Virus record (IMG/VR): IMGVR_UViG_2974619728_000001 | Coordinates: 1-31,834 of that record | DNA length: 31,834 bases | Direction: 5' to 3' (one strand) | DNA from: a virus | Taxonomy: Duplodnaviria > Heunggongvirae > Uroviricota > Caudoviricetes > Peduoviridae | Shown: piece after piece, positions 1 to 31,834 of the stretch | Layout: each line of letters opens with the position of its first letter | How positions within the stretch are numbered: position 1 is the stretch's first letter | Translations under genes and position numbers: made by a program | The notes under the pieces: generated by a model | Told to the model about the DNA's origin: nothing | Database searches by the model: none | The model's input: the letters and a program-made list of their open reading frames with translations, nothing else

Positions 1-19
1 GGCGAGGCGGGGAAAGCAC
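1..19. other. cos: cos left cohesive-end sequence (P2-type 19-nt end)
   Basis: Window begins GGCGAGGCGGGGAAAGCAC, which matches the P2 cohesive end as I remember it; position immediately outside the portal/terminase genes fits a cos-cut genome. Confidence 0.7.
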
Positions 20-160
20 TGCGCGCTGGCGGTGGTGCTGATTTTATTTTTCGGCGTCTCAGCGCGTCGTGATGGCGTTTAGATTGTGTGCCGGGGCGTC
101 GGTGTGTCTGCGGGCTGTTTTGCGTGGAGGTGAGCGTGTGAGGGCGTGATGACGGGGTGT

Positions 161-182
161 AAAAAAGCCGCCCGCAGGCGGC
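161..182 (-). terminator. rho-independent terminator downstream of Q (minus strand)
   Basis: Plus-strand AAAAAA followed by GCCGCC-CGCA-GGCGGC; on the minus strand this is a 6-bp GC stem followed by a U6 tract, directly after the Q stop at 188-190. Confidence 0.6.
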
Positions 183-187
183 GATGT

Positions 188-1222
188 TCAGCCGTTGTCA
201 GTGTCCAGTGAGTAGTTTTTAAAGCGGATGACCTCCTGACCGAGCCAGCCGTTTATCTCGCGGATCCTGTCCTGTAGCGGGATAAGCTCATTGCGGACAA
301 AGACCTTTGCCACTTTCTCAATATCACCCAACGACCCGACGTTCTCCGGCTTGCCGCCCATCAACTGAAAGGGGATGCGGTGCGCGTCCAGCAGGTCAGC
401 GGCGCTGGCTTTTTTGATATTAAAAAAATCGTCCTTCGTTGCCACTTCACTGAGCGGGATAATTTTAATGCCGTCGGCTTTCCCCTGCGGGGCATAGAGA
501 AACAGATTTTTAAAGTTGTTGCGGCCTTTCGACTTCACCATGTTTTCGCGGAGCATTTCGATATCGTTGCGATCCTGCACGGCATCAGTGACGTACATGA
601 TGTATCCGGCATGTGCGCCGTTTTCGTAATACTTGCGGCGGAACAGCGTGGCCGACTCATTCAGCCAGGCAGAGTTAAGGGCGCTGAGATATTCCGGCAG
701 GCCGTACAGCTCCTGATTAATATCCGGCTCCAGCAGGTGAAACACGGAGCCGGGCGCGAAGGCTGTCGGCTCGTTGAAGGACGGCACCCACCAGTAAACA
801 TCCTCCTCCACGCCACGGCGGGTATATTTTGCCGGTGAGGTTTCCAGTCTGATGACCTTACCGGTGGTGCTGTAACGCTTTTCCAGAAATGCATTACCAA
901 ATACCAGAAAATCCAGCACAAAGCGGCTGAAATCCTGCTGGGAAAGCCATGGATGCGGGATAAATGTCGAGGCCAGAATATTACGTTTGACGTAAATCGG
1001 TGAGCTGTGATGCACGGCAGCACGCAGGCTTTTTGCCAGACCGGTAAAGCTGACCGGCGGCTCATACCATCTGCCGTTACTGATGCATTCGACGTAATCC
1101 AGAATGTCACGGCGGTCGAGCACCGGCACCGGCTCACCAAAGGTGAATGCCTCCATTTTCGGGGCGCTGGCGGTCATTTTTTTTGCCGCAGGTTGCGGTG
1201 TTTTCCCTTTTTTCTTGCTCAT
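188..1222 (-). CDS. Q: portal protein (P2 gpQ-like), 344 aa
   Basis: Full-length ORF; translation MSKKKGKTPQPAAK... matches P2 portal in length and sequence as recalled; sits next to the terminase ATPase gene. Confidence 0.92.
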   Translation of the reverse strand: MSKKKGKTPQPAAKKMTASAPKMEAFTFGEPVPVLDRRDILDYVECISNGRWYEPPVSFTGLAKSLRAAVHHSSPIYVKRNILASTFIPHPWLSQQDFSRFVLDFLVFGNAFLEKRYSTTGKVIRLETSPAKYTRRGVEEDVYWWVPSFNEPTAFAPGSVFHLLEPDINQELYGLPEYLSALNSAWLNESATLFRRKYYENGAHAGYIMYVTDAVQDRNDIEMLRENMVKSKGRNNFKNLFLYAPQGKADGIKIIPLSEVATKDDFFNIKKASAADLLDAHRIPFQLMGGKPENVGSLGDIEKVAKVFVRNELIPLQDRIREINGWLGQEVIRFKNYSLDTDNG

Positions 1223-2994
1223 CAGTAAAACTCCAGAATGGTGGATGTCAGCGGGGTGCTGATACCGGCGGTGAGTGGCTCATTTAACAGGGCGTGCATG
1301 GTCGCCCAGGCGAGGTCGGCGTGGCTGGCTTCCTCGCTGCGGCTGGCCTCATAGGTGGCGCTGCGTCCGCTGCTGGTCATGGTCTTGCGGATAGCCATAA
1401 ACGAGCTGGTGATGTCGGTGGCGCTGACGTCATATTCCAGACAGCCACGGCGGATAACGTCTTTGGCCTTGAGCACCATTGCGGTTTTCATTTCCGGCGT
1501 GTAGCGGATATCGCGCGCGGCGGGATAGAACGAGCGCACGAGCTGGAACACGCCGACACCGAGGCCGGTGGCATCAATACCGATGTATTCGACGTTGTAT
1601 TTTTCGGTGAGTTTGCGGATGGATTCCGCCTGGGTGGCAAAGTCCATGCCTTTCCACTGGTGACGCTCAAGTATTCTGAATTTGCCACCGGCCACCACCG
1701 GCGGTGCCAGCACCACGCATCCGGCGCTGTCGCCACGGTGTGACGGGTCGTAACCAATCCATACCGGGCGGGAGCCGAACGGATTGGCGGCAAACGGCGC
1801 ATAGTCTTCCCATTCTTCCAGCGTGTCGACCATGCAGCGTTGCAGCTCCTCGAACGGGAACACCGACGCCTTGTCGTCAACAAATTCACACATGAACAGG
1901 TTTTTAAAATCGTCGGCGCTGTTTTCGCGTTTAAGCTGCTCAATGTCGAACAGCGTGCAGCCACCTTTCAGGGCGTCCTCAATGGTGACAATCTGCCGCC
2001 ACTGGCCGTCCGCACAGAGAAGACCTCCGGCAAGTGCGTTATGACTGACGTCGATTTCCACGCGTTCGGCGGCGCTGGCGCGTCCCCGGTTGAACAGTTC
2101 ACCCGACCAGAACGGGTAGGCGTCGTGCGCCAGCGTGGACGGGGTGGAGAAATAGGTCGAGCGCAGGTGACTCTGTGAGGCCATACCTGATGCCACCTTA
2201 CGCAGTACCTGAAAATTCGGGATCCAGAAAATCTCATCGACGTACAGGTCGCCGTTATGGCTCTGCGCGGTGTTGGAGTTGGTGCCGAGAAAAATCAGTT
2301 TTGCGCCGTTATTGCCCAGGACAATCGGGTCACCGGTCAGGTCAACGTCAACCAGACGGGCAAAGGCGATGATGTATTCGCGGAACACATACGCCTGCGT
2401 TTTACTGGCTGACAGAAAAATCTGGTTATGGCCGGTTTTCAGGGCGCGCAGCAGCGCCTCGCGGGAAAAATAAAACGTCGCGCCAATCTGGCGGGATTTC
2501 AGGATATCGCGGATGCGGTGCTCAAGCCCGGCGCGATACCAGTGCAACTGATATTCGAAAGACTGCTCAAAGAAAATCTGCTCCAGCTTTTCGATGGCCT
2601 CGTCACTGAAAAAATTCTTTTTCGGTTTGCGACGCCCGCCTTTGTTGCGGTTAGCGACGTTCGGATTAAGGTCTGCCTCGTTGCCGGTCTGACTGTAACG
2701 GTTGACCCGTGCCAGTCGTTCAATCTGGCGTCCGAGCAGGTCAATTTCCTTGAAGTCACCGCCGGTTTTCTGCGGTTTGATGATGAGCTGGGTCAGTCGC
2801 GCTTCCAGACTCATTTCGACACGGCTGATGGGGGCAACGCTGTCCCAGCCGTCGCGCTGTTTCCAGCTCTGCACCGTCGGGCGTTTCATCTGCAACATGG
2901 CGGCAATCTGCGGCACGGAAAACCCCTGCCAGTACAGCAGCGCCGCCTGACGACGCGGGTCGTGTAAAAGAGTGGTGTCTGTGGTGATGGTCAT
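1222..2994 (-). CDS. P: terminase large (ATPase) subunit, P2 gpP-like, about 590 aa
   Basis: 600-aa ORF; start placed at internal Met (MTITTDTTLL) to match P2 gpP length; its stop overlaps the Q start by 1 nt. Confidence 0.88.
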   Translation of the reverse strand: MTITTDTTLLHDPRRQAALLYWQGFSVPQIAAMLQMKRPTVQSWKQRDGWDSVAPISRVEMSLEARLTQLIIKPQKTGGDFKEIDLLGRQIERLARVNRYSQTGNEADLNPNVANRNKGGRRKPKKNFFSDEAIEKLEQIFFEQSFEYQLHWYRAGLEHRIRDILKSRQIGATFYFSREALLRALKTGHNQIFLSASKTQAYVFREYIIAFARLVDVDLTGDPIVLGNNGAKLIFLGTNSNTAQSHNGDLYVDEIFWIPNFQVLRKVASGMASQSHLRSTYFSTPSTLAHDAYPFWSGELFNRGRASAAERVEIDVSHNALAGGLLCADGQWRQIVTIEDALKGGCTLFDIEQLKRENSADDFKNLFMCEFVDDKASVFPFEELQRCMVDTLEEWEDYAPFAANPFGSRPVWIGYDPSHRGDSAGCVVLAPPVVAGGKFRILERHQWKGMDFATQAESIRKLTEKYNVEYIGIDATGLGVGVFQLVRSFYPAARDIRYTPEMKTAMVLKAKDVIRRGCLEYDVSATDITSSFMAIRKTMTSSGRSATYEASRSEEASHADLAWATMHALLNEPLTAGISTPLTSTILEFY

Positions 2995-3167
2995 GAATAC
3001 CTCGCCGTGATGAATACACGGCAAGGCTACTGAGTCGCGCCCTGCGATTCGCTAAGGTGCTGTTGTGTCAGTGATAAGCCATCCGGGACTGATGGCGGAG
3101 GATGCGCATCGTCGGGAAACTGATGCCGACATGTGACTCCTCTAATCACTATTCAGGACTCCTGACA
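2995..3167. promoter_or_regulatory. divergent late promoter region (P_P leftward, P_O rightward) expected from P2 organisation
   Basis: 173-bp intergenic gap between divergently oriented P and O; in P2 this gap holds the Ogr-dependent late promoters. No specific motif verified. Confidence 0.45.
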
Positions 3168-4022
3168 ATGGCAAAAAAAGTCTCAAAATTCTTTCGTATC
3201 GGCGTTGAGGGTGACACCTGTGACGGGCGTGTCATCAGTGCGCAGGATATTCAGGAAATGGCCGAAACCTTTGACCCGCGAGTCTATGGTTGCCGCATTA
3301 ACCTGGAACATCTGCGCGGCATCCTGCCTGACGGCATTTTTAAACGTTATGGCGATGTGGCCGAACTGAAGGCCGAAAAGATTGACGATGATTCGGCGCT
3401 GAAAGGCAAATGGGCGCTGTTTGCGAAAATCACCCCGACCGATGACCTTATCGCGATGAACAAGGCCGCGCAGAAGGTCTATACCTCAATGGAAATTCAG
3501 CCGAACTTTGCCAACACCGGCAAATGTTATCTGGTGGGGCTGGCCGTCACCGATGACCCGGCAAGCCTCGGCACGGAATACCTGGAATTCTGCCGCACGG
3601 CAAAACACAACCCCCTGAACCGCTTCAAATTAAGCCCTGAAAACCTGATTTCAGTGGCAACGCCTGTTGAGCTGGAATTTGAAGACCTGCCTGAAACCGT
3701 GTTCACCGCCCTGACCGAAAAGGTGAAATCCATTTTTGGCCGCAAACAGGCCAGCGATGACGCCCGTCTGAATGACGTGCATGAAGCGGTGACCGCTGTT
3801 GCTGAACATGTGCAGGAAAAACTGAGCGCCACTGAGCAGCGCCTCGCTGAGATGGAAACCGCTTTTTCCGCACTTAAGCAGGAGGTGACTGACAGAGCGG
3901 ATGAAACCAGCCAGGCATTCACCCGCCTGAAAAACAGTCTCGACCACACCGAAAGTCTGACCCAGCAGCGCCGCAGCAAGGCCACCGGCGGTGGCGGTGA
4001 CGCCCTGATGACGAACTGCTGA
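3168..4022 (+). CDS. O: capsid scaffolding protein, P2 gpO-like, 284 aa
   Basis: Translation from MAKKVSKFFRIGVEGD...; start chosen at internal ATG 3168 to match P2 gpO length. Confidence 0.88.
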   Translation: MAKKVSKFFRIGVEGDTCDGRVISAQDIQEMAETFDPRVYGCRINLEHLRGILPDGIFKRYGDVAELKAEKIDDDSALKGKWALFAKITPTDDLIAMNKAAQKVYTSMEIQPNFANTGKCYLVGLAVTDDPASLGTEYLEFCRTAKHNPLNRFKLSPENLISVATPVELEFEDLPETVFTALTEKVKSIFGRKQASDDARLNDVHEAVTAVAEHVQEKLSATEQRLAEMETAFSALKQEVTDRADETSQAFTRLKNSLDHTESLTQQRRSKATGGGGDALMTNC

Positions 4023-4080
4023 CCGGTGTCAGTCAGTCCGGGAAAACCTTCACGATTAACCCTTAATTTCAGGAAAAACT

Positions 4081-5154
4081 ATGCGCCAGGAAACCCGCTT
4101 TAAATTTAATGCCTACCTGTCCCGTGTTGCCGAACTGAACGGCATCGACGCCGGTGATGTGTCGAAAAAATTCACCGTTGAACCGTCGGTCACCCAGACC
4201 CTGATGAACACCATGCAGGAGTCCTCTGACTTTCTGACCCGCATCAACATTGTGCCGGTCAGCGAAATGAAAGGGGAAAAAATTGGTATTGGTGTCACCG
4301 GCTCCATCGCCAGCACCACCGACACCGCCGGTGGCACCGAGCGTCAGCCGAAGGACTTCTCGAAGCTGGCGTCAAACAAGTACGAATGCGACCAGATTAA
4401 CTTCGATTTTTATATCCGCTACAAAACGCTTGACCTGTGGGCGCGTTATCAGGATTTCCAGCTCCGTGTCCGTAACGCCATTATCAAACGCCAGTCCCTT
4501 GATTTCATCATGGCCGGTTTTAACGGCGTGACGCGTGCCGAAACCTCTGACCGCAGCAGCAATCCGATGCTGCAGGATGTGGCGGTCGGCTGGCTGCAGA
4601 AATACCGCAATGAAGCCCCGGCGCGCGTGATGAGCAAGGTTACTGACGAGGAAGGTCACACGACCTCTGAGGTCATCCGCGTGGGTAAGGGCGGTGATTA
4701 TGCCAGCCTCGATGCACTGGTGATGGATGCGACCAACAACCTGATTGAACCGTGGTATCAGGAAGACCCTGACCTTGTGGTGATTGTGGGACGTCAGCTA
4801 CTGGCGGACAAGTATTTCCCTATCGTCAACAAGGAGCAGGATAACAGCGAGATGCTGGCCGCTGACGTCATCATCAGCCAGAAACGCATCGGCAACCTGC
4901 CAGCGGTACGCGTCCCGTACTTCCCGGCGGATGCGATGCTCATCACGAAGCTGGAAAACCTGTCCATCTACTACATGGATGACAGCCATCGCCGCGTGAT
5001 TGAGGAAAACCCGAAACTCGACCGCGTGGAGAACTACGAGTCAATGAACATTGATTACGTGGTGGAGGACTACGCCGCCGGTTGTCTGGTGGAAAAAATT
5101 AAAGTCGGTGATTTCTCCACACCGGCTAAAGCGACCGCAGAGCCGGGAGCGTAA
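4081..5154 (+). CDS. N: major capsid protein, P2 gpN-like, 357 aa
   Basis: Full ORF MRQETRFKFNAYLSRV...; position and size match P2 gpN. Confidence 0.92.
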   Translation: MRQETRFKFNAYLSRVAELNGIDAGDVSKKFTVEPSVTQTLMNTMQESSDFLTRINIVPVSEMKGEKIGIGVTGSIASTTDTAGGTERQPKDFSKLASNKYECDQINFDFYIRYKTLDLWARYQDFQLRVRNAIIKRQSLDFIMAGFNGVTRAETSDRSSNPMLQDVAVGWLQKYRNEAPARVMSKVTDEEGHTTSEVIRVGKGGDYASLDALVMDATNNLIEPWYQEDPDLVVIVGRQLLADKYFPIVNKEQDNSEMLAADVIISQKRIGNLPAVRVPYFPADAMLITKLENLSIYYMDDSHRRVIEENPKLDRVENYESMNIDYVVEDYAAGCLVEKIKVGDFSTPAKATAEPGA

Positions 5155-5157
5155 CCG

Positions 5158-5895
5158 ATGACGAGTCCCGCACAGCGCCACATGATGCGGGTCTCGGCAG
5201 CGATGACCGCGCAGCGGGAAGCCGCCCCGCTGCGACATGCAACTGTCTATGAGCAGATGCTGGTCAAGCTGGCCGCAGACCAGCGCACACTGAAAGCGAT
5301 TTACTCAAAAGAGCTTAAGGCCGCGAAAAAACGCGAACTGCTGCCGTTCTGGTTGCCGTGGGTGAACGGCGTGCTGGAGCAGGGCAAAGGCGCACAGGAT
5401 GACATTCTGATGACAGTCATGCTGTGGCGTCTGGATACCGGCGATATTGCCGGTGCGCTGGAGATTGCCCGTTATGCCCTGAAGTACGGTCTGACCATGC
5501 CGGGGAAACACCGCCGCACTCCGCCGTACATGTTCACCGAGGAGGTGGCGCTCGCGGCCATGCGTGCCCACGCTGCCGGTGAGTCTGTGGATACCCGCCT
5601 GCTGACGGACACCCTCGAACTGACCGCCACGGCTGACATGCCTGATGAAGTGCGCGCAAAGCTGCACAAAATCACCGGTCTGTTTCTGCGTGACGCTGGT
5701 GATGCCGCCGGTGCGCTGGCGCACCTGCAACGTGCGACACAGCTCGACTGTCAGGCAGGCGTCAAAAAAGAGATTGAACGACTGGAGCGGGAGCTGAAAC
5801 CGAAGCCGGAGCCAAAAGCGGTCACCCGCGCCCCGCGTAAGACCCGGAGCGTGACACCGGCAAAACGTGGACGCCCGAAAAAGAAAACCAGTTAA
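5158..5895 (+). CDS. M: terminase small (endonuclease) subunit, P2 gpM-like, 245 aa
   Basis: ORF starts 4 nt after N stop; basic C-terminal tail; matches P2 gpM. Confidence 0.88.
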   Translation: MTSPAQRHMMRVSAAMTAQREAAPLRHATVYEQMLVKLAADQRTLKAIYSKELKAAKKRELLPFWLPWVNGVLEQGKGAQDDILMTVMLWRLDTGDIAGALEIARYALKYGLTMPGKHRRTPPYMFTEEVALAAMRAHAAGESVDTRLLTDTLELTATADMPDEVRAKLHKITGLFLRDAGDAAGALAHLQRATQLDCQAGVKKEIERLERELKPKPEPKAVTRAPRKTRSVTPAKRGRPKKKTS

Positions 5896-5994
5896 CAACC
5901 GAATGCGCCCCGCGCCAGGGCGGCACGCCGGTCAGTGAGGGTGAATCACCTGACACTGCACCGGCGTCCACCGCCCGACTTTTCAGAGGTGGTC

Positions 5995-6504
5995 ATGATG
6001 ACGCTGATTATTCCGCGAAAGGAGGCTCCCGTGTCCGGTGAGGGTACGGTGGTCATCCCGCAACCGGCAGGCGACGAGCCGGTGATTAAAAACACGTTCT
6101 TTTTTCCCGATATCGACCCGAAGCGCGTCCGGGAACGTATGCGCCTTGAGCAGACCGTCGCCCCCGCCCGTCTGCGTGAGGCCATCAAGTCAGGCATGGC
6201 TGAAACAAATGCGGAGCTGTACGAGTACCGCGAACAGAAAATTGCCGCCGGTTTTACGCGTCTGGCGGACGTTCCGGCGGACGACATCGACGGTGAAAGT
6301 ATCAAAGTTTTTTACTACGAGCGCGCCGTGTGTGCGATGGCGACCGCGTCGCTTTATGAGCGTTATCGCGGCGTGGATGCCAGTGCGAAAGGCGACAAGA
6401 AGGCTGACAGCATTGACAGCACCATTGATGAACTGTGGCGGGATATGCGCTGGGCGGTGGCGCGTATCCAGGACAAGCCGCGCTGCATCGTGAGTCAAAT
6501 CTGA
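5995..6504 (+). CDS. L: capsid completion protein, P2 gpL-like, about 169 aa
   Basis: Start placed at ATGATG 5995 preceded by GAGG; matches P2 gpL. Confidence 0.85.
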   Translation: MMTLIIPRKEAPVSGEGTVVIPQPAGDEPVIKNTFFFPDIDPKRVRERMRLEQTVAPARLREAIKSGMAETNAELYEYREQKIAAGFTRLADVPADDIDGESIKVFYYERAVCAMATASLYERYRGVDASAKGDKKADSIDSTIDELWRDMRWAVARIQDKPRCIVSQI

Positions 6505-6707
6505 TGAAGACCTTTGCGCTACAGGGCGACACGCTCGACGCCATTTGTGTCCGGTATTACGGGCGCACTGAGGGCGTGGTTGAGACCGTGCTCGCCGCAA
6601 ATCCGGGACTGGCTGAACTGGGTGCGGTGCTGCCACACGGCACCGCCGTCGAACTGCCCGACGTTCAGACCGCGCCCGTGGCTGAAACTGTCAATCTGTG
6701 GGAGTAA
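6504..6707 (+). CDS. X: tail protein X (LysM-like), 67 aa
   Basis: MKTFALQGDTLDAICVRYYG...; start ATG overlaps L stop (ATGA-type coupling). Confidence 0.85.
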   Translation: MKTFALQGDTLDAICVRYYGRTEGVVETVLAANPGLAELGAVLPHGTAVELPDVQTAPVAETVNLWE

Positions 6708-6710
6708 CGC

Positions 6711-6992
6711 ATGACAGCAGAAGAAAAAAGCGTCCTGTCGCTTTTCATGATTGGGGTGCTGATTGTTGTCGGCAAGGTGCTTGCCGGTGGTGAACCCATC
6801 ACCCCGCGTCTGTTTATCGGGCGCATGTTGCTCGGTGGTTTTGTCTCGATGGTTGCCGGTGTTGTTCTGGTGCAGTTTCCTGACCTGTCACTGCCTGCAG
6901 TGTGCGGCATCGGCTCCATGCTGGGTATCGCCGGTTATCAGGTGATTGAGATTGCCATTCAGCGCCGCTTTAAGGGCAGGGGGAAACCGTAA
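6711..6992 (+). CDS. Y: holin, P2 gpY-like, 93 aa
   Basis: Small hydrophobic ORF with transmembrane stretches, immediately upstream of the endolysin gene. Confidence 0.88.
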   Translation: MTAEEKSVLSLFMIGVLIVVGKVLAGGEPITPRLFIGRMLLGGFVSMVAGVVLVQFPDLSLPAVCGIGSMLGIAGYQVIEIAIQRRFKGRGKP

Positions 6993-7489
6993 TGCCGGTA
7001 ATTAACACGCATCAGAATATCGCCGCCTTTCTCGACATGCTGGCCGTGTCCGAAGGGACGGCGAACCATCCGCTGACGAAAAACCGGGGCTATGACGTGA
7101 TAGTCACCGGGCTGGACGGAAAACCGGAAATTTTCACCGACTACAGTGACCACCCGTTCGCGCATGGCCGACCGGCGAAGGTGTTTAACCGTCGCGGTGA
7201 AAAATCCACGGCCTCCGGTCGCTATCAGCAGCTTTACCTGTTCTGGCCGCACTACCGCAAACAGCTTGCCCTGCCGGATTTCAGTCCGTTGTCACAGGAC
7301 AGACTTGCCATTCAGTTGATCCGCGAACGCGGTGCACTGGATGACATCCGGGCGGGACGTATTGAGCGCGCCATTTCACGCTGTCGCAATATCTGGGCGT
7401 CCCTGCCGGGAGCCGGTTACGGTCAGCGTGAGCATTCACTGGAAAAACTGGTCACCGTCTGGCGTACCGCTGGCGGCGTACCGGCTTAA
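6992..7489 (+). CDS. K: endolysin (lysozyme-like), P2 gpK-like, 165 aa
   Basis: MPVINTHQNIAAFLDMLAVSEGT...; start overlaps Y stop. Confidence 0.9.
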   Translation: MPVINTHQNIAAFLDMLAVSEGTANHPLTKNRGYDVIVTGLDGKPEIFTDYSDHPFAHGRPAKVFNRRGEKSTASGRYQQLYLFWPHYRKQLALPDFSPLSQDRLAIQLIRERGALDDIRAGRIERAISRCRNIWASLPGAGYGQREHSLEKLVTVWRTAGGVPA

Positions 7490-7503
7490 ACGGAGTAAAC
7501 ACC

Positions 7504-7929
7504 ATGAAGAAATTATCCCTTTCACTGATGCTGAACGTGTCGCTGGCGCTGATGCTGGCACTGTCCCTGATTTACCCGCAGAGCGTGGCCGTCAGTTTTG
7601 TCGCCACCTGGGCGATTCTGGCGACGGTTATCTGTGTGGTTGCCGGTGGTGTCGGCGTGTATGCCACTGAGTATGTGCTGGAACGCTACGGGCGGGAGCT
7701 GCCGCCGGAATCGCTGGCCGTGAAGATTGTCGCGTCGCTGTTTTTGCAGCCGGTGCCGTGGCGCAGACGGGCGGCGGCTCTGGTGGTGATGGTGGTGACG
7801 TTTATCGCGCTGGTCGCCGCCGGGTGGATTTTTACCGCGCTGATTTATCTTGTGGCATCGGTGTTCTTCCGGCTGATACGTAAAGCCTGTCGTCAGCGTC
7901 TTGAGGGGCGGGAATTATGTCAAAGCTGA
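7504..7929 (+). CDS. lysA: lysis timing membrane protein LysA, 141 aa
   Basis: Multi-pass hydrophobic ORF following K; matches P2 LysA. Confidence 0.85.
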   Translation: MKKLSLSLMLNVSLALMLALSLIYPQSVAVSFVATWAILATVICVVAGGVGVYATEYVLERYGRELPPESLAVKIVASLFLQPVPWRRRAAALVVMVVTFIALVAAGWIFTALIYLVASVFFRLIRKACRQRLEGRELCQS

Positions 7930-8342
7930 TGATTGTGCTGGTCGTGTTGTTATCGCTGGCGGTGGCGGGGCTGTTTCTGGCAAAGCATGAAAACGCCAGC
8001 CTGCGCGCCTCGCTGGACAGGGCGAACAACGTCGCCAGTGAACAGCAGACGACCATCACCATGCTGAAAAACCAGCTTCATGTTGCCCTTACCAGGGCAG
8101 ACAAAAACGAGATGGCGCAGGTGGCACTGCGTCAGGAACTGGAGAACGCCGCGAAGCGTGAAGCACAGCGCGAGAAAACCATCACGAGGTTACTTAATGA
8201 GAACGAAGATTTTCGCCGCTGGTACGGTGCTGACCTGCCTGATGCTGTGCGCCGGTTGCACCAGCGCCCCGCCTGCACCGACGCCAGTGATTGTCCCCAA
8301 CGCATGCCCGAAAGTGAGCCTTTGCCCGATGCCGGGCAGTGA
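7917..8342 (+). CDS. lysB: LysB, Rz-like inner-membrane spanin, 141 aa
   Basis: N-terminal transmembrane segment MSKLMIVLVVLLSLAVAGLFLA then charged coiled-coil-like region; start overlaps lysA 3' end. Confidence 0.85.
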   Translation: MSKLMIVLVVLLSLAVAGLFLAKHENASLRASLDRANNVASEQQTTITMLKNQLHVALTRADKNEMAQVALRQELENAAKREAQREKTITRLLNENEDFRRWYGADLPDAVRRLHQRPACTDASDCPQRMPESEPLPDAGQ

Positions 8343-8487
8343 CCCGCAGACGAACGGCGATTTAAGTGCCGATATCCGGCAGCTTGAGAACGCGCTGGCA
8401 CGCTGTGCCAGCCAGGTAAAAATGATTAAACACTGTCAGGACGAAAACGATGCTCAAACCCGACAGCCTGCGCAGGGCGCTGACTGA
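8197..8487 (+). CDS. lysC: LysC, Rz1-like outer-membrane lipoprotein spanin, 96 aa, in +1 frame overlapping lysB 3' end and R 5' end
   Basis: Internal start MRTKIFAAGTVLTCLMLCAGC carries a lipobox (LCAGC); Pro-rich mature region. Confidence 0.8.
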   Translation: MRTKIFAAGTVLTCLMLCAGCTSAPPAPTPVIVPNACPKVSLCPMPGSDPQTNGDLSADIRQLENALARCASQVKMIKHCQDENDAQTRQPAQGAD

Positions 8488-8917
8488 TGCCGTCACGGTG
8501 CTGAAAACTAACCCCGATATGCTGCGGATATTCGTGGATAACGGGAGTATTGCCTCCACACTGGCGGCGTCGCTGTCATTCGAAAAGCGTTACACGCTCA
8601 ATGTGATTGTGACCGACTTTACCGGTGATTTTGACCTGCTCATCGTGCCGGTGCTGGCGTGGCTGCGGGAAAATCAGCCCGACATCATGACCACCGACGA
8701 AGGCCAGAAAAAGGGCTTCACGTTTTATGCAGACATCAACAATGACAGCAGCTTTGATATCAGTATCAGCCTGATGCTGACCGAGCGCACGCTGGTCAGT
8801 GAGGTTGACGGCGCACTGCATGTGAAGAATATCCCGGAACCTCCGCCGCCGGAGCCGGTCACCCGCCCGGTGGAGCTTTATATCAATGGCGAACTGGTGA
8901 GCAAGTGGGATGAATGA
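8450..8917 (+). CDS. R: tail completion protein, P2 gpR-like, 155 aa
   Basis: Full ORF; position and size match P2 gpR. Confidence 0.88.
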   Translation: MLKPDSLRRALTDAVTVLKTNPDMLRIFVDNGSIASTLAASLSFEKRYTLNVIVTDFTGDFDLLIVPVLAWLRENQPDIMTTDEGQKKGFTFYADINNDSSFDISISLMLTERTLVSEVDGALHVKNIPEPPPPEPVTRPVELYINGELVSKWDE

Positions 8918-9368
8918 GTTTAAGCGTTTTGAAGACCGGCTGACCGGACTGATTGAGTCGCTGTCACCGTCAGGGCGTCGGCGACTGGCGGTAGATATTG
9001 CGAAGAAACTGCGCCAGCGCCAGCAGCAGCGAATTAAATTACAAAAAGGCCCGGATGGTACGCCGTATGTACCGAGAAAAAACCAGCCAGTGCGAAATAA
9101 GAAAGGCCGGATAAAGCGGGAAATGTTTGTGAAATTACGCACTAACCGGTTTATGAAAGCAACAGGTAGCGAGAGTGCGGCGGTGGTGGAGTTTGCCAGC
9201 GGGGTGCAACGAATTGCGCGAGTACATCAATTAGGGCTTAAGGATAAGCCGGGGCGTAATAGTGCTGTGGTGGAATATCCTGTTCGTGAGTTATTTGGTT
9301 TTGACAAGGAATCTATACAATTGATAGAAAGGGAGTTATTAGTGATTCTATCGAAAGATGTTATATGA
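8910..9368 (+). CDS. S: tail completion protein, P2 gpS-like, 152 aa
   Basis: MNEFKRFEDRLTGLIESLSPSGRRRLA...; start overlaps R stop. Confidence 0.88.
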   Translation: MNEFKRFEDRLTGLIESLSPSGRRRLAVDIAKKLRQRQQQRIKLQKGPDGTPYVPRKNQPVRNKKGRIKREMFVKLRTNRFMKATGSESAAVVEFASGVQRIARVHQLGLKDKPGRNSAVVEYPVRELFGFDKESIQLIERELLVILSKDVI

Positions 9369-10120
9369 GACGGGTGTTTATGGATGAAAAGTTTTCTATT
9401 TTGAGAAAAAGAGTAAAGCACTCTCAAAAGAAAGTTATGGATTGTATTATTGCTGACCATAATGCTGATATATGTGTGTTATGCGGGAGTTCTGACGATA
9501 TTACTCGTGAGCACATTATTCCTCAGTGGGCCTTTGAGTCAAATGCTGAAAAATCTTTAATTAATAAAAAGAATAATCAGTCAACTCATTACATTAAAGC
9601 CACTGTACCAGCATGCAGAGTGTGCAATTCTGATTTGCTGGGAGTGTTTGAGTATAACCTGAAGAAATTTCTTACGGAAAAGAGGGGAGAGGAGTTAACA
9701 GATTATGAGTATGATTGCATCATATGGTGGTTGCAATACATGGGTTTTAAGTTGCAATTAATGGATTTGCGGAACCGCTTTCTCAGGTATAAAGGTGGTG
9801 ATTATATCCCGTTCCTTGCAAACTTCCCGGTTGCAATGTTTTGGGGGAATGTCGATACGACGCCGGGGGATGTCTTCAGGATTATACGAAAATCGCGACG
9901 CAATCTGATGTCGAAATGGAAGGATAAAAAACATAATTCTTTGATGGTTTTTGAAACATCAAACAAGAGTTTTCATTTCTTTCATAAGGTTGATGAATTT
10001 ATTTTTATTGAAATGCCTCAGGTTAAGAAGGCGTTTTTCTTCTTTTTTAATAAAGAATTTGACAGCCATGATTTAGCTCATGAGGGGTGTATGAAGATTA
10101 TAGAGAAGTGCTACAACTAA
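9365..10120 (+). CDS. AT-rich accessory ORF encoding HNH-type zinc-finger nuclease-like protein, 251 aa, at the position of P2 orf30
   Basis: Residues 37-88 read CVLC...REHIIP...N...H...CRVCN, a CxxC/H/N/CxxC HNH pattern; sequence markedly AT-rich against GC-richer flanks; ATG overlaps S stop. Confidence 0.65.
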   Translation: MRRVFMDEKFSILRKRVKHSQKKVMDCIIADHNADICVLCGSSDDITREHIIPQWAFESNAEKSLINKKNNQSTHYIKATVPACRVCNSDLLGVFEYNLKKFLTEKRGEELTDYEYDCIIWWLQYMGFKLQLMDLRNRFLRYKGGDYIPFLANFPVAMFWGNVDTTPGDVFRIIRKSRRNLMSKWKDKKHNSLMVFETSNKSFHFFHKVDEFIFIEMPQVKKAFFFFFNKEFDSHDLAHEGCMKIIEKCYN

Positions 10121-10197
10121 TATTTATTATGTTGTGTCACAGCTGACAGAATCCTCCATGATTGCTGCTGGTATCGTCCAGCGGCATCCTTCCCGTT
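10121..10197 (+). promoter_or_regulatory. candidate late promoter region for the V-W-J-I-H-G operon
   Basis: 77-bp gap before V; contains partial dyad TGTCACAGCTGACA. Placement inferred from P2 organisation, motif not verified. Confidence 0.35.
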
Positions 10198-10833
10198 ATG
10201 AACACTCTCGCAAATATTCAGGAACTCGCGCGCGCACTGCGCAACATGATTCGTACCGGCCTTGTCGTCGAAACCAACCTTAAAGCCGGTCGCTGCCGTG
10301 TGCAGACCGGCGGCATGTGCACCGACTGGCTTCAGTGGCTGACCCATCGCGCCGGACGTTCGCGCACATGGTGGGCACCTTCCGTGGGGGAACAGGTGCT
10401 GATTCTGGCCGTGGGCGGTGAACTCGACACGGCGTTCGTTCTGCCGGGGATTTATTCCGGCGATAACCCTGCGCCGTCTGCGTCGGCTGATGCCCTGCAT
10501 ATCCGTTTCCCTGACGGGGCGGTGATTGAGTATGAACCCGAAACCAGTGCACTGACGGTAAGCGGAATTAAAACGGCCAGCGTGACGGCTTCTGATTCTG
10601 TTACTGCCACGGTGCCGGTGGTCGCGGTGAAAGCATCAACCCGTGTCACTCTGGACACGCCGGAGGTGGTCTGCACCAACAGGCTGATTACCGGCACGCT
10701 GGAAGTACAGAAGGGCGGGACGATGCGCGGCAACATTGAACACACCGGCGGTGAACTCTCATCAAACGGTAAGGTACTGCATACCCATAAACACCCCGGC
10801 GACAGCGGCGGCACAACCGGGAGTCCTCTATGA
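10198..10833 (+). CDS. V: baseplate spike/assembly protein, P2 gpV-like, 211 aa
   Basis: Start placed at MNTLANIQELARA; matches P2 gpV. Confidence 0.88.
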   Translation: MNTLANIQELARALRNMIRTGLVVETNLKAGRCRVQTGGMCTDWLQWLTHRAGRSRTWWAPSVGEQVLILAVGGELDTAFVLPGIYSGDNPAPSASADALHIRFPDGAVIEYEPETSALTVSGIKTASVTASDSVTATVPVVAVKASTRVTLDTPEVVCTNRLITGTLEVQKGGTMRGNIEHTGGELSSNGKVLHTHKHPGDSGGTTGSPL

Positions 10834-11177
10834 CAGCGCGTTATCTTGGAATGAATCGCAGTGATGGCCTGACGGTCACTGACCTTGAGCATATCAGCCA
10901 GAGTATCGGCGATATCCTGCGCACGCCGGTCGGCTCACGGGTGATGCGTCGTGATTACGGCTCGTTGCTGGCGTCAATGATTGACCAGCCGCAGACCCCG
11001 GCGCTTGAGTTGCAGATTAAGGTCGCCTGTTACATGGCGGTGCTGAAGTGGGAACCCCGCGTCACCCTGTCATCCGTCACCACGGCGCGCAGTTTTGACG
11101 GGCGAATGACGGTCACGTTAACCGGTCAGCACAACGACACCGGCCAGCCACTTTCGTTAACCATCCCTGTGAGTTGA
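10830..11177 (+). CDS. W: baseplate wedge protein, P2 gpW-like, 115 aa
   Basis: Full ORF overlapping V stop; size matches P2 gpW. Confidence 0.88.
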   Translation: MTARYLGMNRSDGLTVTDLEHISQSIGDILRTPVGSRVMRRDYGSLLASMIDQPQTPALELQIKVACYMAVLKWEPRVTLSSVTTARSFDGRMTVTLTGQHNDTGQPLSLTIPVS

Positions 11178-11181
11178 AACC

Positions 11182-12090
11182 ATGCCGATTATCGACCTGA
11201 ACCAGCTACCCGCACCGGATGTGGTTGAGGAGCTGGACTTTGAAACCATTCTTGCCGAACGCAAGGCGACACTGATTTCCCTTTACCCGGAAGACCAGCA
11301 GGAGGCGGTCGCCCGTACCCTGACGCTGGAATCTGAGCCTCTCGTCAAACTGCTGGAGGAAAATGCTTATCGTGAGCTTATCTGGCGTCAGCGTGTGAAT
11401 GAGGCCGCACGGGCGGTGATGCTGGCCTGTGCTGCCGGTAATGACCTTGATGTGATTGGTGCCAATTACAACACCACGCGCCTGATTATCACCCCGGCAG
11501 ATGATTCGACTATCCCGCCGACACCGGCAGTGATGGAGTCTGACACCGATTACCGGCTGCGTATTCAGCAGGCGTTTGAAGGCTTAAGCGTCGCCGGGTC
11601 GGTGGGAGCCTATCAGTATCATGGTCGCAGTGCCGACGGGCGTGTCGCGGATATCTCTGTCACCAGTCCGTCTCCGGCCTGCGTCACCATCTCTGTGCTG
11701 TCACGTGAAAATAACGGCGTCGCATCCGAAGACCTGCTGGCCGTGGTGCGTAACGCCCTTAATGGTGAGGACGTCAGACCGGTGGCCGACCGCGTGACCG
11801 TGCAGTCTGCCGCCATTGTTGAATACCAGATAAACGCCACGCTTTACCTTTACCCTGGTCCCGAAAGCGAACCCATCCGCGCGGCCGCCGTGAAAAAACT
11901 GGAAGCATATATCACGGCACAGCACCGGCTGGGGCGCGACATCCGTTTATCTGCCATTTATGCCGCTTTGCATGTGGAAGGCGTGCAGCGTGTCGAACTG
12001 GCTGCACCACTGGCCGACATTGTGCTCAACAGTACGCAGGCGTCTTTCTGTACCGAATACCGCGTCGTGACCGGAGGCTCGGATGAGTGA
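11182..12090 (+). CDS. J: baseplate protein, P2 gpJ-like, 302 aa
   Basis: Full ORF; order and size match P2 gpJ. Confidence 0.88.
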   Translation: MPIIDLNQLPAPDVVEELDFETILAERKATLISLYPEDQQEAVARTLTLESEPLVKLLEENAYRELIWRQRVNEAARAVMLACAAGNDLDVIGANYNTTRLIITPADDSTIPPTPAVMESDTDYRLRIQQAFEGLSVAGSVGAYQYHGRSADGRVADISVTSPSPACVTISVLSRENNGVASEDLLAVVRNALNGEDVRPVADRVTVQSAAIVEYQINATLYLYPGPESEPIRAAAVKKLEAYITAQHRLGRDIRLSAIYAALHVEGVQRVELAAPLADIVLNSTQASFCTEYRVVTGGSDE

Positions 12091-12613
12091 TTCGCGCCTG
12101 CTGCCGACCGGCTCATCACCGCTTGAAATTGCTGCCGCAAAAGCCTGTGCGGAAATTGAAAAAACGCCGGTCAGTATTCGTGAACTGTGGAACCCGGACA
12201 CCTGCCCGGGAAATCTGCTGCCGTGGCTGGCGTGGGCGTTTTCGGTCGACAGGTGGGATGAAAAGTGGCCGGAAGCGACCAAACGCGCCGTTATTCGCGA
12301 TGCCTATTTCATCCACTGTCATAAAGGCACTATCGGCGCAATCCGGCGTGTGGTGGAGCCGCTCGGCTATCTCATCAACGTGACGGAGTGGTGGGAAAAC
12401 AGTGACCCGCCAGGCACCTTCCGGCTTGATATTGGTGTACTGGAAAGCGGCATCACGGAGGCAATGTATCAGGAAATGGAACGGCTTATTGCTGATGCCA
12501 AACCTGCAAGCCGTCACCTTATTGACCTGAACATTACCCGGGACATTCCCGGCTACCTGTTCGCCGGTGGTGTGGCTTACGACGGCGATGTAATTACGGT
12601 TTACCCCGGATAA
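12083..12613 (+). CDS. I: baseplate protein, P2 gpI-like, 176 aa
   Basis: Full ORF overlapping J 3' end; matches P2 gpI. Confidence 0.88.
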   Translation: MSDSRLLPTGSSPLEIAAAKACAEIEKTPVSIRELWNPDTCPGNLLPWLAWAFSVDRWDEKWPEATKRAVIRDAYFIHCHKGTIGAIRRVVEPLGYLINVTEWWENSDPPGTFRLDIGVLESGITEAMYQEMERLIADAKPASRHLIDLNITRDIPGYLFAGGVAYDGDVITVYPG

Positions 12614-12623
12614 GTGAGGAATA

Positions 12624-14633
12624 ATGAGCACAAAATTCAGAACCGTTATCACCACTGCCGGTGCAGCAAAGCTGGCAGCGGCAACCGCACCGGGAGGGCG
12701 GAAGGTCAACATTACCACGATGGCCGTCGGGGATGGCGGTGGTAAATTGCCTGTCCCGGATGCCGGACAGACCGGGCTTATCCACGAAGTCTGGCGACAT
12801 GCGCTGAACAAAATCAGTCAGGACAAACGAAACAGTAATTATATTATCGCAGAGCTGGTTATTCCGCCGGAGGTGGGCGGTTTCTGGATGCGAGAGCTTG
12901 GCCTGTACGATGATGCGGGAACGTTAATTGCCGTGGCGAACATGGCCGAAAGTTATAAGCCAGCTCTTGCCGAAGGCTCAGGGCGTTCGCAGACCTGCCG
13001 CATGGTCATCATCGTCAGCACTGTGGCCTCAGTGGAGCTGACCATTGACACCACAACGGTGATGGCAACGCAGGATTACGTTGATGACAAAATTGCAGAG
13101 CACGAACAGTCACGACGTCACCCGGACGCCTCACTGACCGCAAAAGGTTTTACTCAGCTAAGCAGCGCGACCAACAGCACGTCTGAAACACTGGCCGCAA
13201 CGCCGAAAGCGGTTAAGGCCGCATATGACCTTGCTAACGGGAAATATACCGCACAGGACGCTACCACAGCGCGAAAAGGTCTTGTCCAGCTAAGTAGTGC
13301 GACCAACAGCATGTCTGAAACGCTCGCCGCAACACCAAAAGCCGTTAAGACGGTAATGGATGAAACGAACAAGAAAGCGCCATTAAACAGCCCTGCACTG
13401 ACCGGAACGCCAACGACGCCAACTGCGCGACAGGGAACGAATAATACTCAGATCGCAAACACGGCTTTCGTTATGGCCGCGATTGCCGCCCTTGTAGACT
13501 CGTCGCCTGACGCACTGAATACGCTGAACGAGCTGGCGGCGGCGCTGGGCAATGACCCGAATTTTGCTACCACCATGACTAATGCGCTTGCGGGTAAGCA
13601 ACCGAAAGATGCCACTTTGACGGCGCTGGCGGGGCTTGCTACTGCGGCAGACAGGTTTCCGTATTTTACGGGGAATGATGTTGCCAGCCTGGCGACCCTG
13701 ACAAAAGTCGGGCGGGATATTCTGGCTAAATCGACCGTTGCCGCCGTTATCGAATATCTCGGTTTACAGGAAACGGTAAACCGAGCCGGGAACGCCGTGC
13801 AAAAAAATGGCGATACCTTGTCCGGTGGACTTACTTTTGAAAACGACTCAATCCTTGCCTGGATTCGAAATACTGACTGGGCGAAGATTGGATTTAAAAA
13901 TGATGCCGATGGTGACACTGATTCATACATGTGGTTTGAAACGGGGGATAACGGCAATGAATATTTCAAATGGAGAAGCCGCCAGAGTACCACAACAAAA
14001 GACCTGATGACGTTGAAATGGGATGCACTAAATATTCTTGTTAATGCCGTCATTAATGGCTGTTTTGGAGTTGGTACGACGAATGCACTAGGTGGTAGCT
14101 CTATTGTTCTTGGTGATAATGATACCGGATTTAAACAGAATGGAGACGGTATTCTTGATGTTTATGCTAACAGTCAGCGTGTATTCCGTTTTCAGAATGG
14201 AGTGGCTATTGCTTTTAAAAATATTCAGGCAGGGGATAGTAAAAAGTTCTCGCTATCCAGCTCTAACACATCCACGAAGAATATTACCTTTAATTTATGG
14301 GGTGCTTCCACCCGTCCAGTGGTTGCAGAATTAGGCGATGAGGCCGGATGGCATTTCTATAGCCAGCGAAATACAGATAACTCGGTAATATTTGCTGTTA
14401 ACGGTCAGATGCAACCCCGCAACTGGGGAAATTTTGATTCCCGCTATGTGAAAGATGTTCGCCTGGGTACGCGAGTTGTTCAATTGATGGCGCGAGGTGA
14501 TCGTTATGAAAAAGCCGGACACACGATTACCGGATTAAGAATCATTGGTGAAGTAGATGGCGATGATGAAGCCATCTTCAGGCCGATACAAAAGTACATC
14601 AATGGCACATGGTATAACGTTGCGCAGGTGTAA
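12624..14633 (+). CDS. H: tail fiber protein, P2 gpH-like, 669 aa
   Basis: MSTKFRTVITTAGAAKLAAATAPG... conserved N-terminus; internal repeats; lower-GC C-terminal region typical of receptor-binding domains. Confidence 0.9.
   Translation: MSTKFRTVITTAGAAKLAAATAPGGRKVNITTMAVGDGGGKLPVPDAGQTGLIHEVWRHALNKISQDKRNSNYIIAELVIPPEVGGFWMRELGLYDDAGTLIAVANMAESYKPALAEGSGRSQTCRMVIIVSTVASVELTIDTTTVMATQDYVDDKIAEHEQSRRHPDASLTAKGFTQLSSATNSTSETLAATPKAVKAAYDLANGKYTAQDATTARKGLVQLSSATNSMSETLAATPKAVKTVMDETNKKAPLNSPALTGTPTTPTARQGTNNTQIANTAFVMAAIAALVDSSPDALNTLNELAAALGNDPNFATTMTNALAGKQPKDATLTALAGLATAADRFPYFTGNDVASLATLTKVGRDILAKSTVAAVIEYLGLQETVNRAGNAVQKNGDTLSGGLTFENDSILAWIRNTDWAKIGFKNDADGDTDSYMWFETGDNGNEYFKWRSRQSTTTKDLMTLKWDALNILVNAVINGCFGVGTTNALGGSSIVLGDNDTGFKQNGDGILDVYANSQRVFRFQNGVAIAFKNIQAGDSKKFSLSSSNTSTKNITFNLWGASTRPVVAELGDEAGWHFYSQRNTDNSVIFAVNGQMQPRNWGNFDSRYVKDVRLGTRVVQLMARGDRYEKAGHTITGLRIIGEVDGDDEAIFRPIQKYINGTWYNVAQV
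13155..13352 (+). repeat. imperfect ~63-bp direct repeat pair inside gene H (protein repeat QLSSATNS(T/M)SETLAATPKAVK)
   Basis: DNA near 13155-13217 and 13290-13352 is near-identical; the two protein copies are visible in the H translation and mirrored in the antisense ORF 13154-13372. Confidence 0.8.
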
Positions 14634-14636
14634 GTT

Positions 14637-15164
14637 ATGCAGCATTTAAAGAACATTAAGTCAGGTAATCCAAAAACAAAAGAGCAATATCAGCTAACAA
14701 AGAATTTTGATGTTATCTGGTTATGGTCCGAAGACGGAAAAAACTGGTATGAGGAAGTGAAGAACTTTCAGCCAGACACAATAAAGATTGTTTACGATGA
14801 AAATAATATTATTGTCGCTATCACCAGAGATGCTTCAACGCTTAATCCTGAAGGTTTTAGCGTTGTTGAGGTTCCTGATATTACTGCCAACCGGCGTGCT
14901 GATGACTCAGGTAAATGGATGTTTAAGGATGGTGCAGTGATTAAGCGGATTTATACGGCAGACGAACAGCAGCAACTGGCAGAATCACAAAAGGCAACTT
15001 TGCTTTCCGAAGCCGAATCCGTGATTTTGCCACTGGAGCGCGCTGTCAGGCTGAATATGGCAACAGATGAGGAGCGCAGTCGACTGGAGGCATGGGAACG
15101 CTACAGCGTTCTGGTCAGTCGTGTGGATCCTGCAAATCCTGAATGGCCGGAAATGCCGCAATAA
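14637..15164 (+). CDS. G: tail fiber assembly chaperone, P2 gpG-like, 175 aa
   Basis: Full ORF directly after H; matches P2 gpG. Confidence 0.88.
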
Positions 15165-15198
15165 GTTGTATGAACTCTGGTGTGAGCTTACATATCTA

Positions 15199-15240
15199 TG
15201 GCACAGAGTAAAGCCTAATCTGGCAGTCCGCTCTGTGCCA
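15199..15240. other. perfect 10-bp inverted repeat (TGGCACAGAG...CTCTGTGCCA) with 22-nt loop in the G-distal intergenic region
   Basis: Seen directly; no flanking T tract, so not a classic terminator. Confidence 0.6.
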
Positions 15241-15357
15241 TTACCGGACATACTGAGCAGAAGGCTAAAAAGGACGCTTTCAGGACATATAGCAAGGGAG
15301 CAAGGATGAAAGAATTAACCCAGTATATTTAATGTTTCAATCATGATAGTTTCTGAA

Positions 15358-15384
15358 TTAAAGGGGGCTATCCACCCCCTTTAA
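15358..15384. terminator. hairpin TTAAAGGGGG-CTATCCA-CCCCCTTTAA between convergent G and the minus-strand accessory genes (likely bidirectional terminator)
   Basis: 10-bp perfect stem and 7-nt loop, immediately 3' of the minus-strand ORF stop (15385-15387) and followed by T-rich sequence on the plus strand. Confidence 0.6.
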
Positions 15385-15663
15385 TTACTTGTTCCACTCA
15401 GTCAGAATTTGGTTACTAACTTCATCTGAGAGATTGTACCAATAAGCTGAGTTATTGGTTGCGTCTACAACAATAAGCTTATCATCACTATCCATGACCG
15501 CCCTCACAATTTTGGCTGCATCCTCGGCAGAGTAACTACAGTTAACATACCAGTTCGATTCAGTTGTTAAAGCCCAATTTCCTAAAGATTTAATTGCATC
15601 ATACACAGCCGCATAATCTTTCGTTTTAATGAGGTCGTAAGTAATAAATAAATTATTAGCCAT
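15385..15663 (-). CDS. AT-rich accessory ORF, hypothetical protein, 92 aa
   Basis: ORF with GGAG about 9 nt upstream of ATG on the minus strand; alternating predicted beta/alpha segments; no recognisable catalytic motif. Confidence 0.55.
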   Translation of the reverse strand: MANNLFITYDLIKTKDYAAVYDAIKSLGNWALTTESNWYVNCSYSAEDAAKIVRAVMDSDDKLIVVDATNNSAYWYNLSDEVSNQILTEWNK

Positions 15664-15680
15664 AAATCATCTCCCAAAGG

Positions 15681-15709
15681 ACAAAGAAAAAAGCGCCTAG
15701 AAAGGCGCT
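15681..15709 (-). terminator. small hairpin (AGCGCC-TAGAAA-GGCGCT) with following U-rich tract on the minus strand, between the two minus-strand accessory ORFs
   Basis: Seen directly; 6-bp stem, then T5CTTTGT in minus-strand sense. Confidence 0.4.
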
Positions 15710-15715
15710 CATATA

Positions 15716-15934
15716 TTAATGGTCTTTAAGCCATGCCTGTACTTTCTTAGCCGAATGACCTACAGCCTGTACGGCTTGAACAAGTTTGGCCTCGCTAACT
15801 CCAAACTTTTCAGCCCAATCACGTCTCTCGTAATCCTGTTTGATACTTATTAAATCATTGTCAGGGGTACCGATTTTGGTCTTATCATCAGCCATTTTAC
15901 TGATTCCTCGTGATACAGGCTTATACCTGCCCAT
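15716..15934 (-). CDS. small accessory protein resembling the DUF3606 family, 72 aa (or 59 aa if started at internal Met, 15895)
   Basis: C-terminal segment ...RRDWAEKFGVSEAKLVQAVQAVGHSAKKVQAWL fits the DUF3606 pattern as I recall it; two alternative ATGs each with a GGAG-like element. Confidence 0.5.
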   Translation of the reverse strand: MGRYKPVSRGISKMADDKTKIGTPDNDLISIKQDYERRDWAEKFGVSEAKLVQAVQAVGHSAKKVQAWLKDH

Positions 15935-16386
15935 TAGTTATATGGCTCCCGTGCTGCTTCGTAAACGTTCAATAATCAAACAATTGACACTGATCATAAA
16001 ACCAGTTGGAGGATTTGACTCTAGCTTGGATATATGATGATGCCACCCTCTTTATATTGTTGTCGGTAACTCACAGACATTGAACTCATGCTGGTGAGTG
16101 AAAGGCTACATAAACGCCCAACATTTAAACTGCCCTCAGCAGCGTTTGCGGAGCAATATACAGGCTTCGTATTCAATCCTTGCCCTACGAGAAACCCTAG
16201 CCGTTGCCTCGTTTTCAAGTGTCAGGAAGTTCTTTGTCAGACCTCATACAGTCTTGGGCTGGGTGAGGTGCATGGGGGAAGTAGAAGCCTTAACTGTTGA
16301 GGTAAATCGAACCATAAGTGTGCAATTTTTCAAGCCCGGCGCTATTTTAGTATTGAAAACAATTAGTACGCCCCCAAGGACAACTC

Positions 16387-17079
16387 ATGATCGAATTTAT
16401 CGCAGAGCATATAAACACAGTAAGTACACTTATCTCCGCTTTGGCAGCATTGCTAACAGCAGTTGCTACATTTTTCTTGTGGAGAGTAACAAGGCTATTA
16501 GCAGACGAGACAAAAAGGATGGTTGACGCATCAGTTCAACCTCATGTCGTTGTGACTCTTGAACCAAATTCTTGGGCTGCTTTTTATTTTGATATCAATA
16601 TTGCTAATACCGGAAATGCCCCAGCCTATGATATTGAAGTCGGATTTAATCCCCCACTGGTTAATGCAGAACATAGAAAAAATAAAGGTATACCATTTAG
16701 CAAGGTTAGCGTATTGAAAAACGGCCATTCCCTCAACAGCAGTCTTTGTAAGTATGACCAGATTAAAGATCAAGTTTATTCTGTTAGTATTAGCTGGTCT
16801 AAACAGCCGGGCTCAACTGAAAGAGAGCGGAATGAGTATTCTTATGATATGGCTTCTTTCGAGGGGGTTAGCTACTTAGGTGCAAGGAGTCCAATGACAC
16901 AGATAGCTGAGCAGATGAAAAAGATTAGAGAAGACTGGAGGCCGATTTCCCAGGGAAGCAAAAAAATTAGAACAGACAACTATAATTCAAGTGACAGAGC
17001 AGAGGAACAACGAGCACGTGAAGAGTGGTATCAGACCACTGTAAAGAAATGGGATAAAGAAAGGCAAAAAGATAACTAA
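16387..17079 (+). CDS. AT-rich accessory membrane-anchored protein, 230 aa, unknown function (Z/fun position)
   Basis: AAGGA 6 nt upstream of ATG; one N-terminal hydrophobic helix (about residues 11-33, TLISALAALLTAVATFFLW); strongly charged C-terminal tail. Confidence 0.65.
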   Translation: MIEFIAEHINTVSTLISALAALLTAVATFFLWRVTRLLADETKRMVDASVQPHVVVTLEPNSWAAFYFDINIANTGNAPAYDIEVGFNPPLVNAEHRKNKGIPFSKVSVLKNGHSLNSSLCKYDQIKDQVYSVSISWSKQPGSTERERNEYSYDMASFEGVSYLGARSPMTQIAEQMKKIREDWRPISQGSKKIRTDNYNSSDRAEEQRAREEWYQTTVKKWDKERQKDN

Positions 17080-17215
17080 TACAATTGACCTGCTCCCCAT
17101 AAATTAGCATACCACAATCTCAGGTTCCTCTTCGCTCAAAACAGGCAGTCAGATTTGATAGCGTTTTGGCTATGTAAATTGTCAGTCGGAAAATGAGTGT
17201 GTACAAATCAGGACA

Positions 17216-17245
17216 GGCGGGCAGATTGCCCGCCTTTTCTTTATC
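17216..17245 (+). terminator. rho-independent terminator after the accessory membrane-protein gene
   Basis: GGCGGGCA-GAT-TGCCCGCC perfect 8-bp stem followed by TTTTCTTTATC. Confidence 0.7.
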
Positions 17246-17338
17246 TGTTGTTTCATCCACTGACCAGCCAGGTCAAATAGCGTCTCATGTACTACCCAAC
17301 GGAAAATAGTTGCACCCATTAACCACGGAGTTAAACGG
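17246..17338 (+). promoter_or_regulatory. candidate late promoter region (P_F) for FI-FII-E-T-U-D
   Basis: Position between terminator and FI start, with GGAG RBS at 17327-17330; inferred from P2 organisation, motif not verified. Confidence 0.4.
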
Positions 17339-18529
17339 ATGAGTGACTATCATCACGGCGTGCAGGTACTGGAGATTAACGACGGCACCCGCGTCATTTC
17401 CACCGTATCCACAGCCATTGTCGGCATGGTCTGCACGGCCAGCGATGCGGATGCGGAAACCTTCCCCATCAATAAACCGGTGCTGATTACCAATGTGCAG
17501 AACGCAATTGCAAAGGCTGGTAAAAAAGGCACGCTGGCGGCATCGTTGCAGGCCATCGCCGACCAGTCAAAACCGATCACCGTTGTCGTGCGTGTGGAAG
17601 ACGGCACCGGCGACGACGAGGAAACGAAACTCGCGCAGACCGTTTCCAATATCATCGGCACCACCGACGAAAACGGTCAGTACACAGGACTGAAAGCCCT
17701 GCTGGCGGCGGAGTCGGTAACCGGTGTTAAACCGCGTATTCTCGGCGTGCCGGGACTGGACACCAAAGAGGTGGCTGTTGCACTGGCATCAGTCTGTCAG
17801 AAGCTGCGCGCTTTCGGGTATATCAGCGCATGGGGCTGTAAAACCATTTCCGAGGTGAAAGCCTACCGTCAGAATTTCAGCCAGCGTGAGCTGATGGTCA
17901 TCTGGCCGGATTTCCTCGCATGGGATACGGTTGCCAGTACCACCGCCACCGCGTATGCCACCGCCCGTGCGCTGGGTCTGCGTGCCAGAATCGACCAGGA
18001 GCAGGGCTGGCATAAAACGCTGTCCAACGTCGGGGTGAACGGTGTTACCGGCATCAGCGCATCTGTATTCTGGGATTTGCAGGAGTCCGGCACCGATGCT
18101 GACCTGCTGAATGAGTCAGGCGTCACAACGCTGATTCGCCGTGACGGTTTCCGCTTCTGGGGTAACCGTACCTGCTCTGATGACCCGCTGTTCCTCTTTG
18201 AAAACTACACCCGCACCGCGCAGGTGCTGGCCGACACGATGGCTGAGGCGCACATGTGGGCGGTGGACAAGCCCATCACCGCAACGCTGATTCGCGACAT
18301 CGTTGACGGCATCAATGCCAAATTCCGTGAGCTGAAAACAAACGGCTATATCGTGGATGCGACCTGCTGGTTCAGCGAAGAATCCAACGATGCGGAAACC
18401 CTCAAGGCCGGAAAACTGTATATCGACTACGACTATACCCCGGTGCCTCCTCTCGAAAACCTGACCCTGCGCCAGCGTATTACCGATAAATACCTGGCAA
18501 ATCTGGTCACTTCGGTTAACAGCAATTAA
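17339..18529 (+). CDS. FI: tail sheath protein, P2 gpFI-like, 396 aa
   Basis: Full ORF; size and position match the contractile-tail sheath. Confidence 0.92.
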   Translation: MSDYHHGVQVLEINDGTRVISTVSTAIVGMVCTASDADAETFPINKPVLITNVQNAIAKAGKKGTLAASLQAIADQSKPITVVVRVEDGTGDDEETKLAQTVSNIIGTTDENGQYTGLKALLAAESVTGVKPRILGVPGLDTKEVAVALASVCQKLRAFGYISAWGCKTISEVKAYRQNFSQRELMVIWPDFLAWDTVASTTATAYATARALGLRARIDQEQGWHKTLSNVGVNGVTGISASVFWDLQESGTDADLLNESGVTTLIRRDGFRFWGNRTCSDDPLFLFENYTRTAQVLADTMAEAHMWAVDKPITATLIRDIVDGINAKFRELKTNGYIVDATCWFSEESNDAETLKAGKLYIDYDYTPVPPLENLTLRQRITDKYLANLVTSVNSN

Positions 18530-18541
18530 GGAGCCTGACCG

Positions 18542-19060
18542 ATGGCAATGCCGCGCAAACTCAAGTTAATGAACGTCTTTCTGAACGGCTACAGCTATCA
18601 GGGCGTTGCAAAGTCCGTCACGCTGCCAAAACTGACCCGTAAGCTCGAAAACTATCGCGGTGCGGGAATGAACGGCAGCGCACCGGTAGACCTCGGCCTT
18701 GATGACGATGCGCTGTCAATGGAGTGGTCGCTCGGGGGCTTCCCGGATTCGGTTATCTGGGAGCTTTACGCCGCAACCGGTGTGGATGCTGTGCCGATTC
18801 GTTTTGCAGGCTCTTACCAGCGTGACGATACCGGCGAAACGGTGGCCGTCGAGGTGGTCATGCGTGGACGTCAGAAAGAAATCGACACCGGCGAGGGTAA
18901 ACAGGGAGAAGACACCGAGTCGAAAATCTCCGTGGTCTGCACCTATTTCCGGCTGACGATGGACGGTAAGGAGCTGGTCGAAATCGACACCATCAACATG
19001 ATTGAGAAGGTGAACGGCGTCGACCGGCTGGAGCAACACCGCCGCAATATCGGCCTGTGA
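18542..19060 (+). CDS. FII: tail tube protein, P2 gpFII-like, 172 aa
   Basis: Full ORF immediately after sheath. Confidence 0.9.
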   Translation: MAMPRKLKLMNVFLNGYSYQGVAKSVTLPKLTRKLENYRGAGMNGSAPVDLGLDDDALSMEWSLGGFPDSVIWELYAATGVDAVPIRFAGSYQRDDTGETVAVEVVMRGRQKEIDTGEGKQGEDTESKISVVCTYFRLTMDGKELVEIDTINMIEKVNGVDRLEQHRRNIGL

Positions 19061-19116
19061 TTTTCATCCGGTCAGCCTGGCTGACCGGTTAACCCCGATT
19101 CATAAGTGAGAAAACC

Positions 19117-19392
19117 ATGAACAAAGAAAATGTGATTACCCTGGACAATCCGGTCAAACGTGGTGAGCAGGTTATCGAACAGGTCACGCTGATGAAACCC
19201 AGTGCCGGGACGCTGCGCGGTGTCAGTCTGGCTGCGGTCGCGAACTCCGAAGTCGATGCACTGATTAAGGTGCTGCCGCGCATGACGGCACCGATGCTGA
19301 CCGAGCAGGAAGTCGCCGCACTGGAACTGCCTGACCTTGTGGCGCTGGCCGGTAAGGTGGTCGGTTTTTTGTCGCCGAACTCGGTGCAGTGA
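19117..19392 (+). CDS. E: tail assembly chaperone E, 91 aa
   Basis: Full ORF MNKENVITLDNPVKRGEQ... preceding the tape measure gene. Confidence 0.88.
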   Translation: MNKENVITLDNPVKRGEQVIEQVTLMKPSAGTLRGVSLAAVANSEVDALIKVLPRMTAPMLTEQEVAALELPDLVALAGKVVGFLSPNSVQ

Positions 19393-19544
19393 CGTTTCCG
19401 AAAAATCTGTCGGTCGATGACCTGATGGCGGATGTGGCAGTGATATTTCACTGGCCGCCATCAGAACTGTATCCCATGAGCCTGACCGAACTCATCACAT
19501 GGCGCGAAAAGGCGCTCCGGCGAAGCGGAAACACGAATGAGTAA
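19117..19544 (+). CDS. E+E': E+E' fusion made by programmed -1 frameshift at slippery run TTTTTTG (about 19366-19372); about 142 aa, ending at TAA 19542-19544 inside the T start
   Basis: Hand translation of the -1 frame from 19368 reads FVAELGAVTFPKNLSVDDLMADVAVIFHWPPSELYPMSLTELITWREKALRRSGNTNE with no stop until 19542; total length matches P2 E+E'. Confidence 0.75.
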
Positions 19545-21984
19545 CAATGTAAAATTACAGGTATTGCTCAGGGCTGTTGACCAGGCATCCCGCCCGTTTA
19601 AATCCATCCGTACAGCGAGTAAGTCGCTGTCGGGGGATATCCGGGAAACACAAAAATCACTGCGCGAGCTGAACGGTCACGCATCCCGTATTGAGGGATT
19701 TCGCAAGACCAGTGCACAGCTCGCCGTGACTGGTCATGCACTTGAAAAGGCACGGCAGGAGGCCGAAGCCCTTGCCACGCAGTTTAAAAATACCGAACGT
19801 CCGACCCGTGCTCAGGCGAAAGTGCTGGAATCCGCAAAGCGTGCGGCGGAGGACTTACAGGCGAAATATAACCGCCTGACAGATTCCGTTAAACGCCAGC
19901 AGCGGGAACTGGCCGCTGTGGGAATTAATACCCGCAATCTTGCACATGATGAGCAGGGACTGAAAAACCGTATCAGTGAAACCACCGCACAGCTTAACCG
20001 GCAGCGTGACGCGCTGGCGCGTGTCAGTGCGCAACAGGCAAAACTTAATGCAGTAAAACAACGTTATCAGGCTGGAAAGGAACTGGCCGGAAATATGGCC
20101 TCAGTGGCCGCTGCCGGTGTGGGGATTGCTGCTGCGGGAACGATGGCCGGAGTTAAGTTGCTGATGCCCGGTTATGAGTTTGCGCAGAAAAACTCAGAAT
20201 TGCAGGCCGTGCTCGGTGTGGCAAAAGACTCCGCCGAAATGACCGCACTCCGCAAGCAGGCGCGCCAGCTCGGCGACAATACCGCAGCCTCGGCAGATGA
20301 TGCAGCCGGTGCGCAGATTATCATTGCGAAAGCCGGTGGGGATGTTGATGCCATTCAGGCGGCAACGCCGGTCACGCTGAATATGGCGCTGGCGAACCGT
20401 CGCACGATGGAAGAAAACGCCGCCCTGCTGATGGGGATGAAATCCGCCTTTCAGCTTTCAAACGATAAGGTCGCTCATATCGGGGATGTTCTCTCCATGA
20501 CGATGAACAAAACCGCCGCCGATTTTGACGGTATGAGCGATGCGCTGACCTATGCCGCACCAGTGGCAAAAAATGCCGGTGTCAGCATTGAAGAAACCGC
20601 CGCAATGGTCGGGGCGCTGCATGACGCAAAAATTACTGGTTCAATGGCGGGGACGGGAAGCCGTGCCGTGTTAAGCCGCCTGCAGGCACCGACGGGAAAA
20701 GCATGGGATGCACTCAAAGAGCTTGGTGTGAAAACCTCAGACAGCAAGGGAAACACCCGACCAGTATTTACCATTCTGAAAGAAATGCAGGCCAGTTTTG
20801 AGAAAAACCGGCTCGGTACTGCCCAGCAGGCTGAATACATGAAAACTATTTTCGGGGAGGAGGCCAGCTCAGCCGCCGCCGTGCTGATGACTGCCGCCTC
20901 AACTGGAAAGCTGGACAAACTGACCGCTGCGTTTAAAGCCTCAGACGGGAAGACCGCTGAGCTGGTAAATATCATGCAGGACAACCTCGGCGGTGACTTT
21001 AAGGAGTTTCAGTCCGCTTATGAGGCGGTGGGGACTGACCTGTTTGACCAGCAGGAAGGCGCACTGCGTAAGCTCACGCAGACGGCCACAAAGTATGTGT
21101 TAAAACTCGACGGCTGGATACAGAAAAACAAATCACTGGCGTCAACCATCGGCATCATTGTCGGTGGTGCACTGGCGCTGATTGGTGTCATCGGTGCCAT
21201 TGGCCTCGTAGCCTGGCCGGTTATCACCGGCATCAATGCCATCATCGCGGCAGCAGGCGCAATGGGAGCAATCTTCACGACGGTTGGCAGTGCTGTTATG
21301 ACGGCCATCGGGGCGATTAGCTGGCCGGTTGTGGCCGTGGTGGCCGCCATTGTCGCCGGGGCGTTACTTATCCGTAAATACTGGGAGCCTGTCAGCGCAT
21401 TCTTTGGCGGTGTGGTTGAAGGGCTGAAAGCGGCATTTGCGCCGGTGGGGGAACTGTTCACGCCACTTAAGCCGGTGTTTGACTGGCTGGGCGAAAAGTT
21501 ACAGGCCGCGTGGCAGTGGTTTAAAAACCTGATTGCCCCGGTCAAAGCCACCCGGGACACCCTGAACCGTTGCCGTGATACGGGCGTCATGTTCGGGCAG
21601 GCACTGGCTGACGCGTTGATGCTGCCGCTTAATGCGTTCAACAAACTGCGCAGCGGTATTGACTGGGTACTGGAAAAACTCGGTGTTATCAACAAAGAGT
21701 CAGGCACGCTTGACCAGACCGCCGCCAGAACTCATGCCGCCACGTATGGCACCGGTGGTTATATTCCGGCGACCAGCTCTTATGCAGGCTATCAGGCTTA
21801 TCAGCCGGTTACGGCACCGGCTGGCCGCTCTTATGTGGACCAGAGTAAAAACGAATATCACATCAGTCTGACGGGCGGTACTGCGCCGGGGACTCAGCTC
21901 GACCGCCAGTTACAGGATGCGCTCGAAAAATACGAGCGGGATAAACGTGCGCGCGCCCGTGCCAGCATGATGCATGACGGTTAA
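19537..21984 (+). CDS. T: tail tape measure protein, P2 gpT-like, 815 aa
   Basis: Long ORF with coiled-coil-like N-terminal part and Gly/Ala-rich hydrophobic central region. Confidence 0.9.
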   Translation: MSNNVKLQVLLRAVDQASRPFKSIRTASKSLSGDIRETQKSLRELNGHASRIEGFRKTSAQLAVTGHALEKARQEAEALATQFKNTERPTRAQAKVLESAKRAAEDLQAKYNRLTDSVKRQQRELAAVGINTRNLAHDEQGLKNRISETTAQLNRQRDALARVSAQQAKLNAVKQRYQAGKELAGNMASVAAAGVGIAAAGTMAGVKLLMPGYEFAQKNSELQAVLGVAKDSAEMTALRKQARQLGDNTAASADDAAGAQIIIAKAGGDVDAIQAATPVTLNMALANRRTMEENAALLMGMKSAFQLSNDKVAHIGDVLSMTMNKTAADFDGMSDALTYAAPVAKNAGVSIEETAAMVGALHDAKITGSMAGTGSRAVLSRLQAPTGKAWDALKELGVKTSDSKGNTRPVFTILKEMQASFEKNRLGTAQQAEYMKTIFGEEASSAAAVLMTAASTGKLDKLTAAFKASDGKTAELVNIMQDNLGGDFKEFQSAYEAVGTDLFDQQEGALRKLTQTATKYVLKLDGWIQKNKSLASTIGIIVGGALALIGVIGAIGLVAWPVITGINAIIAAAGAMGAIFTTVGSAVMTAIGAISWPVVAVVAAIVAGALLIRKYWEPVSAFFGGVVEGLKAAFAPVGELFTPLKPVFDWLGEKLQAAWQWFKNLIAPVKATRDTLNRCRDTGVMFGQALADALMLPLNAFNKLRSGIDWVLEKLGVINKESGTLDQTAARTHAATYGTGGYIPATSSYAGYQAYQPVTAPAGRSYVDQSKNEYHISLTGGTAPGTQLDRQLQDALEKYERDKRARARASMMHDG

Positions 21985-21998
21985 GGAGGTGACGAAAA

Positions 21999-22478
21999 AT
22001 GATGCTCGCGTTAGGTATGTTTGTTTTTATGCGCCAGACGCTGCCACACCAGACCATGCAGCGTGAATCAGATTATCGCTGGCCGTCAAATTCCCGTATC
22101 GGTAAACGGGATGCCTTTCAGTTTCTCGGTGTGGGCGAGGAAAACATCACGCTTGCCGGTGTGCTTTATCCCGAACTGACCGGCGGCAAGCTGACGATGA
22201 CCACGCTCAGACTGATGGCAGAGGAAGGCCGGGCGTGGCCGTTGCTGGATGGCACTGGCATGATTTACGGTATGTATGTCATCAGCAAGGTGAGTGAAAC
22301 AGGGAGTATTTTCTTTGCAGACGGCACACCCCGGAAAATTGATTTTACGCTGTCGCTCACCCGCGTTGATGAATCACTGGCCGCGCTTTATGGCGATATC
22401 GGTAAACAGGCGGAGTCGCTCATCGGTAAGGCCGGCAGTCTGGCGACCAGATTCACAGGTATGATGGGGGCGGGATAA
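21999..22478 (+). CDS. U: tail protein, P2 gpU-like, 159 aa
   Basis: Full ORF after T. Confidence 0.88.
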   Translation: MMLALGMFVFMRQTLPHQTMQRESDYRWPSNSRIGKRDAFQFLGVGEENITLAGVLYPELTGGKLTMTTLRLMAEEGRAWPLLDGTGMIYGMYVISKVSETGSIFFADGTPRKIDFTLSLTRVDESLAALYGDIGKQAESLIGKAGSLATRFTGMMGAG

Positions 22479-23641
22479 TGCTGGATGCGCTGACATTTGA
22501 TGCAGGCAGTACGCTGACGCCGGATTACATGCTGATGCTCGACAGCAGGGATATTACCGGCAATATCAGCGACCGTCTGATGAGCATGACTCTGACGGAT
22601 AACCGGGGCTTTGAAGCTGACCAGCTTGATATTGAACTGAACGATGCCGACGGGCAGGTCGGGCTGCCGGTTCGTGGCGCTGTCCTGACGGTGTATATCG
22701 GCTGGAAAGGTTTTGCCCTGGTATGCAAAGGGAAATTCACCGTTGATGAGGTTGAACACCGGGGCGCGCCGGATGTGGTCACCATCCGCGCCCGGAGTGC
22801 AGATTTCCGCGGGACGCTCAATTCCCGCCGGGAAGGCTCCTGGCATGACACCACGCTCGGTGCGATTGTTGAGGCGATAGCCTCCCGTAACAGGCTGGAA
22901 GCCAGTGTCGCTCCGTCACTGGCCGGAATTAAAATCCCGCACATCGACCAGTCGCAGGAGTCTGATGCGAAATTCCTGACCCGTCTTGCAGAACGCAACG
23001 GCGGTGAGGTGTCGGTAAAAATGGGAAAACTGTTGTTTCTCAAAGCGGGGCAGGGGGTGACGGCCAGCGGTAAAAAAATCCCGCAGGTCACCATCACCCG
23101 CAGCGACGGCGACCGCCATCATTTTGCGATTGCTGACCGTGGAGCCTATACCGGCGTAACGGCAAAGTGGTTACACACCAAAGACCCGAAGCCGCAAAAG
23201 CAGAAGGTAAAACTGAAACGCAAAAAGAAAGAAAAACACCTGCGCGCACTGGAGCACCCGAAAGCAAAACCGGTCAGGCAGAAGAAAGCGCCAAAAGTAC
23301 CGGAAGCGCGCGAAGGTGAATACATGGCCGGTGAGGCTGACAACGTTTTTGCCCTGACCACGGTATATGCCACGAAAGCACAGGCCATGCGTGCCGCTCA
23401 GGCGAAGTGGGATAAACTGCAACGGGGCGTTGCGGAGTTCTCCATCAGCCTGGCTACCGGTCGTGCTGATATTTACACGGAAACACCGGTTAAAGTATCA
23501 GGCTTTAAGCGCGTCATAGACGAGCAGGACTGGACAATCACTAAGGTGACACATTTTCTGAATAATAGCGGCTTCACGACGTCCTTAGAGCTTGAGGTCA
23601 GGCTTTCTGATGTGGAGTACGAAACAGAAGATGATGAGTGA
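22478..23641 (+). CDS. D: tail protein D (late tail gene), 387 aa
   Basis: Full ORF overlapping U stop; Lys-rich internal segment; matches P2 gpD. Confidence 0.88.
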   Translation: MLDALTFDAGSTLTPDYMLMLDSRDITGNISDRLMSMTLTDNRGFEADQLDIELNDADGQVGLPVRGAVLTVYIGWKGFALVCKGKFTVDEVEHRGAPDVVTIRARSADFRGTLNSRREGSWHDTTLGAIVEAIASRNRLEASVAPSLAGIKIPHIDQSQESDAKFLTRLAERNGGEVSVKMGKLLFLKAGQGVTASGKKIPQVTITRSDGDRHHFAIADRGAYTGVTAKWLHTKDPKPQKQKVKLKRKKKEKHLRALEHPKAKPVRQKKAPKVPEAREGEYMAGEADNVFALTTVYATKAQAMRAAQAKWDKLQRGVAEFSISLATGRADIYTETPVKVSGFKRVIDEQDWTITKVTHFLNNSGFTTSLELEVRLSDVEYETEDDE

Positions 23642-23722
23642 TGTAATTTATTTATCTGTTTGTTTTATAAGGATAAATTAACTAAAATGGCACTATCAAC
23701 AAAACCGGAAGAGGTGCTCGCG

Positions 23723-23941
23723 ATGTTTCATTGTCCTTTATGCCAGCATGCCGCACATGCGCGTACAAGCCGCTATATCACTGACACGACAAAAGAGCGT
23801 TATCACCAGTGTCAGAACGTGAATTGCAGCGCCACGTTCATCACCTATGAGTCGGTACAGAGATACATCGTGAAGCCGGGAGAAGTCCACGCCGTAAGGC
23901 CGCACCCGTTGCCGTCAGGGCAGCAAATTATGTGGATGTGA
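23723..23941 (+). CDS. ogr: late gene transcription activator Ogr (zinc-finger), 72 aa
   Basis: MFHCPLCQHAAHARTSRYITDTT...CQNVNCSATF has the CxxC...CxxxxC Ogr zinc-finger pattern; start placed at internal Met to match 72 aa. Confidence 0.88.
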   Translation: MFHCPLCQHAAHARTSRYITDTTKERYHQCQNVNCSATFITYESVQRYIVKPGEVHAVRPHPLPSGQQIMWM

Positions 23942-23952
23942 TCACAAAAATA

Positions 23953-23980
23953 GCCCCTCAGTTGAGGGGCTTTATTTATG
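23953..23980 (+). terminator. rho-independent terminator after ogr
   Basis: GCCCCTC-AGTT-GAGGGGC stem-loop followed by TTTATTTAT. Confidence 0.7.
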
Positions 23981-23984
23981 GTCG

Positions 23985-24200
23985 ATGTGGACGCTATGTG
24001 GACAGCGGTTGACATAAATCCATTTATATCATCAGGTTAGGTGCTTTTTTTTGACACCATCCCTGTCTTCCCCCACATGATGTGGGGGTTTTTTTTATCA
24101 ATTACTTACATGCAATCAAAAGTAAAAACAGGTACTTATCGAAAGCTGTAAGGGTTTGGAGCGGTTTCAAAATTTCTTGAGTGTGGACACTATGTGGACA
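23985..24200. other. attP: attP-like region: two pairs of direct TGTGGAC(A) repeats flanking a ~180-bp segment that includes a strong hairpin/T-tract
   Basis: ATGTGGAC at 23985-23992 and 23996-24003; TGTGGACA at 24183-24190 and 24193-24200; sits between ogr and int as in P2. Confidence 0.6.
24070..24096 (+). terminator. hairpin CCCCCACAT-G-ATGTGGGGG followed by T8 inside the attP-like region
   Basis: Seen directly; may be the copied 3' end/terminator of the host target gene. Confidence 0.55.
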
Positions 24201-24215
24201 CTCAGAGGGGGAAAT

Positions 24216-25196
24216 TTATAACGTCACTCCGCCTTTTAGTGGATTCAGAGCGACGGCATTTTGCAGATAGTCAGGCGCAAGGTGCGCATAGGCCATCGTC
24301 TGCTGAATACTCGCATGTCCCAGAATCTGTTGCAGTGCGATTATATTGCCCCCATTCATCATGAAATGGCTTGCGAATGTATGCCGCAGGATGTGGGTTG
24401 CCTGATTGGGTGGTATATCAGGCTTCACTCTGCGTAGAATCCCGCAAAACTTCTCATAATCAACTTTGAACAATTTGGCGCTAGCCTCCTCTTTAACTTT
24501 TTTCTCCAGTTCCTCAGAAATCGGCACGGTTCGCTTTTTACCGTTTTTGGTTTTCAGGAAGGTAACCCTGCAACTTGTAATCTGTGCTGGTTTTAGCGTG
24601 GCAACTTCCGTCCATCTTCCCCCAGTGCTCAGACATAAAAGCGCGACAAGTAAGTCATCACCAGCCAAAACATTTAACAGTTTTTCGATTTCTGCTTTTT
24701 CCAGGAACGTCATTTCAGGGGTGGCCTCCGCCAGTGGCGGCAGTCCGTGAATTGGGTGTTGCCCGGAAAATTCATCCAATTGAATTAATTTTGTGAACAT
24801 GCCGGATAATCGGTACATGTCACGGTTTATCGTTGCGGCACTGATGCCATCACGTAGTCGCATGGAACGATAATCCATCAAAGCCCTTTTGCTCATCCGG
24901 CTCACTGGTATATCACCTATGCCGCTGATGGTTTTGAGCAGATGATTAAACTCTTTTGTTCCATGCTCGTGGTTTTGCCCGTGATATTTCCACCAGATGT
25001 CCAGCAACTCACTCAAAGTCCGGCGGTCTACTCGCTGGCCTCCCCATTCTTTCTGACTGGCATTGGCGATTGTGTATCGCTCAAATGCTAGTGCTTCAGC
25101 TTTTCTTTCGAATTTCCTGCGGATGCGTTTTCCGTCGCGACCGCGAGGTCTAATGTCCACTTCATAGCGACCATCATCGAGCTTCTTAATTGCCAT
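24216..25196 (-). CDS. int: tyrosine integrase, P2 Int-like, about 326 aa
   Basis: MAIKKLDDGRYEVDIRPRGRDGKRIRRKF N-terminus; C-terminal HxxR...Y recombinase pattern (ATHILRHTFASH...MAYAHLAPDY); start placed at internal Met. Confidence 0.88.
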   Translation of the reverse strand: MAIKKLDDGRYEVDIRPRGRDGKRIRRKFERKAEALAFERYTIANASQKEWGGQRVDRRTLSELLDIWWKYHGQNHEHGTKEFNHLLKTISGIGDIPVSRMSKRALMDYRSMRLRDGISAATINRDMYRLSGMFTKLIQLDEFSGQHPIHGLPPLAEATPEMTFLEKAEIEKLLNVLAGDDLLVALLCLSTGGRWTEVATLKPAQITSCRVTFLKTKNGKKRTVPISEELEKKVKEEASAKLFKVDYEKFCGILRRVKPDIPPNQATHILRHTFASHFMMNGGNIIALQQILGHASIQQTMAYAHLAPDYLQNAVALNPLKGGVTL

Positions 25197-25265
25197 AAGA
25201 AAGCCCTCCGGCGCTGTATTCACCATCTTGGTAGCAAATGGTGAAAATGTAATCTTTATATAGAG

Positions 25266-25559
25266 TTAGCCAATCCTTTTCGCGGAGTGGTTGGACTCTG
25301 TTGACTCTGGCCCAATGTGCGCGAGAGCCGGTGCGATTTGTCCTGCGTCCGGCGCGGTTTTATCTGTCATAAGCCATAGAGCATATTTTTGGAATGTGGG
25401 ATGCATAGTGATTTTTAGCAAAGCTGTGCCACCGGGTTCAAAGTTTCCTCCTTCATATTTTTTAAGTGTGCTTAGCGGTAACTCTATGATTTCACAGAAT
25501 TTTGATTGGCTTAGCCCTTCAGCCTCACGCAAGGCCTTAATCTTTTCGCTTAATTTCAT
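25266..25559 (-). CDS. C: immunity repressor C (P2 C-like), 97 aa
   Basis: Small ORF divergent from cox; shares ...GQIAPALAH... with P2-family C but is clearly diverged elsewhere. Confidence 0.75.
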   Translation of the reverse strand: MKLSEKIKALREAEGLSQSKFCEIIELPLSTLKKYEGGNFEPGGTALLKITMHPTFQKYALWLMTDKTAPDAGQIAPALAHIGPESTESNHSAKRIG

Positions 25560-25680
25560 TTGACATGGTGCCTATATATGGACTAAATTCCCTCAAAACT
25601 GGAATCTATATAGGTTCCATTGATTTGAGAATAAACCAGCGTCTAAACGGTTTTGAGTGGTTTAGAAAGGGCTGGATCCT
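25560..25680. promoter_or_regulatory. C/cox divergent promoter-operator switch region (Pc/Pe)
   Basis: 121-bp gap between divergent C and cox; contains TTGACA at 25560-25565 and repeated ATATA(T)GG motifs. Confidence 0.55.
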
Positions 25681-25968
25681 ATGAGGGTACCATATATGGA
25701 CGCTGAAAATTATGTGATTCAGTATCCGCTTGATGCGGTTCATGTGGATAAATTTGCTGATTTATTAGGGAAGCCAAAGACAGCCGTCAGTGAAATGGTG
25801 AAGGCAAATAAATTACCAATTATTGAATTGCGTGATCCTTGCAAACCGAAGGCTCGTGCCGGTGAAAAATGGGTTTTCATTCCTGAGTTTAATCGCGCTG
25901 TACGTGAGGCGTTTTATAACCGACCGGTTGAACAGCGTGATGCATGGCTTTTGTGGATGGGGTTGTGA
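25681..25968 (+). CDS. cox: Cox-like excisionase/transcriptional regulator, about 90-95 aa (start may be internal Met at 25696)
   Basis: Position, size and ...GEKWVFIPEFN...RDAWLLWMGL resemble P2 Cox. Confidence 0.75.
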   Translation: MRVPYMDAENYVIQYPLDAVHVDKFADLLGKPKTAVSEMVKANKLPIIELRDPCKPKARAGEKWVFIPEFNRAVREAFYNRPVEQRDAWLLWMGL

Positions 25969-25970
25969 TT

Positions 25971-26141
25971 ATGAATGAGCCGCGTTGTATTGCTCAGTTA
26001 CTGCGTAACGAAAGCCCCAGGGCGATTGACTTCACCATCACCCACGGGAAGGGTCGCAAGGGAATCATTATCCGCACCAAAAAACAGAGTCCGTTAAAAA
26101 AGGCTCTGACCTTTCTGAAAAGCCGGAGGGTCTGGAAATGA
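25971..26141 (+). CDS. small early protein, P2 orf78-like, 56 aa
   Basis: MNEPRCIAQLLRNES...; short ORF between cox and B as in P2; function unknown. Confidence 0.55.
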   Translation: MNEPRCIAQLLRNESPRAIDFTITHGKGRKGIIIRTKKQSPLKKALTFLKSRRVWK

Positions 26142-26638
26142 CAGTGATGACGCTCAATCTCGTCGAAAAACAGCCAGCAGCTATGCGCCGGATAATTGGC
26201 AAGCATCTTGCCGTCCCTCGCTGGCAGGATACATGTGATTATTATAATCAGATGATGGAGCGCGAACGGTTAACGGTTTGCTTTCATGCGCAGTTAAAAC
26301 AGCGTCACGCAACGATGCGTTTTGAAGAAATGAACGACGTCGAACGTGAACGGCTGGTTTGTGCAATTGATGAACTGCGTGGGGCATTCTCAAAACGCCG
26401 TCAGGTCGGTGCAAGTGAGTATGCATATATTAGTTTTTTAACAGTCAGTCAGCGTCGTACTTTATTTATGCATGCGGGATTGACAGAAAAAGAATTCAAT
26501 CAGCCGTACTGGCGCATTAATGAAGAATCATGTTACTGGCGTGATGCTTTATTCCGTGCATTACGTGAATTATTCAGTCTGTTTGAGTATGCACCGACAA
26601 TTCTGACGTCGGTAAAACCAGAGCAATATCTGCATTAA
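26138..26638 (+). CDS. B: replication protein B (helicase-loader-like), 166 aa
   Basis: Full ORF; size and position match P2 gpB. Confidence 0.85.
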   Translation: MTVMTLNLVEKQPAAMRRIIGKHLAVPRWQDTCDYYNQMMERERLTVCFHAQLKQRHATMRFEEMNDVERERLVCAIDELRGAFSKRRQVGASEYAYISFLTVSQRRTLFMHAGLTEKEFNQPYWRINEESCYWRDALFRALRELFSLFEYAPTILTSVKPEQYLH

Positions 26639-26701
26639 GTAATTAACCAGAGTTTTTAACGCACTTAATCGTGCGGGGCTTCTTTTTGCCTGGAGAAAGT
26701 C

Positions 26702-26926
26702 ATGCATACAGTTTCTGAAAATCAGTGCGGTAAATACACATTACTGCTGCAACAGGCCAGAACCGAAGCACAGGCCGACGCTGCGACGCGCTTTTCTTCT
26801 CATCTTGACGCCATGATTCGCCACATAACAAAGGCGGAGTTATCCCGCGTGGAGATAGTCGAGCTGCTCAGTCAGGAGTCGGAAAAATTTCACAATATCG
26901 GATTGTCTCGCGGGGAGGTGCTTTGA
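26702..26926 (+). CDS. small early protein (P2 orf80 position), 74 aa
   Basis: ORF in early operon; function unknown. Confidence 0.6.
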
Positions 26927-27225
26927 TGTCCTGTTCTCATTCAGTTGTATTACTGAATAACGCCTTAAAAATCGCCGTTATGGAAAATGGTGATTTGTCT
27001 CTTATTCAACTTTGTCTTGATAAAGAAAAATGCGACATAACTGAATCTGTTATCGCGATTTATCAGAATGAATTAAACCTCCTGTCTGATGTGGTCAATT
27101 TACTTGTTAAACGCGCTGTATTCCACAAGCAAATTTCCTCCGTGGATGAACTGACAAAATTAACGACAGAACTTGCCAGTTATTGCGCTGATGTATCCAG
27201 GAAACTTAACGATAAAAGGAGCTGA
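26923..27225 (+). CDS. small early protein (P2 orf81 position), 100 aa
   Basis: ORF whose ATG overlaps the preceding stop; function unknown. Confidence 0.6.
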
Positions 27226-27227
27226 TA

Positions 27228-27452
27228 ATGCCGGACAACGTAGATTTTATTCAGGAACAACAGGCTGAATTACTGGAGCGCCAGATTAACGCGGCAAGGG
27301 TAAAACATTGCGGTGCTTCTGCGCTGGTTTGCGAAGAGTGTGACGCGCCAATACCTGCTGCCCGTCGTGCGGCTTATCCGTCAGCCACGCGTTGTGTTTC
27401 CTGTCAGTCAGTCTTTGAAGCAAAAAACAAACATTACCGGAGAACGGCATGA
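27228..27452 (+). CDS. TraR/DksA-family C4 zinc-finger protein (P2 orf82 position), 74 aa
   Basis: CEECDAPIP...CVSCQ four-cysteine motif typical of the TraR/DksA zinc finger. Confidence 0.7.
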   Translation: MPDNVDFIQEQQAELLERQINAARVKHCGASALVCEECDAPIPAARRAAYPSATRCVSCQSVFEAKNKHYRRTA

Positions 27453-27724
27453 GTATTCGTATTGAAATTGGCGAACGTTATGTCGTTACCAGTGACAGCT
27501 TTCAGTTTATTCTCCACGAGAAAAAGAGAGCGGAAAGCGGTAAAAACGCCGGTCAGGAATGGCTGGCGGTGGTTGGTTATTACCCGAAATTAAGCCAGCT
27601 AGTTTCCGGCCTGATGCATCACGATATTCTGACCGGAAGCGCAAAGTCTTTTGCTGATTTAAACGCGCAGGTTGAGCAACTCAGCAAGCGTTGTTCAGAG
27701 GCTTTTGGCTCATATGGCCGTTAA
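27449..27724 (+). CDS. small early protein (P2 orf83 position), 91 aa
   Basis: ORF overlapping neighbours; function unknown. Confidence 0.6.
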   Translation: MSIRIEIGERYVVTSDSFQFILHEKKRAESGKNAGQEWLAVVGYYPKLSQLVSGLMHHDILTGSAKSFADLNAQVEQLSKRCSEAFGSYGR

Positions 27725-29996
27725 AGCCTCCGGGCGTTTTGTCCCTCCGTCAGCATTTGCTGCAGGCACCGGTAAGGCGTTTACCGGTGCTTATGCATGG
27801 AACGCGCCACGCGAGGCTGTCGGGCGCGAAAGACCCCTTACACGTGACGAGATGCGTCAGGTGCAAGGTGTTTTATCCACGATTAACCGCCTGCCTTACT
27901 TTTTGCGCTCGCTGTTTACTTCACGTTATGACTACATCCGGCGCAATAAAAGCCCGGTGCACGGGTTTTATTTCCTCACATCCACTTTTCAGCGTCGTTT
28001 ATGGCCGCGCATTGAGCGTGTGAATCAGCGCCATGAAATGAACACCGACGCGTCGTTACTGTTTCTGGCAGAGCGTGACCACTATGCGCGCCTGCCGGGA
28101 ATGAATGACAAGGAGCTGAAAAAGTTTGCCGCCTGTATCTCATCGCAGCTTTTCATGATGTATGAGGAACTCAGCGATGCCTGGGTGGATGCACATGGCG
28201 AAAAAGAATCGCTGTTTACGGATGAGGCGCAGGCTCACCTCTATGGTCATGTTGCTGGCGCTGCACGTGCTTTCAATATTTCCCCGCTTTACTGGAAAAA
28301 ATACCGTAAAGGACAGATGACCACGAGGCAGGCATATTCTGCCATTGCCCGCCTGTTTAACGATGAGTGGTGGACCCATCAGCTTAAAGGCCAGCGTATG
28401 CGCTGGCATGAGGCGTTACTGATTGCTGTCGGGGAGGTCAATAAAGACCGTTCTCCTTATGCCAGTAAACATGCCATTCGTGATGTGCGTGCGCGCCGCC
28501 AGGCAAATCTGGAATTTCTTAAATCGTGTGACCTTGAAAACAGGGAAACCGGCGAGCGTATCGACCTTATCAGTAAGGTGATGGGCAGTATTTCTAATCC
28601 TGAAATTCGCCGGATGGAGCTGATGAACACCATTGCCGGTATTGAGCGTTACGCCGCCGCAGAGGGTGATGTGGGGATGTTTATCACGCTGACCGCGCCG
28701 TCAAAGTATCACCCGACACGTCAGGTCGGAAAAGGCGAAAGTAAAACCGTCCAGCTAAATCACGGCTGGAACGATGAGGCATTTAATCCAAAGGATGCGC
28801 AGCGTTATCTCTGCCGTATCTGGAGCCTGATGCGTACGGCATTCAAGGATAATGATTTACAGGTCTACGGTTTGCGTGTCGTCGAGCCACACCACGACGG
28901 AACACCGCACTGGCATATGATGCTTTTTTGTAATCCACGCCAGCGTAACCAGATTATCGAAATCATGCGTCGCTATGCGCTCAAAGAGGATGGCGACGAA
29001 AGAGGAGCCGCGCGAAACCGTTTTCAGGCAAAACACCTTAACCGGGGTGGTGCTGCGGGGTATATCGCTAAATACATCTCAAAAAATATCGACGGCTATG
29101 CACTGGATGGTCAGCTCGATAACGATACCGGCAGGCCGCTTAAAGATACTGCCGCGGCTGTTACCGCATGGGCGTCAACGTGGCGCATCCCGCAATTTAA
29201 AACGGTTGGCCTGCCGACAATGGGGGCTTACCGTGAACTACGCAAATTGCCTCGCGGCGTCAGCATAGCTGATGAGTTTGACGAACGCGTCGAGGCTGCA
29301 CGCGCTGCCGCAGACAGTGGCGATTTTGCGCTGTATATCAGCGCGCAGGGTGGGGCAAATGTCCCGCGCGATTGTCAGACTGTCAGGGTCGCCCGTAGCC
29401 CGTCGGATGACGTTAACGAGTACGAGGAAGAGGTCGAGAGAGTGGTCGGCATTTACGCGCCGCATCTCGGCGCGCGTCATATTCATATCACCAGAACCAC
29501 GGACTGGCGCATTGTGCCGAAAGTGCCGGTCGTTGAGCCTTTGACTTTAAAAAGCGGCATCGCCGCGCCTCGGAGTCCTGTCAATAACTGTGGAAAACTC
29601 ACCGGTGGTGATACTTCGTTACCGGCTCCCACACCTTCTGAGCACGCCGCAGCAGTGCTTAATCTGGTTGATGACGGTGTTATCGAATGGAGTGACCCGG
29701 AGGTCGTGAGGGCGCTCAGGGGTGCATTAAAACACGGTCGGAGAACGCCAAGTCGTCAGCAAAGAAACGGAAGCCCGTTAAAACCACATGAAATTGCACC
29801 ATCGGCCAGACTGACCCGGTCGGAAAGAATGCAAATTACCCGTATCCGCGTTGACCTTGCTCAGAACGGTATCAGGCCGCAGCGATGGGAGCTTGAGGCG
29901 CTGGCGCGTGGCGCGACCGTAAATTATGATGGGAAAAAATTCACGTATCCGGTTGTTGATGAGTGGCGGTGGTATATAGTTGATGGTAGGCGGTGA
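27714..29996 (+). CDS. A: replication initiation endonuclease A (rolling-circle initiator), about 760 aa
   Basis: Start placed at MAVKASGRFVPP (ATG 27714); long ORF matching P2 gpA in size and N-terminal sequence. Confidence 0.9.
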   Translation: MAVKASGRFVPPSAFAAGTGKAFTGAYAWNAPREAVGRERPLTRDEMRQVQGVLSTINRLPYFLRSLFTSRYDYIRRNKSPVHGFYFLTSTFQRRLWPRIERVNQRHEMNTDASLLFLAERDHYARLPGMNDKELKKFAACISSQLFMMYEELSDAWVDAHGEKESLFTDEAQAHLYGHVAGAARAFNISPLYWKKYRKGQMTTRQAYSAIARLFNDEWWTHQLKGQRMRWHEALLIAVGEVNKDRSPYASKHAIRDVRARRQANLEFLKSCDLENRETGERIDLISKVMGSISNPEIRRMELMNTIAGIERYAAAEGDVGMFITLTAPSKYHPTRQVGKGESKTVQLNHGWNDEAFNPKDAQRYLCRIWSLMRTAFKDNDLQVYGLRVVEPHHDGTPHWHMMLFCNPRQRNQIIEIMRRYALKEDGDERGAARNRFQAKHLNRGGAAGYIAKYISKNIDGYALDGQLDNDTGRPLKDTAAAVTAWASTWRIPQFKTVGLPTMGAYRELRKLPRGVSIADEFDERVEAARAAADSGDFALYISAQGGANVPRDCQTVRVARSPSDDVNEYEEEVERVVGIYAPHLGARHIHITRTTDWRIVPKVPVVEPLTLKSGIAAPRSPVNNCGKLTGGDTSLPAPTPSEHAAAVLNLVDDGVIEWSDPEVVRALRGALKHGRRTPSRQQRNGSPLKPHEIAPSARLTRSERMQITRIRVDLAQNGIRPQRWELEALARGATVNYDGKKFTYPVVDEWRWYIVDGRR

Positions 29997-30172
29997 AAAG
30001 TTGAAGATGTGAACACTGTTATTGGTAGGTAAGTAGATTTGTATGTATAAAGTAGTTGTTGTAGATATGAACAATCAGGCGTAGAATCGCCAGCCGGCTA
30101 TGATGATTCCAGATGATAATGGTTATCATTAGCTGTTGATTTATGATGTTCTTAACCACTAGAGAGACTAAT

Positions 30173-30370
30173 ATGAGCAAAAAGGTTATCACGATACAAG
30201 TAAGAGGTGGGCACGCAGGTGCTAAGCCTGTTCGTCGTTCAAAACTTGAACAAAGTGTTAATCGTTCCCTGCGTGCTTCGTTTTCTCTGGAAGGTAATCA
30301 CATTACCAACACTTCATGGTCTAAAATGTCGCAGGCTGCACGTTTTCTGACCAGAGTAGCTGTTGCTTAA
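30173..30370 (+). CDS. small DinI-like protein (P2 orf91 position), about 65 aa
   Basis: MSKKVITIQVRGGHAGA...SFSLEGNHI resembles the DinI family (xxVTI...AGA...F..EGH); start chosen at internal Met; 3' end overlaps the convergent Fic gene by 4 nt. Confidence 0.55.
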   Translation: MSKKVITIQVRGGHAGAKPVRRSKLEQSVNRSLRASFSLEGNHITNTSWSKMSQAARFLTRVAVA

Positions 30371-31452
30371 AGCTCTTTGATTGCCCTTGAAATAAGGGCA
30401 ATCAGATTTCTGTTACTGTCGTGTATTGCGCGTCTTACAGCATAATGGTACGCACGTTTATTTTGCACATCTCCATCTAGCTTTTCCATATCAAATTCAT
30501 AACCCATAGTAGTTGCAACAATCTGAAGAAATAATCGTATTGAACGACCATTACCATCTTGAAAGGGGTGGATCCATGCGATTTCTGCATGGAGAGTAGC
30601 TAGTTTATGAACTAACTCTGCTTTAGAATTTATTTTGCTAAGTTCTTTTTTTGTGCAACCTCTAAGACAGGCTTTTAATGATTTTTTGACTTCATTATGT
30701 TCCATTGTTGGTCGCTCTTTATCTCCAACAACAACGGGATGGTTTCTGTATTCACCTGCCCAATCATAAATATGGCCAAAAAGAGCTTTATGGCATTCTA
30801 AGATCGTCTTTTCATTAATTGTTTTATTTTTGTCGGAGACATAATTTATTATGAGCTGCGTACTTTTGATATATGAAATAACCATTTCGGCAAATTCAAC
30901 TTGGTATTGGTATTTTGCAAATACTAGATTTTTTGTTGCCATGTATTCATATCTTTCATTTTTTCCGTCACGTAAAAGAAAAATGTTGTCTTTTTGGTGC
31001 TTTACTTTGATTACATGATTGCGTTGAAATGGAAAGTTTTTGTCGTGAGGCAATATGTGAAAATAAGTTTCTTTTTTTAGCTTGTCTACACCAACAATTG
31101 AACCAAAAAGAAAAAGGGCTGCTGTTGTATTAAATAAAACACATACGGAGTCGCCAAGTTGTATCTCTTCGCGACTTAGATCGCATGTTTTTTTCTTATA
31201 ATTAAATAAATGGGCGATAGATGGTATGCTGTGATGATTGCGCAATGAACCTGAGCCACATATGACTTCTTTTGTCCTGCTATTCCAGTAATAATTAATG
31301 CTTCTCTTATTCTCTTGTGTTCTTTTTATATGAACCAACTTGAAGCTAAGTAGACTTAAAGAGAATTCACCATTCTTTTTGACTATATTAACTTTTTGGT
31401 GTTTCATTTTGTTTTTTGTTAGTGTTATTGAAAAATGTTTTGAAGGTATCAT
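30367..31452 (-). CDS. AT-rich accessory Fic/Doc-domain protein, 361 aa, at the tin/old position
   Basis: Canonical Fic motif HPFQDGNGRSIR (residues 295-306, about 30535-30570) preceded by ...ILECHKALFGHIYDWAGEYR; ~200-aa N-terminal region with no motif I recognise. Confidence 0.75.
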   Translation of the reverse strand: MIPSKHFSITLTKNKMKHQKVNIVKKNGEFSLSLLSFKLVHIKRTQENKRSINYYWNSRTKEVICGSGSLRNHHSIPSIAHLFNYKKKTCDLSREEIQLGDSVCVLFNTTAALFLFGSIVGVDKLKKETYFHILPHDKNFPFQRNHVIKVKHQKDNIFLLRDGKNERYEYMATKNLVFAKYQYQVEFAEMVISYIKSTQLIINYVSDKNKTINEKTILECHKALFGHIYDWAGEYRNHPVVVGDKERPTMEHNEVKKSLKACLRGCTKKELSKINSKAELVHKLATLHAEIAWIHPFQDGNGRSIRLFLQIVATTMGYEFDMEKLDGDVQNKRAYHYAVRRAIHDSNRNLIALISRAIKEL

Positions 31453-31834
31453 GTTTTGAGTAAGAATGCATGGTTATTATAACATGTTGGAGTTTTATCG
31501 CTAAAAAATGGATGTAGTGAGAAGTTTGGTGCTCATGACATTTACACTTAAGATGAACAGGAGGTGCTGTTTCGGTAAGATTATCTTTGTCCCATCACAT
31601 AGCACTGCTCAATTTATCACTCATATCTTCATTTCCTTCCAGTGACAACACAAAGCTTTAAAGTCACCTTCTGTGATGCTGCTTTATGTCATTTCATAAG
31701 ATCAGAGTTATGCATGCATTAGGTGCATAGCTTTGCATGTATCAGAATTATACGTTTTCGGCGTCCGACATCACAGCTAGTTTGGATTCAGAGATGTCAT
31801 GCAACCGCATTAAAACCTCCACATGAAGCGGGCG

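Follow-up and report, generated by a model that had tools for sequence, protein, structure and literature searches.

The DNA analysed here, IMG/VR virus record IMGVR_UViG_2974619728_000001 (the window, 31,834 nucleotides), very probably represents a temperate Peduovirus of the P2 family as a single unit-length genome in its mature virion form, which opens with base 1 of the 19-nt 5' cohesive end and closes immediately ahead of the next cut. We put the probability of this reading at about 0.9. A preliminary description had proposed a cos-to-cos linear P2-like genome rather than an integrated prophage, and the cos ends, the intact attP and the permuted order of a prophage in E. coli PEC131 all agree with that proposal. 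Such a cos-to-cos record is the standard textbook layout and, as such, ordinary.

The first evidence comes from the two ends. Bases 1-19 of the window are GGCGAGGCGGGGAAAGCAC and match the annotated cosL of P2 (NC_001895, the type of Peduovirus) at 19 of 19 positions; the P2 19-nt cohesive end as quoted in PMC3931495 is the same sequence. Within the window this 19-mer is present as a single copy, even if up to three mismatches are allowed, and it did not occur in 100 shuffles. The 3' end, ...GCATTAAAACCTCCACATGAAGCGGGCG, is the base which immediately precedes the cohesive end in P2, and the same final base closes the records of Wphi, P4, 186 and vB_YpM_476A. Thus, alignment of both ends to the P2 cos bore out the suggestion that the window opens with a P2-type cohesive end. 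As its terminus is the base before the cohesive end, the window comprises exactly one genome unit in which the 19-mer is written once, whereas the P2 record carries the 19-mer at both ends. No terminal repeat is present in the window, which is compatible with packaging of the cos type with defined ends. The cos core and its flanks can be aligned with those of P2, Wphi, P4 and 186, and the left end is composed as follows:

1-19, plus strand: 19-nt cohesive end of cos, unchanged across the aligned P2, Wphi and P4 sequences, two positions differing in 186
20-26: TGCGCGC, which completes the conserved cos core of about 55 bp in the alignment, with a G-rich stretch next to it
20-187, no strand assigned: left-end non-coding region (alignment, terminator scan)
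167-182, minus strand: tQ terminator hairpin (terminator scan; the P2 tQ is annotated at 160-181)

P4-like elements part from the window sequence directly 3' of TGCGCGC. Taken together, the left end appears to be a P2-type, GC-rich 19-nt 5' cohesive end within a conserved cos region of about 55 bp. Several records of related phages, such as P2_AC1, 12474II-V, P37 and vB_YpM_50, are arbitrarily permuted or reversed, and a circular assembly that was linearised at random might by coincidence begin at cos. However, the window starts at base 1 of the 19-mer, ends at the base before it and lies in the P2 orientation, for which the chance is about 1 in 63,668 (2 x 31,834), and we give such a coincidence practically no weight.

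The gene content is that of P2. A tblastn search with all P2 proteins, together with Pfam, gave the map order Q, P, O, N, M, L, X, Y, K, lysA/B/C, R, S, V, W, J, I, H, G, FI, FII, E, T, U, D and ogr, followed after ogr by int, C, cox, B, orf80-83 and A, and then by cargo. Both methods concur with the earlier reading of the order Q...ogr-attP-int...A-cargo as the virion map. All essential P2 genes from Q through A are found in P2 order with full-length tblastn matches, and Pfam agrees for the portal, both terminase subunits, Ogr, Int, Cox and GPA. The genes at the borders of the map and those of the terminase are:

188-1222, minus strand: portal gene Q (99.4% identity to P2 gpQ; Pfam Phage_portal)
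1222-2994, minus strand: large terminase gene P with an N-terminal HTH (99.8% to P2 gpP; Pfam Terminase_5, HTH_23, Terminase_6N, Terminase_6C)
5158-5895, plus strand: small terminase gene M (97.2% to P2 gpM; Pfam Phage_term_smal)
23723-23941, plus strand: ogr, late-gene activator and final gene before attP (100% to P2 Ogr; Pfam Ogr_Delta)
27714-29996, plus strand: replication initiator gene A, final backbone gene before the cargo hotspot (98% to P2 gpA; Pfam Phage_GPA, E 2.7e-123)
30367-31452, minus strand: cargo gene with a Fic domain, located in the cos-proximal hotspot (Pfam Fic, E 7e-17; PADLOC models PDC-S04 and SoFic)

P2 and the window have the cohesive end, the gene order, the tQ terminator, ogr and A in common; 80% of the window aligns with P2, and 36 of the 41 P2 proteins compared match it, most structural proteins being 96-100% identical but S only 55%. 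In place of P2 orf30, fun(Z), orf91, tin and old the window harbors other cargo, and tblastn with the P2 proteins returned no match in the window for orf91, tin and old. P2 carries old/tin where the window has Fic, so that the Fic cargo of this phage occupies the established defence hotspot next to cos. The counterpart of the Fic gene in PEC131 is annotated as 'Fic family protein' by RefSeq. Scanning the window for Rfam families and tRNAs gave no hits.

Between ogr and int, attP is uninterrupted and consists of arm repeats, core and arm repeats. The elements of this region and of the adjacent immunity region are:

23985-24004, plus strand: attP P-arm with two direct ATGTGGAC repeats, as read from the sequence
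24053-24099, plus strand: attP core of 47 bp, GACACCATCCCTGTCTTCCCCCACATGATGTGGGGGTTTTTTTTATC, the sole overlap of the two PEC131 prophage arms
24182-24200, plus strand: attP P'-arm with two direct TGTGGACA repeats, as read from the sequence
24216-25196, minus strand: Wphi-type integrase (Pfam Int_N, Phage_integrase)
25266-25559, minus strand: immunity repressor C (protein alignment)
25696-25968, plus strand: cox, excisionase and switch repressor (Pfam Phage_Cox; Wphi Cox has the same residue at 74 of 90 positions)

The window has three exact TGTGGACA sites, all of them within the two att arms, and the arm repeats are consistent with the P2-type arm consensus tgTGGaCa (PMC3448106). The 47-bp core is identical in Wphi (22550-22596) and 476A; it was not found in P2 or 186, and the P2 attP core was not found in the window. 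A reconstructed empty attB, fieF-core-cpxP, occurs uninterrupted in 4593 of the 5426 E. coli genomes examined, and cpxP-fieF is the described insertion site of Wphi (PMC3032704). Int is identical to Wphi Int at 319 of 326 residues and to P2 Int at 168 of 337 aligned positions. On sequence grounds, the integration module is therefore of the Wphi type, with attB in cpxP-fieF, and not of the P2 type. As Int and the core are Wphi-like, a Wphi-like immunity might be expected, but this was ruled out by the alignment of C, which is identical to Wphi C at only 54 of 97 residues and to P2 C at 42 of 99 aligned positions. Judged by these alignments, the C repressor belongs to a class unlike both P2 and Wphi.

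The integrated form of the same phage resides between fieF and cpxP of E. coli PEC131 (NZ_CM168022.1, 4743155-4775041). Its two arms correspond to window 1-24099 and 24053-31834 and overlap only in the 47-bp att core, which is identical at both prophage ends and forms direct-repeat borders. Over the full length the prophage is 99.4% (left arm) and 99.97% (right arm) identical to the window, with 135 substitutions and three gaps, and its cargo is the same at all loci. Unlike the window, it is an exact circular permutation split at the 47-bp core, with int on the cpxP side and ogr on the fieF side, and window base 31834 adjoins base 1 within it. This is the arrangement that had been anticipated for an integrated copy, namely a genome split at attP with int and ogr at opposite ends. 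Could the window itself represent a prophage in its integrated state, or a chromosomal segment with host flanks? The entire window maps within the borders of the PEC131 prophage, and since no part lies outside them, it contains no host flank; the core is single and internal, attP is uninterrupted, and int and ogr are neighbours. We found nothing in favour of this explanation and regard it as having next to no probability.

According to established P2 biology, from which the protein actions are taken, the terminase (gpM and gpP) would recognise cos and introduce nicks staggered by 19 nt. The site would comprise distal TGCAT boxes (31711-31738), the proximal arm (31806-31834), the 19-mer (1-19) and TGCGCGC (20-26). 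P2 terminase has been reported to act on circular monomers, not on concatemers. After injection the cohesive ends would anneal, their ligation would link base 31834 with base 1, and Int together with host factors would recombine the 47-bp attP core (24053-24099, flanked by the TGTGGACA arm repeats) with the identical E. coli attB at cpxP/fieF. The expected product is a prophage in the permuted order int...A-Fic-cos-Q...ogr.

As the window has the non-integrated arrangement and contains no host DNA, the source of the record should be virion DNA or else a circular assembly that was rotated to begin at cos, as is the convention for P2. It might also be argued that it was excised in silico, i.e. 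that the two ends of a prophage were fused at attL/attR and the sequence was then opened at cos, while free phage DNA was never sequenced. Joining two prophage arms at the 47-bp core would reproduce the window exactly, four complete E. coli genomes carry prophages at cpxP-fieF with 99.2-99.4% identity in the left arm, and the prophage at cpxP in GCA_005390245.1 has the exact Fic protein. However, an identical copy was not present in any of 5426 complete E. coli genomes (the best reaching 99.4%), and the exact tail-fibre protein H had no match in an index of 153 billion genes. The longest int ORF likewise had no exact record, a search that tests little as the query started 10 residues upstream of the annotated int. 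In addition, the prophage-derived phage records of the collection used here usually stay in prophage order, as KC618326 and STYP1, which begin at int, and rotation to cos base 1 is a habit of authors describing free phages. We consider in-silico excision improbable and retain the unit-length virion genome as our reading. In practice, the window can be used as a complete, correctly oriented phage genome, which is mostly a matter of bookkeeping; for features that span cos both window ends have to be joined first, and no host context is to be expected.

A comparison with named phages places this phage on a P2 structural backbone with Wphi-type integration at E. coli cpxP-fieF and a repressor unlike those of P2 and Wphi. 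Genome similarity was expressed as identity x aligned fraction and amounts to 77 for P2, 81 for Wphi, 82.6 for 476A and 44 for 186, a member of another genus. By ICTV practice a genus is delimited at about 70% or more nucleotide similarity, and the window falls within Peduovirus. If species are delimited at a genome-wide nucleotide identity of about 95% or above, the values of 77 and 81 place it outside both Peduovirus P2 and Peduovirus Wphi. The best phage records are 97% identical over 88% of the first 25 kb, and no phage record identical to the window was found, the closest being at ~97%. In the immunity and integration genes the distance to P2 is larger, with 50% for Int, 42% for C and 38% for Cox in global alignment and 51%, 43% and 43%, respectively, in local tblastn alignment. 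Wphi (NC_005056) has the cos start, the record convention, the 47-bp attP core and the cpxP-fieF site as in the window, and its Int is 98% identical, while C reaches only 56% and Cox 82%. Its cargo is unlike that of the window at all three variable loci, and it has no match for window 9135-10160, 15241-17127 and 29968-31834. In the Yersinia phages L-413C and HQ103, plated on Y. pestis, the block ogr-attP-int-C-cox-B-A (23600-29967) is collinear with the window at 97.6% and 97.8%, respectively, whereas the cos-proximal cargo is unlike and the match ends at window ~29970. L-413C is reported to carry the Wphi core, and as Yersinia has no attB, E. coli has been proposed as its natural host (PMC3448106). 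vB_YpM_476A (OR545058) has the same first and last bases and the same right end as the window, with the Fic cargo, the TGCAT boxes and a proximal CGCAT box. It differs in a tail fibre gene of 2736 nt versus 2010 nt in the window, in a different and longer ogr-int spacer and at the variable loci.

The non-coding stretch at the right end measures 382 bp if counted from the longest Fic ORF (31453-31834) and 427 bp with the RefSeq-annotated Fic start (window 31407). The preliminary description had assigned the last ~380 bp to right-end packaging sequences. This holds for the last ~125 bp, which are conserved in the manner of packaging sequence and to which family-wide conservation in the spacer is confined, but not for the remainder, which is AT-rich and at random-level identity. 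The stretch is divided as follows:

31453-31710, no strand assigned: AT-rich DNA on the upstream side of the Fic gene, without family-wide conservation (conservation profile, GC)
31711-31738, plus strand: distal phased TGCAT boxes at -124, -120, -111 and -101 from the cut (box frequency)
31806-31834, plus strand: proximal right arm of cos, CGCATTAAAACC...AAGCGGGCG, up to the cut (column identity, alignment)

The conservation profile was based on MAFFT, as an ungapped, cos-anchored profile is misleading on the left side due to 1-bp indels. Beyond about -135 the identity to other cos regions drops to the random level, and the GC content of the AT-rich stretch is 0.33-0.35. By composition and profile, 31453-31710 is not packaging sequence but DNA that travels with the Fic cargo gene. 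A simple scan of 31300-31834 found no sigma-70 consensus promoter, and the Fic promoter was not located. The proximal arm shows a column identity of 86-94% across 111 unique IMG/VR cos regions and is kept in P2, Wphi, P4 and 186. Within the 112 unique cos regions, i.e. the window and 111 others, almost all from IMG/VR, the TGCAT frequency at the distal boxes is 0.62-0.88 per 10-bp bin, compared to a background of ~0.02. A scan of genome contigs with a 17-base cos pattern returned mostly chance matches from unrelated GC-rich genomes; genuine sites were separated from these by the nine bases preceding the cut, and the chance set served as negative control. The frequency per bin was 0.76-1.18 in 33 enterobacterial cos sites versus ~0.01 in 82 chance matches. 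The box at -29 reads TGCAT in 97% of the 33 genuine sites and CGCAT in the window. This variant is probably functional, as it recurs in 476A, which is the closest among the phage records that share this right end.

E. coli prophages with other cargo begin to match the window at 31709. The distal TGCAT boxes plausibly mark the right border of the cos-proximal cargo hotspot and represent a candidate recognition element for the terminase. The boxes in the conserved right arm keep fixed distances to the cut and are common to P4-like satellites. The cos of lambda (cosQ-cosN-cosB) follows a similar general scheme, being opened by staggered nicks that produce 5' cohesive ends, with accessory recognition sequences beside the nick site; the lambda overhang is 12 nt versus 19 nt in the P2 type, and the sequences are unrelated. 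It might, with some reservation, be speculated that the boxes at -124, -120, -111 and -101, together with that at -29, belong to the P2/P4 packaging signal as a component not described so far. They would then serve, in the manner of cosB, as a recognition element for the terminase at fixed distance from the nick, common to helpers and P4-like satellites of many enterobacterial genera, and would delimit the cos-proximal defence hotspot on its right side. We consider this broader proposal tentative and rather doubtful. Our literature search found no paper that joins TGCAT with a cos site; a more than 1000-fold higher transduction has been described for longer cos flanks, the reason not being stated (PMC9594776). 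When P2/P4 cosmids are designed or hotspot borders defined, the distal TGCAT boxes, which lie at ~100-125 bp from the cut, would be worth including.

We found the window to start with GGCGAGGCGGGGAAAGCAC, the same 19-mer that is annotated in P2 (NC_001895) as cosL (1-19) and again as cosR (33575-33593), and an identical sequence has been given for the 5'-protruding cohesive end of phages related to P2 (PMC3931495). Alignment of the window ends to P2 thus bears out the preliminary description, which had assigned the first 19 nt to a P2-family cos. The 19-mer occurs once in the window, even with up to three mismatches (≤3), and was not found in 100 dinucleotide shuffles of it. The last bases read ...GCATTAAAACCTCCACATGAAGCGGGCG; the P2 homologue of this right end, ...GCATTAAAACCGCCCCGTGAAGCGGGCG, directly precedes cosR, and the final base is the same in the records of Wphi, P4, 186 and the Yersinia phage vB_YpM_476A (476A). 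Since the window starts with the 19-mer and ends at the base common to P2-like records, it is a single genome unit, no more and no less, opened at cos, and the cohesive sequence appears only at its left end. A single 19-mer is likewise present in the Wphi, P4, 186 and 476A records; the P2 reference record (33,593) carries it at both ends, 33575-33593 being the second copy, so that its length counts 19 bases twice. Match coordinates of 476B are offset by 19 bases relative to those of 476A.

When 41 P2 proteins were compared by tblastn, full-length matches were obtained in P2 order, apart from the non-essential orf30, fun(Z), orf91, tin and old, which had no match in the window and whose places are occupied by low-GC cargo. 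Identity to P2 was 96-100% for most matched proteins. The order is Q, P, O, N, M, L, X, Y, K, lysA, lysB, lysC, R, S, V, W, J, I, H, G, FI, FII, E, T, U, D and ogr, followed by int, C, cox, orf78, B, orf80-83 and A. Together with Pfam support for the portal, the large and small terminase, Ogr, Int, Cox and GPA, this agrees with the virion map Q...ogr-attP-int...A-cargo proposed earlier.

Landmark genes located by tblastn with P2 proteins
1222-194, minus strand, Q
23723-23938, ogr
25196-24174, minus strand, int
27714-29966, A

A near-identical prophage resides between fieF and cpxP in E. coli PEC131. By megablast, window 1-24099 matched one PEC131 stretch at 99.42% and window 24053-31834 the adjoining stretch at 99.97%, the sole overlap being 24053-24099; window bases 31834 and 1 are neighbours on the chromosome (29260|29261 in L003, the PEC131 locus). 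The window is thus permuted relative to the integrated copy, in which ogr adjoins fieF and int adjoins cpxP, exactly the split at attP that had been predicted for a prophage. The 47-bp sequence is identical at both prophage-host junctions (L003 5155-5201 and 36996-37042), and joining the host flanks through one copy yields the fieF-cpxP intergenic sequence. Of 5426 complete E. coli genomes, 4593 have this empty attB as a contiguous stretch, often with 100% identity; about 15% (833/5426) do not.

In the window, the 47-bp core is present in one internal copy flanked by arm repeats.

Elements of attP
23985-24004, arm direct repeats, ATGTGGAC/ATGTGGACA
24053-24099, 47-bp core
24182-24200, arm direct repeats, TGTGGACA/TGTGGACA

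The repeats match the consensus for P2-type Int arms, tgTGGaCa (PMC3448106), and exact TGTGGACA sites occur within the 31.8-kb window only in these repeats. Hence attP is whole, and no part of the window falls beyond the PEC131 prophage borders, in line with the earlier view that it is not itself integrated. The core holds a GC hairpin and a T run (CCCCCACATGATGTGGGGGTTTTTTTT) just downstream (3') of cpxP and is a copy of the apparent cpxP terminator, so that insertion would restore a terminator-like sequence beside cpxP. By established P2 biology, the gpM/gpP terminase would nick the two strands of cos 19 nt apart, the ends would anneal after injection, and Int would recombine the core with attB between cpxP and fieF. 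The window data are compatible with virion DNA and also with a circular assembly that was reopened at cos to follow the P2 convention. That the record is a prophage excised in silico is possible but less likely, as no identical copy exists among the 5426 complete E. coli genomes (best 99.4%) and phage records derived from prophages tend to retain prophage order.

The 47-bp core is the same as Wphi 22550-22596 and is also present in 476A, while the P2 attP core is absent from the window. Int is identical to that of Wphi at 319/326 positions, but to that of P2 at only 168/337; Wphi has been placed at cpxP-fieF in the E. coli W genome (PMC3032704). Cox matches that of Wphi at 74/90 positions. In contrast, the C repressor (25266-25559, minus strand) shares only 54/97 residues with Wphi (56%) and 42/99 with P2 (42%), and the immunity specificity is therefore probably that of neither phage. 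With Int and the att core of Wphi type, the switch and integration module have thus been reassorted. The same combination occurs in L-413C and HQ103, which are collinear with window 23600-29967 at 97.6-97.8%. L-413C carries the Wphi core and Yersinia lacks a matching attB (PMC3448106); by the argument made for that phage, the natural host here would be E. coli. Identity multiplied by aligned fraction (P2 77, Wphi 81, 476A 83, 186 44) places the phage within the genus Peduovirus and outside the species of all four. An identical phage record was not found among those compared, nor was the exact H protein by exact-sequence look-up. Thus, the earlier observation of a cos-to-cos P2-like genome is confirmed and its interpretation supported. 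The window is the complete, correctly oriented genome of a new mosaic Peduovirus member, which is an ordinary finding, and the cos-flank anatomy is a modest side result.

For the latter, an exact match to the 19-mer yielded 111 unique cos regions, nearly all of them in IMG/VR, which were aligned to the window junction (negative positions lie on the right-end side of the cut).

Identity of alignment columns to the window
19-mer, 1.00
-40 to -1, 0.62-0.94
-130 to -91, 0.53-0.67
beyond about -135, random level

Past the cut, identity remained at 0.5-0.9 up to and across the Q gene. When the window, P2, 476A, Wphi, P4 and 186 were aligned together, they revealed a core of ~55 bp, TGCATTAAAACC...AAGCGGGCG, the 19-mer and TGCGCGC, in agreement with the '55-bp cos region' that PMC3931495 and PMC9594776 credit to Ziermann & Calendar. 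A second conserved block in this alignment consists of TGCAT pentamers.

TGCAT boxes
31711, 31715, 31724 and 31734 (-124, -120, -111 and -101 from the cut)
31806-31810 (-29), proximal box, reading CGCAT in both the window and 476A

In the 112 unique regions (window + 111), TGCAT frequency per 10-bp bin from -130 to -101 was 0.62, 0.81 and 0.88, and 0.94 at -30, over a background of ~0.02; positions -95 to -35, between the distal and proximal boxes, show no conservation. A second, independent set, obtained by scanning a single genome of each species, comprised 33 genuine cos sites (Yokenella, Kosakonia, Phytobacter, E. albertii, Mangrovibacter, Citrobacter, Scandinavium, Erwinia, Pantoea, Raoultella and others) whose boxes coincide to the base with those above (0.76, 1.18, 0.88, 0.97), compared to ~0.01 for 82 chance pattern matches in unrelated genomes from the same scan. 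Loci L138-L254 and L004-L123 served for the box comparisons. The boxes also occur in elements without a P2-like left side, presumably P4-like satellites, which share nothing else with the helper. Their fixed distance to the cut, a phasing close to the helical repeat (13 and 10 bp) and their presence in satellites lead us to hypothesize that they may be bound by terminase, which fits the >1000-fold increase in cosmid transduction with longer cos flanks (PMC9594776). As E. coli prophages with other cargo match the window from 31709 onwards, the boxes mark the backbone/cargo border. Of the ~380 bp at the right end expected to hold packaging sequences, only the last ~125 bp are conserved in the family; 31453-31710 is AT-rich (GC 0.33-0.35), unconserved and accompanies the Fic gene.

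Cargo occupies three variable loci. At the orf30 locus, a low-GC insert (8910-10120; 0.39-0.41) between S and V, which Wphi and 476A lack, encodes a 251-aa plus-strand ORF (phrog_10503, no assigned function) with a visible HNH-like motif, CVLCG...HIIPQW...CRVCN (Pfam HNH_5 only at E = 0.01, below cut-off); gpS shares just 55% identity with its P2 counterpart. At the Z/fun hotspot (15250-17130), fun(Z) is replaced by three small genes.

Genes at the Z/fun hotspot
92-aa ORF, phrog_1090
15716-15934, minus strand, DUF3606 protein
230-aa protein, phrog_11802, no Pfam or PADLOC match

At the cos-proximal hotspot, where P2 has old/tin, lies the gene for a Fic-domain protein (30367-31452, minus strand), which is matched by the PADLOC models for SoFic and for the candidate system PDC-S04. 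A convergent 65-aa ORF (30173-30370, plus strand, no assigned function) overlaps the Fic stop by 4 nt, and the exact Fic protein is also encoded on ~2-kb Logan contigs broken near cos.

Follow-up and report, generated by a model that had tools for sequence, protein, structure and literature searches.

The AT-rich open reading frame that separates the tail completion gene S from the baseplate spike gene V in this Peduoviridae genome encodes a stand-alone HNH-domain protein of 251 amino acids, which we refer to as gene X (positions 9365–10120, plus strand, of the 31,834-nucleotide window, i.e. the whole stretch of DNA analysed). Gene X is accessory cargo of a polymorphic slot, the S–V or “orf30” slot, which elsewhere holds bona fide defence systems. 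The reading that we prefer, at about even odds (a probability of roughly 0.5), is that it is a nuclease directed against competing phages or mobile elements, carried as cargo of this slot and representing an uncharacterised HNH family.

Gene X is a genuine, conserved gene under purifying selection and not a chance ORF. This is clear from the uncharacterised family PHROG 10503, which matches it end to end (E 1.1e-179), from homologues that form 44 clusters at 90%, from a dN/dS of 0.15 (as against 0.16–0.20 for S and 0.17–0.20 for V), and from its being intact in 53 of 55 loci taken from IMG/VR and other assemblies. The homologues come almost throughout from Enterobacterales, and none has a Pfam annotation. 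RefSeq lists the protein as “hypothetical protein”, which is also what it is always called, adjoining S, in the 79 of 5426 complete E. coli genomes that carry it. Searches with tblastn found no match to gene X in 50,697 deposited phage genomes or in 72,556 plasmids, and the literature on orf30, on HNH proteins in P2 prophages and on the RefSeq accession yielded no characterisation of the family. An earlier note, made from the letters of this DNA, had described an AT-rich ORF of this position and length whose ATG overlaps the stop codon of S, and that ORF is present as claimed, the ATG at 9365 and the TGA of S sharing bases as ATGA. The GC content is indeed low over gene X (0.365–0.40, versus 0.55–0.60 on either flank); however, the low-GC tract does not begin with the ORF but at about 9230, some 135 nucleotides ahead of it, within the 3′ end of S.

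The window is 94–97% identical to P2-type phages except for the gene X insert. Gene S itself (8910–9368, plus strand) is a mosaic: the part from 8910 to about 9100 is P2-like, the part from about 9100 to 9230 is a divergent allele common to other cargo types, and the AT-rich 3′ end (9230–9368, plus strand), in which the last ~45 codons are recoded, travels with gene X and constitutes the left end of the cassette. The right junction is at 10121–10129, with homology to insert-less P2-like phages restarting at 10130. From there, positions 10130–10155 (plus strand) align with the annotated binding site of the P2 pV activator (Ogr); this homologue of the activator site lies ten bases past the stop codon of gene X, and the late promoter region of the V operon is kept. 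Gene V (10198–10833, plus strand) follows as the first gene of the next late operon.

In P2, the S–V junction carries the terminator of the O operon, the oppositely oriented orf30, the activator site and the start of the pV operon. Gene X had been placed inside an otherwise tightly packed late operon, a description that we do not uphold: the S–V junction is an operon boundary, between the O and pV operons of P2, and a known variable locus, with the orf30 region being one of three recognised horizontal-transfer loci in P2-type phages (PMC3091744). Defence hotspots have also been reported inside P2 late genes (10.64898/2026.02.27.708500; PMC13586616). The suggestion that gene X occupies the position of P2 orf30 holds for the slot, but the two genes are on opposite strands and are unrelated, homology of gene X to P2 Orf30 having been rejected on a BLASTP E of 0.47.

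Within E. coli, the slot is mostly empty. Gene X is found in 76 (~5%) of the 1626 genomes that have an S–V region, and the flanks are ~96% identical among gene X-bearing and gene X-less prophages. An orf30-sized “hypothetical” protein fills the slot in about one in six of a spread E. coli sample. Rarer cargo includes a protein with a RelA/SpoT domain (PADLOC candidate PDC-S33), one of the AAA/P-loop type (PDC-S59) and, in locus L077, a complete Pycsar system made up of PycTM and PycC (E 1.5e-128), which is placed like gene X, on the same strand and with its start 15 bp past S. Linkage between gene X and the divergent allele of the S 3′ end is nearly complete within E. coli (78 versus 77 genomes), and 19 more genomes have in common only the part of this allele upstream of ~9230. 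Nevertheless, a recoded tail is not specific to gene X, since the Pycsar and PDC-S59 cassettes carry their own, different AT-rich S tails, while the empty, orf30 and RelA/SpoT slots have the standard S tail in common. The recoded S tail is a general mark of cassettes being exchanged by a crossover that falls within S.

The zinc-finger HNH core of gene X spans residues 37–88 (9473–9628, plus strand) and comprises C37xxC40, E49-H50, N70/N71/Q72 and C84xxC87-N88, with its two halves separated by a beta-hairpin insertion of ~28 residues. The CxxC pairs, the EH and the CxxCN that had been picked out in this region are all present and are invariant in the family: C37, C40, E49, H50, P53, W55, C84, C87 and N88 do not vary among 21 gene X family members, and the CxxC/EH/CxxCN set is also invariant across 19 sequences that include ~20%-identical relatives; P53 and W55 likewise hold in the alignments extending to such relatives. 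The further “H” of the claimed pattern, His75, does not stand, as it is not conserved among the 21 family members; N70-N71-Q72 are the conserved middle residues of the motif. The E49-H50 pair is invariant in four alignments and falls on a modelled strand (residues 46–50), and N88 begins a modelled helix (residues 85–105).

HNH_5 (PF14279) is the sole Pfam family matched by gene X, so that the comparison with Pfam HNH families, which had been put forward as a check, points to the expected kind of domain, but the match (16.2 bits, E 0.01, profile positions 1–21 of 56) does not reach the Pfam gathering threshold of that family, which is 27.5 bits. When ten distant relatives were scanned singly against HNH_5, the top score was 25.5 bits (P0133), and 23 of 49 distant relatives match it at E <= 1e-3 (best 2.8e-7), with no other Pfam family matched by any of the 49. 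NCBIfam and single-sequence PDB searches with gene X gave nothing significant, and neither did whole-protein Foldseek comparison of the gene X model with the PDB return anything below E = 1. The top match of a deep-profile search against 177,635 PDB sequences was the HNH endonuclease 4H9D (E 0.89), which aligns to both halves of the gene X motif, in order, and whose VPACxxCN has the layout of the second CxxC-N of gene X. This second CxxC-Asn is also, we assume, comparable to C58xxC61-N62 of endo VII. Structure prediction, the other check that had been suggested, bore the proposal out: the domain model of gene X superposes on HNH domains, and the beta-beta-alpha fold is recognisable by structure comparison.

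We conclude that the N-terminal domain of gene X is a zinc-finger HNH of the endo VII/HNH_5 type with a hairpin insertion. The proposal of a stand-alone protein whose HNH-type (beta-beta-alpha-metal) domain has two zinc-binding CxxC pairs is thus supported, with profile scores that stay below threshold. By analogy, E49-H50 would be the catalytic dyad, with H50 as the predicted general base, and N88 the putative metal ligand on the helix. Nuclease activity, with DNA as the substrate, is likewise a prediction.

The C-terminal ~143 residues (109–251; 9689–10117, plus strand) are modelled as helices and a four-stranded sheet, and the region has no solved structural relative. No Pfam or PDB match was found for residues 109–251, in agreement with the view that the ~160 residues outside the motif lack an assignable relative, and no recognisable modified-base reader domain was found in gene X with either resource, though the region may hold a reader of a novel kind. 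Residues 139–163 (FLRYKG..IPFL..PVAMFWG..DTTP; 9779–9853, plus strand) are highly conserved and are modelled with a pLDDT below 50; they are possibly an interaction or DNA-contact loop. An exhaustive profile search of 1.84 billion representatives recovered 886 proteins at E <= 1e-3, and 35 of them have E values below 1e-30. The best-ranked of these 35 strong matches align over nearly the whole gene X profile, and several hundred proteins of 300–400 aa have their N-terminal ~100 residues in common with gene X. Profile–profile comparison with a ~330-aa group of this superfamily covers residues 28–215 (probability 99.6%, E 1.3e-24), and on the basis of this homology gene X is a compact representative of a wider superfamily that is itself uncharacterised.

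Distant homologues of gene X occur within defence islands or are carried by mobile elements. A 37%-identical homologue (L058) has a ThsB-like TIR gene, a DUF4062/PDC-S60 gene, two 8xMP genes and a T5orf172/PDC-S57 gene nearby; a 35%-identical one (L082) is surrounded by BrnT/BrnA, a CBASS operon and two integrases; a 33%-identical one (L084) adjoins GmrSD and an MmeI-type R-M enzyme; and two others (L085 and L086) are on mobile elements. The contexts of L003, L087 and L088 are uninformative, and there is no recurring partner gene in any of the homologue contexts examined. Residence in defence hotspots or islands, which is a generic mark of defence genes, is thus found for gene X, both as slot cargo and in L058, L082 and L084, although such association is indirect evidence. 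The other S–V cargo and these homologue neighbourhoods lead us to favour defence or exclusion among the three functions offered in the earlier note, the other two, homing and packaging, being disfavoured. At the level of known systems, none of the 5027 models of PADLOC v2.0.0 matches gene X significantly (best E 0.023, to PDC-M01B, and 0.035), and a link with PDC-M01B was rejected as only one of the 49 relatives matches it, weakly.

In the defence role that we infer, the HNH domain of gene X would cut DNA belonging to rival phages or to other elements that invade the cell, with the novel region of ~160 residues presumably supplying target recognition or regulation. The outcome would be anti-phage defence or exclusion, to the benefit of both the prophage and the lysogen. 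Gene X would act as a single-gene system, without a methyltransferase or other partner, and self DNA might be spared because the enzyme, in the manner of type IV systems, prefers DNA that is modified or foreign, or because it is activated only on infection.

The way in which gene X has been inherited does not sit easily with this picture. Typical defence cargo of P2 is reported to show quick turnover and little linkage to core similarity (PMC13586616). In contrast, all 48 gene X-bearing P2-type contigs (45–100% identity, several genera) have the order R-S-X-V-W-J, with the start of gene X overlapping the S stop or within ~20 nt of it in every one of these loci, and the GC content of gene X is 0.32–0.38 versus 0.55–0.61 for the flanks in every lineage. 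The pairwise distance of gene X tracks that of R, S, V, W and J (Pearson 0.80–0.88), and among 820 locus pairs there is none in which gene X is much closer than the core genes. Gene X has, therefore, long been inherited together with its neighbours while staying AT-rich. Such co-divergence with the core is atypical of P2 defence cargo and suits a phage-centred function; the persistence of an AT-rich gene across P2-type lineages whose core genes have diverged to ~50% identity is unusual for prophage defence cargo.

This pattern counts in favour of the main rival explanation, which we regard as possible but unlikely: that gene X is a late-expressed, phage-centred nuclease, which is transcribed when the late O operon is and at no other time, and which leaves the uninduced lysogen unprotected. 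Such an enzyme would work for the phage in its lytic cycle or in competition at that point, for example by attacking host, competitor or satellite DNA once the late genes are on. As well as abutting or overlapping the stop codon of S, gene X is on the same strand as S in 48 of 48 P2-type loci, and its core-like co-divergence and purifying selection are not what is expected of fast-swapping defence cargo. In the window, no sigma-70-like promoter or terminator is seen in the S–X interval or in the X–V interval. Promoter-like sites occur in 8 of 36 distinct gene X upstream regions, compared with 13% of shuffles, and their position is not conserved across lineages, although AT-rich DNA may hold non-consensus promoters that such a scan would miss. 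The AT-rich S tail was rejected as a source of a promoter for gene X, though an unconventional one there is conceivable. Given that gene X abuts S and has no detectable sigma-70-type promoter, it is probably co-transcribed with the late O operon, and it is possibly also translationally coupled to S. However, gene X is dispensable, being absent from ~95% of closely related E. coli prophages, and the same arrangement is seen for Pycsar, which makes the position compatible with a defence role. Moreover, the non-phage homologues are found in defence islands, where there is no late operon.

The late-phage explanation merges into a reading gated by trans-activation, in which gene X, having no promoter of its own, is silent in the lysogen, is made only when the late O operon fires, and cuts the DNA of the intruder. 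We consider this combined scheme doubtful. Firing would follow induction, or trans-activation of the late promoters of the resident prophage, either by the Ogr of a heteroimmune P2-type phage that superinfects the lysogen or by the Delta of a P4-type satellite. Gene X would then be a prophage-encoded weapon against satellites or relatives, set off by the hijacking of late promoters. Such a switch would account for three features of gene X, namely that it abuts S, that it lacks a promoter and that, unusually, it co-diverges with the core structural genes. The persistence of gene X and its apparent dependence on late-operon transcription are both unusual for prophage defence cargo, and explaining them could reveal how lysogens keep toxic effectors silent.

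A free-standing homing endonuclease would be a natural interpretation of an HNH domain located between conserved genes and sporadic among near-identical prophages (76 of 1626). Such an enzyme would cut the S–V junction or the S 3′ end of genomes that lack gene X, and repair would copy gene X in, dragging the flanking S tail along; the tight association of the recoded S tail with gene X in E. coli is what would be predicted. We nevertheless find homing improbable. Recoding of the S tail as a homing co-conversion or immunity tract was rejected, as non-nuclease cargo (Pycsar and PDC-S59) brings its own AT-rich S tails, which points to recombinational cassette exchange. Co-divergence of gene X with its flanks, with cross-lineage spread in 0 of 820 pairs, argues in the same direction, as does the lack of any sign of a degeneration cycle, with few decayed copies and strong purifying selection. 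No NUMOD, IENR1 or HTH modules, the DNA-binding modules of the homing type, were detected, and homologues also occur singly in bacterial defence islands.

It seems to us quite improbable that gene X is a methylation-sensitive HNH restriction enzyme for which the protecting methylation comes from elsewhere, for instance from host Dam, and which would leave resident DNA uncut when this is fully methylated. The evidence for this is one association, that of a 39%-identical homologue (L057), from a different accessory region in a P2-type prophage, which is convergent with a D12-class (Dam-class) adenine methyltransferase. The P2-slot family is also limited to Enterobacterales, hosts that we presume to be Dam-positive. 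On the other hand, there is no methyltransferase in a 99.9%-identical prophage (strain M172-1), for which reason a classical R-M pairing was rejected, and none adjoins gene X in the 48 P2-slot loci or its homologues in Bacteroidota and other contexts. Least probable of all is that gene X is a packaging HNH that helps the terminase to cleave cos, like HK97 gp74, or else a zinc-finger protein without catalysis that binds DNA or has a regulatory function. Against this, gene X is placed among the tail genes, between S and V and 5–6 kb away from those for terminase and portal. Some 95% of near-identical prophages that look functional are without it, and it was found in none of the deposited phage genomes searched. 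Its invariant catalytic E-H and N residues argue against a purely structural zinc finger.

Comparison with known systems places the nuclease domain of gene X nearest to the zinc-finger HNH nucleases of the HNH_5/T4 endonuclease VII type (4H9D, 1E7D), in which two CxxC pairs likewise bracket an acidic-His dyad and an Asn directly follows the second CxxC. Gene X differs from these proteins in that its motif is split by the hairpin, which leaves only positions 1–21 of the 56 in the profile aligned, and scores below threshold, and in having N-terminal helices and a C-terminal region without a known fold. Compared with EcoKMcrA and other single-protein type IV (modification-dependent) HNH restriction enzymes, gene X lacks a recognisable modified-base reader, has the reverse domain order, with the HNH at the N terminus, and shows no sequence homology outside the motif. 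Free-standing phage HNH homing endonucleases share with gene X the HNH domain, the location between conserved genes and the patchy distribution; unlike them, gene X co-diverges with its flanks, is under strong purifying selection and is without homing-type modules, and the recoding beside it is common to non-nuclease cargo.

With respect to location, the closest counterparts of gene X are Pycsar, PDC-S59, PDC-S33 and Orf30, all of which are AT-rich, sporadic and located in this slot, with S on one side and the pV activator site on the other. Pycsar is most like gene X: it shares the strand, abuts S in the same way and likewise comes with a recoded S tail of its own. These cargo genes belong to unrelated families, however, and several of them are on the opposite strand, while gene X has been kept across far more divergent P2-type lineages than the others. 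Old, Tin and Fun(Z) of P2 are also AT-rich, non-essential genes in variable loci of P2-type prophages. They act against other phages, an exclusion phenotype that is experimentally established (10.1101/2024.10.15.618418; PMC9122126), whereas the role of gene X is a predicted one, and they belong to other protein families and reside in the gpA–portal and tail-fibre–sheath slots.

If gene X does protect against phages, it would represent a new single-gene nuclease defence family, in which a new recognition or regulatory domain has been built on a minimal HNH core. The S–V (“orf30”) junction would then be a defence locus, and as such a P2 hotspot that is not singled out in the defence-hotspot papers that we found. 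The family would comprise some 35 full-length clusters (50% identity), and the superfamily around it ~886 clusters, none of which is in the 2023 PADLOC catalogue. Without a phenotype, gene X is an ordinary uncharacterised accessory (moron-like) gene.

The start codon of gene X is ambiguous. An alternative ATG at 9380 (Met-6), which would give a protein of 246 aa, is the start used by most gene X homologues and by the PGAP annotation of the 99.9%-identical prophage. Many E. coli alleles have GTG at codon 6, yet they keep the upstream ATGA overlap with S.

The tail-completion gene S (8910-9368) is a mosaic of three parts. Its first ~190 nt share ~95% identity with P2-type phages; the stretch at about 9100-9230 matches, at 96% identity, a divergent allele common to Pycsar-carrying prophages; and the segment at 9230-9368 is AT-rich and specific to the cassette, that is, to the cargo together with the recoded end of S that travels with it. 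Recombination breakpoints therefore lie inside an essential tail gene. The slot between S and the baseplate-spike gene V also accommodates other cargo. In a P2-type prophage of E. coli ST2747 (locus L077, 2787-4689), a complete Pycsar system (PycTM and PycC) lies there on the same strand as S, beginning 15 bp past S, and is accompanied by its own recoded, AT-rich S tail (GC 0.27).

Five loci (L004, L037, L041, L042 and L045) carry ~1 kb of additional cargo between V and X, the HNH-domain gene that occupies the slot in the window, and thus one S-V slot can hold two cargoes. The lineages concerned include some of Klebsiella type and others. In L004, this additional cargo is an ORF of 216 aa (6926-7576, minus strand), for which searches of Pfam and PADLOC returned no match.

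Among the E. coli alleles of X, codon 6 (window 9380-9382) varies between ATG and GTG (L015, L020-L024), and the upstream ATG overlapping the S stop is conserved in these same alleles. Which start codon is used is uncertain, and may differ among lineages.

The X family extends to other genomic settings. On a mobile element (L086), a 271-aa member (8001-8816) adjoins a gene (6494-7711, minus strand) whose 405-aa product matches Pfam HNH_5, such that two HNH proteins stand side by side in divergent arrangement. In another P2-type prophage (L057, 606-2483), a homologue with 39% identity to X is convergent with a D12-class adenine methyltransferase, the pair being located in a different accessory region, after gpD and a lysozyme; this is the sole hint of a restriction-modification-like pairing. 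Loci L013 and L024 both derive from one viral contig of 47,980 bp (IMGVR_UViG_2565956724_000008), in which two X-carrying R-S-X-V regions lie in opposite orientation (14904-23656 and 24325-33077). The arrangement could stem from neighbouring prophages, from duplication with inversion, or from an error of assembly.

A second AT-rich island (window ~13800-17400, GC 0.41-0.45) spans the tail-fibre end and the Z/fun slot. Its ORFs of 92 aa (15385-15663, minus strand) and 230 aa (16387-17079, plus strand) had no match in Pfam. In the corresponding region of the 99.9% identical prophage of strain M172-1, the PGAP annotation also places a DUF3606 gene.

The right end of the window (30000-31834) is likewise AT-rich (GC 0.33-0.40). 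Here, replication gene A is directly followed by a gene for a 361-aa Fic/DOC-domain protein (30367-31452, minus strand; Pfam Fic, E 6.9e-17) with the motif HPFQDGNGRSIR. Since P2-type phages have their classic old/tin hotspot at this site, the gene is probably a further conflict or toxin cargo.

Follow-up and report, generated by a model that had tools for sequence, protein, structure and literature searches.

A low-GC cassette at the Z/fun site of a P2-like phage: a mosaic of two separable transcription units encoding DUF3606, Cas2-like and DUF8453 proteins

Cargo at the Z/fun site

The Z/fun site, between the tail-fibre assembly gene G and the sheath gene FI, is a known cargo and defence site of P2-like phages (PMC13586616; bioRxiv 10.1101/2024.10.15.618418), and a preliminary description of the locus analysed here had rightly placed its accessory genes at this hotspot. 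In P2, the position is held by the T5-exclusion gene fun(Z), which encodes one protein of 528 residues on the minus strand. Phage R18C (31,834 nt, 51.6% GC), isolated as a lytic phage, carries two short ORFs from 15,385 that were presented as fun(Z)-site morons of unknown function (Svab et al. 2019, PMC6823313). A further Z-region allele, that of 'P2-EC53', has been deposited as AJ512682, where a 230-aa ORF is the only one annotated, under the name 'ORF1, putative lysogenic conversion protein'.

The DNA analysed here, referred to as the window, is the whole stretch of 31,834 nt, whose length, GC and coordinates match the published description of R18C. Its cassette is the P2-EC53 allele, 99.6% identical to AJ512682 over all 2174 nt; relative to the window, AJ512682 lacks six single bases, all of them within 15705-15906, and these deletions break the DUF3606 frame. 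Thus, the cluster is not newly seen: the P2-EC53 Z-region record already contained it, and its two small ORFs had been described for R18C, in a paper that gives these two ORFs only and calls the remainder non-coding (PMC6823313). Neither the AJ512682 record nor the R18C paper assigns folds, origin or function. The locus is now resolved into a stand-alone Cas2-fold protein, its conserved small upstream partner, and a membrane-tethered Ig-like protein that is probably cytoplasmic. Because the window matches R18C, a phage isolated as lytic, the cassette is at least not required for lysogeny.

The cassette shares with fun(Z) the G-FI position, the flanking backbone and the status of non-essential cargo, and the preliminary description had left room for its being the P2 allele itself. 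However, alignment to P2 covers the flanks and not the interior DNA, and Fun(Z) bears no significant similarity to any ORF or frame of the locus (best E 0.026 over 26 aa by blastp and tblastn). Instead of one large protein, the cassette encodes three small to medium-sized proteins in two units, unrelated to Fun(Z) in sequence. Identity with the fun(Z) allele is thereby refuted, with a vanishingly small residual probability.

Layout of the locus

Three ORFs lie between G and FI exactly where the preliminary description had put them, and on the strands it gave (Table 1). The cassette itself spans approximately 1.9 kb, from about 15245 to 17130, and is low in GC, as also pointed out earlier (0.41, compared with 0.516 in the whole window and 0.565 in FI). 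Gene G and distal H are likewise poor in GC. The proposed foreign content of the cluster agrees with this low GC, with the terminator-like hairpins at its bounds, and with its absence from most relatives; other P2-like phages match just 13% of the G-FI interval, corresponding to the flanks. Foreign base composition, absence from close relatives and a place between conserved genes are among the features by which morons are recognized, and the cassette exhibits these three.

Table 1. Positions of the features of the G-FI interval and its flanking genes in the window
Feature	Position	Strand	Remarks
Tail-fibre assembly gene G (Caudo_TAP)	14637-15164		Left flank
P2-backbone spacer 3' of G, with conserved hairpin	15165-15244	+	Aligns with P2 to about 15245
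Hairpin, stem ATGGCACAGAG / CTCTGTGCCAT	15198-15241		-24.6 kcal/mol, z -4.9
Integrase-gene fossil (3' end, DUF6538-type tyrosine integrase)	15219-15335	+	tblastn
Bidirectional terminator-like hairpin, perfect 12-bp stem	15356-15386		-17.0 and -19.1 kcal/mol (two strands), z about -4
92-aa ORF	15385-15663	-	
Intrinsic-terminator-like hairpin and T-run between DUF3606 and 92-aa genes	15691-15710	-	-13.3 kcal/mol, z -3.8
DUF3606 ORF, 72 aa	15716-15934	-	RefSeq start M14 = 15895, giving 59 aa
Conserved upstream region of leftward unit	15935-16006	-	From alignment; island homology ends there
Non-coding spacer between both modules	16007-16248		No Rfam match
Leader and probable promoter region travelling with DUF8453 gene	16249-16386	+	Homology to solitary Kosakonia copy (L013) begins at 16249
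DUF8453 ORF, 230 aa	16387-17079	+	
Conserved P2 backbone ahead of FI: terminator hairpin and T-run, then PF late promoter	17130-17338	+	
Terminator hairpin and T-run	17215-17235		-20.5 kcal/mol, z -4.7
Sheath gene FI	17339-18529		Right flank

The hairpins reported in the preliminary description are real and far more stable than shuffled sequences. To these a fourth strong hairpin can be added, in the left 'non-coding' stretch (15198-15241), which corresponds to the 'left inverted repeat' of AJ512682. The 'left' and 'right' inverted repeats of that record were also considered as mutual reverse complements, a relationship that is rejected, as their alignment scores no better than shuffles; each is conserved backbone with a hairpin of its own. 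The bidirectional hairpin next to the 92-aa gene would be in a position to end both late transcription of V-J-I-H-G and leftward transcription of the small genes, and its counterpart in the source islands lies between the 92-aa gene and a convergent integrase gene. On the right side, the cluster had been regarded as insulated by a terminator at 17216-17245. This hairpin exists, but it is part of the P2 backbone, which is conserved from about 17130 rightward and lies outside the cassette. It is followed at about 17243-17315 by the Ogr-dependent PF late promoter, located by homology to P2 and its annotated activator site and transcription start.

Upstream of the leftward unit, a candidate promoter picked by eye consists of a weak -35/-10 pair (TTTACG, 17 nt, TATAAC) within the conserved region, which also holds an inverted repeat, ACTGGT-N6-A(T/C)CAGT, at 15989-16006; it is at this repeat that the homology to islands stops. 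The -10 signal annotated in AJ512682 at about 16050 is unsupported beyond the depositors' guess. Morons are further marked by a promoter and terminator of their own, allowing expression from the prophage. Of these, the cassette has terminator-like hairpins; since a scan for the sigma-70 consensus found no promoter, its expression from the prophage is an assumption of ours. A search of Rfam over 15100-17400, with E values up to 1, gave chance-level matches only, and the 452-nt spacer between the divergent genes matches no known RNA family.

The leftward unit: a DUF3606 protein and a Cas2-like protein

The resemblance of the 72-aa ORF to DUF3606, noted from the start, is borne out by its match to Pfam PF12244, which passes the threshold (65.3 bits against a gathering cut-off of 24.3; E 4.3e-18; profile positions 1-54 of 54), and in PHROGs the protein corresponds to phrog_10779. 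The gene downstream encodes a 92-aa protein (phrog_1090) confidently assigned to a Cas2/VapD-like ferredoxin fold, with the β-α-β-β-α-β order and the conserved Asp closing strand 1 that characterize Cas2. Residues Y9, D10, S36, D58 and D61 are invariant, and the putative catalytic Asp is kept. At the level of sequence profiles, CRISPR_Cas2 from Pfam does not match the window's protein, and Cas2_II from PADLOC does so below threshold (E 0.019). Across the family, 14 of the 31 members match Cas2d, the best E over the Cas2 profiles being 6.8e-5, and one distant relative weakly matches PF09827. The gene has no cas1 or CRISPR array nearby, and no cas gene was found in the interval or in any of the contexts examined.

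The small gene upstream of the members of this family is not constant, being DUF3606 in some cases and an unrelated 41-aa protein in others, while further members have no small gene at this place. A type II/V toxin-antitoxin pair (VapXD-like or GhoST-like) would consist of two adjacent, co-transcribed small genes, a toxic and a neutralizing one, that always occur together; here, the upstream partners vary, and a terminator-like hairpin separates both genes. This hairpin (15691-15710) is a candidate attenuator that would limit the expression of the 92-aa protein, and islands with a different small upstream gene hold an equivalent GC hairpin with a T-run at the same place.

Both proteins also differ in their evolution, as the 92-aa protein changes much faster than the DUF3606 protein upstream of it. 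Between cassette and island, it retains 76% amino acid identity, versus 97% over 59 aa for the DUF3606 protein (93% over the 72-aa ORF), which shows a dN/dS of 0.03 against the island copy. An effector that evolves faster than its small upstream partner reverses the usual toxin-antitoxin pattern, and this is one of the arguments for considering the leftward unit an anti-defence module. According to this explanation, the acidic Cas2-fold protein (13 D/E versus 7 K/R) would be a decoy, poisoning for example spacer acquisition by Cas1-Cas2 or some other nuclease complex of the host. DUF3606 would regulate it as a small conserved protein, much as Aca proteins regulate anti-CRISPR genes, and DUF8453 would be cargo unrelated to the module. 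Among Cas2 structures, the 92-aa protein best matches Cas2 of the E. coli type I-E system in complex with Cas1 (5dlj, 4qdl), which points in the same direction, as does its carriage, at an element edge, by phages and by integrative islands with a major-capsid-protein homologue. Nevertheless, an anti-defence function is judged quite improbable.

The rightward unit: a membrane-anchored DUF8453 protein

The rightward gene owes its name to the RefSeq annotation of WP_001572865, which is 99.6% identical to the window's 230-aa protein. The single N-terminal anchor and the charged C-terminus attributed to this protein are both present, as one hydrophobic N-terminal helix and as 16 K/R and 13 D/E within residues 155-230. 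The membrane helix extends as a stalk (residues 2-49) and is followed by an Ig-like β-sandwich (54-154) and by charged C-terminal helices (169-229), the juxtamembrane helix being the best conserved region. There are no K/R residues before the membrane helix and four just after it; therefore, an N-out/C-in topology is predicted, in which the Ig-like domain and the charged tail would be cytoplasmic. PHROGs places DUF8453 in a family of unknown function. Its nearest viral structural neighbours are uncharacterised proteins with an apparently similar build of membrane helix and Ig-like domain, one of which is named 'transmembrane protein'.

DUF8453 homologues are spread across alpha-, beta- and gamma-proteobacteria. 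A survey of 72 species, covering the nearest ORFs of at least 80 aa and the small ORFs within 700 nt, revealed no recurrent partner. Scattered matches to methyltransferases and ATPases each account for at most 2 of the 138 neighbours, and linkage to an integrase is restricted to 3 of the 72 loci. The immediate neighbours are mostly housekeeping or miscellaneous genes, with housekeeping contexts in several alpha-proteobacteria; some copies are found in core-like surroundings, such as between ribBA and rodA, and others on DNA resembling conjugative elements, beside a ParB-N protein. Neighbour clusters that do recur around DUF8453 represent one mobile element shared by several genera.

Mosaic origin, spread and selection

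Comparison with related loci shows the anatomy and the origin of the cassette, which is a horizontally acquired, low-GC mosaic of two separable transcription units. The pair formed by DUF3606 and the 92-aa gene occurs without DUF8453 beside DUF6538-type integrases, and DUF8453 lacks the pair in 70 of the 72 species loci, so that each is found without the other far more often than together. The 'three-gene cluster' of the preliminary description thus holds for the presence of the three ORFs, but overstates their unity.

As judged from DNA homology over 15237-16006, the leftward unit is a copy of one end, that next to the integrase, of an enterobacterial integrative island. The integrase fossil encodes residues 351-392 of 398, followed by the stop codon, and is 64% identical over 42 aa to the integrase of one such island (L003; tblastn, E 1.4e-12). 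Because this fossil remains, the DUF3606/92-aa unit and the DUF8453 gene are concluded to have been joined secondarily. Two related cassettes (L014 and L097) have an extra segment of 313 bp at about 16160, with no convincing coding potential and no Pfam match.

The assembled block has also moved as a whole. A 1.96-kb segment (15181-17138, 95.6% identity) is present in an unrelated, apparently lambdoid, prophage (L099-L103), and the block is likewise found in a divergent P2-like phage whose FI is 77% identical (L097) and in Pantoea (L014). The cassette is present in 99 (about 2%) of 5426 complete E. coli genomes. In 92 of these the identity is at least 99%, and in 93 the cassette adjoins FI; it occupies this site in 93 of the 1697 E. 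coli genomes that have a P2-type sheath gene. All three genes are under purifying selection, with dN/dS values of 0.03-0.44. The locus documents how the cargo of a classical P2-like hotspot is assembled, from an island piece with an integrase scar and a solitary membrane-protein gene, and how the composite is then passed to an apparently lambdoid prophage.

This history bears on the possibility that the cassette plays no part in phage conflict, DUF8453 being an envelope or physiology factor, with lysogenic conversion understood broadly, and the small-gene pair a hitch-hiking selfish or regulatory island remnant. The piecemeal assembly, with the fossil and the 313-bp indel in the spacer, is consistent with such a view, together with the housekeeping contexts of the alpha-proteobacterial homologues, the zero matches in the defence database of PADLOC, and the depositors' label of lysogenic conversion. 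On the other hand, purifying selection on the three genes, the conservation of the block at 99% identity or more in 92 genomes, its transfer as a whole to other phage types, and its location at a known defence hotspot argue against it, and the Pseudomonas copies adjoin nuclease and ATPase genes typical of defence islands. The absence of a conflict role is regarded as rather unlikely.

Proposed function

As anticipated, Pfam, NCBIfam, PHROGs, PADLOC and the PDB give no function for the three proteins. The suggested PADLOC search for known defence systems (PADLOC-DB v2.0.0) yielded no significant match: all hits stayed below threshold (E 0.019 and 0.027), the 230-aa protein having none. In the PDB, sequence searches using single proteins as well as a profile returned nothing significant. 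The searchable literature contained nothing relevant on P2-EC53, DUF8453, the RefSeq accessions or Cas2-like anti-CRISPRs.

The explanation proposed is that of a cargo cassette of two independent units, whose accessory genes would act in conflicts between mobile elements; it is the preferred one, with confidence a little short of even. DUF8453, needing no dedicated partner, would function as an effector of exclusion or abortive type at the inner membrane, and the Cas2-like protein as a small factor directed at nucleic acids, its dose being kept low by the upstream hairpin and perhaps also by DUF3606. A defence or exclusion role for the cassette is plausible. The analysis shows its anatomy, origin, folds, distribution and purifying selection, and we infer its expression from the prophage, the membrane topology and all that concerns function.

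The Cas2-like protein and DUF8453 may also cooperate, because relatives of both form an operon-like pair in one Pseudomonas lineage. There, in three sequence clusters, the gene of the Cas2-like relative precedes that of the DUF8453 homologue by 76-82 nt in the same orientation; one pair (L133) has SNIPE and an Mrr-type nuclease as neighbours, and another (L046) an AAA_13 ATPase. This arrangement hints at a functional link between the units, although one juxtaposition in an ancestor may account for it, and Cas2-like relatives that are more remote are unpaired with DUF8453. If the operon reflects a real partnership, the Cas2 fold would be put to a new use outside CRISPR, in conjunction with a membrane protein.

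Such a partnership could follow the logic of the type V system GhoS/GhoT, or of a sensor with a membrane effector. Control of DUF8453 would lie with the Cas2-fold protein, which might, for instance, cleave the DUF8453 mRNA or sense infection; once released, DUF8453 would damage the membrane and abort the infection, with DUF3606 as regulator of the unit. However, DUF8453 stands alone in nearly all of the species surveyed, which is hard to square with a lethal toxin in need of an antidote, and the 92-aa protein is very common without DUF8453. In addition, the genes are divergent in the window and were joined secondarily, according to the integrase fossil, and the similarity to GhoS is weak. Control of this kind is thus considered unlikely. 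The same low expectation applies to the broader proposal of an undescribed two-component abortive-infection or type-V-toxin-antitoxin-like system, where a nuclease-fold controller would gate a membrane effector, the dose in Enterobacterales would be set by DUF3606 and the attenuating hairpin, and the system would have spread on P2-like and lambdoid prophages of this order and in defence-island-like regions of Pseudomonas.

Comparison with known systems

The 92-aa protein resembles the small ferredoxin-fold nucleases of the Cas2/VapD/BPSL1038 superfamily, but it is acidic and has neither a Pfam Cas2 match nor cas1 or a CRISPR array nearby. BPSL1038 is distinguished by an active site of the form D11(X20)SST and by an additional helix at its C-terminus (PMC10491678). 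This exact motif is not reproduced in the 92-aa protein, where the spacing is D10 ... T34-E35-S36.

In GhoS/GhoT, a Cas2-fold RNase antitoxin is combined with a small membrane toxin, a short lytic peptide of about 60 aa. Unlike GhoT, DUF8453 comprises 230 aa with a folded domain that is predicted to be cytoplasmic; moreover, the genes of the cassette are divergent, and both partners are usually found apart.

Finally, HK97 gp15 and Eex of SXT/R391 are single-pass membrane exclusion proteins, carried as inner-membrane-anchored cargo by the resident element, and HK97 gp15 is a moron inside the tail-gene region. The DUF8453 cassette resembles HK97 gp15 in bringing a membrane-anchored moron into the tail-gene region, with no sequence or specific fold relation of DUF8453 to these exclusion proteins found.

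Anatomy of the G-FI interval and its relation to P2

The three ORFs that the preliminary description had placed between G and FI are exactly those present, with the DUF3606 gene starting in RefSeq at M14 (59 aa). Its three hairpins are real, with a stability far above that of shuffled sequence, and its AT-richness is borne out by a GC content of 0.41 in the cassette (the cargo insert of this interval), versus 0.516 in the window and 0.565 in FI. The 3' part of H and the whole of G (13600-15164) are likewise GC-poor (0.40-0.47). Alleles of G and H beside the same cassette are highly variable (G 38-100% identical in the related loci L085-L098), which fits the tail-fibre swapping reported for the Z/fun hotspot.

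Features of the G-FI interval in window coordinates
Feature	Position	Strand	Remarks
G (Caudo_TAP)	14637-15164		left neighbour of the interval
Hairpin	15356-15386	both	perfect 12-bp stem; -17.0 / -19.1 kcal/mol; z about -4
92-aa ORF	15385-15663	-	
Hairpin and T-run	15691-15710	-	separates the two small ORFs; -13.3 kcal/mol; z -3.8
72-aa ORF	15716-15934	-	Pfam DUF3606, E 4.3e-18
230-aa ORF	16387-17079	+	
Hairpin and T-run	17215-17235	+	-20.5 kcal/mol; z -4.7
FI (sheath)	17339-18529		right neighbour of the interval

In P2, the same interval holds a single 528-aa minus-strand gene, fun(Z), whose product is not significantly similar to any part of this locus, refuting the earlier suggestion that this could be the P2 Z/fun allele itself. 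Homology to P2 ends at about 15245, ~80 nt past the stop codon of G, and restarts at about 17130, so that the terminator at 17215, like the Ogr-dependent PF promoter, belongs to the conserved backbone; the terminator described near 17216 thus stands as a hairpin, but not as part of the cassette.

GenBank AJ512682 ('Bacteriophage P2-EC53 proviral Z-region, ORF1'), the only full-length match in the phage collection searched (which lacked MN016939), is 99.6% identical to the interval and annotates only the 230-aa ORF, as a 'putative lysogenic conversion protein'. Its six single-base deletions relative to the window, all in 15705-15906, break the DUF3606 frame. The published lytic P2-like phage R18C (GenBank MN016939) agrees with the window in length (31,834 nt), GC content (0.516) and a small-ORF coordinate (15,385) (PMC6823313); the window is therefore probably R18C itself or a genome almost identical to it. 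The R18C authors left the 230-aa gene unannotated and found no function (PMC6823313). The locus is already on record, but piecemeal and without function; new here are the dissection of the cassette and the recognition of its Cas2-like fold, of the integrase scar and of the pairing seen in Pseudomonas.

Mosaic origin and distribution of the cassette

The cluster described at the Z/fun hotspot holds up as hotspot cargo, but a single three-gene module is doubtful, its parts being separable by homology. The pair module (15237-16006) comprises the 92-aa gene, the hairpin, DUF3606 and ~70 nt of upstream sequence; it shares 79% identity with enterobacterial integrative islands at their integrase-proximal end. 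In these islands, which lack DUF8453, the pair and a DUF6538-type tyrosine integrase gene point towards each other. Positions 15219-15335 encode the last 42 residues of the island integrase (64% identity, E 1.4e-12), a fossil showing that an island of this kind was the source from which the pair was copied. The hairpin at 15356-15386 is the convergent terminator of that island. A solitary copy in Kosakonia shares 87% identity with the module of the 230-aa DUF8453 gene (16249-17085). The two modules are joined by a non-coding spacer of 240 nt with no Rfam match, in which related cassettes contain 313 additional bp at about 16160. This segment (5458-5771 in locus L014, 2307-2620 in L097), of higher GC content and with no clear ORF or Pfam match, reflects an insertion there or a deletion in the window.

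An unrelated prophage, which its DUF977 and replication-type neighbours mark as apparently lambdoid, contains the whole block (15181-17138), including ~60 nt of left P2 backbone, with 95.6% identity; the backbone stretch suggests that a P2-like phage was the donor. Pantoea has the block too, as does a divergent P2-like phage whose FI is 77% identical. The cassette core was found in 99 of 5426 complete E. coli genomes (92 at >=99% identity), and is joined to FI in 93 genomes, among 1697 with a P2-type sheath gene.

At the old/tin hotspot, the window encodes a 361-aa Fic/DOC-domain protein (30367-31452, minus strand; Pfam E 7e-17) with strong PADLOC matches (candidate family PDC-S04, E 2.6e-33; SoFic, E 1.8e-13); as a defence candidate it is better supported than the Z/fun cassette. 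An otherwise near-identical E. coli 36C_1_fosA3 prophage with the same cassette (L132 1-2494) has a TIR-domain protein there and no Fic, so the two hotspots vary independently. The third moron site, which corresponds to the position of orf30 in P2 (PMC6823313), contains a 246-aa ORF (9380-10120, plus strand) with no above-threshold Pfam match and no PADLOC match.

The Cas2-like protein and its putative control

The model of the 92-aa protein, built from a 31-sequence alignment, is of very high confidence (pLDDT 95.3) and has the topology b-a-b-b-a-b-b-a. Cas2 profiles give repeated weak family matches (Cas2d in 14/31 members; best E across profiles 6.8e-5), the catalytic position of Cas2, where strand 1 ends, is occupied by an invariant Y9-D10, S36, D58 and D61 are invariant as well, and no cas1 or CRISPR array appears in any genomic context read. 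Together, these features argue for a stand-alone protein with a predicted Cas2 fold rather than a Cas2. The protein is acidic (13 D/E vs 7 K/R).

The 92-aa gene invariably occupies the last position before the integrase in the islands, preceded by DUF3606 or an unrelated 41-aa basic protein. Both island types keep a GC hairpin and T-run ~30 nt ahead of its ribosome-binding site, suggesting that its expression depends on terminator read-through. In many enterobacterial islands (L122-L129, L104 and L106), the upstream protein is not DUF3606 but a basic one of 41-55 aa (KKVVRSAITGQFV..AKRHP.TTV.ET), followed by the same type of hairpin and T-run. These islands also encode a Phage_cap_E capsid gene, and may therefore be capsid-encoding satellites.

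The DUF8453 protein

The AF2 model (pLDDT 82) begins with a long N-terminal helix (residues 2-49), followed by an Ig-like beta-sandwich at 54-154 and, towards the C-terminus, by charged helices. As the hydrophobic stretch is preceded by no K/R and immediately followed by four, the positive-inside rule predicts a cytoplasmic folded domain. Mean column conservation is highest in the juxtamembrane helix (0.77, versus 0.63 in the sandwich and 0.40 in the tail), which suggests that this helix makes a specific contact, either with another helix or close to the membrane.

Homologues span alpha-, beta- and gamma-proteobacteria. The small-gene pair is missing at 70 of 72 species-representative loci, no recurrent family occurs among the immediate neighbours at these 72 loci, and the contexts vary from integrase-adjacent or apparently housekeeping surroundings to a mobile element shared by Bordetella, Luteimonas, Pseudomonas and others, which also encodes a ParB-N protein; the gene therefore looks self-sufficient. 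Conserved flanks are common to a set of DUF8453 loci (L020, L022-L026, L028, L031 and L061; Carnimonas, Stutzerimonas, Bordetella, an Alcaligenaceae strain, two Luteimonas species, Pseudomonas sediminis, Achromobacter and Pectobacterium betavasculorum), and those of Bordetella include a ParB-N protein of 679 aa. The shared flanks suggest that a single conjugative or integrative element with a broad host range carries the gene.

Possible functions of the cassette

The preliminary description assigned no function to the three proteins, in agreement with the absence of PADLOC matches and with their PHROGs families of 'unknown function'; no paper treating them was found in the literature searched. 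All three genes are under purifying selection (dN/dS 0.03-0.44), and a cassette without any conflict role seems unlikely. An anti-defence decoy with an Aca-like regulator is a still more improbable reading. We tentatively favour a composite cargo cassette serving inter-element conflict, in which DUF8453 would be a membrane-level exclusion or abortive-type effector and the Cas2-fold protein a dose-limited nucleic-acid-directed factor, the two possibly cooperating.

Three sequence clusters from Pseudomonas (69-100% mutually identical) encode a 90-aa protein related to the 92-aa one (27% identity; profile E 5.6e-13); its gene immediately precedes a DUF8453 homologue in the same orientation, with 76-82 nt between them. 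In one cluster the DUF8453 version is truncated to 150 aa. Their neighbourhoods include nucleases of the SNIPE/T5orf172 and Mrr types as well as an AAA_13 ATPase. Together with the E. coli cassette, this pairing makes two independent associations of two uncommon families, a hint that the units cooperate; the Pseudomonas pairing may be a single ancestral juxtaposition, and more distant Cas2-like relatives are unpaired with DUF8453. That the cassette forms a single GhoST-like or sensor-effector system is rather doubtful.

More distant phages carry the 92-aa homologue without a small upstream partner, which argues against an obligate toxin-antitoxin pair. Between cassette and island, DUF3606 retains 97% amino acid identity over 59 aa (dN/dS 0.03) and the 92-aa protein 76%, the reverse of the usual toxin-antitoxin pattern, where the antitoxin evolves faster.

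Follow-up and report, generated by a model that had tools for sequence, protein, structure and literature searches.

Positions 23985–24200 of the window, by which we mean the whole stretch of 31,834 nucleotides analysed here, are very probably (at a probability of about 0.93) the attP of a P2-like phage with WPhi/L-413C-type integration. The architecture of the site, the identity of its core, the host locus, the structure of the host-prophage junctions and the relationships of the integrase are established in our analysis, whilst the att type, the core and the cpxP-fieF target have already been published and the window is a further carrier of them. The gain is one of annotation, with attP, core and host target now fixed for this phage; the current understanding of P2-family integration is unchanged.

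The window holds the complete genome of a P2-like phage (Peduovirus). From base 1 onwards it is collinear with P2, WPhi and HQ103, to which 84–88% of the first 25 kb is ~96–97% identical. The attP region sits between ogr and int in the gene order of P2 (NC_001895), and an HTH repressor gene and the cox gene lie beyond int. Between 23940 and 24220 the sequence shares 97.5–99% identity with L-413C, HQ103, P2_AC1 and others, and ~88% with WPhi and P2-type phages. The annotation of P2 (NC_001895) gives the order ogr terminator, Int P arm, IHF, Int/attP core, Cox and Int P' arm, and in a four-way alignment of the window, L-413C, WPhi and P2 conservation with P2 covered the terminator, the arm repeats on both sides and the A/T-rich IHF region, whilst the segment between these conserved parts was unrelated to P2 and identical or nearly so in L-413C and WPhi. 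Nucleotide homology to P2 ends at 24031, inside the P-arm IHF region, and the mosaic border at which the shared late region gives way to the exchangeable att-int-immunity module consequently falls within attP itself. The hairpin that bounds the region on the left (Table 1) corresponds in the alignment to a P2 terminator with the annotation "for ogr transcript and F operon"; ogr/late transcription would stop at it, as would leftward transcription of int in the phage form.

Table 1. Features of the attP region and of the neighbouring genes, in window coordinates.
Feature	Position	Strand	Basis or remark
ogr	23660–23941		Pfam Ogr_Delta
Bidirectional terminator-like hairpin	23952–23971	.	Scored on both strands; directly after ogr, left boundary of attP
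P arm, two direct arm-type Int sites	23985–24004	+	Aligns with P2 "Int P arm" feature
Predicted IHF site H: A/T-rich block ATAAATCCATTTAT, then IHF-consensus match TATCATCAGGTTA	24014–24039	+	Position homologous to P2 IHF feature
attP core, 47 nt, GACACCATCCCTGTCTTCCCCCACATGATGTGGGGGTTTTTTTTATC	24053–24099	+	Identical to E. coli attB
Candidate core-type Int sites and overlap, GACA / CCATCCC / TGTC	24053–24067	+	Inverted-repeat search; inferred
Copy of cpxP/CpxQ Rho-independent terminator	24070–24096	+	Identical element after host cpxP
Predicted second IHF site H', TATCAATTACTTA	24096–24108	+	Perfect consensus (0 mismatches); spans core/P' border
Candidate Cox sites, GGTTTGGAGCGGTTT, two GGTTT repeats one helical turn apart	24153–24167	+	Inferred
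P' arm, two direct arm-type Int sites	24182–24200	+	Aligns with P2 "Int P' arm" feature
int, tyrosine integrase, 326 aa from MAIKKL	24216–25196	-	Pfam Int_N 2.8e-28, Phage_integrase 2.1e-19
cox	25681–25968	+	Pfam Phage_Cox 1.2e-23

Protein-binding sites, integrase and Cox

A sequence-only reading of the window had described an attP-like region with four direct repeats and an internal hairpin, and all of these elements are present. On the P side, ATGTGGAC occurs at 23985–23992 and 23996–24003 (the second copy extended to ATGTGGACA, 23996–24004), 11 nt from start to start; on the P' side, TGTGGACA occurs at 24182–24189 and 24193–24200, 16 nt beyond the int stop codon. The coordinates of the P pair had been given correctly (23985–24003), those of the P' pair one base off, with a start at 24183 in place of 24182. 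The P pair and the P' pair are themselves copies of a 19-nt direct repeat, which lie 196 nt apart with 95% identity. The motif TGTGGAC has five copies in the 31.8-kb window, four of them on the same strand within 216 nt; such a same-strand cluster of four was found in none of 2000 dinucleotide-preserving shuffles, where the maximum was three (in three shuffles). The repeats stand in the same register in L-413C, WPhi and P2, and their likeness to the arm-type Int motif of P2, which had been proposed, is borne out by their alignment with the Int P and P' arm features of NC_001895 and by their fit to the consensus of P2-type arm repeats, tgTGGaCa (PMC3448106).

The same spacing recurs in prophages of other genera. 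On the P side, both sites lie at −67/−56 from the core in six of nine other prophage junctions; one more has a single site, and three have TGTAGAC/TGTAGTC variants in that place. On the P' side, sites at +81/82 and +92/93 from the core end were found in 5 of 10 others and at +83/+94 in a sixth; two further junctions have a single site, and L040 and L050 lack any site of the TGTGGAC type. By analogy with P2, Int, a heterobivalent enzyme encoded directly to the right of attP, would bind the four TGTGGAC(A) arm sites with its N-terminal domain and the core with its core-binding domain, with IHF bending the attP arms.

Two IHF sites are predicted. Within H, TATCATCAGGTTA (24027–24039) fits the IHF consensus with one mismatch, and most P-side junctions, though not L047, carry a ATAAATCC-type block (variants include ACAAATCC and AAAAATCC). 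The putative second site, H', lies at the core/P' border, where WATCAANNNNTTR is kept in all 11 P'-side junctions (the window and ten other genomes, from Kosakonia, Yokenella, Citrobacter, Kluyvera, Erwinia, Trabulsiella, Escherichia and others) and the N positions vary. The native host sequence at this place is often GCC or GTC, and the retention of H' in phage junctions whilst the host often differs argues for selection in the phage. Over the whole window, IHF-consensus matches show no enrichment (30 vs. 26 expected), so that H' is predicted on comparative grounds.

The integrase shares 99% identity with that of L-413C, 98% with that of WPhi and 52% with that of P2. Identity to P2 Int is unevenly distributed, with 76% over residues 1–50 (arm-binding), 36% over residues 51–160 (core-binding) and 54% over the catalytic domain; over residues 51–160, identity to WPhi Int is 96%. 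A conserved arm-binding part and a divergent core-binding region fit arm sites shared with P2 and a different core. An in-frame ATG (25197–25226) lies 10 codons ahead of the start given in the L-413C and WPhi annotations and would yield a protein of 336 vs. 326 aa; the conserved Int N-terminus MAIKKLDDGRYEV begins at the downstream ATG.

Cox is 99% identical to its counterpart in L-413C, 82% to that of WPhi and 41% to that of P2. The P2 cox-box, TTAAA(G/C)NCA with at most one mismatch, is absent from 24100–24181 and 25560–25680, which fits a Cox only 41% identical to P2 Cox; the Cox of WPhi is reported as unable to complement a P2 cox mutant (PMC3936717). Exact 8-mers common to the P' spacer and the switch region gave nothing informative, and the signal for Cox sites comes from a spaced GGTTT repeat and from a local comparison of 15-mers with WPhi as a control. 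The pattern GGTTT-N5-GGTTT occurs three times in the window (0.08 expected), with one copy in the P' spacer (24153–24167) and one in the Pe-Pc switch (25649–25663). In WPhi a different element, CTA(T/G)AAGGGACTGGA, is common to the equivalent two places, and cross-comparisons between the phages score lower. Repeats spaced by one helical turn are typical for directionality factors (PMC7498355). GGTTT-N5-GGTTT is thus our candidate for the Cox sites, and Cox (excision/directionality factor and Pc repressor) bound at the P' spacer would direct excision. The third copy, at 2764–2778, is far from both att and the switch and could be due to chance or be an additional Cox target.

The core, its host target and the lysogens

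To locate the host target, 24005–24182 was searched against 5426 complete E. coli genomes. Every genome (5426/5426) gave a match, typically to query positions 49–95, which correspond to window positions 24053–24099, and mostly at 100% identity; the core length of 47 nt is our own measurement from these matches. The E. coli attB begins 24 nt past the cpxP stop codon, in the cpxP-fieF intergenic region. In NC_000913.3 a 58-nt ncRNA, cpxQ, is annotated there, starting 10 nt after cpxP, and the core consists of CpxQ nt 15–58 (the last 44 of 58 nt) plus 3 nt. CpxQ is an RNase E-processed, Hfq-dependent sRNA of ~60 nt which makes up nearly the whole cpxP 3' UTR and is exceptionally conserved (PMC9438474; PMC4817254). 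The identification of the core as CpxQ is based on the NC_000913.3 annotation and a review (PMC9438474), not on a covariance model; at Rfam gathering thresholds, applied to the window and the K-12 locus, the core had no match. At the K-12 locus Rfam did match the sRNA ES036 (CssrF) between pfkA and sbp (L005 4749–4790, 48.2 bits), which is unrelated to attP.

The hairpin in the core, CCCCCACAT-G-ATGTGGGGG (24070–24088), has perfect 9-bp arms around a 1-nt loop centre and is followed by T8 at 24089–24096. It had been pointed out as a strong hairpin with its T-run, and its score is that of an intrinsic terminator; a folding energy of −16.5 kcal/mol (z = −2.65) was obtained for the 47-mer. The further suggestion that this internal terminator was a copy of a host gene 3' end and would mark the core proved right, as 24053–24099 is identical to the cpxP 3' UTR and terminator. 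At the loop (core position 28, window 24080) E. coli varies, with A in most genomes and C in K-12-type genomes; this C is the only difference between K-12 and the core, which is 97.9% identical in K-12-type genomes. All phage core copies that we examined carry loop A.

Recombination would join the 47-nt attP core with the identical chromosomal sequence. The terminator copy would restore the sRNA and its terminator at attL and leave a second copy before fieF at attR (ogr-P-core-fieF), where fieF would keep its own promoter. The connection between the core and CpxQ is made at the level of annotation and fits the known preference of these phages for the 3' ends of RNA genes. In the literature searched, which is incomplete and from which subscription journals are mostly missing, we found no paper that links CpxQ with a prophage or attB; the att work predates the naming of CpxQ, which probably explains the absence of a published statement that the core is CpxQ.

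At occupied sites one junction reads cpxP-core-P' spacer-P' arm-int and the other D-ogr-P arm-core-fieF, so that the attB search suggested by the sequence-only reading did find host genomes sharing an identity block at prophage junctions. Using a 110-nt attL-type probe and an attR-type probe with a coverage threshold of ≥80%, the attL-type junction (cpxP-core-P') was covered in 792 of the 5426 E. coli genomes and the attR-type junction (P-core-fieF) in 728, which implies a P2-like element at cpxP-fieF in ~14%, about one in seven, of complete E. coli genomes. Reading one lysogen in full showed attL, attR and a prophage of ~32 kb. Prophages at this locus are also on record: E. coli W carries a WPhi prophage at cpxP-fieF, with other P2-like prophages at rybB and cyaR (PMC3032704), an O157 study reported a 31-kb prophage at cpxP/fieF (PMC7609406), and in a Salmonella Infantis preprint cpxP and fieF are ~31.7 kb apart in the prophage-carrying strain.

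Beyond E. coli, a 36-nt exact core pattern was searched in species-representative genomes and returned 116 stretches from >20 enterobacterial genera, mostly empty cpxP 3' ends, with ~20 phage junctions. A single core thus gives P2-like phages an attB in >20 enterobacterial genera, because what they target, the 3' part of CpxQ, is extremely conserved. Paired attL and attR junctions were recovered from four genomes: Yokenella regensburgei (L019/L056), Citrobacter meridianamericanus (L062/L095), Kluyvera sp. (L117/L053) and Escherichia sp. (L072/L105). In these pairs the host form reads GACACC...T8-GCC or -GTC and the phage form (TT/AT/CG)CACC...T8-ATC; attL combines the host left end with the phage right end, attR the converse, and the first 2–3 nt and last 3 nt of the 47-mer segregate with the flanks. 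Ends that segregate in this way are what reciprocal site-specific exchange within the shared block leaves behind.

Several records depart from the simple lysogen. E. coli 1332KP (L129, NZ_CM173849.1 273981–274149) contains an intact attP-like junction, matching 95% of the probe at 91% identity and flanked by D, ogr and a hypothetical gene on one side and by int, C and cox on the other, with three core copies in the record; it is most simply read as two P2-like prophages in tandem at cpxP-fieF. In Citrobacter amalonaticus P55 (L040 1044–2930), two core copies 1.8 kb apart surround ORFs of 339 and 154 aa, and the arm repeats are TGTAGAC/TGTAGTC, not TGTGGAC, a variant also found in L007 and L022; what they enclose may be a small element, a remnant or satellite-like, which uses the same CpxQ attB and differs in arm specificity. 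In the bacterial assemblies of Kosakonia oryziphila (L007) and Trabulsiella guamensis (L094), core copies are phage-flanked on both sides and thus attP-like, and could represent tandem prophages or a circular/excised phage form assembled into the contig.

These data bear on two other accounts of the region. It might serve intergenic regulation and termination only, with the repeats acting as operators for another regulator and the true att core elsewhere in the genome, and the existence of two terminator-like hairpins would suit such a role; however, host-prophage junctions fall at exactly 24053–24099 in hundreds of genomes, the repeats coincide with annotated P2 Int sites, and the rest of 24005–24182 has no match to empty host sites, which leaves this account next to no credibility. 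Only slightly more credible, and still very improbable, is the proposal that the natural attB is in Yersinia and the match in E. coli secondary. It draws on the closest records, L-413C, HQ103 and vB_YpM_50, all of which list Yersinia pestis as host, yet none of the 116 stretches with the core pattern is from Yersinia, whereas the full 47-mer is in every E. coli genome. Nilsson et al. (2011), who noted that integration sites were already identified for P2, WPhi, PhiD145 and 186, found the attP core of L-413C to equal that of WPhi and a matching attB in no Yersinia genome, and concluded likewise for L-413C (PMC3448106). The natural hosts of the phage are accordingly Escherichia and its relatives rather than Yersinia.

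Position of strand exchange and possible effects on the Cpx circuit

Where in the core of this WPhi/L-413C-type attP the strands are exchanged can be narrowed from the pattern of identity. The core holds two inverted repeats with a 7-nt spacer, GACA/CCATCCC/TGTC (24053–24067) and CCCCCA/CATGATG/TGGGGG (24070–24088), the left of which reads AGACA/TGTCT in attB. We give roughly even odds to an exchange near the left end of the block, with CCATCCC (24057–24063) as the predicted 7-bp overlap. The identity block is strongly asymmetric: no more than 4 nt of it precede CCATCCC and 36 nt follow, up to the 3' end of CpxQ. In elements that target tRNA genes, the identity block extends from the crossover to the 3' end of the gene, which is thereby rebuilt; the likeness of the asymmetry here favours a crossover at the left end. 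The block to the right of it would then be a replacement for the CpxQ 3' part and terminator, leaving cpxP/CpxQ intact at attL. Furthermore, phages of other genera become identical to attB from core position 3, 4 or 5, never further right (position 5 in Trabulsiella, TTCGCCATCC), and since the overlap must match in both partners, a start at or before position 5 points to an overlap at or just after position 5.

The alternative keeps the same attP and core and places the exchange inside the terminator palindrome, with CCCCCA/CATGATG/TGGGGG as the site and the overlap centred on the hairpin loop. Of the inverted repeats in the core that have a 7-nt spacer it is the strongest, with arms of 6 bp vs. 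4–5 bp, and the published WPhi/L-413C map position, 4104392, falls near the middle of the block by our own coordinate conversion. However, the overlap would then include the A/C loop polymorphism, so that a K-12-type attB would be heterologous there, and the 17 nt to the left of the palindrome, identical across many genera and with a sharp end at position 3–5, would be left unexplained. The lysogen E. coli 2014EL-1343-2, moreover, has loop A (phage-type) at attL and loop C (K-12-type) at attR, the loop base going cleanly with the right flank. An attL with a C loop at 100% identity was absent among the probe matches in the 5426 E. coli genomes, and no phage with a C loop was found; with A at attL, C at attR and no C-loop phage, the exchange lies to the left of core position 28 if the host was C-type. 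There are only two C-loop attR junctions, so that the loop base is seen to go with the right flank in one or two lysogens, possibly from one integration event, a pattern suggestive of the exchange position rather than decisive for it. On balance we consider exchange within the palindrome unlikely.

As the phage copies carry loop A, a C-type host that becomes lysogenic appears to have its CpxQ loop base changed at attL. That integration is not neutral for the Cpx envelope-stress circuit seems improbable to us, though two routes can be imagined. In the attL of E. coli 2014EL-1343-2 (L126 1288–1700), the int strand has no terminator-like site from the int stop codon to inside cpxP, and in a lysogen the terminator at 23952–23971 is ~32 kb away at attR, so that the leftward Pc-C-int transcript loses its phage terminator. 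Read-through from int could thus run antisense to CpxQ and the cpxP 3' end, dampening or sponging the sRNA. At attP or attR, the truncated CpxQ copy downstream of ogr (nt 15–58, with terminator and U-tail) could be released as a phage-made CpxQ variant. If either were true, a common prophage (~14% of E. coli genomes) would be a modifier of a well-studied sRNA regulon.

Comparison with known attachment systems

The attP described here is largely that of the coliphage WPhi and the Yersinia/E. coli phage L-413C, with an identical 47-nt core, the same arm sites and arm spacing, and the same cpxP-fieF host site. Of the two it is closer to L-413C, where the whole attP is 97.5% identical, the C repressor 100% and Cox 99%, and from which it differs by a few point changes, such as T for G in the T-run at 24050. 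WPhi is further removed, with a different spacer between core and P' arm (88% identity over attP as a whole), an immunity repressor of 56% and a Cox of 82% identity, and presumed Cox sites of the AAGGGACTGGA type rather than GGTTT-N5-GGTTT.

With P2 the phage shares two TGTGGAC(A) sites per side, a homologous terminator, P arm and IHF region and, with the predicted IHF and candidate Cox sites, the order Int-IHF-core-Cox-Int. The P' arm, in contrast, lies outside int here and overlaps the int end in P2. The doubt raised at the outset as to whether the core was that of P2 locI was justified, in that the P2 27-nt core AAAAAATAAGCCCGTGTAAGGGAGATT has no match in the window at up to 3 mismatches, and the site is cpxP-fieF, not locI. 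An att site of P2 sensu stricto (locI) was rejected on the absence of both the P2 locI core and the P2 cox-boxes.

A wider comparison is with integrases that use the 3' ends of RNA genes, including those of 186 at tRNA-Ile, Fels-2/SopE-phi at ssrA, and P2-like prophages at rybB and cyaR. As in these systems, a block that would run from the crossover region to the 3' end of the RNA gene would rebuild the gene, and a conserved RNA provides a target in multiple genera. The arm sites are of the P2 type, unlike those of 186, and the target differs from those of the other RNA-gene integrases in that CpxQ is a 3'-UTR-derived sRNA, cleaved from an mRNA and not independently transcribed.

Follow-up and report, generated by a model that had tools for sequence, protein, structure and literature searches.

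A P2-type lysis-lysogeny switch of the L-413C immunity type, with one private substitution in each putative operator half-site

The region between the C and cox genes of the P2-like phage genome analysed here (Peduovirus; the whole stretch of 31,834 nucleotides, which looks complete, is called the window below) is quite probably a P2-type lysis/lysogeny switch with the immunity of Yersinia phage L-413C: the C repressor would act through two operator half-sites, O1 and O2, each of which carries one change private to this genome, and an exact 10-bp repeat singled out in an earlier note on this DNA would be coincidental. As a P2-family operator of a known immunity type the element is ordinary, and it is notable only for a possible double operator mutation.

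The int-C-cox module and its relatives

The closest phage record shares 97% identity with the window across the structural genes, and the int-C-cox module is of the L-413C type (the features are collected in Table 1). The window and L-413C encode the same C protein (100% identity), whereas the C proteins of P37, WPhi and P2 share 66%, 56% and 42% identity with it; residues 3-97 of the window protein are homologous to P2 C as solved in 2XCJ/2L49 (E 1.9e-21), and the protein is assigned to the Pfam family HTH_3. Cox is assigned to Phage_Cox (PF10743, E 1e-23), and its identity to the WPhi and P2 Cox proteins is 82% and 41%, respectively. C is encoded on the minus strand and cox on the opposite, plus strand, the divergent arrangement of a P2-type switch. 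The earlier note had called the region a C-cox switch with an immunity specificity distinct from that of P2, and both statements hold: homologues of C and Cox are encoded on opposite strands, and the C protein is that of L-413C (100%), far from that of P2 (42%). C, int and attP all appear intact.

Positions 25230-26000 are 99.2-99.7% identical to the corresponding DNA of L-413C, P2_T22, P24B2 and other phage records (MET_P1_103_31, vB_YpM_50, P2_AC1, FSL SP-004, vB_EcoM-569R9 and HQ103 are in the same range); one member of this group, KC618326, is the T22 prophage, deposited under the name 'Escherichia phage P2'. Chromosomal prophages with the same switch are found in 420 of 5,426 complete E. 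coli genomes (∼8%), the genomes for which the true operator of L-413C-type immunity is relevant. The immunity type of the window is a known and common one. Among IMG/VR loci, recombination moves the C/operator module independently of the Cox/Pc module; a near-identical downstream block, CCAGCCGCTAGAACGTTTTCAAACGGTTTAGAAAGGGCTGGATCTTACGAGATTAACAC, is common to several distinct C classes, with the junction just past the O2 hairpin described below.

The cox gene is annotated in two ways. PGAP (WP_001308179.1) and most records give a 273-nt gene starting at ATG 25696, a start codon conserved in WPhi and P37 with a GAGG 9 nt upstream, whereas L-413C and 569R9 are annotated with a longer ORF of 95 aa from ATG 25681. 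This upstream codon is ATA in WPhi, and in P37 the reading frame from it runs into a TAG stop, and the long ORF is probably wrong.

Table 1. Features of the attP-int-C-cox region (window coordinates)
Feature	Position	Strand	Details
attP P-arm Int sites, ATGTGGAC x2	23985..24003	+	at 23985 and 23996
attP P'-arm Int sites, TGTGGACACT x2	24181..24202	+	at 24181 and 24192, 11 bp apart; just downstream of int
int	24216-25226	-	
C immunity repressor gene, 97 aa	25266..25559	-	ORF; identity to L-413C C; homology to 2XCJ/2L49; Pfam HTH_3
Pe -35, TTGACA	25560..25565	+	promoter scan; abuts C start codon
O1 half-site (putative)	25571..25580		here CCTATATAtG, consensus CCTATATAGG; private G>T at 25579, half-site position 9
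Copy 1 of ATATATGGAC	25574..25583	+	overlaps O1 and 3 bp of spacer
Pe -10, TAAATT	25584..25589	+	promoter scan; 18-nt spacer
Inverted repeat/hairpin centred on O2	25592..25629		inner arms 25600-25619
O2 half-site (putative)	25605..25614		here tCTATATAGG, consensus CCTATATAGG; private C>T at 25605, half-site position 1
Region aligned with the WPhi repeats	25641..25675		CCTAGAAAGGAC/CCTAGAAGGGAC align to 25642-56 and 25661-75
Pc (predicted)	25679..25692	-	start ∼25679, -10 region TGGTACCCT (25692 down to 25684); from WPhi alignment
Copy 2 of ATATATGGAC	25692..25701	+	straddles cox start codon, within predicted Pc spacer
cox, 90 aa	25696..25968	+	conserved start ATG 25696; GAGG Shine-Dalgarno 25683-86

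Putative operator half-sites at the early promoter

The early promoter Pe fits the promoter consensus at 10 of 12 positions. Its -35 hexamer is shared without change by L-413C, P37 and WPhi, and its layout is that of the annotated P2 and WPhi early promoters (the P2 GenBank record AF063097 annotates -35, O1, -10, O2 and Pc; the original WPhi record annotates Pe and Pc). Transcription from Pe would start at about 25595, a position transferred from the WPhi record, in which the Pe feature covers 1757-1793 and 1794 is taken as +1, in agreement with the published 82-nt overlap. The repressor promoter Pc was mapped in the same manner, through the WPhi Pc feature 1875-1911(-), with which the published WPhi distances agree (82-nt transcript overlap and Pc 60 nt from O2; PMC1904263); in the window Pc is placed by the WPhi alignment only, and it has no recognisable -35.

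C repressors of the P2 family bind two direct half-sites at Pe, and the published operators differ in size and placement (PMC1904268, PMC2995052): P2 has 8-bp half-sites 22 bp apart (centre-to-centre) around the -10, P2 Hy dis has 8-bp half-sites 26 bp apart (centre-to-centre) around the -35, and WPhi has 10-bp half-sites 34 bp apart (centre-to-centre) around the -10. Binding by C, and derepression when both half-sites are mutated, have been shown for P2, P2 Hy dis and WPhi (PMC1904268). The oligonucleotide used for cloning the WPhi Pe/operator reads TTGACAGTAACC-TATTGGTGAC-TTATATTCCCGTCAAAAGGTTGTG-TATTGGTGAC (PMC1904263).

Two half-sites in just this arrangement are conserved among the relatives of the window. 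We retrieved 63 IMG/VR loci encoding relatives of C, 37 of them with a C protein 99-100% identical to that of the window, and all 37 carry CCTATATAGG twice, with a start-to-start distance of 34 bp, in a switch that reads CAT-TTGACA-TGGTG-CCTATATAGG-GAC-TAAATT-CCCTCAAAACTGGAA-CCTATATAGG-TTCCATTG. Eight phage records and the 420 same-type prophages of E. coli typically have this pair as well. Each consensus half-site is a perfect palindrome. The consensus thus has the two half-sites of a P2-family operator, and the window keeps both, with one mismatch each: when up to one mismatch is allowed, CCTATATAGG is found at O1 and O2 and nowhere else in the whole window (0.28 occurrences are expected). 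The two sites bracket the Pe -10 and the predicted Pe start, and O1 begins 11 nt from the start of TTGACA (12 nt for O1 of WPhi).

The positions of the half-sites are shared more widely than their sequence. In other C classes these two positions hold a repeat of another sequence (e.g. TTGATACCAT twice at 34 bp, and CCTATTTAGG/CCTATATAGG, CCTAATTAGG/CCTATATGGG and CCCATATAGG/CCTATATGGG at 32-34 bp). In five related classes, with a recognition-helix region like that of the window (ST[LV]xKYExG), the pairs are CCTAWWTAGG-like and the CC/GG edges are invariant in all 12 half-sites (12/12). Operators are said to have been surveyed in all seven classes by Karlsson in 2006, and the C operator of WPhi was reportedly described by Liu and Haggard-Ljungquist in 1999. 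From positional homology and conservation we infer that O1 and O2 are putative binding sites for C.

The switch would then work as follows. Pe would read rightward into cox (ATG 25696), and a weak Pc would read leftward from about 25679 into C; C dimers are predicted to occupy O1 and O2, 34 bp apart, on either side of the Pe -10 and start, and in doing so would exclude RNA polymerase from Pe and keep it off.

WPhi is the named system that the window resembles in most of these details: the two share gene order, a TTGACA abutting the C start, 10-bp half-sites 11-12 nt from the -35, the 34-bp spacing, an O2 that lies within the early transcribed region inside a hairpin, and converging promoters (predicted for the window) with a transcript overlap of ∼82-85 nt. 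They differ in that the WPhi half-site TATTGGTGAC is non-palindromic, whereas CCTATATAGG is a perfect palindrome, in that the C proteins are only 56% identical, and in that the distance from the cox start to the Pc -10 block is shorter by 19 nt in the window. With P2 the window shares a homologous C, two direct half-sites around the Pe -10 and, by prediction, face-to-face Pe and Pc; however, the P2 half-sites (GTTTAGAT twice, 8 bp long and 22 bp apart) are non-palindromic and unlike those of the window, both proteins are distant (C 42%, Cox 41% identical), and the P2 Cox boxes (TTAAAG/CNCA) are absent from the window switch. With palindromic half-sites, the structural model of one C dimer per half-site becomes simple to test.

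Two private substitutions in the half-sites

The window differs from the consensus at two bases, 25579 (G>T, in O1) and 25605 (C>T, in O2). These are its sole differences from its three closest relatives within 25031-26000 (∼970 bp), whereas the DNA flanking this interval differs from the same three relatives every few tens of bases. By position alone, the probability that two of two differences would fall one in each 10-bp half-site is ∼2e-4 (our own arithmetic). Both bases lie at the CC/GG edges that are invariant across the related repressor classes, and neither substitution is seen in any of nine phage records.

The same holds for larger collections. All 420 E. coli prophages differ from the 121-nt switch of the window by more than one mismatch; 407 of them carry the consensus O1 31-mer unchanged, and 415 the consensus O2 40-mer. 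Among the variants, of which we sampled two of 13 for the O1 region and one of five for the O2 region, the changes are at 25563, 25566, 25588, 25589, 25599 and 25641, none of them within the half-sites. Searches of the metagenome, GTDB-representative and IMG/VR collections gave no exact match to the O1 20-mer of the window, whereas the consensus O1 20-mer matches 35 IMG/VR contigs; the O2 20-mer of the window has two matches only, both unrelated and attributable to chance. No nearby template was found for the change at 25605, the sole other GGAATCTATA in the window being at 9308. Some of the same-type E. coli prophages alter the hexamers of Pe instead (TTGACA>TTGGCA, and TAAATT>TAAATC or TAAACC, at 25563, 25588 and 25589); such changes are expected to lower the strength of the early promoter, possibly as a sign that these prophages are attenuated.

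P2 vir and lambda vir are operator-constitutive mutants of temperate phages. Repression may likewise be weakened in the window phage, because both of its half-sites are hit at invariant edge bases. We tentatively suggest, as a serious possibility that falls somewhat short of an even chance, that both operator half-sites of the phage have been mutated, naturally or under selection, with a 'vir-like' result: the affinity of C for its operator would be lowered, Pe would escape repression and plating would be clear or virulent. A precedent exists in WPhi, in which the O1mut:O2mut combination abolishes repression but either single change does not (PMC1904268); that construct has one point change per half-site, as in the window.

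A less likely account, though one that deserves attention, is that the two substitutions are neutral polymorphisms or sequencing errors and leave repression unaffected. Single point changes in P2 and WPhi half-sites keep repression in vivo and have small effects in vitro (PMC1904268), and C, int and attP, as noted above, appear intact. Neutrality, however, does not predict that the only two differences in ∼970 bp should be distributed one per half-site, nor that both should strike the invariant CC/GG edges, and neither change was found in this context in the collections searched (0/420 prophages within one mismatch).

Among same-type phage records, L-413C is an exception: the other phage records and the E. 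coli prophages of this type have CCTATATAGG intact at both sites, whereas the window has one change per site, and L-413C, with an identical and intact C protein, has a set of changes that differs from that of the window (25571 C>A at O1 position 1, 25588 T>C in the Pe -10, and 25617 C>A in an arm of the O2 palindrome). L-413C has been described as a lytic or clear-plaque mutant (PMC3448106, PMC2893161). In HQ103, a 7-bp deletion (25394-25400 in window coordinates) truncates C. Both records are thus hit in the function that is suspected to be impaired in the window. If the vir-like reading of the window is true, plaque-isolated P2-like phages would have become obligately lytic in parallel ways, through the lesions of L-413C, the C deletion of HQ103 and the changes of the window, and the window phage could grow on bacteria that carry the very common L-413C-type prophage. 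Changes that weaken repression would also make it a ready-made virulent derivative overcoming L-413C-type immunity, of relevance to diagnostic or therapeutic P2-like phages such as L-413C, and a natural test of the WPhi rule that both half-sites must be hit.

The O2 hairpin, the exact repeat, and Cox and Int sites

O2 is at the centre of an inverted repeat: in the consensus, 25600-25619 is a perfect 20-bp palindrome (TGGAACCTATATAGGTTCCA). A hairpin is found here in every C class examined, with stem sequences that vary between classes. The consensus sequence folds at -16.4 kcal/mol on the plus strand (z -5.1) and at -18.4 kcal/mol on the minus strand (z -5.3), and the 25605 change of the window weakens the hairpin to -13.8 and -11.7 kcal/mol, respectively. 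Folding each sequence separately, on which the hairpin claim rests, gives z-scores mostly from about -2 to -6.6, with weak values (about -0.2 to -1.5) for WPhi and two other classes; RNAalifold on the sequence-only alignment, which does not bring the stems of different classes into register, gives a weak consensus (-0.68 kcal/mol), although even there base pairs are changed on both sides.

These properties would suit an element that is mainly structural, i.e. an O2 hairpin or DNA cruciform that affects RNA stability or the interference between the converging transcripts, with the repeats as by-products. We regard this as improbable, since O1, which repeats the O2 core exactly, precedes the transcript start and is not part of the hairpin, and the same two positions in WPhi are proven C sites. 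The choice is not a strict one either: a hairpin and an operator are not mutually exclusive. The top of a CCTAWWTAGG-type stem is itself the palindromic half-site. The hairpin is compatible with the operator assignment and leaves O1 unexplained; it may have a function, either at the 5' end of the early transcript or within the Pc leader. Half-site conservation could be due in part to RNA or DNA structure, the half-sites being AT-rich palindromes inside a larger conserved hairpin.

Returning to O1 and O2 as the putative sites of C, we can place the repeat that the earlier note had offered as candidate operator or Cox-box motifs. ATATATGGAC is indeed present exactly at 25574-25583 and 25692-25701, with TATATAGG at 25607-25614. 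Copy 1 is next to the C start as described (the ATG is at 25559); copy 2 is inside the 5' end of cox for the long ORF from ATG 25681, but with the conserved start at ATG 25696 it straddles the start codon. As operator motifs they were partly well chosen, since copy 1 overlaps O1 and TATATAGG is within O2, but the pair predicted to function is O1/O2 at 34 bp and not the two exact copies 118 bp apart. All relatives have ATATAGGGAC at copy 1, a 9/10 match to 25692-25701; the private 25579 G>T makes O1 equal to the cox-start sequence, and the exact 10-bp repeat is therefore, as far as these comparisons go, a coincidental by-product of the O1 substitution with no conserved pair behind it.

That the two exact copies are nonetheless bound as a pair by C or Cox (e.g. 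looping Pe to Pc or the cox start, with TATATAGG as a weaker third site) seems to us very unlikely. The pair is real, and a direct exact 10-mer repeat arises in just 0.9% of dinucleotide-preserving shuffles of 25560-25701 (n=20,000); copy 2, on the predicted Pc spacer and the cox start, is sensibly placed for regulation, and autoregulation of Pc by C has been reported for P2 (PMC3448106). The pair is unremarkable genome-wide, however, because the 31.8-kb window has ∼14 independent exact 10-mer pairs no more than 150 nt apart. Copy 2, moreover, co-varies with the cox/Pc module and not with the C type in the comparison with P37 and WPhi: P37, with a different C and operator, reads ACATAGATGGAAG here (11 of 14 bases kept). 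Nothing similar is present in classes that combine a CCTAWWTAGG operator with another cox type. When the consensus half-site is aligned to it in register, copy 2 (CCATATATGG) shares only the four edge bases CC/GG; shifted registers give a 7/10 match, of which ∼100 are expected per 32 kb (our own calculation). The two exact 10-mers were thus rejected as an operator pair, their identity being private to the window and copy 2 tracking the cox module. We take copy 2 to be conserved as a translation and promoter signal, and the comparisons give no specific support for it as a C or Cox site.

The proposed Cox-box sites fared no better. The P2 Cox box (TTAAASNCA, one mismatch or fewer) does not occur in 25560-25705: the whole window has 58 such matches against ∼47 expected by chance, none of the 58 in this interval, and the P2 arrangement of at least six copies of TTAAAG/CNCA covering Pc is absent; P2 Cox boxes in the switch were rejected accordingly. 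WPhi has imperfect direct repeats of 12-15 nt, CCTAGAAAGGAC and CCTAGAAGGGAC, 20 bp apart, which, in work by Ahlgren-Berg et al. in 2009, were reportedly identified as the target of WPhi Cox. The aligned interval of the window (25641-25675) is the likelier place for the predicted Cox binding, although a direct-repeat search found no WPhi-like Cox repeats in 25615-25700, nor in P37.

The earlier note had also seen a resemblance to the attP arm repeat. That the motifs are arm-type sites at which the integrase binds the switch can be set aside almost entirely: ATATGGAC matches the arm site ATGTGGAC at 7/8 in the window, but the consensus O1 (ATAGGGAC) does so at 6/8 and the likeness is unconserved in WPhi and P37, which have the same Int arm type and read CAATGGAAG and AGATGGAAG at the cox start; P2-type arm sites (consensus tgTGGaCa; PMC3448106) are paired repeats, and the switch has single 7/8 matches; and the best match, 10/11 between ATATGGACGCT at the cox start (25694-704) and the P-arm site ATGTGGACGCT (23985-95), with an estimated chance of ∼1%, came from a post-hoc search and consists of the cox codons ATG GAC GCT. 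We rejected this unconserved match as a coincidence.

Finally, the interval between O2 and Pc has inverted repeats of its own (TCTAAAC/GTTTAGA at 25642-25648/25660-25666 and TAAACCA/TGGTTTA at 25632-38/25658-64), and GTTTAGAA at 25660-67 is a 7/8 match to the P2 C half-site GTTTAGAT.

What the first reader, a model, noticed from the sequence alone, without database searches (positions are those of the whole stretch)
30367..31452. Fic/Doc-domain protein as sole cargo at the tin/old-equivalent hotspot
Between the conserved A/orf91 genes and the right genome end, where P2 carries tin and old, this phage has a single AT-rich minus-strand gene. Its C-terminal half is a Fic domain with the complete catalytic motif HPFQDGNGRSIR (competent for AMPylation or a related NMP/phosphocholine transfer), and its ~200-residue N-terminal region matches nothing I recognise. 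I found no internal [S/T]xxxE[G/N] inhibitory helix, so it may be regulated in trans or constitutively active. Fic/Doc enzymes act as toxins, and this locus is a known defence hotspot, so an abortive-infection or superinfection-exclusion role is a concrete hypothesis. I cannot tell from sequence alone whether this architecture has already been characterised.
Basis: partly seen in the sequence, partly recalled or inferred. Interest (0 to 1): 0.8.

Follow-up and report, generated by a model that had tools for sequence, protein, structure and literature searches.

The report
Fic toxin with hidden convergent antitoxin
The AT-rich Fic gene in this P2-like phage's old/tin hotspot is real, but it comes with an overlooked 65-residue gene on the opposite strand that carries the known Fic-inhibiting motif, so the cargo is a two-gene toxin-antitoxin-like cassette of unusual layout whose role (phage defence or prophage addiction) is untested.

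Summary
The ORF at 30367-31452(-) exists. It encodes a canonical Fic domain (PF02661, E 7e-17) with the motif HPFQDGNGRSIR and no internal inhibitory motif. It is AT-rich (30-38% GC against about 50-55% in the backbone). It is not the sole cargo. A 65-aa + strand ORF (30173-30370) converges on it and overlaps its stop by 4 nt. This ORF carries S36-F-S-L-E40-G41, which fits the (S/T)xxxE(G/N) inhibitory-helix motif that VbhA and FicA antitoxins supply in trans. The partner is under purifying selection (dN/dS about 0.1-0.2). It accompanies every Fic homologue examined (13/13 loci, down to 30% identity) in prophages, a plasmid and chromosomes. It also has its own covarying 3' hairpin, embedded in the Fic coding end. 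The closest sequence and fold relatives of the Fic domain are the class I toxins VbhT, EcFicT and Fic-1. The N-terminal ~155 residues form an all-beta domain containing an SH3-like barrel. That domain is found only fused to Fic, in about ten families among 1.84 billion proteins. My verdict is a new variant of class I FicTA with a convergent antitoxin gene and a novel N-terminal domain. Rousset et al. 2022 catalogued the pair without describing it. A defence role is plausible but unproven, and an addiction role is equally open.

The parts
30367..31452 (-). Fic-domain protein ORF. It is 361 aa from the first ATG, and the probable true start is Met16 at 31407, giving 346 aa.
   Evidence: ORF. Pfam Fic E 7e-17. 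RefSeq start at Met16. Homologues start at MKHxK. AF2 pLDDT 85, pTM 0.80, residues 1-15 disordered.
30943..31407 (-). N-terminal all-beta domain (residues 16-170). The second half is an SH3-like barrel. No known family matches.
30370..30939 (-). Fic (FIDO) catalytic domain, residues 172-361, most like class I toxins.
   Evidence: phmmer against PDB: VbhT E 1.7e-12, EcFicT 2.5e-9. Foldseek top hits are VbhT, Bep Fic domains, EcFicT and Fic-1-AntF, E 1e-11 to 1e-9.
30535..30570 (-). Active-site motif HPFQDGNGRSIR (residues 295-306).
   Evidence: Read from the translation. H, P, F, D, G, N, G, R, I and R are invariant in 19 homologues.
30173..30370 (+). Convergent 65-aa ORF (WP_016236400), the proposed class I-type Fic antitoxin. 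Its 3' end overlaps the Fic stop by 4 nt.
   Evidence: Annotated as hypothetical in RefSeq and phage records. 15 homologue clusters with the core VNRSLRASFSLEG invariant. dN/dS 0.09-0.18 where dS is 0.66-0.99. Present and convergent in 13/13 loci.
30278..30295 (+). S36-F-S-L-E40-G41, a match to the (S/T)xxxE(G/N) inhibitory-helix motif.
   Evidence: S, L, E and G are invariant in all partners, including those beside 30-35% identical Fic proteins. hhalign aligns it to VbhA ASQRLEG and YhfG ASRRLEG. Chance per 65 aa is 0.027 for the loose motif and 0.002 for S..LEG.
30376..30406 (+). Terminator-like hairpin just 3' of the small-ORF stop. It is embedded in the codons for the Fic C-terminus (LIALISRAI).
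   Evidence: 14-bp stem followed by a T-rich tail. Conserved in 7 loci, with 8 of 13 pairs changed on both sides, 92% of cells paired and 0/500 shuffles reaching this.
30059..30087 (+). Promoter-like element TTGTAG-17 nt-TAGAAT upstream of the small ORF.
   Evidence: The hexamers are conserved while the spacer varies in L011, L012, L014 and (more weakly) L013. The consensus scan tool did not call it. This is inference only.
30113..30129 (.). Inverted repeat ATGATAA-TGG-TTATCAT between that promoter-like element and the small ORF. It is a candidate operator.
   Evidence: TGATA-N5-TATCA is conserved in L011, L012 and L014. Its function is not tested.
31476..31484 (-). Extended -10-like TGTTATAAT upstream of the Fic gene, a candidate promoter for leftward transcription (P2 old-tin is transcribed in the same direction).
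   Evidence: Read. TGTTATATT and TGCTATATT lie at the equivalent place in L011 and L012. The P2 old-tin mRNA also starts near cos and runs leftward. This is inference only.

Best explanation
The locus is a mobile two-gene, class I-type Fic toxin-antitoxin-like cassette carried as a moron in the old/tin hotspot of a P2-like phage.

Gene 1 (minus strand) encodes a 346/361-aa protein. It has a novel all-beta N-terminal domain followed by a catalytically intact Fic AMP-transferase domain that lacks any built-in inhibitory helix. Gene 2 (plus strand, convergent, 65 aa) encodes a small protein whose invariant S36-x-x-L-E40-G41 segment is proposed to act as the inhibitory helix in trans. By analogy with Glu24 of VbhA and Glu28 of FicA, Glu40 would occupy the ATP gamma-phosphate site and hold the enzyme inactive.

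The two genes are separate convergent transcription units. The small gene ends in a conserved hairpin that lies inside the 3' coding end of the toxin gene. When inhibition is lost, the Fic domain would AMPylate an essential host protein and arrest growth. Loss of inhibition could come from loss or titration of the antitoxin, or from a signal sensed by the N-terminal domain. The closest relatives (VbhT, FicT, Fic-1) modify GyrB/ParE, so that is the leading target guess. Growth arrest would give either abortive infection or superinfection exclusion, or post-segregational stabilisation of the element.

Shown here: gene anatomy, motifs, fold, co-inheritance, purifying selection and the RNA hairpin. 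Inferred: the physical complex, inhibition by Glu40, AMPylation, the target, the trigger and the biological role.
For: - Fic domain and motif.
- No internal inhibitory motif in this protein, and none conserved among homologues (one stray match).
- Nearest sequence and fold relatives are class I toxins whose antitoxins were co-crystallised (VbhT-VbhA, EcFicT-FicA, Bep-BiaA, Fic-1-AntF).
- The small ORF carries the motif defined for class I antitoxins (definition in PMC3667792). hhalign places it exactly on the VbhA and YhfG motifs, P 0.059, 0.0082 and 0.0075.
- S..LEG occurs once in the whole six-frame translation of the window, in this ORF.
- The partner is conserved, convergent and motif-bearing in 13/13 loci, covering P2-like prophages of E. 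coli, Salmonella, Enterobacter, Serratia and Dickeya, a Photorhabdus chromosome, a Providencia Rep3 plasmid and metagenome contigs.
- dN/dS is 0.09-0.18.
- SD-like sequences precede the start in every locus.
- The 3' hairpin covaries.
- Low GC marks the cassette as acquired cargo.
- The position equals P2 tin/old, which are transcribed leftward from near cos.
- The P2 hotspot is rich in defence systems, and this exact pair (WP_165283150 + WP_016236400) is listed there (PMC9122126).
Against: - The small protein is not detectably homologous to the YhfG/FicA or VbhA families by HMM. Pfam, NCBIfam, PADLOC and a PDB profile search all gave nothing. Profile-profile support is weak and limited to 15-24 columns.
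- Class I antitoxins are described as encoded immediately upstream in the same direction. Here the gene is downstream and convergent.
- Both promoters rest on consensus-like matches that the scan tool did not call.
- Nothing here shows toxicity, AMPylation, a target or phage resistance.
- PDC-S04-type Fic candidates gave no defence in one native-host study.
Confidence: 0.65

Rival explanations
1. A lone Fic enzyme is the only cargo. It is constitutively active or regulated by an unknown host or phage factor, and it acts as a single-gene defence like SoFic.
For: The Fic domain hits PADLOC PDC-S04 and, more weakly, SoFic. Both are single-gene entries. There is no internal inhibitory helix.
Against: A conserved, selected, motif-bearing partner gene is always adjacent. 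NCBIfam SoFic scores 15 bits against a cut-off of 550. SoFic is class II, with an N-terminal inhibitory helix and a C-terminal domain, which is a different architecture.
Confidence: 0.07
2. The two-gene anatomy is the same, but the selected role is addiction (post-segregational killing) that stabilises the prophage or plasmid, as Phd-Doc does for P1. Phage defence is not the selected role.
For: The cassette sits on a 4.7-kb Rep3 plasmid in Providencia. About a quarter of P2-like hotspots carry plasmid partition genes (PMC9122126). Class I FicTA modules are classical TA systems. A PDC-S04 candidate showed no defence in one test.
Against: The hotspot is enriched for defence genes and holds old/tin in P2. 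One homologue lies next to an N6_Mtase/AAA_15 gene. Integrated P2 prophages gain little from addiction. The two roles are not mutually exclusive.
Confidence: 0.3
3. The small gene acts mainly as RNA, through convergent transcription or antisense pairing with the 3' end of the Fic mRNA (type I-like control). The peptide motif is incidental.
For: The layout is convergent and overlapping, with a conserved hairpin inside the toxin's 3' end. In the held literature, convergent TA layouts are discussed for type I systems.
Against: dN/dS of 0.1-0.2 shows selection on the protein. S, L, E and G are invariant across partners that are otherwise only 25% identical. The overlap ranges from 41 nt to gaps of 8-15 nt between the genes, so the coding overlap is not conserved. 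There is no Rfam match. A dual role is not excluded.
Confidence: 0.08
4. The complex is a regulatory AMPylase/deAMPylase pair that tunes a host protein such as gyrase in the lysogen. This would be lysogenic conversion of physiology, not a kill switch.
For: The structural neighbour Fic-1-AntF is reported to work as a deAMPylase complex regulating gyrase (PDB 8wt0; PMC13327609). SoFic is reported to both AMPylate and deAMPylate EF-Tu.
Against: There are no data for this family. The cassette's mobility across phage, plasmid and chromosome is more typical of selfish or defence modules.
Confidence: 0.1

Closest known systems
VbhT-VbhA (Bartonella schoenbuchensis), the class I Fic toxin-antitoxin pair (PDB 3SHG, 3ZC7)
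   Same: It is the best sequence and fold match to the Fic domain. Both have the canonical HxFx(D/E)GNGRxxR motif and no internal inhibitory helix. Both have a small partner with A-S-x-x-L-E-G (VbhA ASQRLEG, here ASFSLEG).
   Different: Fic-domain identity is only about 23%. VbhT has a C-terminal BID domain for type IV secretion, whereas this protein has an N-terminal all-beta domain. vbhA lies upstream in the same operon, whereas this partner lies downstream and convergent. Outside the motif the partner cannot be aligned with VbhA.
E. coli FicT-FicA (Fic-YhfG; PDB 5JFF) and Pseudomonas Fic-1-AntF (PDB 8WT0)
   Same: Both are class I FicTA modules. The toxins AMPylate GyrB/ParE. They are close fold neighbours. 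The YhfG motif region aligns with the small ORF (P 0.0075).
   Different: Those toxins are about 200 aa with no extra domain. The Pfam YhfG model (PF10832) does not detect the small ORF. NCBIfam Fic (PRK10347) scores 52 bits against a cut-off of 181. Gene order and orientation differ.
SoFic / EcSofic (+AS1) anti-phage system
   Same: It is a Fic-domain protein shown to protect against phage. A small downstream antitoxic protein (AS1, 47 aa) has been reported (PMC12249575).
   Different: SoFic is class II. It has an internal N-terminal inhibitory helix, the catalytic His at about residue 194 and a C-terminal domain. NCBIfam SoFic scores 15 bits against a cut-off of 550, so this protein is not a member.
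PADLOC candidate PDC-S04
   Same: It is the best PADLOC hit, E 2.6e-33 over residues 172-359.
   Different: The models are about 205 aa and cover only the Fic domain. The candidate is unvalidated, and one native-host test found no defence. The model has no partner gene or N-terminal domain.
P1 Phd-Doc
   Same: It is a prophage-borne TA pair with a Fic-fold toxin.
   Different: Doc is a kinase with a variant motif. TIGR01550 scores 16 bits against a cut-off of 38.65. Phd lies upstream, is co-transcribed and is unrelated.
P2 old / tin
   Same: They occupy the same genomic slot between gene A and cos. They run in the same leftward direction and are AT-rich accessory cargo.
   Different: There is no sequence similarity. 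P2 matches only the end of gene A.

Membership tests
Fic/FIDO AMP-transferases | Pfam PF02661 above the gathering score | tested here: met
   62.5 bits against a cut-off of 24, E 7e-17
Fic/FIDO AMP-transferases | Signature HxFx(D/E)GNGRxxR | tested here: met
   HPFQDGNGRSIR at residues 295-306, invariant in the family
Fic/FIDO AMP-transferases | Fic fold | tested here: met
   AF2 pLDDT 85. Foldseek matches VbhT at E 1.8e-11, TM (target-normalised) 0.77. This is a predicted structure only.
Fic/FIDO AMP-transferases | AMP transfer to a protein hydroxyl | not testable with these tools
   Needs a biochemical assay.
Class I Fic (FicTA / VbhTA) | No inhibitory helix inside the Fic protein | tested here: met
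   No [ST]xxxE[GN] in this protein. Of 36 homologues, 35 have none and one has a single non-conserved N-terminal match.
Class I Fic (FicTA / VbhTA) | Adjacent small protein carrying (S/T)xxxE(G/N) | tested here: met
   SFSLEG at residues 36-41 of the 65-aa ORF. It is conserved in 13/13 loci.
Class I Fic (FicTA / VbhTA) | Antitoxin encoded immediately upstream and co-directional (operon) | tested here: not met
   The partner is downstream and convergent in every locus.
Class I Fic (FicTA / VbhTA) | Antitoxin homologous to the FicA/YhfG or VbhA families | tested here: inconclusive
   No HMM hit. hhalign P 0.0075-0.059, confined to the motif region.
Class I Fic (FicTA / VbhTA) | Antitoxin binds the toxin and neutralises it, and an E-to-G change relieves inhibition | not testable with these tools
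   No multimer prediction was available. This needs experiment.
Class I Fic (FicTA / VbhTA) | Target is GyrB/ParE | not testable with these tools
   Inferred only from the nearest relatives.
SoFic defence system (class II Fic) | NCBIfam SoFic equivalog score, N-terminal internal inhibitory helix and C-terminal domain | tested here: not met
   15 bits against a cut-off of 550. No internal motif. The architecture is reversed.
Doc (Phd-Doc) | TIGR01550 above its cut-off | tested here: not met
   16 bits against a cut-off of 38.65.
Validated anti-phage defence system | Match to a model of an experimentally validated system | tested here: not met
   The best hits are PDC-S04 candidates only. The small ORF has no PADLOC hit. 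The pair is listed in PMC9122126 Table S5A but is not discussed in the main text.

The most novel reading that the evidence does not exclude
The cassette is a new kind of Fic-based abortive-infection module with two layers of control. In the first layer, a protein antitoxin of a previously unrecognised family supplies the inhibitory Glu in trans. In the second layer, the convergent layout, with the antitoxin mRNA ending in a hairpin inside the toxin's coding end, couples the two genes by transcriptional or antisense interference. The novel SH3-like N-terminal domain would be the sensor that detects an infecting phage and releases the toxin.
Probability: 0.15. Interest if true: 0.7.

Novelty: new variant of a known kind. 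Interest (0 to 1): 0.5.

Why it matters
Fic enzymes are known as toxins of TA modules, and class II SoFic is known as an anti-phage protein. No class I FicTA has been tied to a phage defence hotspot, and how any Fic defence senses infection is unknown.

This family offers a compact two-gene test case of about 1.3 kb carried by a well-studied phage type. It has a clear catalytic residue (His295) and a clear inhibitory residue (Glu40 of the partner) to mutate. It also has a rare dedicated N-terminal domain that could be the sensor or the target adaptor.

The work also shows that annotation pipelines and defence finders miss the antitoxin. It is unannotated in Salmonella phage FSL SP-004 and has no family in Pfam, NCBIfam or PADLOC. 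As a result, 'orphan, uninhibited' Fic genes in phages may often be misread.

The convergent layout of a protein antitoxin is unusual for type II-like TA modules and may be of interest for TA regulation.

Tried and rejected
- I ran Pfam, NCBIfam and PADLOC on the small ORF, and a profile of nine partners against PDB sequences and Pfam. There were no meaningful hits, so homology to FicA/VbhA could not be established by HMM.
- I considered whether the small ORF is the P2 Orf91 equivalent. I rejected this because BLASTP found no alignment.
- I considered SoFic/AS1 as the same system. I rejected this on architecture and score.
- I considered Doc. I rejected it because the score is below the cut-off.
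- A full-library HMMER search with the N-terminal domain found it only in this Fic family.
- Rfam found nothing in 29900-31834.
- The consensus promoter scan found nothing in either intergenic region. The promoter-like elements I report come from cross-locus conservation only.
- Literature searches found no paper characterising this architecture.
Full report
**1. The observation**

The window is a complete P2-like (Peduovirus) genome. It is 99.7% identical over the queried right end to Yersinia phage vB_YpM_22 and its relatives. It is 99.3% identical to Salmonella phage STYP1. It is 100% identical to prophages in several E. coli chromosomes. Only 11-12 of 5,426 complete E. coli genomes carry this right-end cargo.

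The ORF at 30367..31452(-) exists and is 361 aa. It has a Pfam Fic domain at residues 212-311 (E 7e-17) and the complete signature HPFQDGNGRSIR at residues 295-306. It has no internal [ST]xxxE[GN] motif. Among its homologues only one stray, non-conserved match turns up.

GC falls to 0.30-0.38 across the gene, against 0.50-0.60 in gene A. This marks the gene as acquired cargo.

RefSeq and nearly all homologues start at Met16, giving 346 aa. Residues 1-15 are disordered in the model.

**2.

Between gene A (which ends at 29996) and the Fic gene lies a + strand ORF at 30173..30370. It is 65 aa and is annotated as a hypothetical protein, WP_016236400. It converges on the Fic gene, and its stop overlaps the Fic stop by 4 nt. 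It is not the P2 Orf91 equivalent.

Its sequence contains ...NRSLRASFSLEGNHIT.... This fits the (S/T)xxxE(G/N) motif of the Fic inhibitory helix. Class I Fic proteins receive that helix from a separate antitoxin (definition in PMC3667792). I confirmed the VbhA and YhfG/FicA sequences against PDB chains 3zc7_B and 5jff_B. Their motifs read NALASQRLEG and NFQASRRLEG. hhalign places the small ORF's motif exactly on them, but only over 15-24 columns and with weak statistics (P 0.059, 0.0082 and 0.0075).

HMM searches do not recognise the small protein. Pfam (including the YhfG model), NCBIfam, PADLOC and the PDB profile search all gave nothing. It therefore shares the functional motif with the known antitoxin families, but I could not show that it belongs to them.

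**3. Is the small ORF real, and is it tied to the Fic gene?**

Four independent lines say yes.

(a) The family has 15 clusters at 90% identity, all from Enterobacterales. The core VNRSLRASFSLEG is invariant.

(b) Pairwise dN/dS is 0.09-0.18 for pairs whose dS is unsaturated (0.66-0.99). This indicates purifying selection on the protein.

(c) Every Fic homologue whose DNA I examined has a convergent ORF of 63-86 aa at its 3' end carrying S-[F/I]-x-L-E-G. That is 13 of 13 loci, with Fic identity running from 100% down to 30%. The contexts are:
- P2-like prophage hotspots in E. coli, Salmonella phage FSL SP-004 (where the ORF is unannotated), Enterobacter, Serratia, Dickeya and one further genome;
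- a Photorhabdus chromosome, between a Bax1-I gene and an ABC transporter;
- a 4.7-kb Rep3 plasmid of Providencia;
- metagenome contigs, one of them next to an N6_Mtase/AAA_15 gene.

Across the nine most diverse partners only R11, L25, S36, L39, E40 and G41 are invariant.

(d) By chance, the loose motif is expected 0.027 times per 65 aa in this window's six-frame ORFs. S..LEG is expected 0.002 times, and its only occurrence in the window is this one.

**4. Transcript anatomy**

A 14-bp hairpin with a T-rich tail lies directly after the small-ORF stop at 30376-30406(+). It sits inside the codons for the Fic C-terminus (LIALISRAI).

The hairpin is conserved in seven loci. In those, 8 of 13 base pairs change on both sides and 92% of cells are paired. 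None of 500 shuffles reaches these values, and slid controls collapse. Several G·U pairs and the T-run mildly favour the + strand RNA, which is the small gene's mRNA.

Upstream of the small ORF there is a promoter-like TTGTAG-17-TAGAAT at 30059-30087. Its hexamers are conserved while the spacer varies across P2-like loci. An inverted repeat, ATGATAA-TGG-TTATCAT at 30113-30129, is conserved as TGATA-N5-TATCA and is a candidate operator.

Upstream of the Fic gene there is an extended -10-like TGTTATAAT at 31484-31476, with similar elements in relatives. The consensus scan did not call any of these elements, so I treat them as inference.

The leftward orientation of the Fic gene from near cos matches that of the P2 old-tin mRNA. 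Rfam finds no known RNA in the region.

**5. The Fic protein**

The full-length AF2 model is confident (pLDDT 85, pTM 0.80). Foldseek against the PDB returns class I toxins first: VbhT (E 1.8e-11), Bartonella Bep Fic domains, EcFicT and Fic-1-AntF. The sequence search gives the same ranking. VbhT, FicT and Fic-1 AMPylate GyrB/ParE. That makes GyrB/ParE the leading target guess, but it is only an analogy at about 21-24% identity.

PADLOC's best hits are PDC-S04 candidate models, which cover only the Fic domain (E 2.6e-33). SoFic is a weak partial hit. NCBIfam rules out membership of SoFic (15 bits against 550), E. coli Fic (52 against 181), VbhT (47 against 800) and Doc (16 against 38.65).

**6. 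The N-terminal domain**

Residues 16-170 are all-beta. A full HMMER scan of 1.84 billion representative proteins finds only 10 matches. Every match long enough to tell also carries a Fic domain (5 of the 8 scanned).

The domain is therefore a rare, family-specific module containing an SH3-like barrel. Whether it is a sensor, a target adaptor or an oligomerisation module cannot be decided here.

**7. Most likely mechanism**

The cassette works like a class I FicTA module. The small protein binds the Fic domain, and Glu40 blocks productive ATP binding. When that inhibition is lost, the enzyme AMPylates an essential host protein and stops growth.

Shown here: the parts, motifs, fold, linkage, selection and RNA hairpin. 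Inferred: complex formation, inhibition, chemistry, target, trigger and role.

For the role, defence and addiction are both live. Defence is favoured by the hotspot position and by the old/tin precedent. Rousset et al. list this exact pair in Table S5A but do not discuss it in the main text. Addiction is favoured by the presence of the cassette on a small plasmid and by the classical behaviour of TA modules. The only reported test of a PDC-S04 candidate found no defence.

**8. Comparison and novelty**

The cassette is the same kind of thing as VbhTA or FicTA. It differs in three ways:
- The antitoxin gene is downstream and convergent, with its terminator inside the toxin gene. The held literature discusses convergent layouts for type I TA systems.
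- The antitoxin belongs to no recognised family.
- The toxin carries a novel N-terminal domain.

It is not SoFic/AS1, which is class II. No paper in the held library characterises this architecture. I rate it a new variant of a known kind, with moderate interest.

Noticed in passing
window 15165-17338: This is the second P2 variable region, at the Z/fun position between G and FI. It holds three unassigned ORFs. 15385-15663(-) is 92 aa with no family. 15716-15934(-) is 72 aa and matches DUF3606 (E 4e-18). 16387-17079(+) is 230 aa with a hydrophobic N-terminus and has no Pfam or PADLOC hit.
   Followed up: partly
L011 2619-2816 (Salmonella phage FSL SP-004, NC_021774): The 65-aa S-x-x-L-E-G partner ORF is present but not annotated in this RefSeq phage record. 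It is also uncalled in L006 and L009.
   Followed up: yes
window 30113-30129: The inverted repeat ATGATAA-TGG-TTATCAT lies between the promoter-like element and the small ORF. It is conserved as TGATA-N5-TATCA in three related prophages. It may be an operator. The N-terminus of the small protein (ITIQVRG, with Arg11 invariant) could be a DNA-binding beta-strand, but this was not tested.
   Followed up: partly
L005 (Providencia Rep3 plasmid), about 60-115 nt upstream of the small ORF: There is a near-perfect 27-nt-arm palindrome, GGTAGTGAAGCTTAAGGGACTGACTGG-ATTG-CCAGTCAGTCCCTTAAGCTTCACTACC. It may be a bidirectional terminator that ends the Fic transcript after it has read antisense through the small gene.
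   Followed up: no
window 31407-31484: The extended -10-like element lies 77 nt upstream of Met16 here but only 38 nt upstream in relatives (L011, L012). This phage therefore has about 39 extra nt, which create the upstream in-frame ATG (Met1) used in some annotations.
   Followed up: partly
Rousset et al. 2022 Table S1A (PMC9122126 supplement file 2): P4-like satellite hotspots also list a single 'Fic' gene (WP_073464939). I did not check whether it has a hidden partner ORF.
   Followed up: no
L007 1844-5153: In one metagenome contig the cassette sits beside an 846-aa N6_Mtase/SMC/AAA_15 protein and a 261-aa ORF. This may be a defence-island context.
   Followed up: no
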